Origin: an uncultured Acidobacteriota bacterium
Lineage (GTDB): Bacteria > Acidobacteriota > Vicinamibacteria > Vicinamibacterales > Fen-181
Reading direction: 5' to 3'
NCBI GenBank assembly: GCA_963784455.1
Contig: CAWARN010000029.1
Coordinates: forward strand, 45,834 to 109,833
Length of the DNA stretch: 64,000 nt
The translations under genes were made by a program, and so were the position numbers. The notes beneath the pieces are model-generated. The model did no database searches. It saw only the letters and a program-made list of their open reading frames with translations, and was not told the DNA's origin. Below, one piece after another: positions 1 to 64,000 of this stretch. Each line of letters opens with the position of its first letter. Within the stretch, counting starts at the first letter, position 1.

Positions 1-214
1 TCGGCGCTCGACGCCGACGAGGCCGCGCTGCTCGCCGGCGAGCATCATGAACCCGCGGATCTTGAACCCGGCCCGCCCCACGCCGGGGCTCATCAGGAGG
101 CAGAAGCTGATCCTCGGCCGCATGGGCGTGGTCACGCCGCCGCCCGACCCGTCCCCGCCGCCTCCGGTCGAGGAGCCCGCCCAGACCGAGCCGCCTGCGC
201 CGATCATCAGGTAG
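1..214 (+). CDS. mtgA: 3' end of monofunctional peptidoglycan transglycosylase (partial, one frameshift)
   Basis: Stitched frames read SALDADEAALLAG/IMNPRILNPARPTPGLIRRQKLILGRMG, resembling the MtgA C-terminus (EAALLAA..PNP...P....RR...IL.RM). Pro-rich tail; TAG at 212-214. Confidence 0.6.
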   Translation, partial: RRSTPTRPRCSPASIMNPRILNPARPTPGLIRRQKLILGRMGVVTPPPDPSPPPPVEEPAQTEPPAPIIR

Positions 215-234
215 CGCGGGTCTTTAGACCCGCG
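211..234 (+). repeat. GTAG-type REP palindrome
   Basis: GTAG-CGCGGGTCT-TT-AGACCCGCG, located between convergent genes. Confidence 0.75.
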
Positions 235-254
235 ATCGCGAATCGCGGCGCTGT

Positions 255-800
255 TCAGCGCCGCACCACGCGCCGCGCGGCGGCGTACCTCGCCTGCCAG
301 TACGCCACTCCGAGCGACTCCTCCCGCACGCTTCCGCGCGAGCTGGGGGCGTGCACGAACCGGTCGGCAGAGACCACGATGCCGACGTGAGAGACCGTGC
401 GGCCGTCGATGGCGAAGAAGACGAGATCGCCCGCGCGGAGGTCGCGGCGATCGACGCGGTCGCCCGCCGTCGCCTGTTCCTGGACCCCTCGCGGCAGCGC
501 CACGCCGAGCTGGCGGAACACGTACCGGGTGAAGCCGCTGCAGTCGAAGCCGCCTGGATCGGTGCCGCCGTTCCGGTAGGGCGTCCCGACGAACGACCGC
601 GCGAGCGCGACGACCGCGGCGCCGGACGCCGGCGGGGGAGCCGGCGGCGGCAACAGCCGGCCGTCCGCGCTTCACGCAGCCGGTCAGGACGACGACGGCA
701 GAAGAGGGACGAGCAGCGGGACGCGGAGCCGGCGCACACCACACGTATCGGCGCGACCGTCGACCGGCAACAGCGCGACGATGGTAAGCCATTGTCGCAT
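255..800 (-). CDS. NlpC/P60 (C40) peptidoglycan endopeptidase, probable lipoprotein (5' part frameshifted)
   Basis: GTPYRNGG...GFDCSGF and GDLVFF...HVGI...FVHA motifs. LTGC lipobox-like codons near 677-688. Candidate ATG at 800. Confidence 0.85.
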
Positions 801-865
801 CTAGCGGTTTACCATGCCTCCTCGGTTGACAGCCGGCGAGGCCCTCGGTCACAATACGTGGCGGT

Positions 866-1402
866 ATGCAGCACACGCTGCTCCTCAACGCTTCCTACGA
901 GCCACTGAAGGTCGTGCCTTGGCGAAAGGCCGTGACGCTTGTGGTGCCAGGGGAAGGTTGAGGTCATCTCGGTCTACGACCGGGAGATCCGCTCGGTCTC
1001 GATCAGCTTCAAGCTCCCCTCGGTCATCCGGCTGCTGCGCTACGTGCGCATGAAGCGCCGGTTCGACTACGTCCCGTTCTCCCGCGCGAACATCTACGCC
1101 CGCGACGAGTACCGCGTGCCAGGTACTGCGGCGACACGCTGCCGGCCACCGAGTTGACGTTCGACCACGTCGTGCCGGTCGCGCAGGGCGGCCGCAAGGA
1201 CTGGGAGAACATCGTCACCTGCTGCGTCACCTGCAACCGGCGCAAGGGCGGGCGGACGCCGGAGGAGGCCGGGATGCGGCTGGTGCACCCGGCGTCGCGG
1301 CCGCACTCCGCGCCGGCGATCCGGATCACGATCGGCCTGCGCAACGCGCCCGACAGCTGGCGCGATTACCTCTACTGGAACGTGGAGCTGGACGACACGT
1401 AG
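866..1402 (+). CDS. HNH endonuclease (McrA-like), two frameshifts
   Basis: Stitched: [14 protein letters not shown]...PSVIRL...[18 protein letters not shown]...[29 protein letters not shown]. Confidence 0.9.
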
Positions 1403-1548
1403 CAGCTGGCACGGCTCGACACGGCTGGCAGCCGTCGGCGGATCCGGACCTCCGCTAGCGTGATCCGCAACGCCACACGTGCCGTACCTGCCGCTGCAGC
1501 TCCTGCCAGCCCGCTAGCCTGCTGACGTGCCGCGCTCCCTCCGTACGC

Positions 1549-2532
1549 ATGTCGCCGCGGCGCGTCGTCCCGTCGACGGCCATCCCGGGCGGCCGGATCG
1601 TCATCGAGGCCGGCGACGAGCCGTTCGCCGCCGACCCTGCCGCGGAGCGTCCTCGTCGGATCGACGGAGGCGTGGCTGTCCTCCGCGTCCTCGCGACGCC
1701 TCGTCGCAATCGTTCCGTCCGGCACGGAGGCGGGCTGCGTGCCCATCCGCTTCGCCGGCGGGGAGCCGATCGCGCAGCTGGAGGTCGGCGTCGAGTGGGC
1801 GAACGGCCTGCACCAGGTGGACAGCCCGGCGTTCGACCGCGACGGCAACCTCTACGCGACCTTCAGCGGCACGCGCGGTCAGCAGGTGCCGGTCTCGGTG
1901 TTCCGCGTGCGTCCCGGAGGCACGCCCCGAGCCGGTCGCGTCCGGCATCGCGAACGCGACGTCGCTCGCGTTCGACACCTTCGGCGACCTGTGCGTCACC
2001 AGCCGGTTCGACGGGGCGGTCTACCGCATCGCGCGCGACGGGGCGGTCGAGAAGATCGCATCCGACCTCGGCGTCGCGTGCGGCCTGGCGTTCGCGCCCG
2101 ACGGGACGATGTTCGTCGGCGACCGAACGGGCACGCTGTTCAGGGTGAACGCCGCGGGCCGCGCCGTGCCCTTCGCCATCCTGCCGCCGAGCGTCGCGGC
2201 GTTTCACCTGGCGGTGGGTCCCGAGGAAGAGGTCTACGTGAGCGGGCCGACGCTTTCGTCCCGCGACCCGGTCTACCGCGTCGATCGCAGGGGCGAGGTC
2301 ACGCGTCTATCGCGGAGGGCTTCGGGCGGCCGCAGGGGCTCGCGGTGGACGCGGAGGGCACGCTCCACGTGGCCGACTCGCTGGCGGGCGCGAGCGGCAT
2401 CTTCCGCGTGGTGCCGGGACGGCCCCGCGAGCTCGTCGTCGCCGGCGACGGCGTCGTCGGCCTGGCGTTCCACCCGGCGCGCGGCGTGGCCGTGGCGTCG
2501 GGCGAGCCGTCTACGGATTCGACATGTGGTAG
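1549..2532 (+). CDS. IPT/TIG + SMP-30/gluconolactonase-like beta-propeller protein (frameshifted)
   Basis: Repeated propeller blades DSPAFDRDGNLY, SLAFDTFGDL, GLAFAPDGTMFVGD and GLAVDAEGTLHVAD across three frames. Confidence 0.7.
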
Positions 2533-2613
2533 AGTGCCGGCTTGCGCGCGGCGACACGTAATCGCGCGCGACCAGGTGCCTGCGCGACGGTGCGCCGGCG
2601 ATCGGAGGCCTCT

Positions 2614-4103
2614 CTGCAGCTCTTCCAACGCAAGCCCATCAAGGACCTGCTCGTCGACGACGAACGGCCCGACTCGCTGAAGCGGGTGCTCGGCGCGGGC
2701 GACCTGATCATGCTCGCCATCGGCGCCGTCATCGGCGCCGGCATCTTCGGCGCCATCGGCACGGCGGCCGCCGGGCAGATCGGCCCGAACGGCGAGATCA
2801 TCCGCGCCGGCGCCGGGCCGGCGCTCGTCTTCTCGTTCCTGCTGCTGGGCGGCGCCTGCGCGCTTGGCCGCGCTGTGCTACGCGGAACTGGCCGCGATGA
2901 TCCCGCAGGCCGGCAGCGCCTACGCCTACTCCTACGCGACGCTCGGCGAACTGGTGGCGTGGATCATCGGCTGGGACCTGATCCTCGAGTACGCCGTCGG
3001 CAACGTGGCCGTGGCCATCTCCTGGGGCGACTACTTCACGACGCTGCTCCGCGGCTTCGGCCTCGTGCTCCCGCCGTGGATGACGACCGGCTACCGCACG
3101 GCGCTGCTCAGCTCCGACCCGGCCGTCCACGGGCTGCTGCAGACGGCGCCGACGATCGCCGGCATCCCGATCCTCGTCAACGTCCCGGCGTTCGCCATCG
3201 TCATGGCGATCACCTGGCTGCTGCTGCGCGGGCGCGCGCGAGAGCACGACCGCCAACAACATCATGGTGGGCATCAAGCTGGCCGTGCTGGCGCTGTTCG
3301 TCGGCGTCGGCGCGTTGCACATCAAGTCCGCCAACTACCACCCGTTCGCGCCGAACGGCTTCACGGGGATCCACCAGGGCGCGGCGATCGTGTTCTTCGC
3401 CTACATCGGCTTCGACGCGATCTCGACGGCGGCCGAGGAGACGAAGAACCCGCAGCGCAACCTGCCGATCGGGATCCTGGGCGGCCTGGCCATCTGCACG
3501 CTGATCTACGTCGTCATCGGCGCCGTGCTGACCGGCATGGTGCCGTACCAGCAGCTGGCGCGTGGCCGACCCGCTGGCGCGGGCGCTCGAGCTGGCGGGG
3601 CTGACGACGGTCGGCTGGATCGTGGCGCTCGGCGCCGCGGTGTCGATGGCGGCGGTGCTGCTGGTCTTCCAGTACGGCCAGCCGCGCATCTTCTTCGCGA
3701 TGGCGCGCGACGGCCTGCTGCCGAAGTGGGCGGCCAAGGTGCACCCCGTGCACCGCACGCCCTACGTCACGACGCTGCTCACGGGCATCGTGGTGGCGCT
3801 GGCCGGCGCCGTGGGCGACGCCGCCGAGACGTACGACCTCACGAACATCGGCACGCTGTTCGCGTTCGTGCTGGTGTGCGTCGGCGTGCTCGTGCTGCGC
3901 TACACCGAGCCGGACCGGCCGCGGCCGTTCCGCGTGCCGTTCGTCTGGCCGGTGACGCTGCTCGGCGCGGCGGCGTGCCTGTTCATCATGTAGGGCCTGC
4001 CGACGTCGGCGTGGGAGCGGTTCGGCCTGTGGCTGGTGCTCGGGCCTGGCGCTGTACTTCTGCTACGGGTTCTGGCACAGCAAGTTGAGGACGGGGAAAG
4101 TAG
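2614..4103 (+). CDS. APC-family amino acid permease (several frameshifts, one in-frame TAG)
   Basis: LKRVLGAGDL..IGAVIGAGIF, CYAELAAMIPQAGSAYAYSY, FFAYIGFDAISTAAEETKNPQR, PRIFFAMARDGLLP, RPFRVP. GGAGG RBS before a CTG at 2614. Confidence 0.9.
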
Positions 4104-4170
4104 CTGTCAGCGGTCAGCTGGCAGCCGACAGGCCCTGAGCCTTGAGTCCCGAGCCAGCGAAGGAGTCCCC

Positions 4171-4704
4171 ATGACCTACTACGGTGCGAGCGAACTGGCG
4201 AGGAGCTTCCGGACGGTCCGCAAGAACACGCTGGCGGTCGCCGAGGACATCCCGGAGGACAAGTACGACTACCGGCCAACGCCGGACTGCCGGAGCGTGC
4301 GGGAGATTCTCGCGCACATCGCCGTGTCGTCGCAGCGCACCTACCAGGGACACGCGGTGCAGAAGGTCACCACGTTCGCCGGCATCGACTGGCCGACGTA
4401 CATCCGCGAGCGGCAGGAGCAGGAGCAGCAGATGGCCCGGTCGTCGAAGGCGCAGCTGATCGAGGTCCTGCGGGCCGACGGCGACGCGTGGGGCGCGTAT
4501 CTCGACACCGTGCCAGAGGAGGAACTGGCCGTCGTCATCCCGTTCTCCCCGCCGGCCGAGCCGCCGGCCAAGAGCCGGTTCGAGATGATCCTGAGCGCGA
4601 AGGAGCACGAGATGCACCATCGCGCCCAGTTGATGGTGTTCGAGCGGATGCTCGGCCTCGTGCCGCACCTGACGCGCCAGCGCCAGGCGCGGATGCCGCG
4701 ATGA
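4171..4704 (+). CDS. DinB family protein
   Basis: DYRPTPDCRSVREILAHI and HEMHHRAQL metal-binding His pattern. AGGAG RBS. Confidence 0.85.
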   Translation: MTYYGASELARSFRTVRKNTLAVAEDIPEDKYDYRPTPDCRSVREILAHIAVSSQRTYQGHAVQKVTTFAGIDWPTYIRERQEQEQQMARSSKAQLIEVLRADGDAWGAYLDTVPEEELAVVIPFSPPAEPPAKSRFEMILSAKEHEMHHRAQLMVFERMLGLVPHLTRQRQARMPR

Positions 4705-5975
4705 TGAACAGGCCCGCCCGCGCCCGCGGGCGCCGTTCCCAACCGCGGCTGGCAGGTGACGTTCGTCGGCATGGGCATCAACCTGGCCCTGGGCGTACTC
4801 TACTCCTGGAGCGTCATCAGCAAGGCGATTCCGGCAGACTGGGGCTGGAGCGAGGCGAGCCGAGCCCTGCCGTACTCGGTGGCCTGCCTCATGTTCTCGC
4901 TGACGATGGTGCCGGCCGGACGGCTCCAGGACCGGGTCGGCCCGCGCGTCGTCGCCACGGTCGGCGGCGTGCTGCGTGGGCGCGGGCCTGATCCTCGCCA
5001 GCCTGACCTCGTCGGTCTCCGCCTACATCGTCGGGTTCGGAATGCTGGCCGGCGCCGGCTTCGGCGCGGGCTACGCGGCCACGACGCCGGCGGCGGTCAA
5101 GTGGTTCCCGGCGCGCGCGCACGGGCCTGGTGACGGGTCTCGTCGTCGCCGGGTTCGGCCTGTCGGGCGTCTACGTCGCCCCGCTCGCCAACGCGCTCAT
5201 CCTGGCGCGTGGCGTGCCGGCGACGATGCTGATCTTCGGCATCGGGTTCCTGATATCGTGGTCGTCATCTGGCCCAGTGGCTGCGGGTGCCGCCGGCCGG
5301 ATTCGTGCCCGCGGGGCCGGCGCCGAAGACGGCGGCCGCCGCGTCGTTCAAGACCGACTTCACGCCGGGCGAGGTGCTGCGGACGTGGCAGTTCTACGTC
5401 CTGTGGTTCATGCTCGCGTGCGGCGCAGGCGCGGGCCTGATGGTCATCTCCAAGCTGGTGAAGATGGTGGAGGTGCAGACCGGCCTCACGCTCGGCTTCC
5501 TGCTGGTGGCGATTCTCGCCCTCGGCAACGGCGGCGGCCGGGTCGCGGGCGGGATGCTGTCGGACCGGTTCGGGCGGAAGCCGGCGCTGCTGGCGGCGTA
5601 CCTGTCGCAGGCGGTCGGCGATCCTCCTGCTGGCGGCGGCCCGGCCCGACAACGTGCTGGGCAGCGGGCGTCGTGATGGCGGCGCTGTCGGCGCTCATCG
5701 GCGCCAACTACGGCGCGAACCTGTCGCTGCTCCCGTCGGTCACCAAGGACTACTACGGCCTCAAGAACTTCGGCGCGAACTACGGCCTCGTGTTCACGGC
5801 GTGGGGACTGGGCGGCTTTACCCTGTCACTGGTCGCCGGCGAGGTCTTCGACCTCACGCATTCGTTCGCGTTCGCGTACTACGGGTCGGCGGTGACGCTG
5901 GTGATGGCGGCGGGCGCCACGCTTCTGCTGAAGCCGCCCGCGCGGACGAAGCGGAGCCGCTCCGCGCCAGCCTAG
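4704..5975 (+). CDS. OFA-family (oxalate/formate antiporter-like) MFS transporter (frameshifted)
   Basis: GINLALGVLYSWS, GRLQDRVGPR, AAVKWFP, GMLSDRFGRK, DYYGLKNFGANYG. Confidence 0.88.
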
Positions 5976-6487
5976 TCCGAGTCCTGGCGCCACAGGAGTT
6001 CGGCGATCGGCTTCCTGGGCCGTTCCTGCGGCGGCGTATCGGCCGGATACCCGAGCGGCGTGAACGCCAGTGGCTCGATCCCCGCCGGCAGGTCGAACAA
6101 CTGGCGGGCGACGTCCGGGTCGAACGCCGCAATCCAGCAGGTGCCGAGGCCGAGCGATGTGGCCGCCAGGATCATGTGGTCCATGGCGATCGTCGCGTCC
6201 ACGTCGGCGTAGTTCTTCCCGTCGCGGCGCACCCAGCCCTCTCCGGGCACCGAGCAGATGCCGATGAGCAGCGGTGCCTGGCAGATCCAGTCTCGGTGAT
6301 AGAGCCGCCCGAGGTCCGTCTCCTTGCAGCGCGTGTGGCGGACGATCAACCGGAAGGGCTGCAGGTTCGCGGCCGTCGGCGCGAGCTGCGCGGCCCTGAG
6401 CACGAGCCGGAGCTTCTCGTCCTCGACAGGCTGGCTGGAGTAGGCACGGACGCTGTGGCGCGATTCGATGAGTTCGAAGAAGTCCAC
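5972..6487 (-). CDS. Nitroreductase family protein
   Basis: IESRHSVRAY, APTAANLQP, LAATSLGLGTCWI, PLGYP. GTG start with GGAGG RBS. Confidence 0.9.
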   Translation of the reverse strand: MDFFELIESRHSVRAYSSQPVEDEKLRLVLRAAQLAPTAANLQPFRLIVRHTRCKETDLGRLYHRDWICQAPLLIGICSVPGEGWVRRDGKNYADVDATIAMDHMILAATSLGLGTCWIAAFDPDVARQLFDLPAGIEPLAFTPLGYPADTPPQERPRKPIAELLWRQDSD

Positions 6488-6583
6488 GGAGGCCTCCACG
6501 GGGGTCACGGTCGCTCGAGAGACGCTACATGCTTGGCGAGAGGCCGTCAAGCGCCGCACGCACCTGCGCCACACGCACCTGTT

Positions 6584-6607
6584 GTGGCGCGGGGCTTCAG
6601 CCCCGCG
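6584..6607 (+). repeat. REP palindrome (GTGG variant)
   Basis: GTGG-CGCGGGGCT-TC-AGCCCCGCG, same family as 47745 and 48614. Confidence 0.7.
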
Positions 6608-6656
6608 ATGCAGCGTGGCGTCCGCGCGGTTGACGCGCCGCAAGCAAGGCGATAGC

Positions 6657-9622
6657 ATGACGAATCCGAAATACGTCAGGAAGGATGTGTGCGCTGTGGT
6701 CCTGAAGCGAAGTCTGTGGGCATTGTCGTGTCTTCTGCTCCTGCCGGCGCTGTCGTTCGCGCAGCAGACCGGCGCGGTGACGGGGAAGCTGGTCGGAACT
6801 GACGGCCTGGTTCTCCCAGGCGTGACCGTCGAGGCGCGGGCCGAGGCGCTCCCGGGGCCGCGCGTTACCGTGAGCGACGGACAGGGCGTCTACCGGCTCC
6901 AGGCGCTGCCGCCTGGTCTCTGCACGATCACCTACGAGCTGTCGGGCATGGGCAAGGTCACCAAGGAGGTCATGGTTCAGCTCGCCCAGGACACCATCGT
7001 GGACGTCACGATGAGCGTGGCGGGTGTGACGGAGACAGTCGTCGTGTCGGCCACGATCGTACCGGTCATCGACAAGGACTCGGCCGCGATCAAGAGCGGC
7101 GTGTCGTCGGAGACGATCAAGAGCCTGCCGGTCGGCCAGGAGTACCGCGACCTGATCAAGCTGATTCCAGGCGTGCAGTACACGCAGGACTCGGTTCGCG
7201 GACCGAGCGCGGGCGGCAGCGGCCAGGACAATGTCTACAAGTTCGACGGCGTGAACGTGACGCTCCCGATGTACGGCACGCTGTCGGCGGAGCCGGCCTC
7301 GTACGATATCGCGCAGGTCACCACCATCAAGGGCGGCGCCAAGGCGGTGGATTTCGAGCGCGCCGGCGGCTTCTCGGTGGACACCGTGAGCAAGTCCGGC
7401 ACCAACGCGCTCCATGGCCAGGTCAGCTACCAGCTGCAGAACGCCTCGATGGCGGCCGCGGTCGTCGGCAACAGCCTGTCGAAATACGACCAGACCCGCG
7501 ATTGGCTCACGATGAACGTTGGCGGGCCGGCGATCAAGAACAAGGTCTTCTTCTACGGGTCGTACTACCGGCCGACGGTGTCCCGGAGTAACGCTTCCAA
7601 CGCCTACGGCCCATTGCCGGAGTACAAGAGCGTTCGGAACGAGGGGTTCGTGAAGGGCACGATCACTCCGGTCAGCTCGCTGCTCGTCAACGTCACCTGG
7701 CGCCAGTCGCACCGGCTCGAGACCGGCTCGACGTTCGGCCAGACGGCGTCGGGAACCACCGGCTCCGGCAACGAAGCCTGGCAGAAGATCGGGACGGCGG
7801 ACGGCTCGTGGATCGTCAACTCGAAGAGCTTCGTCACGTTCAAGTACACGTACTTCGCCAACCCGACGACCGGGCGGCCCGACTACGCGGCCACCGCCAC
7901 TCCCAGCCAGACGCTCGGCACACCGCTCGACGTGGCGCACCTGGACTCGATCGGCCAGTTCGGCGTGCCCTCGCCGATCGCCGGCCAGGACACCTTCAAC
8001 GCGTTCATCTCGCCCCTGATCCAGAAGTACGGCTACATCTCGTCGACGACCGGCCAGATGACCGGCGGCGGCACGGTCGGCTACTACACGGAGTACAACC
8101 AGCAGGACTTCTACCGCAATGCCATTCAGGCCGCCTACAACGTCACGCTCGGCGGCACGGTGCGGCAGGACTTGCACGCTGGCGTGCAGTATTCCTCCGA
8201 AATGGAGGACCTGCTTCGGTATTCGAACGGCTGGGGGGGAATCATCGTTCCCGGCGGGCGTCTGACCGGCGCCAACCCCGCCGGACCGGCCGCGTACTAC
8301 CAGGCGACCTACCTGCAGCAGTCCACCGGGCTGACGCCGTCGCTGCATTCCGAGTACAAGTCGCTCAACATCGAGGCGAACGACACGATCAACTTGAAGA
8401 ACCTGGTGTTCAACGTCGGGTTCGTGTTCAGCAGCGACACGTTGTACGGCCAGGGCTTGCGCGAGGATTCGTCGAAGGTCTCCGGCTACGTCGCGGCGCC
8501 CGGCAGCAAGTACAAGATGTACACGATCCCGTTCAGCAAGACGCTGCAGCCGCGCGTTTCGACCACCTGGTCCTACAACGGAAAGGACACGGTGTACGCG
8601 AGCTACGCCCGCTACGTGCCGGCCGTCAGCTCGCTGCCTCGAGCCGCCTCGTGGGACAGGAACACCAGCAACCAGTTCATCGACGCGTACTTCGACCAGA
8701 ACGGCCTGCTGATCGGCTCGGTCCCGCGAGGGTCGTCGTCCGGCAAGTTGTTCGTGGAGGGCATGACGCCGCGCACCACCACCGAGTACCTGGTCGGCAC
8801 GTCGAAGCAGATCACCAAGTCGGTGTCGGGGCGGGCCTACTTCCGCTACCGGTATTCCGACCACTTCTGGGAGGACACGAACAACAACGCGCGGGTGATA
8901 TATGCGCCGCCGCCGGGGATTCCCCAGACGCTGTACATCCCCAATCTCAGTGACATGCTGACGCAGATCGGCAGCGGGTCCAGCTACGTCATCACCGAGC
9001 TTGACGGGGCGTACACCAAGTACTATGAGGCGACGCTCGAAGGAGAGTGGCGGACCTCGAAGTCGCTACCTGCGCGGGTCGTACACGTGGACCCAGTACA
9101 CGGGCAACTTCGACCAGGACGCCACGACGTCCGTCAACGACTCGGCGAGCTTCATGGGGTCGTCCTACATCGGTGACGGCGTCGGCCGCCAGTTGTGGAA
9201 CTTCAGGGACGGCACGCTGCACGGCGACCGGCCGCTGTCGCTCAAGCTGTACGGCTACTACATCCTGAACTGGAACGCGACGGTCGGGGCGTACGCCATC
9301 GTGCAGTCGGGACAGCCCTGGGAGAAGTGGGACTACGTGCCGTACCTCAATCTCTCGACCAGCACGACCGAAATGTCCAAGTACGGCGAGCCGGCCGGGT
9401 CGCGTCGGACGCCGACGCACTACCAGCTCGACTTGAACTACACGCAGAACTTCCGCTTCAAGGGCCGGTACTCGGTCCAGCGTCTCGGCCGACTTGTTCA
9501 ACGTGTTCAACAAGCAGACCGGGTACAACTACAACCCGTTTTCCCACAGCACGCAGTTCAATACGCCGCGCAACTACATGGATCCGCGGCGCCTGCAGAT
9601 CGCGGCGCGGTTCCAGTTCTAG
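6657..9622 (+). CDS. TonB-dependent receptor with N-terminal carboxypeptidase-regulatory-like domain (frameshifts near 9065 and 9485)
   Basis: Signal peptide, LPGVTVE..., plug region (LPVGQEYRDLIKLIPGV, DGVNVT), aromatic beta-strands, C-terminal RLQIAARFQF* ending in Phe. Confidence 0.9.
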
Positions 9623-9633
9623 AAGGGCCCGGA

Positions 9634-9756
9634 GGCTCAGGGCTCAAGGCTCAGGGCTTAGGGCTCAGGCACAGACCGCAATCACGGGGCCCGGTGGCTG
9701 ACGCTGCCGGGCTCTTCGCTTGTGCGGCGGCCCTCGGCTCTGGGCTCTCGGCTCTG
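9634..9756. repeat. Heptamer tandem arrays (GGCTCAG/GGCTCAA and GGCTCTG/GGCTCTC) flanking a hairpin between convergent genes
   Basis: ggctcag-ggctcaa-ggctcag-ggcttag-ggctcag at about 9634-9669 and ggctctg-ggctctc-ggctctg at about 9736-9756. Related arrays at about 4131, 39551, 48583, 49963 and 52748. Confidence 0.8.
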
Positions 9757-9763
9757 GCGCTGG

Positions 9764-11805
9764 CTACCGAAAGAGCCTTTCCCTCTCGATGAACTCCCGC
9801 GTCGTCGCGTCTGCGCGCTGGCGGGCGCGCTGGATGCGCCCGGCGCGGTCGGGTTCGTTCAGCAGCACCTGACCTGCGCGCGCTTGAAGAGCGCCATCGG
9901 GTACTCGGGGTGCGTAGGCTTGACGCGGTCGAGAGCGTCACGCGCGTCGGTGAACCGGCTCGCGTCGAGATAGAGCAGGCCCAGCTCGAAGTCGTTGCGC
10001 GAAGCGGCCCGGCGCGAGCGCCCGCGCGCGCTCGAACGCGTCGATCGCCGGGCCCGGTCTGCCCCAGCCCCATCTGAAGCTCCCGAGTTCGGCCAGTTCC
10101 ACCGGCGTCGGCGCGCGCAGCGCGTAGACTCTTCAGCCTGAGCGCCACCGCGTCCTCCATCCGCCCTTGCCTCTCGCGAAGCCGCGCGAGCGCCTCGACG
10201 AGCCGGGAGGCGGTCGGGCGAGTCGGCGAGGACCTTCTCGAGCAGCGGCACGGCCTGCTCCCACTGCGGCGTCCGCGCGTAGTGCAGGGCGAGGTAGATG
10301 CGGACATCGGGCGAGGTCGGCGAGATCTCGGCCGCACGCTTGAACATCTCGAGCGCCTTCGCGTCGTGGCCGAGCGACGAGTGCGCCGTTGCCAGCCGCA
10401 GCGCCGCATCGAGGTTGAACGGGTCGGCGGCGAGGATCTTCTCGAGCAGCGGGATGACCGCCGCGTACCGGCCGGCGACGAACAGGCCCGACGCCTTGTC
10501 GATGACGTCGAAGTGCCCACCATGTCGGCGGGCGCGGCGCGCCCTTCCTGCACCTCCGGCGCCGCGGTGGCGCTCACATAGCCCAGGCTCGCCAGCGCCT
10601 TCCGCGCGGCCTCGTCGAGGTTCTCCGGAGGGCGCGACGCGGCGGGGGAAGGCACGGGATAGTCGCGAAGTGCTGCGGGCACCGGCGGCGGCTGCGGTCG
10701 TCGGCCGCGAGGTCGCGCGTCTCGCCCGGGTCGGCGACGACGTCGTACATCTCGATGCGGCCGGCGAGAATCGACTTCTGCCGGCCCGAGACGGCCATCA
10801 CCTGCGGCTGCCAGCCGTACTCGAGGAACGGCTTCATCGCTTCGCCGACGACGACCTCGGTCGACCGGGCGCCGAAGGCTGAGCGGCTCGGCGTGCCTGC
10901 CCAGTCGAGCAGCGTGTGGAAGACGCGCCGGGTGCTGACCGGGGTATCGTTGACGCCAGGAGTCACTCCGGGCCCGATCACGACCAGCGGCACGCGCATG
11001 GTGGACTGATAGAGCAGATTGCCGTGGAGCGCCTCGCCGTGGTCGCCGAGACCCTCGCCGTGATCGCCGACGATGACGATGCCGGACGGACCGGTCACGG
11101 CCTGCTCGAACGCGGCGACCAGCCGGCCGAGCTGCGCGTCCATCGCGGCCACTTCGCCGAGATACGGTTTGCCCGGGAACCGGCTTCGAAAGGGCTCGCC
11201 GGTGCGTAGGGATAGTGCGGGTCGAAGTAGTGAACCCAGAGGAAGAGCGGCTGGGCGGCCTTCTGCGCAGGTACGCAATGGCGGCGTCAGTCGTGCCCTT
11301 CGACACCCGCTCGGCCGACCCTTCGGGGCAGCGCATCGTCGTAGGCATCGAACCCGCGCGCGAGGCCGAACTGTCGGGCCAGGATGAACGACGAGACGAA
11401 GGCCGCCGTGCGATAGCCCGCCTTGCGAAGTCGTTCCGCGGCGACCTCCGTGGCCGCAGGGATCGGCCGGGCGTTCTCGTGGACCGTGTGCGTCGCCGGA
11501 AACACGCCGGACAGCATCGTCACGTGCGAAGGCAGCGTCTCGGGGACGGTGGCGTACGCCTGGGTGAACCGCGCGCCGCGCGCGGCGAGGGCATTGAAGC
11601 CCGGCGTCTCGATGCCGACCGCGTCCGGACCAATCGCGTCCGCGCGTGTCGTGTCCAGCGTGACCAGGAGGATCGACGGCCGCGAGGCGGGCGTGACCGG
11701 CTTGCCTGGGGCCGCCTGCTCGCCGGATCGGCACGCGGAACTCAGCGCGACGATGCCCAGCACCAGCGCCGCAGGCACAAAGGCCGCAGTTCCTCTGATG
11801 GCCAT
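9764..11805 (-). CDS. Sulfatase-like hydrolase/transferase with C-terminal TPR repeats, probable lipoprotein (multiple frameshifts)
   Basis: SILLVTLDTTRAD, TLPSHVTMLSG, GDHGEGLGDHGE, LASLGYV linker, TPRs (AAEISPTSPDVRIYLALHY). LSSAC lipobox. Confidence 0.85.
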
Positions 11806-12037
11806 CGCGGCGATCAGCCCGGCAGTTCGTCGCAGGCCGCCGACAGCACGCGTTCAATCAGCGGGCCGTGGTCGGCGAAGCCCCGCAGCGGGTCGGTGAT
11901 CTTGACGACGAACTGCCGGCGATTGACGGGCATGGGCGTTCGGTTCCTTCTGATGCTGGCGGACAGGTATTGTATCATCCCGGTCACAGCGTGCCGCCGC
12001 GGAGCGCCCGCCGCGCGGCCGCACTGCGAGTCCGCCC

Positions 12038-13720
12038 ATGCTGCTGCGACGCATCGAGGTCGAGAACTTCAGGGGACTGCGATCCGCCGTCGTGGAGCTC
12101 GACGAAACGACGGCGCTCATCGGAGAGAACAGCGCGGGCAAGACGACGCTGCTCGACGCCGTGGCCATCTGCTGCGGCGGGCGCGACGACCGCGTCACGC
12201 TCGAGGTCCGCGACTTCCGCCAGGCGGGGCAGTCGCCGCCGTCCGAGTCGCTGGGCATCGCGCTCACCTTCGAGGGGACGGACGCCGAGTGGGCAGAGCA
12301 GGTGCGTGCGCCATTTCTCCGATTCCTCCGCCCGGGACCGCCCGGGCGCCGGGTCATCAGGCTCGAGGTCTCCGGCAGGCGTCACCCGGAACGCAACGCG
12401 GTCGAGGCGAGCTGGACGTTTGCGGGGGGCGAGGGACGGTCATCGGGTCCGCAGCCGGGGCTGCTCGCTGAGTGGCGGCGGCTCACGCCGATGCTCCGAT
12501 TGCGCGCCAACCGCTACGTGGAGCAGGACCCGCGGGGCACGGCCGCGGCAGCCGGCCGCGCGGACGTTGCCGATGCGACCGACCCGGTGGCCAGACAGCT
12601 CGAGCAGCAGATCCGCCTCATCTATGACCGGCTCACGGGCGCGTCGGACATCCAGGACGACGAACTGCGGCGCGGCCTCGATGCGGCCGAGGCCTACCTC
12701 GCCGCTCGCGGTCCCTTCCGCCGCGCGCCACTCCGGCCAGCGCCTCCTTCGATGAGCGACCTGGCGGAGACGCCTTCGTCGACTGGCAGGCGCGCCGAGC
12801 CGCTCCTGTCGAGCATCAAACAGGGCCGGGGCGCTCGCGGCCTGGCGTTCCTCGGGCTGATCGGCGCCATCCTCGAGGCGAGAGAGCGCCATTCGCTTCC
12901 CGAGGAGGCGCAGCCGCTGCTGGTGCTGGAGGACGTCGAGGCGCATCTCCACCCGACGACCCTCTCGGCCATGTGGGAGCTCATCGCGGAGCTTCCCGCT
13001 CAGAAGATCCTGACCACGAACTCGGGCGAACTCCTGGCGGCGGTCCCGCTGCGGTCGATTCGCCGCATCGTCACGGACCGCCTCGGGACTCGGGTGTACC
13101 GTATCGACTCCGAGCGGTACTCGGTGGACGACCTGCGCCGGATCGCCTATCACGTCCGGATCAACAGGGCGAGCGCGCTGTTTGCGCGGTGCTGGCTCTT
13201 CGTCGAAGGAGAGACCGAGGCGTGGCTGCTGCCCGAGCTGGCGCAGATTCGCGGCTACGACTTCCCGTCGGAGGGGATTCGCTGCGTGGAGTTCGCGCAG
13301 AGCGGACTGCGCGCCCTGCTGCGGCTGGCCAACGACCTCGGCATCGAGTGGCACCTGCTGACCGACGGTGACGAGGCCGGGCACAGCTACGTCATGTCGG
13401 CGAGGGCGCATCTGAAGGGGCGGCCGATCGAGGACCGGATCACGATGCTCGAGGAGCCCGACGTCGAGCACTGCCTCTTCCACCACGGCTACGCTGATGT
13501 CTACCGGACGCTGGCTGGCGCGCCGCCGCCTGGCGGGCGCGGACGGCGATTCCGCGAGCGGCCGACGGCCGTCATCTACAGGGCGATTCACGCGCGGTCG
13601 AAGCCGGGCCTGGCGCTGGCGGTGCTCGAAGCGGCGAACAAACCGGATGCGCCCGGCGTGCCCGGGCAGCTTCGATCGCTCATCGAGACGACCGTCCGCC
13701 TCGCGCGGCCGACGGTGTAG
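12038..13720 (+). CDS. OLD-family ATP-dependent endonuclease, YbjD/DUF2813-like (ABC-ATPase + TOPRIM)
   Basis: IEVENFRG, Walker A GENSAGKT, EDVEAHLHP, TOPRIM FVEGETE and LTDGD. The segment RRIAYHVRINRASALFARCWLFVEGETE..EFAQSGL resembles YbjD. Confidence 0.88.
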   Translation: MLLRRIEVENFRGLRSAVVELDETTALIGENSAGKTTLLDAVAICCGGRDDRVTLEVRDFRQAGQSPPSESLGIALTFEGTDAEWAEQVRAPFLRFLRPGPPGRRVIRLEVSGRRHPERNAVEASWTFAGGEGRSSGPQPGLLAEWRRLTPMLRLRANRYVEQDPRGTAAAAGRADVADATDPVARQLEQQIRLIYDRLTGASDIQDDELRRGLDAAEAYLAARGPFRRAPLRPAPPSMSDLAETPSSTGRRAEPLLSSIKQGRGARGLAFLGLIGAILEARERHSLPEEAQPLLVLEDVEAHLHPTTLSAMWELIAELPAQKILTTNSGELLAAVPLRSIRRIVTDRLGTRVYRIDSERYSVDDLRRIAYHVRINRASALFARCWLFVEGETEAWLLPELAQIRGYDFPSEGIRCVEFAQSGLRALLRLANDLGIEWHLLTDGDEAGHSYVMSARAHLKGRPIEDRITMLEEPDVEHCLFHHGYADVYRTLAGAPPPGGRGRRFRERPTAVIYRAIHARSKPGLALAVLEAANKPDAPGVPGQLRSLIETTVRLARPTV

Positions 13721-13728
13721 CGCCGGAT

Positions 13729-14139
13729 CTACCAGACCACGCGAACGCCACCCCACGCGGTGATGGCCGCGTCGCGGGTGATGAGCGGGACGTCGAGCCG
13801 TCGGGCTGCGGCGCAGATGAGGCCGTCGAACGGGTCGTTGTTCGGCCGGGCCTCGTTGGCGAGATAGACCTGTTCGGGCGTCAGGTCGAGCGGCTGAAAC
13901 GCCGGGTTGGCGAACAGGTCTTCGAAGAAGTCGCGAAGCGGCATCGAGGCACGCGCCAATCGACGTGCGAGCACGAACTCGAACTCGACGATGACGACCG
14001 CAGGGACGTAGACGATCGCTTGCCGCGCCTCGCAGGCATCGAAGAACGCCGCCGCCCGCTTGCCGAGGCGCCGGTCTCCCAAGCCGTAGTAGGCCAGCGC
14101 GTGGGTATCGCAGACGGCGGCGTCAGGCAGCCTAGCCAC
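13729..14139 (-). CDS. vapC: PIN-domain (VapC) toxin
   Basis: VCDTHAL, VIVEF, DPFDGLICAAA, LITRD. Confidence 0.88.
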   Translation of the reverse strand: MARLPDAAVCDTHALAYYGLGDRRLGKRAAAFFDACEARQAIVYVPAVVIVEFEFVLARRLARASMPLRDFFEDLFANPAFQPLDLTPEQVYLANEARPNNDPFDGLICAAARRLDVPLITRDAAITAWGGVRVVW

Positions 14140-14437
14140 GGCGAACCCGGAGTGCGGCGATGTCAATGTCGCCGAGCAGGTCGTCCCAGTTTGCCCGCCA
14201 GGCGTCCCAGACCTCTGCCGAAATGGCCGGAGCCAGATCGAGCGGCTCGTCGGTCATCGCGGTGAGCGCGCCCCTCATCGACTTCGCCGGCCGCGGCGTG
14301 TTCGCCCCGAAGCGCGTCCGCGTCAACAGTCGGTCGAGATACTCGCTGAGACTGCCGACACCCTCGGCCCGCGCCCGGCCCTTCAGCCAGACCAGGTTGT
14401 CGGGGGAGAGGGTGACGGAGATGGCCTGCTTGCTCAT
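14132..14437 (-). CDS. Putative ribbon-helix-helix antitoxin
   Basis: MSKQAISVTLS...SLSEYLDRLL; overlaps the vapC start. Operator-like palindrome ATACGAT-N4-ATCGTAT at 14436-14453. Confidence 0.75.
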   Translation of the reverse strand: MSKQAISVTLSPDNLVWLKGRARAEGVGSLSEYLDRLLTRTRFGANTPRPAKSMRGALTAMTDEPLDLAPAISAEVWDAWRANWDDLLGDIDIAALRVRRG

Positions 14438-14750
14438 ACGATGATTATCGTATAGCACGGAATGGACCAGTGTCAACATCGACTTCCTCCCTCTGGGGCA
14501 GGCCAGAACGGCGGCCCCTGCCGGCGGAGTTCCCCTGCAATCCGGCGGCCAGGCGCGCGGTCTCCGCGAGATCGCCAGGAATGGCCGAGAATCGCGTCCG
14601 ATGAGGTCCGGCGCTCTTGGTTCGGCTCGAGCGAGGACGCAGAATCTGCGATCGGTCCGGTGGTTGCGGCGTGCAGATCCATGGCATCCTCCTCGGGGAC
14701 GTGGTATCGCGACCGCGCGGCTGGGCTAGAATGCACGGTGGAGGTAACCG

Positions 14751-17353
14751 GTGGAACGGAACAAGAACATCCTCGGCCGCATGGCTCTCGTCGTCCTCCT
14801 GATGACGACGCTCACGCTCGCGCTGGCGTGCGGGTCAGGCAGCCGGTCGGCGCCCCCGCCTCCTGCCGCGGGCGCCAAACCTGGGACGGCGCCCGCTGGC
14901 ATGACCGGACCGGACGCCGAACGGCGCATCGACGCGATCGTGTCGAAGATGTCGCTCGAGGAGAAGGTCGACTACGTCGGCGGCACGGATTGGTTCTTCG
15001 TGCGCGCGGTGCCCCGCCTCGGCGTCCCGGCGCTGAGGATGGCCGACGGCCCGTTCGGCGTGCGGGGGACGTCGCCGTCTACGGCCATGGCCGCTGGCAT
15101 CGCACTCGCCTCCACCTGGAACCCGACCCTGGCCGAGACGGTGGGCGTCGAAATCGGCCGCGACGCCAGGGCACGCGGCATTCACTTCCTGCTCGGGCCC
15201 GGCGTGAACATCTACCGCGCGCCGATGAACGGCCGCAACTTCGAGTACTTCGGCGAGGATCCGTTGCTCGCGGGTCGCATCGCCGTCGGCTACATCAACG
15301 GCATGCAGCGCCAGGGCGTCAGCGCCACGGTGAAGCACTTCCTCGCGAACAACTCGGAGTTTGACCGGAACCGGACCGACTCGGTTCTCGACGAACGGAC
15401 GATGCGGGAGATCTACTTCCCCGCATTCGAAGCCGCGGTGAAGGAGGCGAAGGTGGGCGCGCTGATGACGTCGTACAACCTCATCAACGGCGTTCACGCC
15501 TCGCAGAACGGCCCGATGATCACCGACGTCGTCAAGAAGGACTGGGGCTTCGACGGCGTCGTGATGTCCGACTGGAAGGCGACCTACGACGGCGTGGGCG
15601 CCGCCAACGCCGGCCTCGATCTCGAGATGCCGAGCGGGGTCGCGATGAACCGGGCATCGCTCCTCCCAGCAGTCAAGTCGGGCATCGTGTCGGCGTCGAC
15701 CATCGACGACAAGGTCCGGCGGATCCTGCGCGCGGCGGCCCGGTTTGGATGGCTGGACCGCGAGCAGGCCGACCTGGCGATTCCCACGCTCAACCCGCAG
15801 GGAGACGCCGTCGCCCTCGAGGCGGCCCGCCAGGGCATGGTGCTCCTGAAGAACGACGGGCAGATCCTGCCGCTCGACAGGACGCGGCTGAAGACCGTCG
15901 CGGTGATCGGCCCGCTCGCGCATCCCGGCGTGCCCGTGGGCGGTGGGAGCGCGGGCGTCCAGCCGTACAGGACCGTGAGCCAGCTCGAAGGGATCGCGGC
16001 AGCGCTCGGCCCAAACGTCACGGTCCTCCATCACCGAGGGCTTCCGACCTTCGCTGAACTGGCCAACCGCACGAACTTCACGACGGAACAGAACGGCGGA
16101 CGCGCCGGGGTCGTGGTCGAGGTGTTCGGCAACCTCGCGCTCGAGGGCCGGCCGGCCGCGACGCGTGTCGAAGAGCGCATCAATCTCGTGGGACCGTACG
16201 TACCGCCTGGTCCGAGCACCGAGCCGACGGGCGCCTTCTCGTCGGCGCGTTGGACCGGCTGGTTCACGCCTGCCGACTCCACGCCGCACCGGTTCTTCCT
16301 CTTCGACTTCCGCGGCGAGGCCGGCTGCCGCGCCATGGTGGACGGCAAGGCGGTCCTCGACAACTGGGAGGTGCCGAAGGCGCAGCTCACCGAGACGACG
16401 ATGACCTTCACGCCCGGGCCGCACAAGGTCGTGCTCGAGTGTTCGCGGCGGGTCATCCCCGGATCGACCGGGGTCTTCGTCCGGCTGGGCATCGTCCCCG
16501 AGCAGTCGATCGTCGAACCGGCCGCCCTCGCGATCGCGGCCAAGGCTGACGTCGTCGTGGCGGCGCTGGGCTACGACGCGCAGGTCGAATCGGAGAGCGG
16601 AGATCGTCCCTTCGCCCTGCCGGGAGGCCAGGACCTCCTGATCAAGGGCCTGGTCGGCGCTAACAAGAAGACCATCGTGGCCATCACCTCTGGCGGCGGC
16701 GTGGACATGGCCGGATGGCTCGATTTGGTGCCGGCCGTCGTCATGTCGTGGTTCTCGGGGCAGCAGGGCGGCACGGCGCTCGGCCAGCTCCTGGCCGGGG
16801 ACGCCAACTTCTCGGGCCGCCTGCCGATTACGATCGAGAAGTCGTGGGCGGACAATCCGAACCACGACAGCTACTATCCGGCGCCGGGCACGAAGAAGGT
16901 CCCGTACTCGAACGGCGTGTTCGTCGGCTACCGCGGGTACGAGCGCGACAAGGTGGCGCCGCTCTTCCCGTTCGGGTACGGCCTCTCCTACACGACGTTC
17001 TCGTTCGGCAAGCCGGCGATCACGCCGAAGGCGGGGGCGACGGGACCCGCCTACACCGTGTCGTTCGACGTGACGAACACGGGGTCACGGGCCGGCGCGG
17101 CGGTTGCGCAGGTATACGTGGCGCCGATCCAGCCGAAGGTGCCGAGGCCGCCGAAAGAACTCAAGGGGTTCGCCCGAGTGGAGCTCAAACCCGGCGAAGT
17201 GCGGCGGGTGACGGTCGAGCTCGACGCACGGGCGTTCTCGGTACCTGGGACGCTTCCGGCCGCCAATGGCGGGCCGACGCCGGGGATTACCGCATCCTCG
17301 TCGGATCCTCGACGGCGGACACGCCTGTCGATGCGACGATCACGCTGAAGTAG
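14751..17353 (+). CDS. GH3 beta-glucosidase/xylosidase with PA14 insert and Fn3-like domain, lipoprotein (frameshift near 17240)
   Basis: DGPFGVR, GRNFEYFGEDP, VKHF, VMSDW nucleophile motif, VLLKN, ESESGDR, FPFGYGLSYTTF, KELKGF. LALAC lipobox. Confidence 0.93.
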
Positions 17354-17370
17354 AAAGACATGGAACCTCT

Positions 17371-17425
17371 CTCTCCTACAGGCCGTCTATAGTAGCGTGT
17401 CTGCTATAGACCGTCTGTAGGAGAG
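17371..17425. promoter_or_regulatory. Long inverted repeat, probable PadR autoregulatory operator pair
   Basis: CTCTCCTACAGGCCGTCTATAGTAG-N5-CTGCTATAGACCGTCTGTAGGAGAG; the right arm overlaps the GGAGAG RBS of padR. Confidence 0.65.
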
Positions 17426-17430
17426 CGCCC

Positions 17431-17769
17431 GTGACCCCACCGACCAAGACCGACCTCCTCCTGGGCACCCTCGACCTGCTCGTCCTGAAGGTCCTCAACC
17501 TCGGACCGCTGCATGGCCTCGGCGTCGCGCGCCGGATCGGGCAGGTCACCCGGGGCGCGTTCCAGGTGAAACCCGGCTCGCTCTTTCCGGCGCTCTACCG
17601 CATGGAACAGGCCGGCTGGCTCGCCTCTTCGTGGGGCGTGTCGGACACCAACCGCAAAGCGCGCTACTACCGGCTCACGGCGGCGGGGCGCCGCAGGCTG
17701 ACCGTCGAAACCGAGGAGTGGGACAAGGTGTCGGCGGCGATGACGCTGGCGCTTGGAACCGCCGAATAG
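17431..17769 (+). CDS. PadR-family transcriptional regulator (Acidobacterial type)
   Basis: LLLGTLDLLVLK, LHG, GSLFPALYRME..GW, NRKARYYRLT..GR. Confidence 0.93.
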   Translation: MTPPTKTDLLLGTLDLLVLKVLNLGPLHGLGVARRIGQVTRGAFQVKPGSLFPALYRMEQAGWLASSWGVSDTNRKARYYRLTAAGRRRLTVETEEWDKVSAAMTLALGTAE

Positions 17770-17782
17770 CCCGGAGGGTGCC

Positions 17783-20524
17783 ATGCAGCGCTGGAGGAGG
17801 CTCGTTCGCGCGATCCGAAGCCTGGCGGGCCGCGGCCCGGTTCATGACGACCTGGATGCGGAGGTCTCCGGCTACCTCGAGATGCTGGCCGACGAGAAGA
17901 TGGCGGCCGGCCTGTCATCGGACGAAGCGTTTCGCCAGGCGCGGCTCGAGACGGGAGGTGTCGAACAGGTGAAGGAGCGCGTCCGCGACGTCCGGCCCGC
18001 TGCGTGGCTCGATACGCTGGCTCGCGACTTCCGGCAGGGCGTCGCGCAACTCTTCAGGGTCCCGGTCTTCTCGCTGACGGTGATCACCGTCCTCGCGCTC
18101 GGCGTCGGAGCCAATGTGGCGGTGTTCGGGCTGGTCAACCTCCTGTTGCTGAAGCCGCGGGCCGGAGTCGGGGCGCCGCACGAGCTGGTCGCCCTGCACG
18201 TCCACGCGCCCGCCCGCACCGACTCGTACCGCCGGTTCGCCTACGCCGACTACGACGCGCTCCGGCGCCAGACGGACGTCTTTCGGGCCGTGGCGGCGCA
18301 CCGCAGCATCCGCGCCATCCTCACCGACGGAGACACTTCGCGGACCGCGCAGGTGGGCGAGGTGACGGCGTCGTTCTTCTCGACGCTGCAGACCAGGCTC
18401 GCAATCGGTCGGTCGTTCACCGAAGACGAAGCACGCCCAGGCAGCGGCGCCGCCGTGGCTGTCATCGGCCACGCCGCCTGGCGGGCGGTGGGCGGGCGCA
18501 CCTCGATTCTCGGCCGCGTCGTCATGCTGAACTCGCATCCATTCACAATCGTCGGCGTCGCGCCGGAGGGATTCACCGGGACGCTGGCCGCGTTCGGCCC
18601 GGAGATCTGGGTGCCGGTCGGCGCGGACCCGCTGCTTCGCGCGCCCGCCGACGACGAGCCTTCCCCGGGGCCAGCCGCCTTGTGGACCGCGCGCAACCTG
18701 TCGGTCGTCGCCAGGCCCCGACCTGGACTCTCAATCGATGCACTCAATGCGGAGTTGCGGGTCGTCTCGCCGCGCGTCGCCGCTCCCCGAGAACCGGCTG
18801 CGAGCGAGGAAGTGCTGACGGCCAATCCGCTGGCGCGCACGCAGGACAGCGACGTGCCCGAGGACGACGACGGGCTGTACCTGCCTCTTGGAGCTCTCGT
18901 CGGGATGGCCGCCACGCTTCTCGTGGTGGCGAGCCTGAACGCGGCGAACATGCAGCTGGCGCGCGGCGCCACGCGTCGCAGGGAGATCGCCACGCGCCTG
19001 GCGCTCGGAGCGGGCCGGGCCCGCATCGTCGGCCAGTTGCTCGTCGAGAACCTGGTGCTCGCGGCCCTGGCCGGGCTGCTCGGCCTCCTCCTCGGCGACT
19101 GGACATTGAAGCTCGCCGGGGCCTCGTTCGCTCCGCTCGTCGATGACGTGCTGGCAATCCCCCCGGCACCGGACGTCCGCGTCCTGGCCGCGACGCTCGT
19201 CTTCTGCCTGGTGAGCGCGCTGGTGTGCGCCTTGGGTCCAGCGCTGAGGCTGTCGAAGGTCAGTGTCCTCGACGATCTGAAGGGCCAGGCGGCGGCGGGA
19301 GCGGACTGGCGCCATGTCCGTGTAGGCCCGCGCAACCTGGTGGTCGCGTGGCAGGTGGCATTATCGCTGGCGCTGCTGGCGACGGCCGGTCTCTTCATCC
19401 GGGCCGCCGTGGTCGCAGGGCAGGCCGACCCCGGCTACCGGGTGGATCAGCAGATCCTCGTGAAGGTGGATGCACCGGGCCTGACCGCGCGCGAGGCACG
19501 CACGGCGTTCGCGGCGCTGATGGACCGGATCCGCGCGATGCCGGGCGTCGAGGCGGCGTCGGCGGCCTCTCTGGTTGCGCTGGGCAACAACTACAGCTCC
19601 CGGCCGGTGGCAGCTGCCGGCGCCTCGAGCACGCCGTCTGGCTCGGGCGTGACCGCACAGGACTACGCGGTCGGTTCCGACTACTTCCGGACGCTCGGAC
19701 TCGCGCGGCTGCGCGGACGCGAGTTCACTGCGGCCGAAGAGAGCGAGCCGCCCGCCACGCCGGTCGCGATCATCGACGAGCCGCTGGCGCGCGCGCTGTT
19801 CCCAGGCAAGGAGGCCATTGGGCAGTACGTCGCGCTGCCACCGATCGGAGCGGGCGGACTACCCGAGTCACTCCAGGTGGTCGGCCTCGTGGCCGGCCAA
19901 CGGAGCCGGCTGACGGACCGGGCACCGGTCGCGCACATCTACAGGCCGCTGGGGAGTCGTGACCAGCGGCCGCTGAACATCCACGTCCGCTTGGCGGGCG
20001 CGGCGTGGGCGAACCGGGCGAACCTGCTCGGAGGCCTGCGCACCGTCGTCCGAGGGGCCGACGCGCGGCTTGCCCTGCTCTCGGCTTCGTCGCTCCGCGA
20101 CGTGCACGACCGCACGCCGGTCAGCTGGCTGATCCGAGCCGCCGGGACCGCCTTTGGCGCGCTCGGCCTGGTGGGCCTGGCGATGGCGGTCGTCGGGCTC
20201 TACGGGATGAAGGCGTACCTCGTGGCTCGGCGCACGCGCGAAATCGGGATTCGGATGGCCCTCGGGGCCACGCCGGGAGGTGTTGTCTCGCTCGTGATGA
20301 AGGACGGCATCCGTATGCTCGCTGCCGGCCTCGCGGTTGGCTTCGTCCTGGCGGTCGGAGCCGGGCGCCTGGTGAGCCGACTCGTCGTGGGCGTGAGCCC
20401 GCTGGACCCGCTCGTCCTCGCGGGTGCGATGACCGCAATCGTCGCGGCCGTGACAGCCGCGAGCTTCCTGCCGGCCAGGCGCGCGACGCGGATCGAACCG
20501 GGGCTGGCGTCCCGCAGCGAGTGA
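17783..20524 (+). CDS. ADOP-type duplicated ABC permease (MacB_PCD/FtsX x2)
   Basis: Permease-prefix DAEV..YLEM..GGVEQVKE, LALGVGANVAVF, RRREIATRLALGA, RRTREIGIRMALGA, PARRATRIEP. Confidence 0.93.
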   Translation: MQRWRRLVRAIRSLAGRGPVHDDLDAEVSGYLEMLADEKMAAGLSSDEAFRQARLETGGVEQVKERVRDVRPAAWLDTLARDFRQGVAQLFRVPVFSLTVITVLALGVGANVAVFGLVNLLLLKPRAGVGAPHELVALHVHAPARTDSYRRFAYADYDALRRQTDVFRAVAAHRSIRAILTDGDTSRTAQVGEVTASFFSTLQTRLAIGRSFTEDEARPGSGAAVAVIGHAAWRAVGGRTSILGRVVMLNSHPFTIVGVAPEGFTGTLAAFGPEIWVPVGADPLLRAPADDEPSPGPAALWTARNLSVVARPRPGLSIDALNAELRVVSPRVAAPREPAASEEVLTANPLARTQDSDVPEDDDGLYLPLGALVGMAATLLVVASLNAANMQLARGATRRREIATRLALGAGRARIVGQLLVENLVLAALAGLLGLLLGDWTLKLAGASFAPLVDDVLAIPPAPDVRVLAATLVFCLVSALVCALGPALRLSKVSVLDDLKGQAAAGADWRHVRVGPRNLVVAWQVALSLALLATAGLFIRAAVVAGQADPGYRVDQQILVKVDAPGLTAREARTAFAALMDRIRAMPGVEAASAASLVALGNNYSSRPVAAAGASSTPSGSGVTAQDYAVGSDYFRTLGLARLRGREFTAAEESEPPATPVAIIDEPLARALFPGKEAIGQYVALPPIGAGGLPESLQVVGLVAGQRSRLTDRAPVAHIYRPLGSRDQRPLNIHVRLAGAAWANRANLLGGLRTVVRGADARLALLSASSLRDVHDRTPVSWLIRAAGTAFGALGLVGLAMAVVGLYGMKAYLVARRTREIGIRMALGATPGGVVSLVMKDGIRMLAAGLAVGFVLAVGAGRLVSRLVVGVSPLDPLVLAGAMTAIVAAVTAASFLPARRATRIEPGLASRSE

Positions 20525-20693
20525 CGGACCGGCTGTGCCTGGCGGGCCCCGCGGCGGAGCGGCTCTTCCGAACGCCGCCCACGATGTCCGACAACGGGCG
20601 TTCTCTTCACCCACCCGCGGTGCCCCCGGACTATTGCGCCGTCGCAAACGACGAGGGCGTATACTGCGTGATGCTCCCGCCCTCGAGGAGGTG

Positions 20694-21431
20694 ATGCCTG
20701 TGCGACGCACAATTCTGACCCTTGTTCTGGCGGCGGTTCTCGCGACGGCACCGATGCGTGGCGTCGAGGCGCAGGGGACGGCGCCCGCACGGGCGCAAAC
20801 CCAGGATGGGGCGCCAACGTGGAACTACAAGGGCACCCCCTTCACCGACCGCGTCCGGCCCACGGGGCCGCAGCAGGTGCCGGGCATCGTCTACTGCGCC
20901 TACTACGACCGCGGCGGCGAGGGCATCGCGTACCACGACAGTGACGCCAAGAACAACGGCAGCGGCGCGCTCAACCCCGCCGACGGCAGCTACCTCCACG
21001 AGTTCCGCAAGGACGAGGGCGTCGACATCAGCTACACGAAGACAAAGGACGATACCGACACGAGCCAGTACAACAAGGTCCGGCCCGACCCGAACCTGCT
21101 GTACGTGGGGTGGACCGAGCCCGGGGAGTGGTTCAACGTGACCGTCGACGTGAAGGAGGCGGGCCGCTACACGATCAATCTGCTCTACACGTCGAACCGG
21201 GGCGGATCGATCTCGCTCGATCGCAACGGGCGTGCGCTGACGAATGCCGTGGAGGTGCCCACGACCTTCGACGCCGGAGATCCCATCGCGTGGCGGCAGT
21301 GGCACCACTGGAACCTGCTGAAGGACGCGGCGAGCTTCGAACTGCCGGCGGGTGTGAGCGTCCTGACCGTTCACACGCTGACCGGCGGAAACATGAACTA
21401 CGCGACGATTACATTCCGTCGCCAGCGCTGA
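20694..21431 (+). CDS. Secreted carbohydrate-binding protein (CBM6/CBM35-like)
   Basis: Signal peptide, [36 protein letters not shown]. Confidence 0.7.
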
Positions 21432-21632
21432 TCGGGCGGCCTTCTCCGGTCGCCCGTCAGAACCCCGGAACGGCGATTCGCGGGCGACATTCACCGCGTC
21501 GAACTGAAGACGCCGCTCCTGCGGGACGCCGGGGTCCGATGACCGCGGTTCGGGGGCGAACGGCGCCGCGAGCGGCTATCGGCCAACGAGCGGAGCCGAG
21601 TTCGCGCAGGACGAGGCGAGGAAGGCGTTCGC

Positions 21633-23185
21633 ATGACTGCGATGCCCGGCACGAGCGGCACACCCTGCGGATTGCCGTCGATGCGCGCGACAACGTCGCG
21701 ATAGTCGTCAACGCCGGAGGTCTGCCCGCCGGGACGGCCTTCGACGATGGTCTGGTGCTGCTGGACCCCGTGCCGCAGGGACACAAGGTCGCGATTGTGG
21801 ACATCGCGCGAGGCGACGGGGTGGTCCGATACGGCGAGATCATCGGGCGTGCCGTCACGTCGCTGCCCCAAGGCTCGTGGGTCGGCGAGTCGTCGCTGTC
21901 GCCGGTCGCGCCGCCGCCTCTCGACGTCCTGCCGATCGCCACGCGCGTGCCGCCGACCCGGCCTCCGCTCGAGGGCTACTCGTTCCAGGGCTATCGAAAC
22001 GCCGACGGTTCCGTGGGCACGCGCAACATCCTTGGGATTTCCACCAGCGTTCAATGCGTGGCCGGCGTGATCGACTACGTGGTGCCGATCGTGAAGCAGC
22101 GCCTGCTGCCGAACTATCCCAACGTGGACGACGTGGTCGGGCTCACCCATACCTACGGCTGCGGCTTTGACGCCGATGCGCCGGGCGCCGCGATCCCGAT
22201 TCGCACGCTGCAGAACCTCGCGCGCAACCCGAACTTCGGAGGAACAGTCCTCGTCGTCGGGCTCGGCTGCGAGAAGCTGCAGCCGGAACAGCTGCTGCCT
22301 GGGCTGCCCGATGCGGTCGCCGAGGCGAGCATCATCCGACTGCAGGACGAGCGATTCGTCGGGTTCAAGGCGATGGTGGACGCCATCCTGGAACGTGCGG
22401 ACGAGCGACTGTCAGCCCTCAACCGCCGTCGGCGCGAATCGTGCCCGGCCTCAGCGCTCGTCGTGGGGGTCCAATGCGGCGGTTCCGACGCGTTCTCGGG
22501 CGTGACGGCCAACCCGGCCGTGGGTTTTGCGTCCGATCTCCTGGTTCGTGCGGGCGCGACGGTACTTTTCTCCGAAGTCACGGAGGTGCGCGACGCGGTT
22601 CACCTGTTGACGCCGCGGGCGGTCAACGAGGACGTTGGCCGCGCCCTCGTCCGCGAGATGGCATGGTACGACCAGTACCTGGCGGCCGGCGGAACCGATC
22701 GCAGTGCCAATCCCACGCCTGGCAACAAGGTCGGTGGACTCGCGAATGTCGTCGAGAAAGCTCTGGGTTCGGTCGTCAAGTCAGGAACGAGTCCGATTTC
22801 CCAAGTGCTGGCACCTGGGGAGCAGGCGACGGCGAAGGGCCTGATCTTCGCCGCGACGCCCGCGAGCGACTTCGTCTGCGGTACGCTGCAACTGGCCTCG
22901 GGCATGACGTTGCAGGTGTTCACGACCGGGCGCGGCACGCCCTACGGCTTGGCTGCAGCCCCTGTGATCAAGGTCGCCACGAGAAGCGACCTGGCCGCTC
23001 GCTGGCACGACCTCATCGACCTCGACGCCGGCCGCATCGCGACCGGCGACGCGACCGTGGAGGAGGTCGGCTGGGAGCTGTTTCGGATGATCCTCGATGT
23101 CGCAAGCGGGGCCACGAGGCCGTGGTCGGATCGGTGGCCGTTGCACAACGCGCTGGTGTTGTTCAACCCCGCGCCGGTGACGTGA
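21633..23185 (+). CDS. garD: Galactarate dehydratase (UxaA/GarD family), frameshift near the start
   Basis: SAF domain ([24 protein letters not shown]), [43 protein letters not shown]-terminal FNPAPVT. Confidence 0.92.
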
Positions 23186-23256
23186 TACGGGCCATCCTCC
23201 GGCGACCGACTCGATGGCGAGGGTGGTGGGAATCAGCATTCCGAACATCAGAAGGG

Positions 23257-24486
23257 GTGACCGTGTCCGGTGTCAGACGAATCCTGCGGCGGCTGGGCTG
23301 GACGATGCTCGTGCTGGTCGTCTTCGTCGCGGTCGTGGTCGTCGCCACGGCACTGACCGCCCCGGGACGCGACGGGCTGCCGGGCGCGGCGCGAAGGGCG
23401 CGTGAGTGGGAAGGGCAACCGCCGCTGCGGGACCTGGCCGACCGGATCGGCGTGCGGTTCGGGGCCGCCGTCATGGCGAGCGACCTGCGCAACGACCCCC
23501 AGTACGGGCCAGTGCTGGCCCGCGAGTTCAACTCGCTCACGCCGTTCGTCGAGATGAAGTGGGGCACGATCCACCCGGAACCCCGCCGCTACGACTTCGC
23601 GCGGGCCGACGAGCTCGTCGGCTTCGCGACCGCGCACCACATGCGGGTGCGGGGACATACGCTGGTCTACGGGCACGTCGTGGACCCGCCCAACCCGACC
23701 TACCTGTCGGAGACGAAGGATCCAGTGGCACTGCGCGCGATGATGGCCGATCACATCCGCACCGTGGCCGGGCGGTACCGGGGCCGCGTGAGCGCCTGGG
23801 ACGTCGTCAACGAACCCCTGCGGCCCTTCGGCGATCCCGCGAAGGGCAGCGGGCTTTCCGCCAACGTCTTTACGGACATCCTTGGGCCGGGGTACATCGC
23901 CGAGGCGCTGCGTCTCGCGCGCGAGGCGGACCCGGGCGCGCAGCTGTTCATCAACGACTTCGGGGTGCTGGAGGCAGGCTCCAAACAGGACCGGTACTTC
24001 CGTCTCGTCAAGGAGCTGCGTGAAGCGGGCGCTCCGCTCGACGCCGTCGGATTCCAGGCACACATGGTGCCGCTGCTTGGCCGACCGACCTCCGGCGAGG
24101 AGATCACCTCGACGCTGCGGCGCTTCGCGGCGCTCGGCGTTCAGGTCGAGATCACGGAACTGAACGTCTTCACACGGACGCGCCAGCACCTGCTGACTCT
24201 CGGCTTCACGTACGACGAAGCGACGGAGTTGCAGCGGCAAGCCGACGTCTACGCCACGGTGACGCGCGCCTGCCTGTCCGTGCCGGCGTGCCAGGGTGTG
24301 ACGGTGTGGACCTTCACCGACCGCTATCAGACCACCATTGAGAACCTCACGCACATCGACGACATCCCGCTCATCTTCGACCGCGACTGCAACCCCAAGC
24401 CGGCGGCATTCGCGCTGCGCGAGGCGCTGACGCGCGCGGAGCGCCGCTCCAGCGCGGGCACATCGTCTCCGGACGACCGGCGATAG
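23257..24486 (+). CDS. GH10 endo-1,4-beta-xylanase with N-terminal membrane anchor
   Basis: EMKW, RGHTLV, WDVVNE acid/base, LFINDF, GFQAH, ITELNV nucleophile, PKPA. Confidence 0.92.
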   Translation: MTVSGVRRILRRLGWTMLVLVVFVAVVVVATALTAPGRDGLPGAARRAREWEGQPPLRDLADRIGVRFGAAVMASDLRNDPQYGPVLAREFNSLTPFVEMKWGTIHPEPRRYDFARADELVGFATAHHMRVRGHTLVYGHVVDPPNPTYLSETKDPVALRAMMADHIRTVAGRYRGRVSAWDVVNEPLRPFGDPAKGSGLSANVFTDILGPGYIAEALRLAREADPGAQLFINDFGVLEAGSKQDRYFRLVKELREAGAPLDAVGFQAHMVPLLGRPTSGEEITSTLRRFAALGVQVEITELNVFTRTRQHLLTLGFTYDEATELQRQADVYATVTRACLSVPACQGVTVWTFTDRYQTTIENLTHIDDIPLIFDRDCNPKPAAFALREALTRAERRSSAGTSSPDDRR

Positions 24487-24621
24487 GGACATCGCCTCAC
24501 ATCGGCGATCCCTTTCGGACCGGATCCGCGGAAGCAAGCGGTTCGAGGCAGAGGACCTCGGGCAAAAGCTCTTCGACGTCGTGTATAATCGCGAGCCGAA
24601 ACGCAGCCCAGGAGACTTCGC

Positions 24622-25854
24622 ATGAAATCTGACGTCTCGCGTCGCGACTTTCTGGCGGCAGGCCTGATCCTTCCAGCGGTCGGTGTTCGCGGCTCCAAGG
24701 ACCGGGCACTTCCAGCCCCAGGCGGCCAAGCGAAACCCGAACCCGTCAAGCTGACCTACCGCACGTTGGGAAAGACGGGTCTCAAGGTCACCTCGCTCGC
24801 GTTCGGCTGCATGACGACACCAGAACCGGCCGTGATCACGCGCGCGGCGGACATCGGCATCAACCACTTCGACACCGCTCGCGCCTATCAGAACGGCAAC
24901 AACGAGCGAATGGTCGGCGCCGCTCTCAAGGACGTGCGCAAGAAGGTGATCATCTCGAGCAAGAGCGGGGCCCAGACCAAGGCGCAGCTCCTGGCCGATC
25001 TCGACACGAGCCTGAAGGAGCTGGGGACCGACTACCTCGACATCTGGTACCTCCACATGAAAAACGAGCCGGAGCAGGTGAAGGAGGAACTGCTCGAGGC
25101 GCAGCGGGTAGCCAAGCAGAGCGGGAAGATCCGCTTCGCCGGAGTCAGCACCCACTTCAACATGGACCGAGTGCTCGAGTACCTGGCGAAGCTGGGCCAG
25201 ACAGACGTCGCGCTGACCACCTACAACTTCGCCATGCGATCGGTGGACGCTGGCATGAACACGAATCCCGACGCGCCGAAGACCGACATGACGGCGGCGA
25301 TCCGGTCGGCGCGAAAAGCCGGCCTGGGGATCGTGGCGATGAAGACCATGGCCGGCGGCGTCAGCCGCGTCGGTCGGGGAGACCGGCTCTACGGGGCCAA
25401 CCCGCGAGAGTTGAGCAGCCGTCTCAGCCAACCCGGCGTTCCGGCGGCCGCGATCAAGTGGGCCCTCAAGAACGACTCGGTCGACACCGCCATCGTCTGC
25501 ATGACCGACTTCGATCAGCTGGACGAGAACCTCCGGGCGATGGCAGAGCCGTACACGCAGAAGGATGAGCTGTTGCTCTCAAACCAGCTTGCCAGCATCA
25601 GCTCTTCCTACTGCCGGATGTGCGGGTCCTGCGGAGGCGCGTGCGAGAGAGGCGTTCCGGTCCCCGACGTGCTTCGGTTCCTGACCTATGCGGAGGGCTA
25701 CGGCCAGTTCGCTCTCGCTCGCGAACGGTTCCTGGAAATGTCGCAGCCGGCCAGAGACGCGCGATGCGGCGACTGTGCCTCCTGTTCCTTCAGATGCGCC
25801 CATGGCGTGGCGGTTCGTGACAATCTGATGCGCGCACAGGAGACCCTCGCGTAG
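24622..25854 (+). CDS. Aldo/keto reductase with Tat-like signal and C-terminal Fe-S motif
   Basis: SRRDFL, YRTLGKTG, FDTARAY, LGTDYLD, C-terminal CRMCGSCGGAC and CGDCASC...C. Confidence 0.9.
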   Translation: MKSDVSRRDFLAAGLILPAVGVRGSKDRALPAPGGQAKPEPVKLTYRTLGKTGLKVTSLAFGCMTTPEPAVITRAADIGINHFDTARAYQNGNNERMVGAALKDVRKKVIISSKSGAQTKAQLLADLDTSLKELGTDYLDIWYLHMKNEPEQVKEELLEAQRVAKQSGKIRFAGVSTHFNMDRVLEYLAKLGQTDVALTTYNFAMRSVDAGMNTNPDAPKTDMTAAIRSARKAGLGIVAMKTMAGGVSRVGRGDRLYGANPRELSSRLSQPGVPAAAIKWALKNDSVDTAIVCMTDFDQLDENLRAMAEPYTQKDELLLSNQLASISSSYCRMCGSCGGACERGVPVPDVLRFLTYAEGYGQFALARERFLEMSQPARDARCGDCASCSFRCAHGVAVRDNLMRAQETLA

Positions 25855-25924
25855 CCGGCGGCGCCTTGACCGAAGGTGGCGCGGCTTCTGCCGCCCGGCG
25901 CCTCTCACCGCTGCGCCCGCCGAT

Positions 25925-25943
25925 AATCACTCCCGGAGTGATT
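25925..25943. repeat. Palindrome AATCACTCC-C-GGAGTGATT (copy 1)
   Basis: Perfect inverted repeat; related copies at 27029-27057 and 29393-29411. Confidence 0.8.
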
Positions 25944-26108
25944 TTCCGCCCCGCGAAAAGCAGCCGACGCGCGCCTGCGCGGGGAGGAACATCGGCGGCC
26001 GCGGACGGACCTCGCGTTCACAATCGCCAGTTGTCTGGTATCCAGCGATTCAACGCGCGAATGGCGGGCCCGGATGGCGCGCGTGTCAGGATTCGGTATG
26101 GTGGGGCA

Positions 26109-26540
26109 TCAGGCGCCTGTGCCGGAAGGCCCGAAGGGATTCATCACGCGGACGCCTCCGAAGTCGGAGCCGTCGGCGAGGTCCTCCGACAACACCGTCC
26201 GGCATCCCGTCATCCGGGCGGCCTCGATGATCGCCGCGTCCCAGTACGAGATCCGATAGCGCGCACCAGTCTCGACCGCGCTTCGCATCAGCGGCACGGT
26301 GATGTCCTGGACTTGGAATCGCAGCCAGGATTCGAGCAGTGCCGAAGCCTGGCCTCGCGCGAGGGGATCACGACGCCCGGCCCGCGTCGCCTGGACGTAG
26401 AACTCCTGCAGCACCTGAACGGAGAGCGCAAGGTCGGTGCGGTTGAGGATCGCGCGGGCGGCCAGGGCCTTCGCGTGTTCCTCCGGCACGGTGCTCACCG
26501 CGTACAGCAGCACGTTCGTGTCAACGAAGGTCACGGGCAT
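26109..26540 (-). CDS. vapC: PIN-domain (VapC) toxin
   Basis: FVDTNVLLY, QVLQEF, ISYWDAAIIEAA, LSEDL, VMNPF. Confidence 0.92.
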   Translation of the reverse strand: MPVTFVDTNVLLYAVSTVPEEHAKALAARAILNRTDLALSVQVLQEFYVQATRAGRRDPLARGQASALLESWLRFQVQDITVPLMRSAVETGARYRISYWDAAIIEAARMTGCRTVLSEDLADGSDFGGVRVMNPFGPSGTGA

Positions 26541-26760
26541 GCACCTCGTCGCGCGTCAGGCGATCACCCGCGCTGAAGCGTCCGATCGATGCGAGCACTT
26601 CGTCCTGAAGACGCCGGCGCCGCTCGAATTCGGTCTCCTCGGTTCCGACGTCGAGCAGCAGCCGTCTGACCAGGCCGCTCACTGAGGTGTTCTCCTCGGC
26701 GGCCCTCACTCTGACACGTCGGTACACATCGTCTGGCAGTGATACGGTGACATTGGCCAC
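26521..26760 (-). CDS. Ribbon-helix-helix antitoxin
   Basis: ANVTVSLPDDVYRRVRVRAAEENTSVSGLVRRLL...LTRDEVH; overlaps the toxin start. Confidence 0.85.
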   Translation of the reverse strand: MANVTVSLPDDVYRRVRVRAAEENTSVSGLVRRLLLDVGTEETEFERRRRLQDEVLASIGRFSAGDRLTRDEVHARDLR

Positions 26761-26830
26761 GTACACACGTTATCACAGTGGGTGCGAGGAATCAAAGGCC
26801 GAGGTGGCTGGCCATCGCCGTTTCCGCGCT

Positions 26831-27028
26831 TCAGCGGTCGCGGGGCCACCGTGAGGGATTACCCCTCATCGCCAGGACTCCGAAGTGGCGCAGAGGTCGA
26901 GCGCGGCAATGGCTTCTGCCCTGAACCGCTCTGCCACGGCGACGACGATCCCGTCGGCCAGACCGAGCGGGAGACCGTCGTATCGGCGCGCCAGATCGTG
27001 CGTGCGTCGAGATTCCGTCGAGGTGAAG
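26831..27028 (-). pseudogene. C-terminal fragment of a PIN/VapC toxin
   Basis: Stitched frames give RRTHDLARRYDGLPLGLADGIVVAVAERFRAEAIAALDL-RHFGVLAM...PRDR*. No start codon; begins at the 27029 palindrome. Confidence 0.65.
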
Positions 27029-27057
27029 GCCGAAATCACTCAGGGAGTGATTTCGGC
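27029..27057. repeat. Palindrome GCCGAAATCACTC-AGG-GAGTGATTTCGGC (copy 2)
   Basis: 13-bp perfect arms. Confidence 0.85.
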
Positions 27058-27077
27058 GCCCGAGGACGATGTCAGCG

Positions 27078-27257
27078 CTACGCGCCGCCCAACCCGCTGG
27101 CGTGCGGCCGGGTGAGCACACGGCACCACCCCCAAATCGTGCAGAAGATGAGGAATCCGAGGACGGCGTTGAAGCCCGTCAGCGTGGCGGTGACCGCGCC
27201 AAGGGCCGACAGCTGCATGTCAAGGAACGCCTGAGCGATTTCCAGGGTCAGCGGCAT
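27078..27257 (-). CDS. Small hydrophobic hypothetical protein (59 aa)
   Basis: GAGGAG RBS 6 nt before the ATG. Hydrophobic stretch ALGAVTATLTGFNAVLGFLIFCTIWGW. Confidence 0.45.
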   Translation of the reverse strand: MPLTLEIAQAFLDMQLSALGAVTATLTGFNAVLGFLIFCTIWGWCRVLTRPHASGLGGA

Positions 27258-27591
27258 GGCACGCTCCTCGAAATCGAAGGTCCGGCCGTCTGGTGAAGTG
27301 GCCGCAGTATCGCATGGATCCGTCGTCGCGCGATGTGGTTTCTGCCTGGAGGCGGTCAAGAACGGCCGGCGCGTCGGCGGCGCCGTCGAGACGCTCAACC
27401 ATTCGCTGACTCGCAAGGCGCCGATGAGATCCACACCACGGGCTTCGGCGCATGGACCGCTGGCTGTCAGGATGCCACGCCGATGATGCGCCGGGAGGGG
27501 AGCGGGGTGTGTGTGGATTGCGTCAGGGAGGGCGAGCCGGGCGCACCCTGGTCTCATTACCCGTCGTGCCGCCGCTGCTATAATCGCCGGC

Positions 27592-27858
27592 GTGGTGGAG
27601 ACTCCGCTCAGCCTCGACACGTCAACGGACGTCGAGCGCAGACAGGTCGAATCGTGGCGGCAGATGTCGCCGGCGCAGAAGGCCGCGCTGGTGACGGGCC
27701 TGACGCGCGCGGCCTGGGAGATGACCTCCGCCGGCGTGAGGCAGCGCCATCCCGACGCGACGCCCCGCGAGCACTTCCTGCGCGTGGCCGTCATCGTGCT
27801 TGGGCCGGACCTGGCGCGCCTGGCCTACCCGGATGCGGCTGGGGTGATCTCCGAGTGA
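27592..27858 (+). CDS. Small helical putative antitoxin of a nucleotidyltransferase toxin
   Basis: DTSTDVERRQVESWRQMSPAQK...GVRQRHP; GTGA overlap with the NTase gene. TGCTATAAT ends 7 nt upstream. Confidence 0.7.
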   Translation: MVETPLSLDTSTDVERRQVESWRQMSPAQKAALVTGLTRAAWEMTSAGVRQRHPDATPREHFLRVAVIVLGPDLARLAYPDAAGVISE

Positions 27859-28436
27859 CTGCGGCCATCGATCCGATCGAGACGGCGCTCCTCGTCGTGC
27901 GCCAGCTGGACGCGCTGCACATCCCCCACACGATCGGAGGCTCGATCGCCAGTTCGTTCGCCGGGGAGCCCCGCTCGACCATCGACATCGACATCGTCGT
28001 TGCGCTCGAAGAGCGGCACGTCGACGCGCTGGTCGCAGCCTTGTCCGCGGAGTTCTACATCGAGGCCGATGCGCTCCGCCGTGCAATCCGGACGCGCTCG
28101 AGCGCCAACCTGATTCACCAGGCGACGCAGTTGAAGGTGGACCTGTTCGTGGCAGGCGGCACGCCGCTCGACGCCCGACAACTCGCCCGCCGGATGCCCG
28201 TGGATCTCGGCGAGGGCCGCCGCCTCCACGTGCACCCGCCCGAGGACATCCTGCTTCAGAAGCTGCGCTGGTATCGGCTCGGCGGCGAGGTGTCTGACCG
28301 CCAGTGGCGGGACGTCGCTGCGATCGTCCGCGTTCAGGGCGCGAGACTGGACCGAGAATACCTGCGCGACGGCGCAGGCATTCTCGGCGTTTCCGATCTG
28401 CTCGAACGCGCGCTCGGCGGCGCGTCGGAAGAATAG
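27855..28436 (+). CDS. Nucleotidyltransferase toxin-like protein (MenT/AbiEii-like superfamily)
   Basis: IGGSIAS...GEPRSTIDIDIVV (GG..DxD), KVDLF, PEDILLQKLRW, RQWRDV. Confidence 0.8.
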   Translation: MTAAIDPIETALLVVRQLDALHIPHTIGGSIASSFAGEPRSTIDIDIVVALEERHVDALVAALSAEFYIEADALRRAIRTRSSANLIHQATQLKVDLFVAGGTPLDARQLARRMPVDLGEGRRLHVHPPEDILLQKLRWYRLGGEVSDRQWRDVAAIVRVQGARLDREYLRDGAGILGVSDLLERALGGASEE

Positions 28437-28458
28437 CTGGTCGCCCACCTCGCACCAA

Positions 28459-28571
28459 TCACTTGGCCGGCTTGGTCCTGCCGGCCGACAGCAAGTTGTT
28501 CCACGCCCAGATCTCGGTGACCGCCGGGTAAGCCCCGAGAAGCCGGGGCGTGCCCATCGGGCGATGGTGAA
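28459..28571 (-). pseudogene. C-terminal remnant of a TolB/PD40 propeller protein
   Basis: Stitched F-T-I..PDG..RLLGAYPAVTEIWAWNNLLSAGRTKPAK* resembles the tails of the propeller proteins in this window (HPDGRR...EIVAIRNLL / EVWVMENFL). Confidence 0.5.
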
Positions 28572-28668
28572 TGCCCATCGGTCCGGGCCTTCCTCGCAGA
28601 GCGCGGTGAGCGCCCGATGATGCCGGTCCGACTTGTCGATGAGGGCCACAACGGTCCGGGTGTCGTCG
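28572..28668 (-). pseudogene. N-terminal fragment of a PIN/VapC toxin
   Basis: DTRTVVALIDKSDRHHRALTALCEEGPDRW matches the D-T-x-x-x-x-A-L-x-D-x-x-D-x-x-H start of VapC proteins. Confidence 0.55.
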
Positions 28669-28674
28669 TCGAAG

Positions 28675-29154
28675 CTACTTCAGGCGTCGCTTCTCGTGCT
28701 CGACGGCAGCCAGCACTTCGATGTCCGCCTCGTCCGCCGGCCGACCGGTCCTCTTCGATGCGATCAACTGATCGCGCCCGAGGTACGGGATGCGGATGCC
28801 CTGGATCCGGCGTACGACCCGGGTGACCCAGGCTCGTTCGAAGCTGACCGTCCAGGCGACAGTCAGGATGTCTACGCGGGGATCGTCTCCGACGATGGTG
28901 ATCGGATTGCGCACGATGTCGGAGGCGTTGAGTTCGCGCGCGACTCCGTAGGGAAGTTCTTCCAGCGCGGCCAGCACGCGTCGCATGTTCGCTTCGTCGC
29001 GCGGCACCAGGATGTCGACATCCTTGGTGGCGCGCACCGACCCGTGCAGGTTGGCCGCCACGCCGCCCGCAATGACATAGCGCGCCCGGTGCCGGTTCAG
29101 CAACCGGCAGACCCGCACGACGCGATTATCGGTACCAGGGGTTTGTCTGGGCAC
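28675..29154 (-). CDS. Nucleotidyltransferase toxin-like protein (DUF6036-like)
   Basis: YVIAGGVAANLHGSVRATKDVDIL, RVDIL, LIASKRTGRPADEADIEVL. Confidence 0.82.
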   Translation of the reverse strand: MPRQTPGTDNRVVRVCRLLNRHRARYVIAGGVAANLHGSVRATKDVDILVPRDEANMRRVLAALEELPYGVARELNASDIVRNPITIVGDDPRVDILTVAWTVSFERAWVTRVVRRIQGIRIPYLGRDQLIASKRTGRPADEADIEVLAAVEHEKRRLK

Positions 29155-29323
29155 GTCTCCACCGCTCGTAGTCGGCGAAGGTTCGGAACGACCGGGCGAA
29201 CGGCCGGAACCGGTGGGGGGTGATCGCGCGGAAATCCGCGAACAGGCGCTCCGCCTCCTCGAGGCGGGCCGCGGCGCCTCGGGCAGGTTTCGGTGCCGGT
29301 CGCGTCGCCAGCCCGCGCGTCAT
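29126..29323 (-). CDS. Small putative antitoxin/partner of the NTase
   Basis: 65 aa ending RSFRTFADYERWRRAQTNPWYR; overlaps the NTase start. TATAAT ends 7 nt upstream of the ATG. Confidence 0.6.
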   Translation of the reverse strand: MTRGLATRPAPKPARGAAARLEEAERLFADFRAITPHRFRPFARSFRTFADYERWRRAQTNPWYR

Positions 29324-29392
29324 CGGCGTGATTATACCGCGCGCGCGTCACCCCCTTCATCCGTCGTCATCGCGGCGACTGACTGGACCCGG

Positions 29393-29411
29393 AAACTCCG
29401 GGAGTGATTTT
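29393..29411. repeat. Degenerate third copy of the ACTC..GAGTGATTT palindrome
   Basis: AAACTCCGGGAGTGATTTT. Confidence 0.6.
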
Positions 29412-29476
29412 GGGAGACGGCCTCGGCAAACAGCGGGCCCGGCTGGATGGGTGCAGCCGGACCCGCCGCCCCGGGG

Positions 29477-31582
29477 CTACCGCACAGGCTTCTGCGATGT
29501 GAGCAGGTTTCTGATGGCGACGATCTCGTCGTGTACGTCAGGCCCGTCGACGTACGCGACACGACGTCCATCCGGATGTACTGCGAACCCCCAGGCACGA
29601 CCGCCACATCGCAGCCCCGTCGGTCGGGCCGGCCCGCCAGCGACCGGTACCCAGAGGAACTCCCCGTTGCCATCCGTTCCGGCGTCGATGAGCATCACGT
29701 GCCGGCCGTCGGCGCCCCATCCCACGCCCGACGACTTCGCGAACACCTCGCGAGCCTCGCCCCCTTCTGCCGAAATGACTTTCACCACTCCCTTGCCATT
29801 CGCCCGAGTCTCGCTGAAAGCAACCAGGCGATCGTCAGGCGACACGGCGATGGATGAAAGAGCGCGGGCCGGAGAGGTTGTGCGGTAGAGCTCGCGCTTC
29901 TGGCCAGTCTGAACGTCCTGTCGAATGAGGTGTAGCGTGAACCAGCCGCCGCTGTTCGCCGCATCGTCGTCGTCCACGGAGTAGTAGGCGCTCTTGCCAT
30001 CGTGCGACAGTCCGACGCTCGTTGCCGAGAGGTTGTCTCGTTTGAAGTCCAGCCCGGGGATCGACTCCTGGCGGCCGCTCGTCACGTCGATGCGCTTGTT
30101 GCCGACCAGCAGGGACTGCCCGCCGGGGAACCAGCCGGCCCTTGAGGGACTGAACTTGGTCGAAACCAGGTCGCGATCCTCCCCGGTCTTCAGGTCGTGC
30201 ACGACCAGCGTGGTGGTCTCCGAGTTCAGGATCGAGTTGTACGCCACCCACCGCCCGTCGAGGGACCACGAGACCGCCCCCGCCGCCATGCCAACGTGCG
30301 TCTGGTTGACCCGCTTCGGCTCGACGACCACCTTGCCTCCGCCCGGGTCGACCTCGGCCAGAAGGACATCCGCGGCGAAGACGGGCCGAAGGCCGTAGAG
30401 CGTTCCGTCGCGGGCGAAGCCGAGCAGCCCGAAGCTGTCGCCATCTGCCCTCACCTTCAGGCGCTCAGGTTCACCCTGTGGCTTGCCGTTCACCACCGCG
30501 ACGGCCCACACGGCGGCGACTCCGGACCGGGTGCTGAGAAAGACGATGCGTTTCCCGTCCGCCGTCCAGGCCGGGCTCCAATCTGCCTCGGACGCCGCGC
30601 CCTGCACGAGAGGAGCTTCGGTGTCTCCGGCGGCCGGCATGATGTGAAGAGTCCCCCTGTAGCCGAGGACGGGTTTGCCGTCGGCGCCCGTTCGCGCCGC
30701 GGGATGCACGATGTAACGGCCATCCGGCGAGAATCGCGGCTGACTAGAACCATCGTTGCCGGCGCCGACGCCACCGCCAGCCTTCAGGACCTTTACCGAT
30801 CCGTCGGCCACGGAGACGAGGACCATGTCCCAATCCGAATTCCCCCCCACCCTCTTCCACGTCCTGGCAAGGATGTACTTGCCGTCCGGCGACCAATCGT
30901 CGATCCGGTTGGCCGGTCCTTCTCCGCGCCAGATGGTCCGCATCGACCCGTCGCCGACCTGGATCACGCGGATTTCGGACCTTCCCGTGCCGTCAGCCAT
31001 CCACCCGCATGCGACCTGCCGTATGTCAGGCGCCACGACGACAGTCGCGCAGTTGGTGTTCTCCGCCACCGTCCGCTCCTGGCCCGTGGCGAGATCGAGC
31101 AGGTAAACCCGGAGGAGGTCCTTCATCGGAGCGGCGACCGCCACGAGGCGTCCGTCGGCCGTCACGCGGCTCACCCACGTGTAGTTGCTCGGCGGAAACG
31201 TCCACACGTGACGCTCGACCAGCCCGGTCTCGACCGGGGCGGCGGCACCGCGAGCGCCCAGGCGCTTGCGCGCCTCGGCGACGACGTCCTTCTGGTCGGG
31301 GAACTGCGCCACGATGCGTTCGTACGCCTTGCGCGACTCCGCGTCCCCGAGCCTCTCGTAGCACTGCCCCATGCGCAGCAACGCCTTGGCCGCCACGACG
31401 CGGTTGGAACTTGCCGCGAGCGGCTTGTACAGTTCGATCGCGGCTTTCAGATCGCCCTCGACCGTCTCCTTGTTGATGGCCGCCTGCAGCCTGGCTTCCG
31501 GGCTGGCATTCTGCTGCCTCGCCGCGAGCGGCAGCGTCGCGGCGACGGTCAGCGCCAGGATGAAGATCGCTCTCGTTCGCAT
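29477..31582 (-). CDS. Secreted TPR + TolB/PD40 beta-propeller protein (module 1)
   Basis: Signal peptide MRTRAIFILALTVAATLPLAA. TPR-like LQAAINKETVEGDLKAAIELY...ALLRMGQCYERLG. Many WSPDG/FSPDG/WTADG repeats. GGAGG RBS. Confidence 0.85.
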   Translation of the reverse strand: MRTRAIFILALTVAATLPLAARQQNASPEARLQAAINKETVEGDLKAAIELYKPLAASSNRVVAAKALLRMGQCYERLGDAESRKAYERIVAQFPDQKDVVAEARKRLGARGAAAPVETGLVERHVWTFPPSNYTWVSRVTADGRLVAVAAPMKDLLRVYLLDLATGQERTVAENTNCATVVVAPDIRQVACGWMADGTGRSEIRVIQVGDGSMRTIWRGEGPANRIDDWSPDGKYILARTWKRVGGNSDWDMVLVSVADGSVKVLKAGGGVGAGNDGSSQPRFSPDGRYIVHPAARTGADGKPVLGYRGTLHIMPAAGDTEAPLVQGAASEADWSPAWTADGKRIVFLSTRSGVAAVWAVAVVNGKPQGEPERLKVRADGDSFGLLGFARDGTLYGLRPVFAADVLLAEVDPGGGKVVVEPKRVNQTHVGMAAGAVSWSLDGRWVAYNSILNSETTTLVVHDLKTGEDRDLVSTKFSPSRAGWFPGGQSLLVGNKRIDVTSGRQESIPGLDFKRDNLSATSVGLSHDGKSAYYSVDDDDAANSGGWFTLHLIRQDVQTGQKRELYRTTSPARALSSIAVSPDDRLVAFSETRANGKGVVKVISAEGGEAREVFAKSSGVGWGADGRHVMLIDAGTDGNGEFLWVPVAGGPARPTGLRCGGRAWGFAVHPDGRRVAYVDGPDVHDEIVAIRNLLTSQKPVR

Positions 31583-31601
31583 CTCATTCACCTCCGCTAT
31601 C

Positions 31602-31655
31602 AAGATAGCGAGGGGATGTCTGGCGGCATTCGGCGCCCGGTCAGATCTCCGTCAG
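31602..31655 (-). promoter_or_regulatory. Putative OmpR-type tandem binding site and -10 element (module 1 propeller gene)
   Basis: Top-strand GTCAGATCT at 31640 and 31651 (11-bp period). TATCTT -10-like hexamer at 31602-31607. Confidence 0.7.
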
Positions 31656-31672
31656 ATCTTCCGAGCGGGCAA

Positions 31673-31691
31673 GGCTGAAGCCCCGCCCTAC
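31673..31691 (-). repeat. REP palindrome (partial)
   Basis: GGCTGAAGCCCCGCCCTAC is the reverse complement of GTAGGGCGGGGCTTCAGCC. Confidence 0.65.
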
Positions 31692-31702
31692 GGGGCGCTG
31701 CG

Positions 31703-32377
31703 CTACCCGTCGAACCTGTAGCCTAGCCCACGCACGCTGACGATGAAGCGCGGCGCTTGCGGATCGGCCTCGACCTTGCGGCGCAGGTTCATGACGTGGT
31801 TGTCGATCGCGCGATCCGTCGGGCCGCTGTCGGGGCGCCACACTTCGTCGAGCAGCCGTTCGCGCGTCAGGATCCGGCCTCGGCGGCGGACGAACGTCGA
31901 GAGCAGCTTGAATTCGAGCGCCGTCGTGTCGAGCGCCACGCCCGCGCGCCGGACCTCGGCCCGCGTGAAGTCCACCTCGACGTCGCCGAAGGCATACACC
32001 TCATGCTCGTCTGGCGCGGCCCGGCGGAGCATCGCCTTGACCCGCGCGCGCAGCTCCAGAGAACTGAACGGCTTGGTGACGTAGTCGTCTGCGCCAATCT
32101 CGAGGCCGAGCACCTTCTCCGCTTCGAGCGCCTTCGCGGTCAGCATCAGCACCGGCGTCCGCATCCCGGCCTGCCGCAGCTCGCGACAGACGGTGTAGCC
32201 GTCCTTGCCTGGCAGCATGATGTCGAGCAGCACGAGGTCGAACGCTCCGCTCCGCGCCCGCTCGGATCCGGCCACGCCGTCGCGCACGACCTCGACGTCG
32301 TATGCCTCGAGCGACAAGTCGTTCTTCAGACCGAGCGCGATGCCGGCATCGTCTTCGACAATGAGGATTCGTGGCAT
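31703..32377 (-). CDS. OmpR/PhoB-family response regulator (module 1)
   Basis: RILIVEDD, LLDIMLPG, LTA, GADDYVTKPF, LRRKVE..P, VRGLGYRF. Confidence 0.95.
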   Translation of the reverse strand: MPRILIVEDDAGIALGLKNDLSLEAYDVEVVRDGVAGSERARSGAFDLVLLDIMLPGKDGYTVCRELRQAGMRTPVLMLTAKALEAEKVLGLEIGADDYVTKPFSSLELRARVKAMLRRAAPDEHEVYAFGDVEVDFTRAEVRRAGVALDTTALEFKLLSTFVRRRGRILTRERLLDEVWRPDSGPTDRAIDNHVMNLRRKVEADPQAPRFIVSVRGLGYRFDG

Positions 32378-32378
32378 A

Positions 32379-34352
32379 TCAACCGATTGCAGGAAAGAGA
32401 AGCGTGAACGTGCTGCCTTCGCCAGCTGCGCTCTGGAGCCGGATCTCCCCGCCGTGCGCCGTCACGATGTGGCGCACCAGCGCGAGGCCGACTCCGGTAC
32501 CGACCACGCCGTCACGCTCGGCGGCACGGCCGCGCACGAACTTCTCGAAGATGCGGCCCTGTTCGGCGGCCGGGATCCCCAGGCCGCGGTCGCGCACGCG
32601 GATCGCCGAGAAGCCGTCGAGGCGGCTGACTTCGACAGAGACCGTCTTGCACTCGGGTGAGTACTTCACAGCGTTGTCGAGCAGGTTCCACACCGAGCAG
32701 GCCAGCGCCGATCGGTCAGCCCGGACGAGGGGCGTGTCGTTGTGGAACTCAGTGTCGACGACGAAGCCGCTGCCTTCAACGTCGCTTTGGAACTCGGCGG
32801 CCACGTCGCGGACAACCTCGACCGGATCGACCGTGTCGAACCGGTACTGCATGGCGCCGGCCTCCATCCGCCCGAAGTTAAGAAGCCCGTCGACCAGGCG
32901 GCGCAGGCGACGGCTCTCGCGGGCAAGGACGCCGTAGAACTCGGTGCGTTCGGCCTCGCCAGCGACGCGGCCGGCCTCGAGCATCTCCGACAGGTGGCAC
33001 AGCGACGACAGCGGCGTGCGGAACTCGTGCGAGACGGCGGCCACGAACTCCGACTGCAGGCGGCTCACCGCGAGTTCGCGGCTGACGGCCCGCCCGATCA
33101 GGTAGATGCCCGCGAGCAGCAGCACCGTGATCACGGCGAGCCCAGTCCCGAGCAGGCGCTGCCTGGAGCCTGACGAGTTCAGGTCGGCGCCGGGGTCGAT
33201 GGTCAGTGCGTGGAGATTCACCGGGAGCGAGGTGCTTGCGGCAAGTCGCACGGTCTGGAGCCGCGAATCTCCAACAGGGGGCCCGACGACGACGAAGCCG
33301 TCCGGTCCGGTGAGCGTGATGGCGACGCCCTGACCGGCCAGAATGGGACGGAGTTCAGCCTCGACCTGCGCGGCCAGCCATTTCGGACCGAGCAGCAGCG
33401 CCGCCTGACGCGTCGGCCCATTGCGGCGGAGGGCGACAGCCGCACGGTCGGCTTCGCGGACGACGGCGCGGTCACCATCGCCGGATGGCGACTCGTAGAT
33501 CACACCGACCATGGCCGCGAGTGCAAGTGCGCCGGGCGTGTCCGGCCATTGTCCGGGGCGCCCGAGGACCGCGAGCGCTTCGCCGGCGTGGAACTCGTAC
33601 AGGCCGCGAGTGAGCCGCCAGTGACGCTGGCGAATCCCATCCAAAAGCGCTTCGGCGGCCTTGCGTGCCGCATCGAGGTTGGCCTGGCGCGCGAGAACCG
33701 CCAGCCGCGCTCCGGCAGCGACGAGATTGGCCGGGAGCCCTTCGCCTTCGACCGGGGTACTGCCCAACGCGGCGAGTTCGTCGTACGCCGCGAGTGCCCG
33801 GTCCCACTCACTCTGCTTCCGATGGATCCGGGCGATGCGCATCAGGGCCGTGGCGCGAGCGACACGATCGGGGCCTCGCGCCACTCGGTCGAGCATGGTG
33901 AGCGCGGCGGCGTAGTCGGCGGTCCGTATTTCGAGGTCCGCAACCCTTTCGAGGTCGGCGTTCCCGGGCAGCGGCGGCTGCGCGACCGTCGGCAGGAACG
34001 GCAATCGGCCGGCCGGATAGGCGTCGACGGCCGGCCCCGCGAACACGACGAGCACGCTGTCGTCGGGGAGCGATGCGGCCACCGCTGTAGCATCGGGCCC
34101 GAGCTGCGGCGGCGAAGCCGTCGCGATATCCCCGAGGTGATCCTCGGCCTGCGCGAGCGCACGCCGCAACGCGGACACCGACAGGTCGGCCGCGCTCTCC
34201 CGCCGCTCCTGCATCCGTTGCGCCGCCAGTTCCCGGTCCTGCCGGGCCAGTTGCCACCCGAGCCACAGCAGCGCGCACACCAGCAGCACGCCCGTTGACA
34301 GGAACAGGACGAGCAGCCGCGAGGGCGAGTGGATCCGGAGTGTTCGGAAGAT
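32379..34352 (-). CDS. Sensor histidine kinase with periplasmic TPR-like sensor (module 1)
   Basis: Two TM segments, H-box AVSHEFRTPL, NLLDNAVKYS, DRGLGI, GTGVGLA. The frame is open to 34352 (ATC); the first canonical start is GTG at 34289. Confidence 0.92.
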   Translation of the reverse strand: MFRTLRIHSPSRLLVLFLSTGVLLVCALLWLGWQLARQDRELAAQRMQERRESAADLSVSALRRALAQAEDHLGDIATASPPQLGPDATAVAASLPDDSVLVVFAGPAVDAYPAGRLPFLPTVAQPPLPGNADLERVADLEIRTADYAAALTMLDRVARGPDRVARATALMRIARIHRKQSEWDRALAAYDELAALGSTPVEGEGLPANLVAAGARLAVLARQANLDAARKAAEALLDGIRQRHWRLTRGLYEFHAGEALAVLGRPGQWPDTPGALALAAMVGVIYESPSGDGDRAVVREADRAAVALRRNGPTRQAALLLGPKWLAAQVEAELRPILAGQGVAITLTGPDGFVVVGPPVGDSRLQTVRLAASTSLPVNLHALTIDPGADLNSSGSRQRLLGTGLAVITVLLLAGIYLIGRAVSRELAVSRLQSEFVAAVSHEFRTPLSSLCHLSEMLEAGRVAGEAERTEFYGVLARESRRLRRLVDGLLNFGRMEAGAMQYRFDTVDPVEVVRDVAAEFQSDVEGSGFVVDTEFHNDTPLVRADRSALACSVWNLLDNAVKYSPECKTVSVEVSRLDGFSAIRVRDRGLGIPAAEQGRIFEKFVRGRAAERDGVVGTGVGLALVRHIVTAHGGEIRLQSAAGEGSTFTLLFPAIG

Positions 34353-34358
34353 GCGGCG

Positions 34359-34412
34359 AGTATAGCGCGGCCCGGTCGGACCGCCGTCAGCCTTCTGTCA
34401 GAGATTGGTCAG
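34359..34412 (-). promoter_or_regulatory. Putative OmpR-type triple repeat and -10 (module 1 kinase)
   Basis: Top-strand GTCAG at 34386, 34397 and 34408. TATACT at 34359-34364. Confidence 0.7.
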
Positions 34413-34421
34413 CAACGACGA

Positions 34422-35942
34422 TCACGCCCGCTGGTGGCGCAGGACGCCGGAGACGTAGACCTGCCGAACCGACGAGCGCGTCGCGCGGTGAAGGATGCGC
34501 GACAGCAGATCATCGGTCGATTCCGTCGTCGGCGCGCCGGCCGGCACGATCTGCCGCCAGTCGAGCACGATGAAGTCGGCCGCCTTCCCCTTCTCCAAAC
34601 TGCCGACGTCGTCGAACCCGAGCGCCTTCGCGCCGCCGACGGTCGCCGTCCGAAGCAGTTCGGCCGGACTCGGTGCGCGGCCCTCGAGCAGGTGCACGGT
34701 CCAAGACATGCGGGCAACGCGGAAGATGGAGAGATCGGGCCCGGCGCCCACATCCGAACCCAGGCCGACGCGCGCGACCTGGGCGCGCTGCCAGTTCATG
34801 ACGCCGCTGCCGAGGAAGACGTTCGACGTCGGACAGTGGGCGATGGCGCACGGCGCGAGGTGCTGCCACTCCCGCGCGGTGAGCCAGATGGCGTGCGCGA
34901 AGAGGCTTCGCGGCGTCACCAGGCCCGCGTCCTCGTAGACCTCGAGATACTCCCGGCCGAACCGCTCGCGCACCGCCTGGCACTCGTCCTGCTGCTCGGC
35001 CAGATGCGTCTGGATGGGGAGGTTCTTCTCGCGGGCGAGGTCGCCGCACCCTTCGAGCAGCTCGCGCGTGCACGACAGGGCGAAACGCGGCGTCACCGCG
35101 AAGCGAAGCTTCGGGCGATCGAGCTTCGCGAGCGTGCGCGCCTCGTCCAGCACGCGCTTCGTCGTCACCTTGCGATACGCCCCGTCGTCCATCAGCGGCG
35201 GGCCGATCCACGCGTGCACGCCGACTTCCTCGGCCGCCTTGAAGCAGGCTTCCACGGAGTCCGGCCACGCGGACGTGTAAAGCGCCGCTGTTGTGGTGCC
35301 CTGCACCAGCATCTCGTGCATGAAGTCGCGCGAGAGCGTCAGCGCGCGCTCGCCCCGGAAGCGCTTTTCGAGAGGGAACGTCCACTTGCGCAGCCACTCG
35401 AGCAGGTCTTCGGGATGCACGCCGCAGATGGGGAGTTGCGGCACGTGGGCGTGGGTGTCCACGAGGCCAGGGAAGAGGATGTGCGGGCGCAGGTCGGTGT
35501 AGTGCTTCGGCAGAGCCGACTCCGACGCGCGCCTCTTCCACGGGCCGGCGTGGACGATCTTCCCGTCGAGCACGTCGAGGCGGCCGTCGTTCCAGTCGGC
35601 CCAGCCGGAGTCGCCGACGGGCGTGAGGACATGAGCACGGTAGATGGCGACAGCCTCCGGCGGGCGACTGGCGACTTGCGGCTTGCGCCCGGCACGCGAG
35701 GGGCCGGTGCGGACCGGGCCGGCGCGAAGGGCGACTGTGAGGTCCGCCGAACCGGAGCCCGGAGCGACGGACCGGGCCACGACGGCCGTCTCATCGGCCG
35801 GCCGCCTCAACGGGGCTGAAGCCACATGAGACGAACCGGGCCACGACCCTTCGACACGCTCAGGGTCGTCCCGAGCAACGTCGAGGGACGACTGACGTCT
35901 CATCGAAGGGCGCTTGGCCCCTTCCGGCCGCGGTCCGCTCAT
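34422..35942 (-). CDS. guaD: Guanine deaminase (amidohydrolase)
   Basis: PGLVDTHAHVPQ, LLEWLRKWTFPLE, GTTTA, VTPRFALSC, QTHLAE, HCPTSN.FLGSG, GSDVGAG. Start uncertain: ATG 35942 (ATGA overlap) or GTG 35825. Confidence 0.88.
   Translation of the reverse strand: MSGPRPEGAKRPSMRRQSSLDVARDDPERVEGSWPGSSHVASAPLRRPADETAVVARSVAPGSGSADLTVALRAGPVRTGPSRAGRKPQVASRPPEAVAIYRAHVLTPVGDSGWADWNDGRLDVLDGKIVHAGPWKRRASESALPKHYTDLRPHILFPGLVDTHAHVPQLPICGVHPEDLLEWLRKWTFPLEKRFRGERALTLSRDFMHEMLVQGTTTAALYTSAWPDSVEACFKAAEEVGVHAWIGPPLMDDGAYRKVTTKRVLDEARTLAKLDRPKLRFAVTPRFALSCTRELLEGCGDLAREKNLPIQTHLAEQQDECQAVRERFGREYLEVYEDAGLVTPRSLFAHAIWLTAREWQHLAPCAIAHCPTSNVFLGSGVMNWQRAQVARVGLGSDVGAGPDLSIFRVARMSWTVHLLEGRAPSPAELLRTATVGGAKALGFDDVGSLEKGKAADFIVLDWRQIVPAGAPTTESTDDLLSRILHRATRSSVRQVYVSGVLRHQRA
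35846..35892 (+). repeat. CCCTTCG..GCTCAGGGTCG..CCGAGC..GTCGAGGG palindromic element
   Basis: Near-identical element at 40997-41052. Confidence 0.7.
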
Positions 35943-36759
35943 GTCGTCTCCGTCCAGAACTGGCGAAGCAGGTTGCACGCGACGCGCAGGCGGTACTCGG
36001 CCGTCGATCGGATGTCGTCGATCGGTGCGATCTCGGTGACGAGCGTGGCCACAGCCTCGTCGATCGAACCGCCGCCGGCCAGCACCGCCTCGGTTCGCGG
36101 AACGCGAACGACCGTCGGCGCGACGCTGCCGAACGCGATGCGCGGGCGAGGTGCGCGCACGGCCGCGATGACGACCTTCGAGATCGCCTGCGCCGCCCGC
36201 GTGCCGACCTTGCGGAACCACTGCCCGCCAGGGACCGGCGGGATCTCGATCGCCGCGACAAGCTCGTCGGGCCGCATCACCGTCTTGCGGTAGCCGGTGT
36301 AGAAGCCGTTGAACGGCACCCGGCGCACGCCGCCCGCGCTCCGGAGCACCACGACCGCATCGACGGCGGCCAGCACCGGGAGGCTGTCACCGGCCGGCGA
36401 TCCATTGGCAACGTTGCCGCCGAGCGTGCCCCTGTTCTGGATCTGGACGGCGCCAATCTCGCGGGCCGCGGCGGCGAGCATCGGCACGCGCCTGCGGACA
36501 ACAGGCGACCGCATGATCTCGCTGAACGTCGTCAATGCCCCAATCGACACGGCCTCGTCATATATCGTGATGCCGCGAAGCGCGTCGAGATTCCAGAGAT
36601 TCAGATACCGAGAGCCCGGCGCCGAGCCCGCGTTGAAGAGGACGTAGATGTCCGTGCCGCCGGCGAGCGGCACGATGGGTTGCCGATCGCGAAGACGTCG
36701 AGCGCGTGCTTCAGCGACCGCGGCTCGACGAGCTCGAGGGTGGAGATGGCGGTTCTCAT
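35939..36759 (-). CDS. Xanthine dehydrogenase family FAD-binding (medium) subunit, frameshift near the 5' end
   Basis: PLAGGTD, IGALTT, QIQNRGTLGGNVANGSPAGD, PIDDIRSTAEYR. ATG 36759 overlaps the upstream stop. Confidence 0.9.
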
Positions 36760-37304
36760 TTCGCCGCCTTTCCGCCTTCGCCCCGCCTTCGCTTGCTGAC
36801 GTGAGCGTCGGCGCGGCTTCGGCGAGACAAGCCTGGCTTCAGTGTGGGCGCCTTTCCCGGCTTCCCGGCCCCCGCCTTCCGCCTTGACCGTTCAATCGCC
36901 CGGTAGATCCCCTTGTACCCCGTGCACCGGCAGATGTTGCCCGCGAGGCCGACACGGACGTCATCGCGGGACGCGTTCTTCGGAAGGGCTGCGGCGGCCA
37001 TGATCATCCCCGGCGTGCAGATGCCGCACTGCGTGCCGCCCTCGTTGACGAAGGCCTGCTGCAGGGGATGGCGTCCGCGGAGGCCCTCGATCGTCTTCAC
37101 CGACCGGCCCCGCACCTGTCCGAAGGGCACGAGGCAGGCGTTGACGGCCTGGCCATCCAGCAGGACCGTGCACGCGCCGCACTCGCCCTCGCCGCACCCT
37201 TCCTTGGTGCCCGTCAGGCCGCACTCCTCGCGCAGCACGTCGAGCAGGCGCTTCATCGGGTGCGCCCGGACGTCCGCGCTCTTGCCGTTCAACACGAATC
37301 GCAC
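36756..37304 (-). CDS. Xanthine dehydrogenase family (2Fe-2S) small subunit
   Basis: TGTKEGCGEGECGACTV, NACL, QCGICTPG, GNICRCTGY. Confidence 0.93.
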   Translation of the reverse strand: MRFVLNGKSADVRAHPMKRLLDVLREECGLTGTKEGCGEGECGACTVLLDGQAVNACLVPFGQVRGRSVKTIEGLRGRHPLQQAFVNEGGTQCGICTPGMIMAAAALPKNASRDDVRVGLAGNICRCTGYKGIYRAIERSRRKAGAGKPGKAPTLKPGLSRRSRADAHVSKRRRGEGGKAAK

Positions 37305-37330
37305 AGGGAGTCTCCGATTTGGTTATCGTC

Positions 37331-37422
37331 GTCAGTGGCTAGTGGCTAGCGGCGAGTTGTCAGTGGCCGGTCCGTCGCGCGGGACTGACTGACCACTAGC
37401 CACTGACCACTGGTCACTACTG
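37331..37422. repeat. Inverted pair of heptamer arrays (CAGTGGY...RCCACTG)
   Basis: gtcagtggctagtggctag...cagtggcc facing actgaccactagccactgaccactgg; same design at 43714-43797. Confidence 0.75.
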
Positions 37423-37423
37423 T

Positions 37424-39545
37424 CTACATCGCCTTCCGCCGTCCATCGTCAGCCGCCATGATCCGCTCCGGCGTCATCGGAAGCGACCGGACGTCCAGGC
37501 CCAGGTGCCGGACGGCGTTCGCCACCGCCGGCGGCGCGCCGTCGAACGGCAGTTCGCCGACGCCCTTCGCCCCGAACGGGCCGTGCCGGTATGCGTTCTC
37601 CACGATCACCACGTCGATCTTCGGCGTATCCATCGTCGTCGGGACGATGTAGTTGGTGAGCTGCGCGTTGGCCATGCGGCCGTCGCGCACCACCACCTCT
37701 TCGAGCAGCGCGTAGCCGATGCCCTGCGAGCGTGCCGCCCTCGATCTGCCCGGCCGCGAGCCGGGGATTCAGCGCCTTGCCGATCTCCTGCACGGCCGTG
37801 ACGCGCACCGGCCGGATCTCGTACGTGACCGGATCGAACTCGACCTCGGCGACGTCGCACCCCCAGGCGTAGGTGCCGTAGGCGTCGCCGCGATAGGTGG
37901 TCTCGTCGAATGCCGCCGCCGTCGGCGCCTCGTACTGCCTGGTCACGACCAGCGGGCCGTGCCGGCGGAGGTACTCGCGGGGCGTGAGCCGGCCCAGCGC
38001 CCGCTTCATCTCCACGGCGCAGCGCTGGAGCAGTCCGCCCACGACCATCGTGGTACGCGACGCCACTGTCGGGCCGCTGTCTGGCACGCTGGCGGTGTCG
38101 GCGCGTGCGACGTCGATGGCGTCGAAGGGGAGGCCGAGCGTGTCGGCGACGATCTGCGCGTGGACGGTACGCGCTCCCTGGCCGATGTCGGTGCTCGACG
38201 ACCAGGATGCGCGCGCCCCGCTCGGTCAGCTCGAGCGAGGCCTTCGACGCGAGTCTGACCTCGCCGGAGCCGGTGAATCCGGCGCCGTGGAAGAAGAGCG
38301 CCAGGCCGAGGCCGCGATTCGTGCCGCGAAGCTGGCGCCGGCGCCGTCTGAAGTCGGTGCGCTTCACCGCTTCGCGCAGCACCTTGAGCGCGCTCGTGTC
38401 GCGGCCCAGCACCTGGCCGGTGGCGGTCGTGTCGCCGGGTCGGAGCGCGTTGATCTCGCGTAACGTCACGGGATCCATCCCGAGGCGCTCCGCCACGCGC
38501 TCCATCTGAACCTCGGCGGCGAACTGCGTCTGCGGCGCGCCGAAGCCGCGGAACGCGCCGTTCGGCGGCGTGTTCGTCATCACGACGCGGCCGTTGACCC
38601 TGACGTTGTCGCAGCGATAGGGCCCGCTCGCGTGGATGACGCCGCGGCACAGCACGACCGGGCTGAGCGTCACGTAGGCGCCGCCGTCGAGCAGGACGTC
38701 GACGTCGATGGCCGTCAGCCGGCCGTCGCGCGTCACGCCGGTCCGGTGATCCGGACGATGGCCGGGTGCCGCTTGGTGGTGGCCACCATGTCCTCGGCGC
38801 GGTCGTAGACCATCTTCACCGGCCGTCCGGACTTCAGCGCCAGCAGGCTCGCGTGCGCGGCGAGGATCGACGGGTACTCCTCCTTGCCGCCGAACCCGCC
38901 GCCCGTCTCGGCCTGCACGACGCGGACCTTATCCGGCGGAAGGCCGAGCGCGACGCACAGCGCCTTCTGCACGTAGTAGGGGCACTGCAGCGAGCCGTGG
39001 AGCGTGATGCCGCCGTTCTCGGGGACGGCGATCACGCCGTTGGTCTCGATGTAGACGTGCTCCTGGTGACCGACGCGGTACTCGCCCTCGACAATCTCGT
39101 CGGCGAGGCGGAAGCCCGCCTCGACGTCGCCCTTGCTGATGGCGACCGACTTGAAGACCTTGGGCGAGTGCAGCGGGTCGAACACCGGCTCGGACGGCTC
39201 GTACTCGATGTCGACGTCGGCCGTGATCAGGCGCTCTCGATCCGCATGCGCGAGCAGCAGGATCGGCTCCGCGTAGTGTCGGACCACCCGCTCGGCCAGG
39301 CACGGCTGATCGTCGACGATGAGCGCGACGATGTTGCGGCCTGGAATGTCGCGGTGATCGACGACGGTGAACCCGGCCTGGTCGAACAGGAGGTTCACCG
39401 CGCGGATGCGCCCGCAGGCGATCGTCGAACGGACCGTCCGCCCGTGCAGCATTTCCGGGAAGACGAGGTCGTCGACGTATTTCGCCGCCCCGGTGACTCT
39501 CTCCACGCCGTCGCGGCGCGGGACGTTGCGGCCAATGGTTGACAT
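37424..39545 (-). CDS. Xanthine dehydrogenase family molybdopterin-binding (large) subunit, several frameshifts
   Basis: [63 protein letters not shown]. Confidence 0.92.
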
Positions 39546-39574
39546 AGACAGGCTCAAGGCTCAGGGCTCAAGGC

Positions 39575-40960
39575 TCAGGCCGTCGCGCTTGTGAACGGCG
39601 CACGCTTCAGGAACTGCCCGCGGCCGGGCGTGCCGACGTACCGGCCGCCCGAGACGACGACCTCTCCGCGGGCGAGGACCAGCTCGACGGCCCCGCGAAG
39701 CGTTCGTCCTTCGTACGGATTGTAGTCCACCCGCATGTGATGCGACGCCGCGGAGATGACGGTGGTCCCCGCAGGGTCGAAGATGACGATGTCGGCTTCG
39801 GCGCCCTCGGCGACCGCACCCTTTCTCGGTGCGAGGCCGAAGATCCGCGCGGGCGCGGCGGCGGTGATATCCACGAACCGCTCCAGCGAGAGCCGGCCGC
39901 CAGCGACGCCGGCGTCGTAGAGCAGGGCCATCCGATGCTCGATGCCGGGCACTCCGTTCGGGATCCGGGAGAAGTCGTCGAGACCACGCGCCTTGTCGGC
40001 CGTCATAAACGGGCAGTGATCCGTCGCTACGACCTGGATGTCTCCGCGTTCGAGGCCGGCCCAGAGCGCTTCCTGGTCTCCGGGCGTTCGAAGCGGCGGG
40101 CTCATGACGAACTTCGCGGCTTCAGCGCTTTCGGCGTCGTACGCCGCATCCGTCAGCAGCAGGTACTGCGGGCAGGTTTCAGCCAGGATGTCGAGGCCGC
40201 GCTCGCGGGCCGCCGCGATTCGCGTCAGCCCCAGCGCGCTGGAAAGATGGACGACGTAGAGCGAGGCGCCGGCCTTTTCCGCCAGAGCGATTCCGCGCCG
40301 CACCGCCTCGGCTTCGACCAGCGGCGGCCGTGTGTGCGCGTGAAACAGAGGTTCGGTGTGGCCGGCGGCGAGGGCCTCGTGGACGAGCACGTCGATGGCC
40401 GGTCCGTTCTCGGCATGGAGGCAGACCAGCCCGCCAACCTCCGCCGCCCGCCGCAGGACGCGGAGGATCTCGTCGTCGTTCAGCATCAGGCGGCCCGGGT
40501 AGGCCATGAAGAGCTTGAACGACGTCACGCCCTCGGTTACGAGCGATGCCATCTCCCCTTCGACGTCAGGGCGGTGGTCCGCAATGCAGACGTGAAACCC
40601 GAAGTCGATCACGGCTTGCCCGGCGGCGCGCGCCATCCACTGACCCAGGGCCTCGCGAAGCGATCCGCCCTTCGTCTGCGTCGCATAGTCCACAACGGTC
40701 GTCGTGCCGCCGCACGCGGCCGCACTCGTACCGCTGGCGAAGTCGTCGGCGGTGCGGATGTCGCCGAACGGCATGTCGAGGTGCGTGTGGACATCCACGC
40801 CGCCCGGCAGCAGCAGGCGACCCGTCGCGTCGATCTCTCGATCGGCCCGATCGGCGAGATCGACGCCGATGGCGGCGATGCGCTCGCCATCCACCAGAAC
40901 ATCGGCCCGCCGCTGGCCGTCGGCGTTGACGATGGTCCCGTGACGAAGCAGGGTGCGCAT
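39575..40960 (-). CDS. hydA: Dihydropyrimidinase / hydantoinase
   Basis: PGGVDVHTH, CGGTTT, SFKLFMAY, HAENG, AETCPQYL, MSPPLR, ATDHCPF, IPNG.PG.E.R, HMRVDYNPYEG. Confidence 0.95.
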   Translation of the reverse strand: MRTLLRHGTIVNADGQRRADVLVDGERIAAIGVDLADRADREIDATGRLLLPGGVDVHTHLDMPFGDIRTADDFASGTSAAACGGTTTVVDYATQTKGGSLREALGQWMARAAGQAVIDFGFHVCIADHRPDVEGEMASLVTEGVTSFKLFMAYPGRLMLNDDEILRVLRRAAEVGGLVCLHAENGPAIDVLVHEALAAGHTEPLFHAHTRPPLVEAEAVRRGIALAEKAGASLYVVHLSSALGLTRIAAARERGLDILAETCPQYLLLTDAAYDAESAEAAKFVMSPPLRTPGDQEALWAGLERGDIQVVATDHCPFMTADKARGLDDFSRIPNGVPGIEHRMALLYDAGVAGGRLSLERFVDITAAAPARIFGLAPRKGAVAEGAEADIVIFDPAGTTVISAASHHMRVDYNPYEGRTLRGAVELVLARGEVVVSGGRYVGTPGRGQFLKRAPFTSATA

Positions 40961-40996
40961 GGACGAGAGGATTATACTGACGCAGGGAGATCTTGC

Positions 40997-41052
40997 GACC
41001 CTTCGGCTCGCTTCGCTCGCTCAGGGTCGCCCCGAGCGGCGTCGAGGGGCGA
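40997..41052 (+). repeat. CCCTTCG..GCTCAGGGTCG element in the hydA/xdh divergent region
   Basis: gacccttcggctcgcttcgctcgctcagggtcgccccgagcggcgtcgaggggcga, followed by GCGATCGT octamer repeats. Confidence 0.7.
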
Positions 41053-41093
41053 TCGTGCGATCCTTGCGATCGTGCGAGTTGGAAATCAGGCCG

Positions 41094-43716
41094 ATGGACC
41101 GTCGAGTTCACGCTCAACGGCAAGCCGGTGCGGGTCGAGCCGCGGGCGGACGAGTCGCTGCTCGAGACGCTGCGGGAGCGGTGCGGCATCCGGTCGCTCA
41201 AGGACGGCTGCTCGCCGCAGGGGCAGTGCGGCTGCTGCCTGGCGCTCATCGACGGGCACGCGAAGGTCACCTGCGCGATGACGGCGGCATCGGCGGCCGG
41301 GCGCGCCGTCCTGACGCTCGAAGGCCTGTCCGAGGCCGACCGGCACCTCTTCTCCCGCGCCTTTGCCGTAGCCGCCGGCGTGCAGTGCGGCTTCTGCATC
41401 CCTGGTATCGCGCTGCGTTCGAAGTACCTGCTCGATCGCAACCCCAACCCGACCCGCAATGAGATTGCGCGCGCCATCGACGTCCATCTCTGTCGGTGCA
41501 CCGGCTACAAGAAGATCATCGACGCGATCGAGTGGATGGCCCGCGGCCGCCGGGGCGAGGCCATTCCCGAGCCGACGGCCGCCGGCGGCGTCGGCGCGCG
41601 GCTGGCCCGTTACGACGCGGTGCGAACGGCGCTCGGCGAGCGGCCGTACGTGGACGATCTGGACCGGCCTGGTCTGTTGCACGGCGCCGTGCTCTTGTCG
41701 CCGCACGCACGTGCGCTGGTCCGCCGGATCGACACGTCGAAGGCGCGGGCGCATCCCGGCGTCGTTGCTGTCGTGACAGCGGCCGACGTGCCGGGCGAGC
41801 GCTGGTACGGCCTGATCGAACACGACTGGCCGGGATTCGTCGCGGAGGGCGAGGAGGTGCGCTGCGTCGGCGATGTGCTGGCTGCGGTGGCAGCGTCGGA
41901 CCGGCACTCTGCCAGAGAGGCTGTCGCGCTCGTCGAGGTGGACTACGAAGCGCTGCCTGCCGTGCTCAACCCGCAGGCCTCGATCGCCCCCGGCGCGCCG
42001 CGCGTCAATCCGAAGCACGAGAACGTCCTGTCTCACTCGTCGATCCGCCGGGGCGACGCCGACGCCGCGCTGGCGTCGAGCGCCCACGTGGTCCGCGGGA
42101 CGTGGCAGACGCAGCGGATCGAGCACCTGTATCTCGAGCCCGAGAGCGCGCTGGCCGAGCCCCGCGCCGACGGCGGTCTTCACCTCTACAGCCAGGGGCA
42201 GGGGATCTTCGACGACCGCCGCCAGGTCGCGGCGTTCCTCGCACTGCCGGAGGAGCAGGTCTTCGTCACCCTCGTGCCCAACGGCGGCGCGTTCGGCGGC
42301 AAGGAGGACATGTCGGTCCAGGCGCAGACCGCGCTGCTCGCGCGCGTGACCGGCCGCCCGGTGAAGCTCACGCTCAGCCGCGAGGAGTCAATCCGCCTGC
42401 ACCCCAAGCGCCACCCGATTCGCATGGAGTACGCGGTCGGCTGCGACGCCGAAGGGCGCCTGACGGCTGTGAAGGCGCGGATGCTCGGCGACTCCGGCGC
42501 CTATGCGTCGGTCGGCGCGAAGGTGCTCGAACGCGCGGCCGGCCATGCGTGCGGTCCCTACAGGGTGGCGGACATCGACATCGAGTCGATCGCGGCCTAT
42601 ACGAACAACCCGCCATGCGGCGCGATGCGCGGGTTCGGCGCCAACCAGGCGCACTTCGCGATGGAAGGGTGCGTGGACCTGCTGGCGAAGAAGGCGGGGC
42701 TCGACCGGTGGGAGATCCGCTGGCGCAACGCCCTGGAGGTCGGCGACGTGTTCTCCACCGGCCAGGTGCTCGAGAAGTCGGTCGGCATCAAGAAGACGCT
42801 GGCGGCCGTCAAGCCGCACTACGACCGGGCGCTGGCCGAGGGCCGCGCCGTCGGCATCGCGTGCGGCCTGAAGAACAGCGGCATCGGCAACGGCGCGAAG
42901 GAGTGGGGCCAGGCCCGGCTGGTGGTCGAGCCGGACCTGACCGTCTCGATCTACAACGGCTACACCGAAATGGGCCAGGGGCTGCTCACGGTGCTCGTGC
43001 AGTTCGCCGCCGAGGTGACGGGCCTGCCCGCCGGCTGCTTCCGCCCGAAGGTGGACACCACCTATCCGCTGGCGTGCGGCCAGACGACCGGCTCGCGGGC
43101 GACGCTGCTCGGCGGCCGCGCCGTTGTCAGCGCGGCGGAGAAACTCCGGGCCGACCTGGCGGCCGGCCGGCACGTGTCGGACCTGATCGGCCGCGTCTAC
43201 CCAGGCGACGTGCTGATCGACGACACGACCGAACTGGGCGCGCAGGTGCAGAAGGTCAAGACCCATACGGCGTTCGGCTTCGCGACTCAGCTCTGTGTCC
43301 TGGACAGTGAGGGTCGCGTGGCGCGCATGGTCGCCGCGCACGACGTCGGCCGCGCGATCAACCCGGCGCTCTGCGAGGGGCAGATCGAGGGGGCGATCCA
43401 CATGGGCCTCGGGTACGCGCTGACCGAGGAACTACCCTGCGTGGACGGGATGCCGGCGACATTCTCGCTGCGGGAGATCGGCGTCCTGCGCGCGCGGGAC
43501 ATGCCGGAGGTCGAGGTGATCCTCATCGAGGACCGCGAGCCCGAGGGGCCGTTCGGCGCGAAGGGCGTCGGGGAGATTGGCCTTGTCCCCACGGCTGCCG
43601 CTGTGGCTGGGGCGCTCGAGGCGTTCGACGGCCTCCGCCGCCACACCCTGCCGATGCGGAACTCGGCGGCGGCACGGGCAATGAGTGTGGGACAGCGGAA
43701 GCAGGGGAACGAGTAG
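41094..43716 (+). CDS. xdh: Selenium-dependent-type xanthine dehydrogenase (2Fe-2S + Mo-binding fusion)
   Basis: [76 protein letters not shown] 41094 is one base out of frame (probable indel). Confidence 0.85.
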
Positions 43717-43797
43717 TGCTCAGTGGTCAGTTAGCAGTGGCCAGTCTGTCACGCGTGATCGACTGACCACTGATCACTGGCCACTAGCCACTGACAG
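43714..43797. repeat. Inverted pair of heptamer arrays
   Basis: cagtggtcagttagcagtggccagt ... actgaccactgatcactggccactagccactg. Confidence 0.75.
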
Positions 43798-43813
43798 CAT
43801 CGTTGTCGCACCT

Positions 43814-44803
43814 ATGTTCGTGAACGCCCACACCCACCTCTACAGCGGCCTCGCGCCGTTCGGGATGCCTCCGCCGGTCCCGCCGCCGGAGACCTTCGTC
43901 CAGAATCTCCAGCGCATCTGGTGGCGGCTCGACCGCGCGCTGGACGAGGCGTCGCTCCGCGCGGCTGCACGCTGGTACGTGGCGCAGGCGCGGCTGGCGG
44001 GGACGGTGGCGCTCGTCGATCACCACGAGTCGCCGAACCTCATCGAGGGGTCGCTCGACGTTCTCGCCGACGCGTGCGCCGAATCCGGCATGGCCGCGGT
44101 CCTCTGCTACGGCGCCACAGAGCGCAACGGGGGACGCGACGAGGCGAAGCGTGGGCTCGAGGAGTGCCGGCGCTTCATCCGCGAGAACCGGCGGCCTGGA
44201 ATCGTCGGCGTGGTCGGACTCCACGCATCGTTCACGGTGTCGGACGAGACGATTCGCGAGGCCGGCACGTTGTGCGAAGGACTGGGTACGGTGCTCCAGA
44301 TCCACCTCGCCGAGGACGGTGCGGACGTTCGCGACGCTCGCGAGCGTGGGTACGCGGGGCCGCTCCGGCGCCTGATGGCGCTGGACGCGCTGCCGCCGGG
44401 GTCGATCCTCGCGCACGGCGTGCACCTGTCGGCAGACGAGGTCGTGCGCGCGTCGGATGCCGGCTGCTGGTTCGTGCAGAACGCGCGATCGAATCGGAAG
44501 AACGGCGTTGGCTATCCGCTCAGGCTGGCCGGCGCAGCACGCGTGGCGCTGGGCACAGACGGCTTCCCGTCGAACATGCCGGACGAGGCGGCGGCGCTTG
44601 CGGAGACGTCGGCCGCGGCCGGCGAGCCGCCGGACGCGATTGCCGGGCGCCTCGAGGCGGGCTGGGCACTGCTGGCGGAGCGACTCGGCATCTCCCGGGA
44701 GCACCTGGCGGCAGACGCCGGCCCGCCCCCTTCGGCCAGCGACATCGAGGCGATTGAAGAAGACGCGCGGGAGCAGGCCTCACGCCTCTGGGCAAGATGG
44801 TAG
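43814..44803 (+). CDS. ssnA: SsnA-like amidohydrolase (short form)
   Basis: [68 protein letters not shown]. Confidence 0.8.
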
Positions 44804-44822
44804 GGAAGAACAGGCGGCACTG

Positions 44823-46306
<1,484 letters not shown>

Positions 46307-46313
<7 letters not shown>

Positions 46314-47737
46314 CATTCGCATGCGCCGGCTGCGGCAGGACGCTGCCGGCCGCCGATTCGGCATCGGCGCCGTTCAGGTGCCCCTCCGCGCAGGAGGGCG
46401 ACGACATCGATCACGTCCTCCGGCGGACGGACGTGCCATCCGCGGCGTTCCCGGACGAAGGGGACGCGAACCCGTTCATCCGCTATCGGGAGTTCCTGGC
46501 GGCCCACGCGCTGGCGATCGAGTCGGGGATGAGCGACGCGTCGTTCGTCGAGCAGGTGCGCGACCTCGATCGGGCGATCGCCGACGCCAGCGGCGCGGGA
46601 TTCGCCGCGACGCCGTTCTCGCCCTGGCCCGCGCTGGCCGCGAAGCTGGGCTGCGGCAGCGGCGAAATCCGGGTGAAGGACGAGACGCTGAACGTCGGGG
46701 GATCGCACAAGGCGCGGCACCTGATGGGCGTCATGCTCTACCTCCTGGTGGACGAGCGTCGGCGGGGCGCCGGCGCCGTAGCGGGCCGCCCCCCGCTTGC
46801 GATCTCCAGCTGCGGGAATGCCGCGCTGGCGGCCGCCATCATCGGTCGCGCCACGGGATGGCCCCTCGACGTCTTCGTCCCGTCATCCGCGAGCGACGCC
46901 ATCCTGGAGCGCCTCGCTCAGCTTTCGGCCACGGTTCACGTCTGCACCCGCACGCCTGGCGTGCCTGGCGATCCGTGCCACGCGGCATTCCGATCGGCCG
47001 TCGCTCAGGGGGCCGTCCCGTTCTGCTGCCAGGGCAGCGACAACGGCCTGACCATCGACGGCGGCAAGACGCTGGCGTGGGAGATGATCGCCGAGGCGCG
47101 CCAGCCTTCGCGGAGGCAGTGGGGAACGACCGGGATCGACGCGGTGTTCCTCCAGATTGGAGGCGGCGCGCTCGCGAGCGCGGTCATTCAGGGATTCGGC
47201 GACGCGCTGGCCGCCGGGGCCATCGACCGCGCACCCCGGTTCTACACCGTGCAGACGGTGGGCGCCTACCCGCTGAAGCGCGCCTACGACGCGGTCGCCG
47301 AGCGGATCCTCGAGCGCGTGCCGTCCGTCATCGACCAGGGCTTCAGCCCGGCGTCAGACCGGGAGCGGGCCGAGCTGATGATGCAGCATCCTGCGATCAT
47401 CGACGAGGAGCTTCGCCACGCCCGGACGCATCGGTCAGCGTTCATGCGTCCGTGGGAGAAGCTGCCGCGCAGCATCGCGCACGGCATCCTCGATGACGAG
47501 ACGTACGACTGGGCGGCCGTCGTCGAAGGCATGCTGAAGACGGGCGGCTGGCCGCTCGTCGTCAACGAGGACCGCCTCGTGGACGCCAACGTGTTCGCGC
47601 GCGAACTCACCGGGCTGAGCGTCGATCACACCGGCTCGGCGGGCCTGGCGGGCCTGATGAAGGCGGTCGGGATCGACCCGCGGCTCGCCTTCGAGCGCGT
47701 GGCTGTCATCTTCTCCGGCAGCGACCAGCTGGCGTGA
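46307..47737 (+). CDS. PLP-dependent threonine-synthase-like enzyme with N-terminal Cys motif
   Basis: CAGC...FRCP N-terminus, [59 protein letters not shown]. Confidence 0.85.
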
Positions 47738-47744
47738 TGGCGGT

Positions 47745-47809
47745 GTAGCGCGGGGCTTCAGCCCCGCGGTGAGGCGGGTCTAAAGACCCGCCCTACGGAC
47801 CCGCCCTAC
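47745..47809. repeat. REPIN: two facing GTAG-REP palindromes plus a partial third
   Basis: GTAGCGCGGGGCTTCAGCCCCGCG ... GGCGGGTCTAAAGACCCGCCCTAC ... GACCCGCCCTAC. Confidence 0.8.
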
Positions 47810-47957
47810 TTCCCCGGGCCCAGCAGCTTGTCGACCGCGCCTTGATGGCGGCCACCTCCCTCTCGAGCACGACGTAGCGCCCCACAGCGACCTGCCCGAT
47901 TTTCTGATCGGGGGGCGGCTTTCACCGCAGCCAACTCCGCCGGGCGTTGATCCGCAT

Positions 47958-48578
47958 CTACCGCACGAGCCTTACCACCCCGTCGATCAGCCACCAGGCG
48001 CCGACGAGGCGGAAGACCCAGAGGACGTTGCGGATGCCGAGCAGGAAGAGGTTGTGCAGGGGGAACGGGCAGCGTAGGGGCGACTCGGGAGCGGAGGCCG
48101 AAACCGCGCCGACGAAAGGGGCGATCGAGGCGGCGACCACCGTCGTGGCTACGACGACGCGGAACACGAGCGCGTTCGTGGCATGCGGCAGCAGTGGCCA
48201 ACCGGTTGCGGCGGCCAGCGAGGCGATGATGAGCCAGGCGAGCGGGAGGAAGATGCCGAGCCCGATGAGGGCGCGGAATCGGAAGATGAAGCGCAGGAAC
48301 CGTGCGATCAGCGTCGCGTGCGCCTCGGAGCACGCCGTCATGTTCCACTCGCGGCCTGAGGCGGCGACCGGCAGGATTCGGCCCGCGCCGACCCGGCCGC
48401 ACCAGAGGCACCGGACGTCCGCGAACTTGGCCATCCACGGCACGGCCAGAAAACGATGGCCGAACATGACGGCCAGACCAATCGCAACCGACCAGCCCGG
48501 GCCGGCCGGCTGCCGGACCAGCAGGAACAGCACCAGCGGGATGAAGAGGAAGAGCAGGACGCCGTGGCCTGCAATCAT
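47958..48578 (-). CDS. Hypothetical membrane protein with CxxC...C..H motif
   Basis: About five hydrophobic segments; RCLWCG...ACSEAH; PFPLHNLFLLG. Confidence 0.7.
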   Translation of the reverse strand: MIAGHGVLLFLFIPLVLFLLVRQPAGPGWSVAIGLAVMFGHRFLAVPWMAKFADVRCLWCGRVGAGRILPVAASGREWNMTACSEAHATLIARFLRFIFRFRALIGLGIFLPLAWLIIASLAAATGWPLLPHATNALVFRVVVATTVVAASIAPFVGAVSASAPESPLRCPFPLHNLFLLGIRNVLWVFRLVGAWWLIDGVVRLVR

Positions 48579-48613
48579 GGATGGCTCAGGGCTTACGGCT
48601 CAGGGCTCTCGAC

Positions 48614-48665
48614 GTAGGGCGGGGCTTCAGCCCCGCCGAGCCGCGGGCCTGAAGGCCCACGCCAC
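48614..48665. repeat. REPIN doublet
   Basis: GTAGGGCGGGGCTTCAGCCCCGCC ... GCGGGCCTGAAGGCCCACGCCAC. Confidence 0.75.
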
Positions 48666-48683
48666 ACCGACAGCCTGGCTCAG

Positions 48684-49871
48684 CTACCGTCTCGGGTGAT
48701 TCCGCTCCAGGCAGTCGCGGAGCACCGCCGCCGGGTCCGCGAACCGCGTCGCCAGGATCATCGCGGCGATGACGAACGGCTTGTGGCCGGCTTCGCGGTA
48801 CGTCTGCAGCCGGTAGCGCTCGAAGACCGACGCGCTCACCTCGCCCGCCTTGCAGCTCACGCCGGTGATGTCCGCCGGCAGGCAGTGCATGTAGAGCGCC
48901 CGCCCGCCCTTCGTGAGCCTCATCAGGTCGTCGGTGCACTCCCAGTTCTTGAAGCGCGCGTTGTTCGCCAGCGCCTCGCGTTCGAGGTCGGCCAGTTTCG
49001 CCGTCTCGCCGGCGCGCAGCAGCCTCGTCCGCTCGTGCATCACGCGCGCGGGGGCCCAGCTCTTCGGATAGACGATGTCGGCGTCCTTGAAGGCGTCTTC
49101 CATCGAGCCGGCCACCGAGAACGAGCCGCCGGATTCCGCCGCGAACCGCCGCGCGGCCCGCAGCGGCTCTTCGACGAGGCCGTAGCCCTCGGGATGCGCA
49201 AGGACGACGTCCATTCCGAAGCGCGTCATGAGGGCGACGATCCCCTGCGGCACCGACAGCGGCTTCCCGTAGCTCGGCGAGTACGCCCACGTCATCGCGA
49301 ACTTCTTCCCTTTCAGCGCATCCAGCCCCCCGAAGGTCGCGGCGAGGTGCCGCAGGTCGGCCATGCTCTGCGTCGGATGGTCGAGGTCACACTGGAGGTT
49401 GACCACCGCCGGGCGCTGCAGAAGGACGCCCTGCTGCGAGCTCTCGCACGAGCGCGTCGCTGACCTCGCGTCATGTACTTGTGGCCCTCGCCGAGGAACA
49501 TGTCGTCGCGGATGCCGATGACCTCGGTGAGGAACGAGATCATCGCCGCGGTCTCGCGCACCGTCTCGCCGTGGGCGATCTGGGAGGTCGACTCGTCGAG
49601 CTCCTCGGTCATCAGGCCGAGCAGGTTGCAGCCCGACCGGAACGCGTAGCGGGTGCGCGTGGACTTGTCCCGGAAGATCGAGATGCCGAGGCCCGTGTCG
49701 AAGACGCGCGTCGAGATGTTGGCTGCGGCCAGGTCCTCGAGGATCTCGGCGGTCAGCAGGACCGCCCGGATCGTCGGCCTCGGGGTACTGCCACGTGAGC
49801 AGGAAGTCCTTGTCGTGGAGGCTTGTGGACAGCGACGACAGGGCGGCGATTCTGGAAGAGATGGAGTTCAT
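48684..49871 (-). CDS. ygeW: Knotted carbamoyltransferase YgeW (frameshifted)
   Basis: KDFLLTW, FRDKSTRTR, SQIAHGETVRETA.MISF, NLQCDLDHPTQSMAD, TWAYSPSYGKPLSVPQG, YPKSW, YMHCLPADITGVSC. Confidence 0.93.
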   Translation of the reverse strand: MNSISSRIAALSSLSTSLHDKDFLLTWQYPEADDPGGPADRRDPRGPGRSQHLDARLRHGPRHLDLPGQVHAHPLRVPVGLQPARPDDRGARRVDLPDRPRRDGARDRGDDLVPHRGHRHPRRHVPRRGPQVHDARSATRSCESSQQGVLLQRPAVVNLQCDLDHPTQSMADLRHLAATFGGLDALKGKKFAMTWAYSPSYGKPLSVPQGIVALMTRFGMDVVLAHPEGYGLVEEPLRAARRFAAESGGSFSVAGSMEDAFKDADIVYPKSWAPARVMHERTRLLRAGETAKLADLEREALANNARFKNWECTDDLMRLTKGGRALYMHCLPADITGVSCKAGEVSASVFERYRLQTYREAGHKPFVIAAMILATRFADPAAVLRDCLERNHPRR

Positions 49872-49927
49872 CTTGCGGACTTTCGACCTTGCGATCTTGC
49901 GAACAAGGGACGCGGCGAATACTGTCC

Positions 49928-49963
49928 CTCACTCTGCCCTGACGGGTGTGGTGGCGTCAACTC
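49928..49963 (-). promoter_or_regulatory. Putative ygeW promoter GAGTTGACG-N18-CAGAGTGAG
   Basis: Same flanks and spacing as the ygeY upstream element at 54023-54058. Confidence 0.6.
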
Positions 49964-50029
49964 CCTGAGCCCTGAGCCTGACGTTCCGCGCCGCCTCGGC
50001 TATAATCGGCACGGATCGCGAGGTGAGCC

Positions 50030-52731
50030 ATGGCGTTGTCGCCCGGCACGCGGCTTGGTCCCTACGAGATCGTTGCCCCGATTGGCGCCGGCGGAATGGG
50101 CGAGGTCTATAGGGCCCGCGACACGCGCCTCGAGCGCAGCGTCGCCATCAAGGTTCTCCCGCCCGACGTCAGCGCGGATGCTGACCGCCGCTCCCGCTTC
50201 CAGCGTGAAGCGCGGACGGTCGCCGGCCTGAATCACCCGAACATCTGTACGCTTCACGATGTTGGCGAGTCCGACGGCACCACGTACCTCGTGATGGAAC
50301 TCGTCTCGGGCGAAACGCTTGCGGCCCGCCTCGAGAAGGGGCCACTGGCGCTCGAGCAGGCGCTCGGCGTGGCGACGGAGATCGCGGATGCCCTCGCCGC
50401 AGCGCATCGGCAGGGCATCACCCATCGCGACCTGAAGCCGGCGAACGTGATGCTGACGAAGTCGGGAGCCAAGCTGCTCGACTTCGGGTTGGCGAAGCTG
50501 GCGGGGCACGGCGCATTGCCGGCGGCGGCCAGCCTGGCATCGGTGGCCACGCAGACGCGGCCGCTGACGAGCGAGGGGACGATTGTCGGCACGCTGCAGT
50601 ACATGGCGCCGGAGCAGGTGGAGGGGAAGCCGGCGGACGCGCGCACGGATTTTCTGGGCGCTGGGCGCGATCCTCTACGAAATGCTGACGGGGAAGCGTG
50701 CGTTCGAGGGTGCGAGCGCAGCGAGTCTCATCACGGCGATCATGAGCGCGCAGCCGGCCCCGCTGGCCACACTGCAGCCGGTCGCGCCGCCCGCGCTGCA
50801 CCGCCTCGTGCGCAAGTGCCTCGCGAAGGACCCCGACGAGCGGTGGCAGAGCGCACACGACGTGGCCGATGAACTGCGCTGGATGCGGGAAGGGAGCGGC
50901 GCTGGCTCACCCGCGGAAGCCCAATCCCGGCGCCGGAGTGGACCGCCGCCCGCGTGGCGCATCGCGGTGGCCGCTCTGCTGCTCGCGGCCGTGACGACAG
51001 CGCTCGCCGCGGTCGTGTGGGTCCTCTCGTCTCGGGCCTCAGGCGCCCGACCGCCAGTGCGGTTCGTGGTCTCGGATCGGCTCGTGACAGCGGCGGAAGC
51101 CGACCCGCAACGGCTCTTCGCGGTGTCGCGCGACGGACAGCGCGTGGCCTTTATCGCCGAGCGCGACGGCGTTCCATGCTTGTACGTGCGGGAGCTTCGG
51201 ACGCTTCAGGCGACCGCAATGCCCGGCACGGAGAACGCGATGCAGCCGTTCTTCTCGCCGGACGGGCAGCGGATTGGCTTCTTCGCCGGCGGCAAGTTGA
51301 AGGTGGTGTCGCTCGCGGGCGGAGCGCCAGAGGATTCGGGCGCAGATCATCTGGCCGCGCGGCGGCACCTGGGCGCCGGACGACACGATCATCTTCTCCC
51401 CTTCCGACAACAGCGGCCTGTGGCAGGTGCCGGCCGCCGGCGGGGACGTGCGCGAGCGCGTGCTGACGCAGCCGGACCCGTCGAAGGGCGAGCGCAGCTA
51501 CCGCTGGCCGGAGGTGTCGCCGGACGGCACCGCGGTGTTCTTCACGATGGCAACGTCCGACATTCAGTCGTTCGACAGCGCCAGACTGATGGTGCGTTCG
51601 CTCCGGACGGGCGAGCAGCGCGAGTTGCTTCGGGGCGGGAGCTTCGCGACGTGCACGGCGACGGGACACCTGCTCTTCGCGCGCGCCGGGGCCTTGATGG
51701 CCGCGCGATTCGACATGGCGCGCCTGAGGGTGACCGGTGCCGAAAAGCCCGTGCTCGATGGCCTCGTGACCTACCCCATCAGCGGCGCTGCTCAGTACGC
51801 CGTGGCCGCGGATGGAACGCTCATCTACATCGCGGGCAAGGCCGTCACCAGCCGGGCGACGCTCACTTGGGTGGACCCGACCGGCAAGACGAGCGTTCTG
51901 CCGACAGAGGCGGCAGCGTATCAGGCCGTCAGCGTCTCCGATGACGGGCGCTGGGCGGCGCTCGAGATCGACGGCGCGAACGCCAGTATCTGGGCCCTGG
52001 ATCTCATTCGAATGAGCCCGCCGACCCGGGTGTCCTCCGAATGGAGCAACAACGGTCCGTTCTGGTCACCTGACGGGGCTCGCGTCTGCTTTGTCTCGGA
52101 GCGCGGCGGCGTCTCTCGACTCTACTGCCAGGCCCCTGGCGGCGGAACCGCTCCTGAGCCGGTCACCCCGGGCCGTCCGTCTCGCATCGGGAACGGATTA
52201 TGGGCGCCTGGCGGCCGGCTCCTGAATCTTCGGTGAACTCAACCAGGCATCGAGGTGGGACCTCTGGACGTGTGCTGTGGGCGGCGAGCCGGGCGTGAAG
52301 TCCTTTCTGCAGACCTCGTACAACGAGCTGAACCCGAGGCTCTCATCGGACGGACGCTGGGTCGCATACGAATCCGACGAGACGGGAAGCCCCCAGGTGT
52401 ACGTCCAGCCGTTTCCCGGGCCGGGACACCGGGAGCGAATCTCGTGGGACGGCGGAACCCAGCCCCTGTGGGCGCGCAAGGGACACGAGCTGTTCTACCG
52501 CGACGGGGATGCCATCATGGCGGTGACGATTGGACGTCGCCGGCGTTCTCTCCGAGCCGCCCGCGCCTGCTGTTCCGGAGGGCCTTGAGAGTCGCCCCGC
52601 TGTATCCCTACGACACGGCACCCAACGGGAAGTTCCTGATGATCGAACCCCTCCCGCCACCGGTCCTCGGACCGCTGACCGCGGTGCTGAACTGGTTCGA
52701 GGAGCTGAAGACGAACGTGCCGGGCAAGTAA
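50030..52731 (+). CDS. Ser/Thr protein kinase with TM segment and TolB/PD40 propeller (frameshifted)
   Basis: IGAGGMGEVY, VAIK, HRDLKPAN, DFGLAK, YMAPEQ; C-terminal FSPDG/WSPDG repeats, VLNWFEELK. Confidence 0.92.
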
Positions 52732-52743
52732 GGACAGGCCCGC

Positions 52744-53999
52744 TCAGTCCTGAGCCTTGGGCCCGGAGCCCTGAGCCTTCAGATACTCCCCCGCAAACAG
52801 CGCGTAGAACTGCGCGGCCAGCCGTGAGGTGCTCGACCGGGCACTGGTCGTCCGGCGTGTGCGCGTGGATCTCGTTCGCCGGGCCCGAAGCCGACCGTCG
52901 GGACGCCGAACATGCCGCACGTGGCGACGCCGTTGGTCGAGAACCCCCACTTGCCACGACCGGCGGGCGCGCCGAGCGCCGCGCGCCGCGGCGGCGACCG
53001 CGCCGCGCACCGCCGGACTGTCCTCGTCGAGCGAACCACGTCGGGTAGTACTTCTTCGTCGGGTAGGTGAGGCCGGTGTACGCCGCGCGCGCGTAGTCGA
53101 GCACCGTCACCGTGGCGCCGGCCCGCCTGCACGCTCTCGAGCGCCTCGATCTCGTCGACGGCCTGACTCGAGCGTCTCGCCGCGCGTCAGCCGGCGGTCG
53201 AGGTGAATCGTGCACGCTGTCGGCCACGGCGCACAGCGACGGCGACGTCGAGCGGATCTCGGAGATGGTGACTGTGCCCTTGCCGAGGAACGGATCCGCG
53301 TCGGCCGCCAGCGCGCTCGTTCAGCCGCTCGATGTCGGCGACGATCGGCGCCATCTTGTAGACGGCGTTGACCCCGCGCTCGGGCGCCGAGCCGTGGCAC
53401 GAGCAGCCCCTGCGTGCGGACCTCGATCTCCATGCGGCCGCGATGGCCGCGGTACACGCCGAGGTTGGTCGGCTCGGTGATGACGACCACTTCGGGCGTC
53501 AGCACGCCCTCCGTCAGGATGTACTGCCAGCACAGGCCGTCGCAGTCCTCCTCCATGACCGTGCCGGTCACCCAGAGCTGCACGCCGTCGAGCAGGCCGA
53601 GCTCCTTCGCGATCCGCGCGCCGTAGACCGCCGCGGCGATGCCCGCCTCCTGGTCGCCCGCGCCGCGGCCGAAGACGATGCCGTCGCGGAGCTCGCCCTG
53701 GTACGGGATCGCGCGTCCACGTGGACGGGATCGCCGACGCCCACCGTGTCGAGGTGGCCGTCGATGGCGATGACGGTCGGGCCGCTGCCGACGCGGCCGA
53801 GCACGTTGCCGAGCCCGTCGATCTTGACCTCGTCGAAGCCGACGCGCCGCATCTCGGCGCCGACGCGCGCGACGACGTCGCGCTCGCCGGCGCTCTCCGA
53901 CGGAATGGCAATCATGTCGCGCAGGAACGTCGTCATGTCGCCCGTGTAGCGGGTGGCGAGTGCGGCTACGGTCGGGGTCGGTTCGGCGGTCGTCGTCAT
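52744..53999 (-). CDS. ygeY: YgeY family M20 selenium-metabolism-linked hydrolase (multiple frameshifts)
   Basis: [89 protein letters not shown]. Confidence 0.9.
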
Positions 54000-54022
54000 G
54001 GATCCTCCCGTGCGGTCAGCTT

Positions 54023-54058
54023 CTCACTCTGTTCCGTCACGCGTTTCGCCGTCAACTC
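54023..54058 (-). promoter_or_regulatory. Putative ygeY promoter GAGTTGACG-N18-CAGAGTGAG
   Basis: Matches 49928-49963. Confidence 0.6.
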
Positions 54059-54144
54059 CGACAGCCGGCTTTCGGCCCTCGGCGCTGTCCGGCCTCCAGC
54101 CGGCCGCCGGCTGAGAACCGGAGTGGCAGAACCGGAGCGACATC

Positions 54145-54173
54145 TTGACATCACATGCCGTCGGCATCATGAT
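54145..54173 (+). promoter_or_regulatory. Sigma70-type promoter of vapBC (leaderless)
   Basis: TTGACA-N17-CATGAT, ending 6 nt before the ATG. Overlapping palindromes ATGCCG-T-CGGCAT and GGCATCATGATGCC. Confidence 0.7.
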
Positions 54174-54179
54174 GCCTGC

Positions 54180-54440
54180 ATGAGGACGACACTCACGCTC
54201 GACCCCGACGTCGCGGAACGGCTGACCGGCGAGGTCCGTCGCACGGGCCGGAGCCTCAAGGCGGCGGTCAACGATGCGCTGCGCCTCGGCCTCGGGCTCG
54301 GAGGGAAGCGTCTGCGCACTCCCCGATTCGTGGTGGAACCGCACGCGCTTGGCCTCAGGCCCGGCGTGGACCCGGACCGGCTGAACCAGCTTGTCGACGA
54401 ACTCGAAGCAGAGGAATCCGCCCGGAGGCTGGGACGATGA
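54180..54440 (+). CDS. vapB: VapB-type antitoxin
   Basis: MRTTLTLDPDV...SLKAAVNDALRLGL...GVDPDRLNQLVDELE. Confidence 0.88.
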   Translation: MRTTLTLDPDVAERLTGEVRRTGRSLKAAVNDALRLGLGLGGKRLRTPRFVVEPHALGLRPGVDPDRLNQLVDELEAEESARRLGR

Positions 54441-54865
54441 TCGTCCCGGACGTCAACGTGCTGGTGCACGCCTACAACAGCGAATCGCGCGTTCACGCGG
54501 CGGCGCGAGCCTGGTGGGAGTCGTTGCTCAACGGGAGCCGGCCGGTCGGCCTGCCCTGGGTGACCATCCTGGGCTTCATTCGCGTCGCCACCCACCCGCG
54601 GGTACTCGAGCGGCCCCTTTCACCGCAGGCCGCATGTGCCCCAGCGCGCGCCTGGCTGGAGCGTCCGTTGGTCGCCATCCTCCACCCCGGGGAGCGTCAC
54701 GCGGAGATCCTGTTCGGGCTCCTCGACCGCCTGGGCACGGGCGGGAACCTCACGACGGACGCCCACCTGGCGGCGCTGTGCATCGAGCATCAGGCCGAGT
54801 TGCACTCGACCGACGCCGACTTCTCGAGGTTCTCGGGGCTGCGCTGGAAGAACCCGCTGGCCTGA
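54437..54865 (+). CDS. vapC: VapC PIN toxin (mycobacterial-like subfamily)
   Basis: PDVNVLVHAYN...H..AR.WW, FIRVATHP, NLTTDAHLAAL, STDADFSRF.GL.W.NPL. Confidence 0.92.
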   Translation: MIVPDVNVLVHAYNSESRVHAAARAWWESLLNGSRPVGLPWVTILGFIRVATHPRVLERPLSPQAACAPARAWLERPLVAILHPGERHAEILFGLLDRLGTGGNLTTDAHLAALCIEHQAELHSTDADFSRFSGLRWKNPLA

Positions 54866-54989
54866 CGACGCGCCACGCCGGCCTCCCGTCATCCCGCGCG
54901 ACGTCGGCACGACGTCGATCGTGACGCCGTCTGCCACCTCACCGGGCGGGAGAGATGGCAGGCCGCGGTGAGCGGCCGCGGAGTTCCTG

Positions 54990-57054
54990 CTACTTGGCCT
55001 TGACGCCAGGCGCGGCAGCCGGCTTCGGCAGGAAGTTCTCCATCACCCAGACCTCCAGATTCAATTTGACATCGTCGATCGCCACGCGGCGGCCGTCTGG
55101 GTGCAGCCGGAGCGCTCCCGTCAACTGACCGGTGAAGGTCAGCCCGAGCGACTGCGGCTCGCCGCCCTCGGCTGCGACACGCCACAGTTGCCAGTGCCGG
55201 TCCCTGTAGGGAATCTGCGCCTCTCCTTTGACGCCTTTCAGAAAGGCGACGTAGCGGCCGTCGGGCGTCCACGACGGGATACCCCAGAAGGGAACATCCT
55301 CCTCGTCGACCCTGACCAACTGCCGGACCTCTCCCCCGGCGACCGGCATGGCGAGCAGCACCAGGGACTTGGCGTCCACCACCGCGAGCAACAGTCGCCG
55401 GCCATCGGGCGACGCCACGCCCACCTGGATGCGGCCAGGTCCGGGTTTCTCAGCGACGACCTTCTCCTGGCCGGACCTGAGATCGTAGGCCGCGAGGCCA
55501 CCACCCTTGGGGTAATAGACGGTGTTGCCATCAGGGGAGAACTCGAAGCGCTGAAAGCCGGTCCCGACCGGAAGCGGCATCAGCGAGGTGACCCGCCCCG
55601 TCTGGACATCGATGCGCACAAGGCTCTTGCCCTTCCCGGATTCGAATCCGGGAATCGCAACGGCCCTTCCATCCGGCGTCCAGCGGAGGCGAGCCCCCAT
55701 CTCTATCGTTTGCGCACCAACCTCGAACTCCCGCTCCTCGCCCGTATCGAGGGAGCGGACAATCACGGTTCGGTTCGGCTCGCGGATGAGCACGTACGCG
55801 AGGAAGCGTCCGTCGGGCGACCAGTCTGGAGCCCAGATGTTGCCGCGCGCAGATGCAGACTTCGGCGGCGAGACCACCTTCCCGCTGGCCGGATCGAGCT
55901 CTGCAACCCTGACACCCCATACGTTGTTGTTCACCAGGTAGTAGAAGGCCCCTGAACTGGTGAACCCCATGGGCTCGAAGCCCCAGTCCTTCTTGACGAA
56001 GATCGGTTCGCCCTGCGCCTTCCCGCCGGTCACCGCGATCAGCCACGCGTCGGCCGATCCTGACCGCTCGCTGGAGAACAGAATGTGCTTCCCGTCCGGC
56101 GCCCAGCCCAGGACGCTGTGGTTCGATCGATCCGGGATGAGCGGCGACTCAGTCCCCGTCTGGAGTTCGAACAGCGACATGCCCTCCGTGCGTCGACCAG
56201 GCGATGTACCGTCCGTCGGGCGAGAACACCCCACCTGGAGAGGGTCCTTTCCCGTCGCCTTCAGCAGCTTCGCCGAGCCGTCGGCGACGGTCACCAGCAT
56301 CATGTCGCGGGTCCCGTCGGCCTTCGCGAATTCGGTCAGCAGGTGCTTGCCGTCAGGCGACCATGCCAGCGGAATCAGGATGACGACTCCACTTCCGGAG
56401 ACTCCGAGGACCCGCGGTTTCGAACCGTCGAGGCCGACGACGCGCAGATTCGAACCCGCCACGGCGGCGCCAGGCGTACGCGACACTCTTGCCGTCGGGC
56501 GAGGGCGCGGAGTACTCCCCGCACTCCTCGGGCCCATTCAGGCTGCCCTCTTCGGTCAACCGCCGGTCCCGCCCGGTGGCGAGGTCGTGGATGGCGAGAT
56601 TCCAGCTCATGTCCGTGAACGAGATGAAGCGGCCGTCGGCCGACACCTTGTGCGCCACCCCTTTCGACACCCTCCTTACGGCCAGCGTCGAACTGCCCAC
56701 TGCGCCGGCGGTTCCCGCCAGCGCAGCCAGCCGCGCCCGCGCGTGGGCGGCGGCGTCACCCTGGTCGGCGTAATCGCGGATCACCTGTTCATACGCCTTG
56801 CGGGCGTCGGCTTGCCCAAGCTTCTCGTAGCAGCCGCCGAGTTGGACGAGCGCCTTGGCCCGAACGACCCTGTCGCTGGGGAAGCGCGTGATGATCGCGT
56901 TGTAGTCGCGAATCGCCGCCTGAAGATCGCCCTCGACGAACTCGCGATGCACGGCCGCCTTGAGCGCCACGTCAGCCGACGGCGCTTGCTGTGCGGTGAT
57001 GGCCGTTGTCAGGATCAGGATCGCCAGCAGGATGGAGAGGCGAATCTTCATCAT
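54990..57054 (-). CDS. Secreted TPR + TolB/PD40 propeller protein (module 2; frameshifted)
   Basis: Signal peptide MMKIRLSILLAILILTTAITA; LKAAVHREFVEGDLQAAI...ALVQLGGCYEKLG; WSPDG repeats; EVWVMENFLP. Confidence 0.85.
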
Positions 57055-57072
57055 CGAATCCTCCTGGCACCC

Positions 57073-57126
57073 AATGTAGCGGGCCACTGCTCCGGTGCGA
57101 TGGCCGTTCGGTCACCGTTCGGTCAC
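57073..57126 (-). promoter_or_regulatory. Putative OmpR-type tandem site and -10 (module 2 propeller gene)
   Basis: CCGTTCGGTCA x2 (GTCAC at 57111 and 57122). TACATT at 57073-57078. Confidence 0.7.
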
Positions 57127-57129
57127 GGG

Positions 57130-57808
57130 TCAGCCGTCAAATCGGTAGCCGAAGCCGCGGATGCTCAACACGAACGCCGGCTTCGACGGGTCCGCCTCGA
57201 TCTTCCTGCGCAGGCTGGTCACCTGGTTGTCGACGACGCGGTCGGTGACAAACGTGCCGGAGCCCCACGCCTCGTCGATGAGCTGCTGGCGGCTCATGGC
57301 CCGGCCGTGGTGGCGGACGAGCGCGGCGAGCAGCTTGAACTCGAGGGGGGTGAGCGGGACGACCTCGCCGCCGCGCCTCATCTCGCGCCGCCCCATGTCG
57401 ACCTCGCAGTCGCCGAATCGATACGTCCCGGGGTCATCGTCCGACGTTCGGCGCAGGACCGCCTTGATGCGGGCCCGCAGCTCCCGGGCGCTGTACGGTT
57501 TCGTCACGTAGTCGTCGGCGCCGAGTTCCAGACCGAGCACCTTCTCCGCTTCCTGAGTCCTCGCGGTCAGCATCACGATCGGCGTGCGGATGCCCGGCGC
57601 GCCGGATGTCGCGGCACACGTCGAATCCGTCCTTGCGCGGCAGCATGACGTCGAGCAGGATTGCGTCGAAGGCGCCCTCGATGGCCCGGCTGGTCCCTGT
57701 CTCGCCGTCAGCGACGACTTCCACGAGGTAGCCCTCGGATCTCAGGTCATCGTCGAGCGCCATCGCGATCCCGTCATCGTCCTCCACCACGAGAATGCGC
57801 TTCGTCAC
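57130..57808 (-). CDS. OmpR/PhoB-family response regulator (module 2; frameshift near 57590)
   Basis: RILVVEDD, LLDVMLP, GADDYVTKPY, LRRKIE, IRGFGYRFDG. Confidence 0.93.
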
Positions 57809-57835
57809 GACTGGCTCCTCCTGACGGACGTGCGG

Positions 57836-59848
57836 TCAGACTCCCTCCTGTTCCACGACGGGCAGCAGGATGGAGAACGTGCTGCCGCCGCTGGGTTCGC
57901 TCTCAATCTGGATGTCGCCATGGTGTGCCCGCACGATCTGCCGCGCCATCGCCAGCCCGACGCCGGTGCCCTTCACGGCGGAGTGACGCGCAGCGGCGCC
58001 GCGGACGAACTTCTGGAAGATCCGCCGCCGCTCGCCAGCCGGGACGCCCGGTCCGTGGTCTCGAACGCGCACGGCGACCCGCGATCCGGCGCGCTCCACC
58101 ACCACGCGAATCGGCGCGTCGTCTGGCGAGTACTTGGCTGCGTTGTCGAGCAGGTTCGAAAGCGCGTGGCTGAACGCGTCCGCATCGACTCGAATGGAGG
58201 GAAGCGTGTCGCCGGCCTCGATCTCGAGCGAGTGTCGCGCAGCCTCCGGCCGCGCGCGGAACTGCTCGACGATGCGCGAGACGACGAGAGCGGGGTCGGC
58301 CGGCTCCAGCGCGTACCGCTGGGCGCCGGCTTCGATGCGACCGAAGTCGAGCAGCGTCTCGACGAAGTGCTGGAGCCTCTCGGTCTCGCGTGCAAAGACC
58401 TCGTAGTACTGCTGCCTCCGCGCCTCGTCCACGGTACGGCCGGTCCTGAGCAACTCGGTCAGATGGCTCATCGACGTCAGCGGTGTGCGGAATTCGTGCG
58501 ACACGGCGGACACGAAATCGGCCTGGAGCCTGGCGACCGCCAGTTCCCTGTGCACGGCGCGAGCCACGACGAGGGTGCCGGCCACGACAAGAAAGCCGAG
58601 GAGCGCAAGACCGACCAGCAGCAATTGCCGGCGGCCGGCGAGGTCCGCCATGTCCAGGCGCGGATCGGCGCCAGTCACCCGAATCGCCCAGGGCAGCCGC
58701 GTATCCTGCGCCATTCTGACGGCGACCGGCCCCGCTGCGGGGGCGGTCGCATCCCCCAGGGCCCAATGACCCGCGCCGTCGATCAGCGCGAGCGCCGCTC
58801 GCCGATTCCGCCAGATGGTCTGCCAGTTCGCATTCAGGTAGCGGGATGAAGCGACCAGGACCATCGCTCGATCGGGCGCGCCGCGCCAGACCAGCAGCAC
58901 CGCCTCCCCGTCGATCCATGCGCTTCGCCATCCGCCCCAATTGGAATCAGCGCGCCCCGAGTCTCGCCACTCCGTCCACGCCAGTTCGACGGCAGCGGCG
59001 AGTGCGAGGCTCTCCCTTCTGCGTTCGAGGTCGTGGGCTACCCGTGATGGGCGGCCCAGTACCCGGTGCGCTTCCATGACCCGCCTCGGGCGCCGCCAGC
59101 CAGCGCTGCGCCCGCTCCCAGTGGAAGAAGAAGCCGGCGCGGTCGAGAGGCCACTGGCCGGCTTCGAGTGCGTTCGACAGAGCCGATGCCTCGCGTTCGA
59201 GTCCGACAATCGCTGCAGTTCGCCCAGAAGCGCGCACCGCTCCTGACGCGCCAGCAGATTGGCGGCCTCGCCACCGACCTGGACCGCACCAAGGGCCCCG
59301 AGTCGATCATAAGCATCGAGCGCTTCGTCGAGGCGGCGCAACTTGCGGAGGGTTCGAGCCAGCCGGACCAGGCTTCCGGCTCGCACGCGGGGATCGGGGG
59401 AGTTGGCGAGGCTCCTGTAGATGGCGCATGCGCGCTCCGGGTTCGCGTTCCGGAATTCCTCGATCTCGCCGGGGCGCCACTGGTCGCCGGGCGGATCGGC
59501 GTCGGCGATTGCGGTCGGAACCCACAGCAGCGGCGCCCCCGCGCGGCGCGACACGCCGCTGGCATCGAACGCCACGACCAACGCTCCGTCTCGGGCGAGC
59601 GCGCTTGGCGGAGAGGCGAGGAACGCCGGCAGGCGATCGCGGATCCCGTCGAGTTCGCGTACAACGTCGGAGGCGATCGCACTGGCCGCGCGCTCGATGC
59701 GCTCCTGGATTCGCTGTCGCTCGAGGTCGCGGTCCTGCTGAAGCAGTCGCGCTCCGAGCCAGACGAGGGCGACGCCAGGCACGAGCGTCGCTGCCAGGAA
59801 CAACGCCAGCAGATAGTGCGGCGGGCGAAGCCAGTTTCCGAACGGCAT
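57836..59848 (-). CDS. Sensor histidine kinase with periplasmic TPR-like sensor (module 2)
   Basis: Two TM segments; AVSHEFRTPL, NLLDNAAKYS, DHGPGV, GTGVGLA. Likely compensating indels near 59050-59200. Confidence 0.92.
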   Translation of the reverse strand: MPFGNWLRPPHYLLALFLAATLVPGVALVWLGARLLQQDRDLERQRIQERIERAASAIASDVVRELDGIRDRLPAFLASPPSALARDGALVVAFDASGVSRRAGAPLLWVPTAIADADPPGDQWRPGEIEEFRNANPERACAIYRSLANSPDPRVRAGSLVRLARTLRKLRRLDEALDAYDRLGALGAVQVGGEAANLLARQERCALLGELQRLSDSNARHRLCRTHSKPASGLSTAPASSSTGSGRSAGWRRPRRVMEAHRVLGRPSRVAHDLERRRESLALAAAVELAWTEWRDSGRADSNWGGWRSAWIDGEAVLLVWRGAPDRAMVLVASSRYLNANWQTIWRNRRAALALIDGAGHWALGDATAPAAGPVAVRMAQDTRLPWAIRVTGADPRLDMADLAGRRQLLLVGLALLGFLVVAGTLVVARAVHRELAVARLQADFVSAVSHEFRTPLTSMSHLTELLRTGRTVDEARRQQYYEVFARETERLQHFVETLLDFGRIEAGAQRYALEPADPALVVSRIVEQFRARPEAARHSLEIEAGDTLPSIRVDADAFSHALSNLLDNAAKYSPDDAPIRVVVERAGSRVAVRVRDHGPGVPAGERRRIFQKFVRGAAARHSAVKGTGVGLAMARQIVRAHHGDIQIESEPSGGSTFSILLPVVEQEGV

Positions 59849-59890
59849 GCGCTTCCGGGAGAGGGGGGCGTGACGGTGGAACTGTAACCC

Positions 59891-59955
59891 AGATTGCTGG
59901 CGTCGACTCCTCGGTTTCGGGCAGTTGTGTCAGGAAACGGTCACGGTGCGGTCAT
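59891..59955 (-). promoter_or_regulatory. Putative OmpR-type triple repeat and -10 (module 2 kinase)
   Basis: GTCAG 59929, GTCAC 59940, GTCAT 59951. CAATCT at 59891-59896. Confidence 0.65.
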
Positions 59956-59972
59956 GGTCCGGGACCGGCGCA

Positions 59973-62091
59973 TTACTTCGTCTTCGCTCCGCCCGCCGCG
60001 CCAGCCTTCGGCAGGAAGTTCTCCATCACCCAGACCTCCAGGTCCACTTTGACATCGCTGATCGCCACCCGGCGGCCGTCGGGGTGCAGCCGCAACTCAA
60101 TCACGGTCCCTCCGACAATGGTCAGCCCCAGCCGCTGCGGTTCTCCGCCCTCGGCTGCGACACGCCACAGCTCCCATGGCCCTTTCTGTTTCTTGACGCG
60201 CTTCAGATAGACGACGGACTTGCCGTCAGGCGTCCACGACGGCGAGCCCGGGAACGGGACTTCCTGCTCGCCATCGACACTGGCCACCTCCCGGGCCTGT
60301 CCCCCGGCAGCCGGCATGACGAGCAGCACCTGACGCTTGCCGTCGGAGGTGGCGATCAGCAGTCGCTGGCCATCGGGCGACACCACGCCCGCAAAGAGGC
60401 CTGGCTTCTGGACGATTTGCGTCTCTTGGCCGGATCGCACATCGCGGGACACGAAGCGAGCCCCGTTACTGTAGAAGATGCTGTTGCCATCGTGAGAAAA
60501 GTCGAAGCCCTGCCAGTTCATAGCCGGAAAAGGCATCAGCGAAGTCACCTGCCCCGTTTGGACATCAATCCGGATCAGGTACGCGTCCTTTCCGGCTTCC
60601 GACGCCTGCACCACGACGGCCTTCCCGTCTGGCGTCCAGCGGAGGCCACCCCATTTGACTGTCCTCTCACCGACCCGAAGCTCCCGCTCCTCGCCAGAAT
60701 CCATGGAACGGATGATCACAGCCTGGCCGCTGGAGACACCGACCGCGAGCGAGCGTCCGTCGGGAGACCAGTCTGGAGCCCGCGTATTGCCGTGTCGAAA
60801 TGCAGACTGCGGCGGCGAGACCACCTTGCCGCTGGCCTGGTCGAGTTCTGCGATCCGAACATCGAAGACGCTGTTGTTGACCCCGTAGTAGAAGGCACCT
60901 GAGCGGGTGAACCCCATAGGCTGGGAGCCGCGGGTGAACGCCATGGGCCTGGAGCCCAAGTTCTGCTTGACGAACATCGGTTCGCCCTGGGCCTTCCCAT
61001 CGGCCACCGCGATCGAGCCACGCATCGGCCGAGCCCGAACGCTCACTGGAGAACAGGATGTGTCTGCCGTCTGGAGCCCAGCCCAGGACGCTGTGGTTCG
61101 ACCGATCCGGGATGAGAGGCGACTCGGTTCCGGTCGCGGAGTTCGAACAACGAGATCCCCTCCTTGGTCGCCCAGGCGATGTACCGTCCGTCAGGCGAGA
61201 ACACCCCACCTGGAGTCCGGTCATTTCCCAGCGCTCTCAGCAGCGTCGTCGAGCCGTCAGCGACGGCCACCAGCATCATGTCGCGGGTGTTGTCGGCCTT
61301 CACGAACTCGGCGAGCAGGTGCCTGCCGTCGGGCGACCATGCCAGTGGAATGTGGCCTCTGACACCGTCTCCGGCGGCCTGCAGGACCCGGGGCTTCGAG
61401 CCATCGAGCCCGACGACGCACAGGTCGGACGCGCCACCCGACGAGTTGACCCAGGCGTAGGCGACGGCTCTTGCTGTCGGGCGAGGGCACGGAGGGTTCG
61501 GCGAACCACCCGCTCTCCGCAAAGTCGGCCGTGTTGGTCAACAGCCGGTTCTGGCCCGTGGCGAGGTCGCGGATGGCGAGATTGCCATTCGCATCCCAGT
61601 CGGTGAACGACAGGAAACGGCCGTCGGGCGTCACCTTTCCCGTCACCTCCGCTCCCGCCCATACCCGCCTCACGGCCAGCGTCGAACCGCCCGCTTCGCC
61701 GGCGGTTCCCGCCAGCGCAGCCAGCCGCGCCCGCGCGTGTGCCAGGGCATCTTGCTGGTCGCCGTACTGCGGCGACGATCCGTTCGTACGCCTTCCGCGC
61801 TTCCGCCGCCTGCGCGGCGCCGAGCTTCTCGTAGCACTGGCCAAGTCCGACAAGTGCGCGCGCGGCCACCGGCCGGTTGGTGCCGTAGCGTGCCAGGACG
61901 TCGCGGTAGATCGCGACCGCCTCGTCCAGCTTGCCTTCGACGACGTGCTTTGCGCGCGCGGCCTGCAGCAGCGCCTCTGCCTGATCGGCCTTCTGCGCGA
62001 AGATGGCGGTCGACGCGGCGACAAGCGCCACCGCGCCCAGCGCCACCACCGCCACTCCCCACCAACTCTTCGGGCCTCTTGTCTTCCGCAT
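59973..62091 (-). CDS. Secreted TPR + TolB/PD40 propeller protein (module 3; frameshifted)
   Basis: Signal peptide; LQAARAKHVVEGKLDEAV...ALVGLGQCYEKLG; WSPDG repeats; EVWVMENFLP. Confidence 0.85.
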
Positions 62092-62110
62092 CGTCGCTAC
62101 CTCCAGGCCC

Positions 62111-62164
62111 ATGGTCTCGCCTGCCCGTCGGGAACCGATGGCATCGGTGTCAGGTTCGTGTGAG
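62111..62164 (-). promoter_or_regulatory. Putative OmpR-type tandem site and -10 (module 3 propeller gene)
   Basis: GTCAG 62149 and GTGAG 62160. GACCAT at 62111-62116. Confidence 0.55.
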
Positions 62165-62177
62165 ACCTGAGGCCTCG

Positions 62178-62853
62178 CTACCCGTCGAAGCGGTACCCGG
62201 CGCCCCGCACGCTGACGACGTATCGCGGCACGGCCGGATCGGGCTCGATCTTCCGGCGCAAGTTGACGATGTGCGTGTCGACGGCGCGGTCGGTGACGAA
62301 CACGCCGTGGCCCCAGACCTCGTTCAGCAACTGCTCGCGCGAGAGCACCCGGCCGCGATGCCCGATGAAGGCCGACAGCAGCTTGAATTCGATCGTCGTC
62401 ACCTCGAGCGGGACGCCGCCTGCACCGCAGTTCGCGCCGGCCGAAGTCCACCTCCACCTGGCCGAATCGATAGATCTCCGGCGTCTCCACCGCAGCGCGC
62501 CGCAGTGCGGCCTTGACCCGTGCGCGAAGTTCGCGCGCGCCGAAGGGCTTGGTGACGTAGTCGTCGGCGCCAATCTCGAGGCCCATCACCTTGTCGGATT
62601 CCTGGGTCTTCGCCGTGAGCATGATGATGGGCATGCGCAGGCCGGCGCCTCGCACCGTGCGGCACACCTCGAAGCCGTCCTTGCCAGGCAGCATCACGTC
62701 GAGGATGGCGAGGTCGAAGCGGCCCGACGTGAGGGCGGCGATGGCCGCCTCGCCGTCGCTGACGATGTCGACCTCGTGGCCTTCGAGCGCGAGATCGTCG
62801 CGCAGCAGCGTGGCGATCGACAGCTCATCTTCGACAATCAGGATCCGCGGCAT
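62178..62853 (-). CDS. OmpR/PhoB-family response regulator (module 3; frameshift near 62425)
   Basis: MPRILIVEDE, ILDVMLPG, GADDYVTKPF, LRRKIEPDP, VRGAGYRFDG. Confidence 0.93.
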
Positions 62854-64000
62854 CGGGATCTCCAAGAGGGAAGCGTGATGGTGAACGTGCTGCCGTCGCC
62901 CGGCGTGCTCTCCACGCGCACGTGCCCGCCGTGGGCGCTCACGATGTGCCGCACCATCGCGAGCCCGAGGCCCGTGCCTTTCGCGCCGACGGCGGCCGCG
63001 TTGGCGCCTCGGGCGAACTTGTCGAAGATGCGGCGCTGGTCATCCGGCGACACCCCGACGCCACGATCCCGCACGGCGATCGCGACGGACGTCGCCGGTG
63101 ATCGCCGTTGTCAGCCACACGGTCTTGTTCGATGGCGAGTACTTGACCGCGTTGTCGAGGAGGTTCCAGATCGCCCGCCCAAGCGCCTCGCGATCGGCCG
63201 AGACCCAGGCGTCTTCGGACCGGAGCGTCGTTTCCACCCGATAGCCCGCCGCTGCCACGCCTGCCGAGAACTCCCCGGTCAACGCCCGCACGAGCGCCGT
63301 GACGTCCACCGGCTCGAGGCGGTACTCCAGCGCGCCCGACTCCATGCGGCCGAAGTCCAGCAGCGATTCGACCAGGCGCTGCAACCGCTGGCCATCGCGC
63401 TGCTGCATCCGGTAGTACTCCCCGCGACGCGGCTCAGGCACCCGTCCCTCGACCAGCGCATCGCTCACTTGCCGCATCGACGTGAGTGGGGTCCGGAACT
63501 CGTGCGACACGGCGGCGACGAAGTCGGTCTGCAGCCGCGAGACCTCCAGTTCGCGATTGACCGCGCGTACGACGAAAGTCCCGCCGGCCAGAACGAACAA
63601 ACCGAGAGTGACCAGGCCGGCGAGGACCACCAGCCGGCGCGACTGGCGGGCCGCAGCCTCCGCGCCGGGGTCGGCATCGACGACGCGGATCGACCAGGGG
63701 AGGCCGCTGTCGGCGGCCGCGCGCTGCGCCTGACGGGCGCTGCCCGCCGGCGCGTTTCCGCCGATCGCGCGGCCCGCGCCCGGCGGGCGGCTGTCGGCGT
63801 CGTCGAGGATAAGCCGCGCGCGAGAGCGGGTGAGCGCTGCGCGGGCGGGCTCGGCCAGGCGCGCGTCGACAAAGCGAGGCCCTGCGGCCAGTGCGGCCCC
63901 GCGACGGGCTGCGGTGCGCCACGCGACCAGCACGGCAGCGCCGTCGGCGGCGACCAGCCTGCTGACGCCCGCGGATGTCGCGGTGGTGCGGGCGGTTTCC
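62838..64000 (-). CDS. Sensor histidine kinase (module 3; 5' end outside the window, frameshifted)
   Basis: TM2, AVSHEFRTPL, NLLDNAVKYS, DRGVGV, GTGLGLA. Confidence 0.9.

What the first reader, a model, noticed from the sequence alone, without database searches (positions are those of the whole stretch)
29477..64000. Repeated three-gene signalling module: TPR-sensor kinase + OmpR regulator + secreted TPR/TolB-propeller protein (three copies plus a remnant)
Seen: the same order HK -> RR -> secreted ~700-aa protein occurs at 29477-34352, 54990-59848 and 59973->64000 (the last two in tandem). A fourth propeller tail remnant lies at 28459-28571. The secreted proteins share an N-terminal TPR-like cap (L.AA....VEG.L..A...Y...ALx.xGxCYE.LG...RKAYE) followed by PD40 blades, and no catalytic domain is recognisable. 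Established: OmpR/HisKA pairs often control an adjacent periplasmic accessory protein (e.g. CpxP with CpxAR). Inference: this is an expanded, paralogous family of three-component envelope-sensing systems in which the propeller is the ligand-binding or feedback partner. I do not recognise it as a characterised system.
Basis: partly seen in the sequence, partly recalled or inferred. Interest (0 to 1): 0.75.

Follow-up and report, generated by a model that had tools for sequence, protein, structure and literature searches.

The report
Kinase-regulator modules driving swappable propeller proteins
This soil-type acidobacterium carries ten copies of an undescribed three-gene unit in which a membrane sensor kinase and its regulator appear to switch on a neighbouring exported double-propeller protein whose propeller part is repeatedly exchanged between units.

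Summary
The repeated order kinase, regulator, exported TPR-capped propeller is real at all three places (minus strand). Copy 1 is intact. Copies 2 and 3 are broken by frame changes, which also hit unrelated genes nearby and so are probably assembly errors. The remnant is weak (E 0.17).

The genome holds ten such modules. In related Acidobacteriota, 81 of 86 judgeable propeller genes lie directly behind the regulator gene.

- **Regulation:** 11-bp phased direct repeats (nTGACa) beside a -10 box stand before both the kinase gene and the propeller gene. This suggests autoregulation, with the propeller as the regulator's direct target.
- **No co-variation:** kinase sensor, kinase core and regulator co-vary (r 0.82-0.87). 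The propellers do not (r 0.3-0.45).
- **Swapping:** 7 of 18 near-identical kinase/regulator pairs carry unrelated propellers, with the left joint in the middle of the cap.

A fixed signalling chassis with an exchangeable propeller payload fits better. Feedback through the cap remains open.

I found no description in print. This scan noted the same system twice before on other DNA.

The parts
34359..34412 (-). Promoter of module 1: four 11-bp phased direct repeats (C/T-GAC core, first bases at 34411, 34400, 34389, 34378) followed by -10 TATACT (34364-34359)
   Evidence: Read from the sequence. The same architecture is enriched upstream of HK genes in related loci.
32379..34352 (-). HK1, sensor histidine kinase. 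It has TM1, a periplasmic sensor of about 350 aa (a TPR array at residues 111-266 set in a Cache-like fold), TM2, HisKA and HATPase_c. The listed GTG start is at 34289; homologs align up to the ATC at 34352.
   Evidence: Pfam, translation, alignment A2, model with pLDDT 92.1, Foldseek TPR and dCache-type hits.
31703..32377 (-). RR1, OmpR/PhoB-family response regulator (REC + winged helix). There is a 1-nt gap to the HK1 stop.
   Evidence: Pfam. All NCBIfam equivalogs score below their cut-offs.
31602..31654 (-). RR1-PROP1 spacer promoter: phased boxes (TGACG 31654, TGACC 31643, AGACA 31621) and -10 TATCTT (31607-31602), then GGAGG and ATG 31582
   Evidence: Period-11 repeats are enriched in RR-PROP spacers of related loci.
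29477..31582 (-). PROP1, an exported protein of 701 aa. In the numbering of the 708-aa ORF it has a signal peptide, a TPR cap (residues 33-119, window 31247-31507), propeller 1 (129-400, window 30404-31219) and propeller 2 (402-700, window 29504-30400).
   Evidence: Pfam PD40/TPR_6, TolB-like at 77 bits against a cut-off of 343, model with pLDDT 82.8, best Foldseek hit tricorn protease 1k32, TolB best by sequence in the PDB.
28462..28571 (-). Possible remnant of a PROP C-terminal tail, ending at a stop
   Evidence: Motif-level resemblance. Tail HMM E 0.17, not significant.
59928..59954 (-). Phased TGAC boxes upstream of HK2 (first bases 59954, 59943, 59932)
57836..59848 (-). HK2, 670 aa, one open frame
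57130..57799 (-). RR2, read in two frames (one frame change near 57576-57593)
57073..57132 (-). RR2-PROP2 spacer: three TGACC boxes (57132, 57125, 57114; the last two are 11 bp apart) and -10-like TACATT (57078-57073)
54990..57087 (-). PROP2, read in two frames (the change lies within 56353-56537)
59973..62091 (-). PROP3, in five frame segments (four frame changes). Its propellers are 55-58% identical to PROP2, and 82% over 67 aa.
62181..62853 (-). RR3, read in two frames
62865..64000 (-). HK3, C-terminal 380 aa inside the window, with one frame change near 63092-63118. The gene continues to contig position C29:110642.

Best explanation
Each module is a self-contained, positively autoregulated two-component circuit. 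Its dedicated direct target is the gene next to it, which encodes a Sec-exported, non-catalytic protein made of a short TPR cap and two TolB/tricorn-like beta-propellers.

Proposed sequence of events:
1. The kinase senses an envelope signal with a periplasmic domain built from a TPR array set into a Cache-like fold.
2. It phosphorylates the OmpR/PhoB-type regulator.
3. The regulator binds three or four 11-bp phased direct repeats (core nTGACa, in some modules nCACa). These lie just upstream of a -10 hexamer, in place of a -35 box.
4. The repeats occur in front of the kinase gene and again in the 55-105-nt spacer in front of the propeller gene, so the signal raises both the circuit and the propeller protein.

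The constant unit is promoter, kinase, regulator, second promoter, signal peptide and the first half of the cap (to about residue 65). The rest of the cap and both propellers form a cassette that recombination exchanges between modules. The propellers are therefore an interchangeable binding payload, not a partner matched to the kinase sensor.

Shown here: gene order, folds, repeats, their 11-bp period, lack of co-variation, and mosaic DNA.
Inferred: that the regulator binds the repeats, that the protein is periplasmic, and that it binds rather than catalyses.
Open: whether the cap feeds back on the kinase, as CpxP or ExoR do on theirs.
For: Gene order:
- RR lies directly upstream on the same strand for 81 of 86 judgeable cap-bearing PROP hits in 74 loci.
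- Of the other five, 3 lie behind another PROP, 1 has RR 1.8 kb away, and 1 is a TPR match inside an HK gene.
- HK was found for 74 of 76. The 2 misses have HK in pieces or further upstream.
- The median distance from RR stop to PROP start is 66 nt.

Even sample of the phylum, 44 places:
- 33 have RR adjacent.
- 3 have RR near but separated or degraded: L094 has an HK/RR stump, L092 has a transposase between, and L118 has RR 3 kb away.
- 3 have no HK-RR (L099, L111, L114).
- 4 are not PROP. 1 could not be judged.

Promoter boxes:
- A strict two-box pattern at 11 bp occurs in 17 of 67 PROP upstream regions and 14 of 52 HK upstream regions. It occurs in 5 of 1290 coding controls, and in 6 of 1340 and 9 of 1040 shuffles.
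- 7-mers repeated at 6 of 7 or better at period 11 occur in 37% (PROP) and 50% (HK) of upstream regions. The figures are 10% in coding controls and 3-9% at periods 10 and 12, with an echo at period 22.
- Boxes plus -10 elements are readable in the window's own modules.
- In the 11 modules with clear repeats in both promoters, the box type is mostly the same in both, including the rarer CCTCAC type in 2 of them.

No catalytic domain.

Swapping:
- Co-variation: r is 0.82-0.87 among sensor, core and RR, and 0.30-0.45 between these and the propellers.
- 7 of 18 close HK/RR pairs carry propellers at 26-42% identity. L006 and L020 share propellers at 97-98% identity with sensors at 34%.
- DNA identity switches from over 90% to about 45% inside the cap. 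In the reciprocal pair it runs at 99-100% from PROP nt 440 to nt 1930.
- In swapped pairs, cap residues 33-65 stay at 84% identity while residues 66-118 fall to the family mean of 62%.
- Two of the incongruent loci (L005, L012) are contigs of 131 kb and 4.4 Mb.
Against: - No experiment and no RNA data exist. No RNA run holds the stretch, so transcription starts, co-transcription and regulator binding are all inferred.
- The strict box pattern is seen in only a quarter of promoters, and the looser period-11 signal in 37-50%. The rest may have degenerate boxes or none.
- Box consensus is similar across paralogs, so which regulator acts on which promoter is unknown.
- Being a target does not exclude also being a co-sensor. 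The kinase sensor carries a TPR array, which is typically a protein-binding module, and the cap half that stays with the kinase could be its docking piece.
- The mosaic pattern rests on metagenome-assembled contigs. Assembler switches at the conserved cap cannot be fully excluded for short-read contigs.
- Only 48 complete modules were compared, out of 74 with all three genes.
- A circuit whose only visible output is a non-enzymatic protein is unusual. Distant regulon members were not searched.
Confidence: 0.55

Rival explanations
1. Three-component co-sensor. The exported protein binds the stimulus with its propellers and docks on the kinase's periplasmic TPR array through its cap, switching the kinase. 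This is how LpqB acts on MtrB, and how periplasmic binding proteins act on TorS, LuxQ or VirA. In this reading, swapping propellers changes the input specificity of a fixed signalling chassis.
For: - Linkage to HK-RR is strict, close to one-to-one.
- The kinase sensor holds a confident TPR array.
- The cap is the best conserved part of PROP: 58% mean pairwise identity against 33-39% for the propellers.
- The first cap half (residues 33-65) always stays with its kinase when the rest is exchanged.
- No other target gene is consistently adjacent.
- Precedents seen in passages: LpqB-MtrB and ExoR-ChvG.
Against: - There is no co-variation of sensor with cap or propellers beyond shared descent (partial r 0.07-0.13).
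- The cap is too conserved across paralogs to explain pairing specificity among ten modules in one cell.
- The joint falls in the most conserved DNA of the gene, as homologous recombination alone would give.
- The RR-type boxes in front of PROP are explained more simply if PROP is an output.
Confidence: 0.25
2. Copies 2 and 3 are decaying pseudogenes, not assembly artefacts. On this view the array is a graveyard of duplicated modules, of which only some (copy 1, the C24 module and others) still work.
For: - Copy 3 has six frame changes in about 4.8 kb and copy 2 has two, while copy 1 has none.
- The junctions are not in long homopolymers.
- Modules on C25 and C5 are also broken.
- A possible tail remnant lies behind PROP1.
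Against: - Unrelated genes in the same window are split in the same way.
- 3 of about 20 unrelated kinase cores elsewhere in the genome are split. This points to a genome-wide indel rate typical of an unpolished assembly.
- The broken copies keep family-level identity along their whole length, with no in-frame stops reported inside the aligned segments.
- The genome is a 70% complete draft.
Confidence: 0.25
3. The linkage is only structural. The propeller gene hitch-hikes with kinase-regulator pairs through tandem duplication and has no functional tie to them.
For: Modules often stand in tandem arrays, so co-duplication alone would keep the genes together for a while.
Against: - The order is kept across at least five named lineages of Acidobacteriota, and in single-copy genomes.
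- The order survives repeated replacement of the propeller body.
- The same box type stands before both genes.
Confidence: 0.05

Closest known systems
CpxA/CpxR with CpxP, and BaeS/BaeR with Spy (Enterobacteria; recalled, not read here)
   Same: An OmpR-family two-component system whose strongly induced direct target is a small exported non-enzymatic periplasmic protein. CpxP also feeds back on its kinase.
   Different: - CpxP and Spy are small helical proteins and are not TPR-propeller proteins. No Pfam hit to them was found in PROP1.
- cpxP is transcribed divergently, and there is one system per genome.
- Here there are up to ten paralogous modules with exchangeable payloads.
ExoR-ExoS(ChvG)/ChvI of Rhizobiales (abstract and passages of PMC3460628)
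   Same: A signal-peptide-bearing TPR/Sel1-like periplasmic protein binds and represses the sensor kinase. Its own gene is regulated through the same system.
   Different: - ExoR is a repeat-only protein without propellers.
- It is encoded apart from the kinase genes.
- No cassette exchange is known for it.
- Binding of the cap to the kinase is untested here.
MtrA-MtrB-LpqB three-component system of Actinobacteria (passages of PMC2732212 and PMC12757749)
   Same: An OmpR-type regulator, a kinase and an exported beta-propeller-containing protein are encoded side by side and nearly always together. LpqB is reported to bind the extracellular domain of MtrB.
   Different: - LpqB is a lipoprotein with GerMN plus a GMAD1 propeller.
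- The gene order is RR-HK-LpqB.
- It is single-copy and conserved, not swapped.
- PROP1 has no lipobox and no GerMN hit.
- RR1 scores 204.6 bits against a cut-off of 300 for MtrA.
Pho-box promoters of PhoB (recalled)
   Same: Tandem 11-bp direct repeats replace the -35 element about 10 bp upstream of the -10 hexamer. They are bound head-to-tail by an OmpR/PhoB-family regulator, with autoregulation of the operon.
   Different: - The box sequence here is nTGACa.
- RR1 is not PhoB (193.3 bits against a cut-off of 296.2).
- Binding has not been tested.
TolB and CpoB(YbgF) of the Tol-Pal system; N-terminal propellers of tricorn protease
   Same: - Propeller 1 is most similar by sequence to TolB (PDB E 1.6e-25; TIGR02800 E 1.2e-21).
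- The cap resembles the CpoB TPR (TIGR02795 E 4.9e-4).
- The tandem propeller pair is most similar by fold to tricorn protease (1k32, E 1.3e-18).
   Different: - All scores are far below the family cut-offs.
- There is no tricorn catalytic or PDZ part.
- The genes are not in a tol-pal cluster.

Membership tests
OmpR/PhoB-family response regulators | Receiver domain followed by a Trans_reg_C winged-helix domain | tested here: met
   PF00072 E 2.5e-26 and PF00486 E 9.4e-24 in RR1.
Named OmpR-family equivalogs (MtrA, PhoB, CreB, BaeR, CpxR and others) | Score above the curated NCBIfam cut-off | tested here: not met
   Best hits are MtrA at 204.6 bits against 300 and PhoB at 193.3 against 296.2. 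All 25 listed are below their cut-offs.
HisKA-type sensor histidine kinases | HisKA phospho-acceptor domain plus HATPase_c, with two transmembrane segments flanking a periplasmic sensor | tested here: met
   PF00512 and PF02518 in HK1 and HK2. Helices 2-57 and 366-419 bracket the sensor in the model. Membrane topology is inferred.
TolB (TIGR02800) | Full-length match above the cut-off, including the N-terminal TolA-binding domain | tested here: not met
   77.1 bits against a cut-off of 343.15, and only propeller positions 235-418 of the profile are matched.
CpoB/YbgF (TIGR02795) | Match above the cut-off | tested here: not met
   20.7 bits against 90.1.
LpqB of the MtrAB-LpqB system | Lipoprotein with GerMN domain(s) fused to the GMAD1 propeller | tested here: not met
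   PROP1 has no GerMN or Gmad1 hit at E <= 0.01. The signal peptide has no cysteine. PF10647 is listed for only 2 of the 120 listed homologs.
Accessory-protein-dependent ('three-component') kinases in general | Physical contact between the exported protein and the kinase's periplasmic domain | not testable with these tools
   No binding assay is available here. Co-variation of sensor with cap or propellers is absent, which argues against a matched interface but not against a generic one.
S9 prolyl oligopeptidase / DPP-IV / tricorn peptidases | Catalytic alpha/beta-hydrolase or tricorn core behind the propellers | tested here: not met
   Only the propeller parts match (PF02897, PF00930, 1k32). 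The protein ends with propeller 2.
PhoB-type class II activation (pho-box-like promoters) | Two or more 11-bp phased direct repeats abutting a -10 hexamer, bound by the regulator | tested here: inconclusive
   The repeats, their period and their position are shown. Binding by the regulator cannot be tested here.

The most novel reading that the evidence does not exclude
The modules form a repertoire-type envelope surveillance system. A fixed kinase-regulator chassis is kept with the first cap helices as its private adaptor. Recombination plugs different double-propeller heads into this chassis. The heads would recognise or neutralise variable outside agents, for instance bacteriocin or phage proteins that exploit TolB and the Tol-Pal machinery. 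A cell lineage could then re-aim ten inducible sensors or decoys without re-evolving the signalling part.
Probability: 0.12. Interest if true: 0.85.

Novelty: new variant of a known kind. Interest (0 to 1): 0.65.

Why it matters
Two-component systems with a co-encoded exported partner are known from a few single-copy cases (Cpx, ExoR, MtrAB-LpqB). This family differs in several ways:

- **Size.** The cap profile finds 5281 clusters at 50% identity with E up to 1e-10 among 1.84 billion representatives.
- **No annotation.** It carries no name beyond 'Tol biopolymer transport system component' or 'hypothetical'.
- **Testable design.** It has a readable promoter code and a clear line between a fixed signalling part and an exchangeable exported part.

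If the reading holds, the family offers two things. One is a natural system for studying how bacteria rewire the output (or input) of signalling circuits by cassette exchange. The other is a lead on what abundant, mostly uncultured soil and sediment Acidobacteriota sense at their envelope.

The box motif would also allow regulon prediction for dozens of paralogous regulators.

Tried and rejected
- **Complex prediction.** HK1 sensor (residues 40-368, alignment A2) was folded with PROP1 (35-703, alignment A1). The result was no verdict: scores 0.25 and 0.19 against a mark of 0.32, and controls were not run. It counts neither for nor against binding.
- **Sequencing runs.** No RNA holder is listed. 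Seven DNA runs hold only 5-7% of the sampled words.
- **rpoB as a frameshift yardstick.** No match was found in this 70% complete genome. Split unrelated genes in the window were used instead.
- **Homopolymer explanation for the frame changes.** The junctions are not in runs of five or more.
- **Remnant.** tblastn at E 10 found nothing convincing. The tail HMM gave E 0.17.
- **Consistent neighbours as regulon members.** A Pfam scan of 80 flanking ORFs from about 45 loci (80 of 237 candidates were scanned) showed no universal neighbour. The only recurrent one is a MauG-like di-haem peroxidase in a subset.
- **Alternative regulators.** An earlier scan note reported sigma/anti-sigma or BlaR1/BlaI partners beside PROP. 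None was recognised in my even sample. The three PROP genes without HK-RR have unannotated neighbours.
- **Literature.** Five searches and passages of PMC3174227 gave no description of the triad. Supplements were not opened.
- **ESM Atlas.** The clusters nearest to the kinase sensor are all 'hypothetical protein' with no common Pfam family.
- **Cys81.** I considered the invariant Cys81 of the cap as a redox or disulfide site. I set this aside because it sits at a buried TPR packing position, and the nearest kinase cysteine column is not conserved.

Full report
**What is in the window**

- **Copy 1 is intact.** HK1 is 32379-34289, RR1 is 31703-32377 (1 nt after the HK stop) and PROP1 is 29477-31603.
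- **Domain content.** Pfam gives HisKA+HATPase_c for the kinases, REC+Trans_reg_C for RR1, and PD40 repeats plus a TPR_6 motif for the PROP proteins. No catalytic domain is found.
- **No named family.** NCBIfam places none of them in a named equivalog. RR1 scores best for MtrA and PhoB but below both cut-offs. PROP1 matches only the propeller part of TolB (77 bits against 343) and faintly the CpoB/YbgF TPR.
- **Copy 2.** HK2 is whole. RR2 and PROP2 each change frame once.
- **Copy 3.** PROP3 changes frame four times, and RR3 and HK3 once each. HK3 runs beyond the window end.

Unrelated genes in the window are split in the same way (a molybdopterin-binding subunit and a Ser/Thr kinase-PD40 gene). 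So are 3 of about 20 unrelated kinase cores elsewhere in the genome. The genome is a 70% complete draft. I therefore read the frame changes as probable assembly indels. The junctions are not in long homopolymers and I could not check reads, so pseudogenes remain possible.

The remnant at 28462-28571 looks like the family's C-terminal tail but is not significant (E 0.17).

**Gene starts**

- The public gene call for PROP1 has 701 aa (P0001). This fits ATG 31582 behind a GGAGG, rather than the TTG at 31603.
That codon lies 6 nt after a TATACT hexamer.
- Several relatives have ATG 9-11 nt after TATAAT, which looks like a leaderless or near-leaderless arrangement.

**Extent in the genome**

tblastn with the three copy-1 proteins finds ten modules:
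- seven on C29, of which four lie upstream of the window, including one HK-RR-PROP-PROP followed by HK-RR;
- one each on C24, C25 and C5.

A profile of the cap alone (A3) finds ten matches in this genome, all in those PROP genes.

**Folds**

- **PROP1** (alignment A1, pLDDT 82.8) has a signal peptide, five cap helices (residues 35-119) and about 51 strands forming two propellers (129-400 and 402-700).
  - Foldseek's best match is tricorn protease (1k32, E 1.3e-18), followed by other tandem-propeller proteins.
  - By sequence the closest solved protein is TolB (E 1.6e-25).
- **The HK1 sensor** (alignment A2, pLDDT 92.1) has a long N-terminal helix, two short strands, eight helices forming a TPR array (111-266), an alpha/beta sheet (274-363) and the second membrane helix.
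  - Foldseek matches kinesin-light-chain-type TPR domains.
  - More weakly, it matches the ligand-binding domains of CqsR and Htc10. I read these from recall as dCache-type, so 'Cache-like' is tentative.
  - No Pfam family covers this sensor, and the nearest Atlas clusters are unnamed.

**Is the triad conserved?**

A search with PROP1 gave 1741 proteins at E up to 1e-10 among 8000 scored candidates. Their only names are 'Tol biopolymer transport system component', 'sugar lactone lactonase YvrE' (one case) or 'hypothetical'.

A scan of one genome per species returned 74 loci. These are the best 80 of 194 confirmed stretches. Nearly all are Acidobacteriota by record title, including Bryobacterales, Aminicenantes, Vicinamibacterales and Terriglobia.

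In these loci there are 97 PROP hits that include the cap, and 86 have at least 900 nt upstream:
- 81 have an RR gene directly upstream on the same strand;
- 3 lie behind another PROP;
- 1 has RR 1.8 kb away;
- 1 is a TPR match inside an HK gene.

Of 76 with enough further sequence, 74 have HK. The other two have it in pieces or further upstream.

That sample was chosen by likeness to PROP1, so I also used an even sample. Here 27 of 301 Acidobacteriota genomes (25 of 186 genera) match the cap profile at E up to 1e-8. The window's genome has the most matches (10), followed by 7, 5, 5 and 3. I fetched all 44 places outside G000, one place on the same contig as another being covered by it:
- 33 have RR adjacent;
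- L094 has an HK/RR stump;
- L092 has a transposase between RR and PROP;
- L118 has RR 3 kb away;
- L099, L111 and L114 have no HK-RR within reach;
- L110, L112, L115 and L117 are not PROP (BamD-like or other TPR proteins);
- L108 ends at its contig end.

**Promoter signals**

Upstream of HK genes, and again in the short RR-PROP spacer (median 66 nt from RR stop to PROP start), I saw three or four direct repeats with an nTGACa core. They are spaced exactly 11 bp apart and end about 10 nt before a TAnnnT hexamer. In the spacer, a GGAGG and the start codon follow.

The window's own modules show the pattern:
- before HK1, four boxes and TATACT (34412-34359);
- before PROP1, boxes and TATCTT (31654-31602);
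- before HK2;
- before PROP2, three TGACC boxes and TACATT;
- in other modules of the genome.

Statistical controls:
- A strict two-box pattern occurs in 17 of 67 PROP-upstream and 14 of 52 HK-upstream regions. It occurs in 5 of 1290 coding controls, and in 6 of 1340 and 9 of 1040 shuffles.
- A motif-free test counts 7-mers repeated at 6 of 7 or better. At a distance of 11 these occur in 37% and 50% of the two region sets, against 10% of coding controls. At distances of 10 or 12 the figures are only 3-9%. There is an echo at 22.
- Among 52 modules, 11 have clear repeats in both promoters. In these the box type is mostly the same in both, including the rarer CCTCAC type in L009 and L023. Those two are each other's nearest relatives, so this is not independent evidence.

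From recall, this is the layout of pho-box promoters bound by PhoB. I infer that each RR activates both its own operon and PROP. Nothing here shows binding.

**Co-variation and exchange**

For 48 modules with all three genes complete (47 of the 74 with HK, RR and PROP in the loci, plus copy 1), I compared pairwise identities per domain.

- **Mean identities.** RR receiver 70%, RR DNA-binding 62%, HK core 55%, HK sensor 35%, cap 58%, propeller 1 39%, propeller 2 33%.
- **Correlations.** Sensor, core and RR co-vary (r 0.82-0.87). The two propellers co-vary with each other (0.81). The propellers against HK/RR give only 0.30-0.45. Partial correlations of sensor with propellers or cap, given RR and core, are 0.07-0.13.
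- **Nearest neighbours.** The nearest neighbour by RR+core is also nearest by sensor in 33 of 48 modules, but nearest by propellers in only 8 of 48.
- **Swapped pairs.** Of 18 pairs with RR+core at least 85% identical, 7 have propellers at 26-42%, the family background. Conversely, L006_6001 and L020_6001 have propellers 97-98% identical but sensors at 34% and RR at 64%.
- **DNA level.** Three such pairs stay above 90% identity from about 150 nt upstream of HK to 80-190 nt into PROP, then fall to about 45%. The reciprocal pair is at paralog level through HK and RR, rises inside the cap, is 99-100% identical from about nt 440 to nt 1930 of PROP, and fades over the last 100 nt.
- **Position of the joint.** Across the 7 swapped pairs, cap residues 33-65 keep 84% identity (unswapped close pairs 85%, all pairs 52%). 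Residues 66-118 drop to 62% (unswapped 86%, all pairs 62%). The tail goes with the propellers (42% against 78%).

The left joint therefore lies near residue 65. This is just before the most conserved stretch of the gene, where homologous recombination would be expected. The right joint is at or just past the gene's end.

Two of the incongruent loci (L005, L012) are contigs of 131 kb and 4.4 Mb. This makes short-read chimeras an unlikely general cause, but the caveat stands for other pairs.

In the window itself, PROP2 and PROP3 are 55-58% identical in the propellers (82% over 67 aa) while their sensors are 37% identical. This fits, but does not prove, exchange between neighbours.

**Relation to earlier notes of this scan**

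The scan found this system before on other DNA.
- Note e1-5112314 described tandem modules with swappable propellers. I tested that claim on my own loci and it held. This changed my reading from co-sensor towards payload.
- Note e1-4917421 reported the same TPR-propeller proteins beside sigma/anti-sigma or BlaR1/BlaI pairs. I did not see such pairs in my sample, so that remains unchecked here.

**Mechanism and rivals**

The best-supported reading is an autoregulated kinase-regulator circuit with PROP as its dedicated target. The first half of the cap belongs to the constant part, and the rest of the protein is an exchangeable binding payload.

The co-sensor reading is not excluded. The sensor's TPR array, the conserved cap, and the fact that cap residues 33-65 stay with the kinase all fit a docking model. 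In CpxP (recalled) and ExoR, target and feedback partner are the same protein. The complex prediction gave no verdict and counts for neither side.

What PROP binds is unknown. TolB-like and tricorn-like propellers are protein- or peptide-binding scaffolds (established knowledge), and no catalytic residues or domains are evident.

**Comparison with known systems**

The closest analogues by function:
- CpxAR-CpxP and BaeSR-Spy (recalled);
- ExoR-ExoS/ChvI (abstract and passages of PMC3460628);
- MtrAB-LpqB (abstract and passages of PMC2732212, one passage of PMC12757749).

None is a family match; the membership table gives the details. Five literature searches and passages of the Solibacter paralog paper (PMC3174227) gave no description of this triad. 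That paper mentions winged-helix two-component regulators only as a paralog group.

The cap profile finds 13,570 cluster representatives at E up to 0.001, 5281 at up to 1e-10 and 220 at up to 1e-30 among 1.84 billion. Of the best 150, 137 are single matches near the N-terminus, and 12 are long multi-TPR proteins that do not belong to the family.

**Verdict**

This is a new variant of a known kind: a two-component system with a co-encoded exported protein. It has two features I found described nowhere, namely the phased-box double promoter and the exchange of the propeller body at a joint inside the cap.

Noticed in passing
L013, L023, L025, L036, L037, L038, L040, L042, L045, L049, L050, L055, L056, L059, L063, L064, L074 (directly after PROP): A di-haem cytochrome c peroxidase / MauG-like gene (PF03150) follows PROP on the same strand in about 17 of 74 related loci, making a four-gene unit. 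None stands beside the ten modules of the window's genome; the only hit there is 28% identical, on C7. It could be an extra output, or an enzyme acting on PROP.
   Followed up: partly
L015, L026, L028, L039, L053, between RR and PROP: These Terriglobia loci carry a stump ORF behind the RR gene, before the complete PROP. The stump has a signal peptide and the first cap helices, and its own TGACA boxes. It looks like a footprint of cassette replacement. The window's tail-like remnant at 28462-28571 could be the 3' counterpart.
   Followed up: partly
window 50030-52236 (+): A Ser/Thr protein kinase with a C-terminal PD40 propeller is split over three reading frames. It is a second kind of propeller-linked signalling gene in the same window.
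   Followed up: no
window 34422-49871: Between copies 1 and 2 lies a cluster of amidohydrolases, xanthine-dehydrogenase-family subunits (FAD, 2Fe-2S, molybdopterin), PLP enzymes and a carbamoyltransferase-like gene, apparently for purine or pyrimidine breakdown. One molybdopterin subunit (37424-39560, minus strand) is split over three frames.
   Followed up: no
window 34350-34367 and loci L003, L005, L029, L065: The HK genes seem to start within about 6-11 nt of the -10 hexamer, a leaderless-like arrangement. In HK1 the aligned start codon reads ATC, which may be an assembly error or a non-canonical start.
   Followed up: partly
G000:C29:417-20074 (upstream of the window): Four more modules stand on the same contig. 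One has two PROP genes in a row, followed by an HK-RR pair that has no PROP of its own downstream.
   Followed up: partly
window 26109-26555 (-) and 27333-28436 (+): A PIN-domain gene and an unannotated ORF lie just downstream of the possible remnant. They may mark an insertion that cut off a second PROP gene.
   Followed up: no
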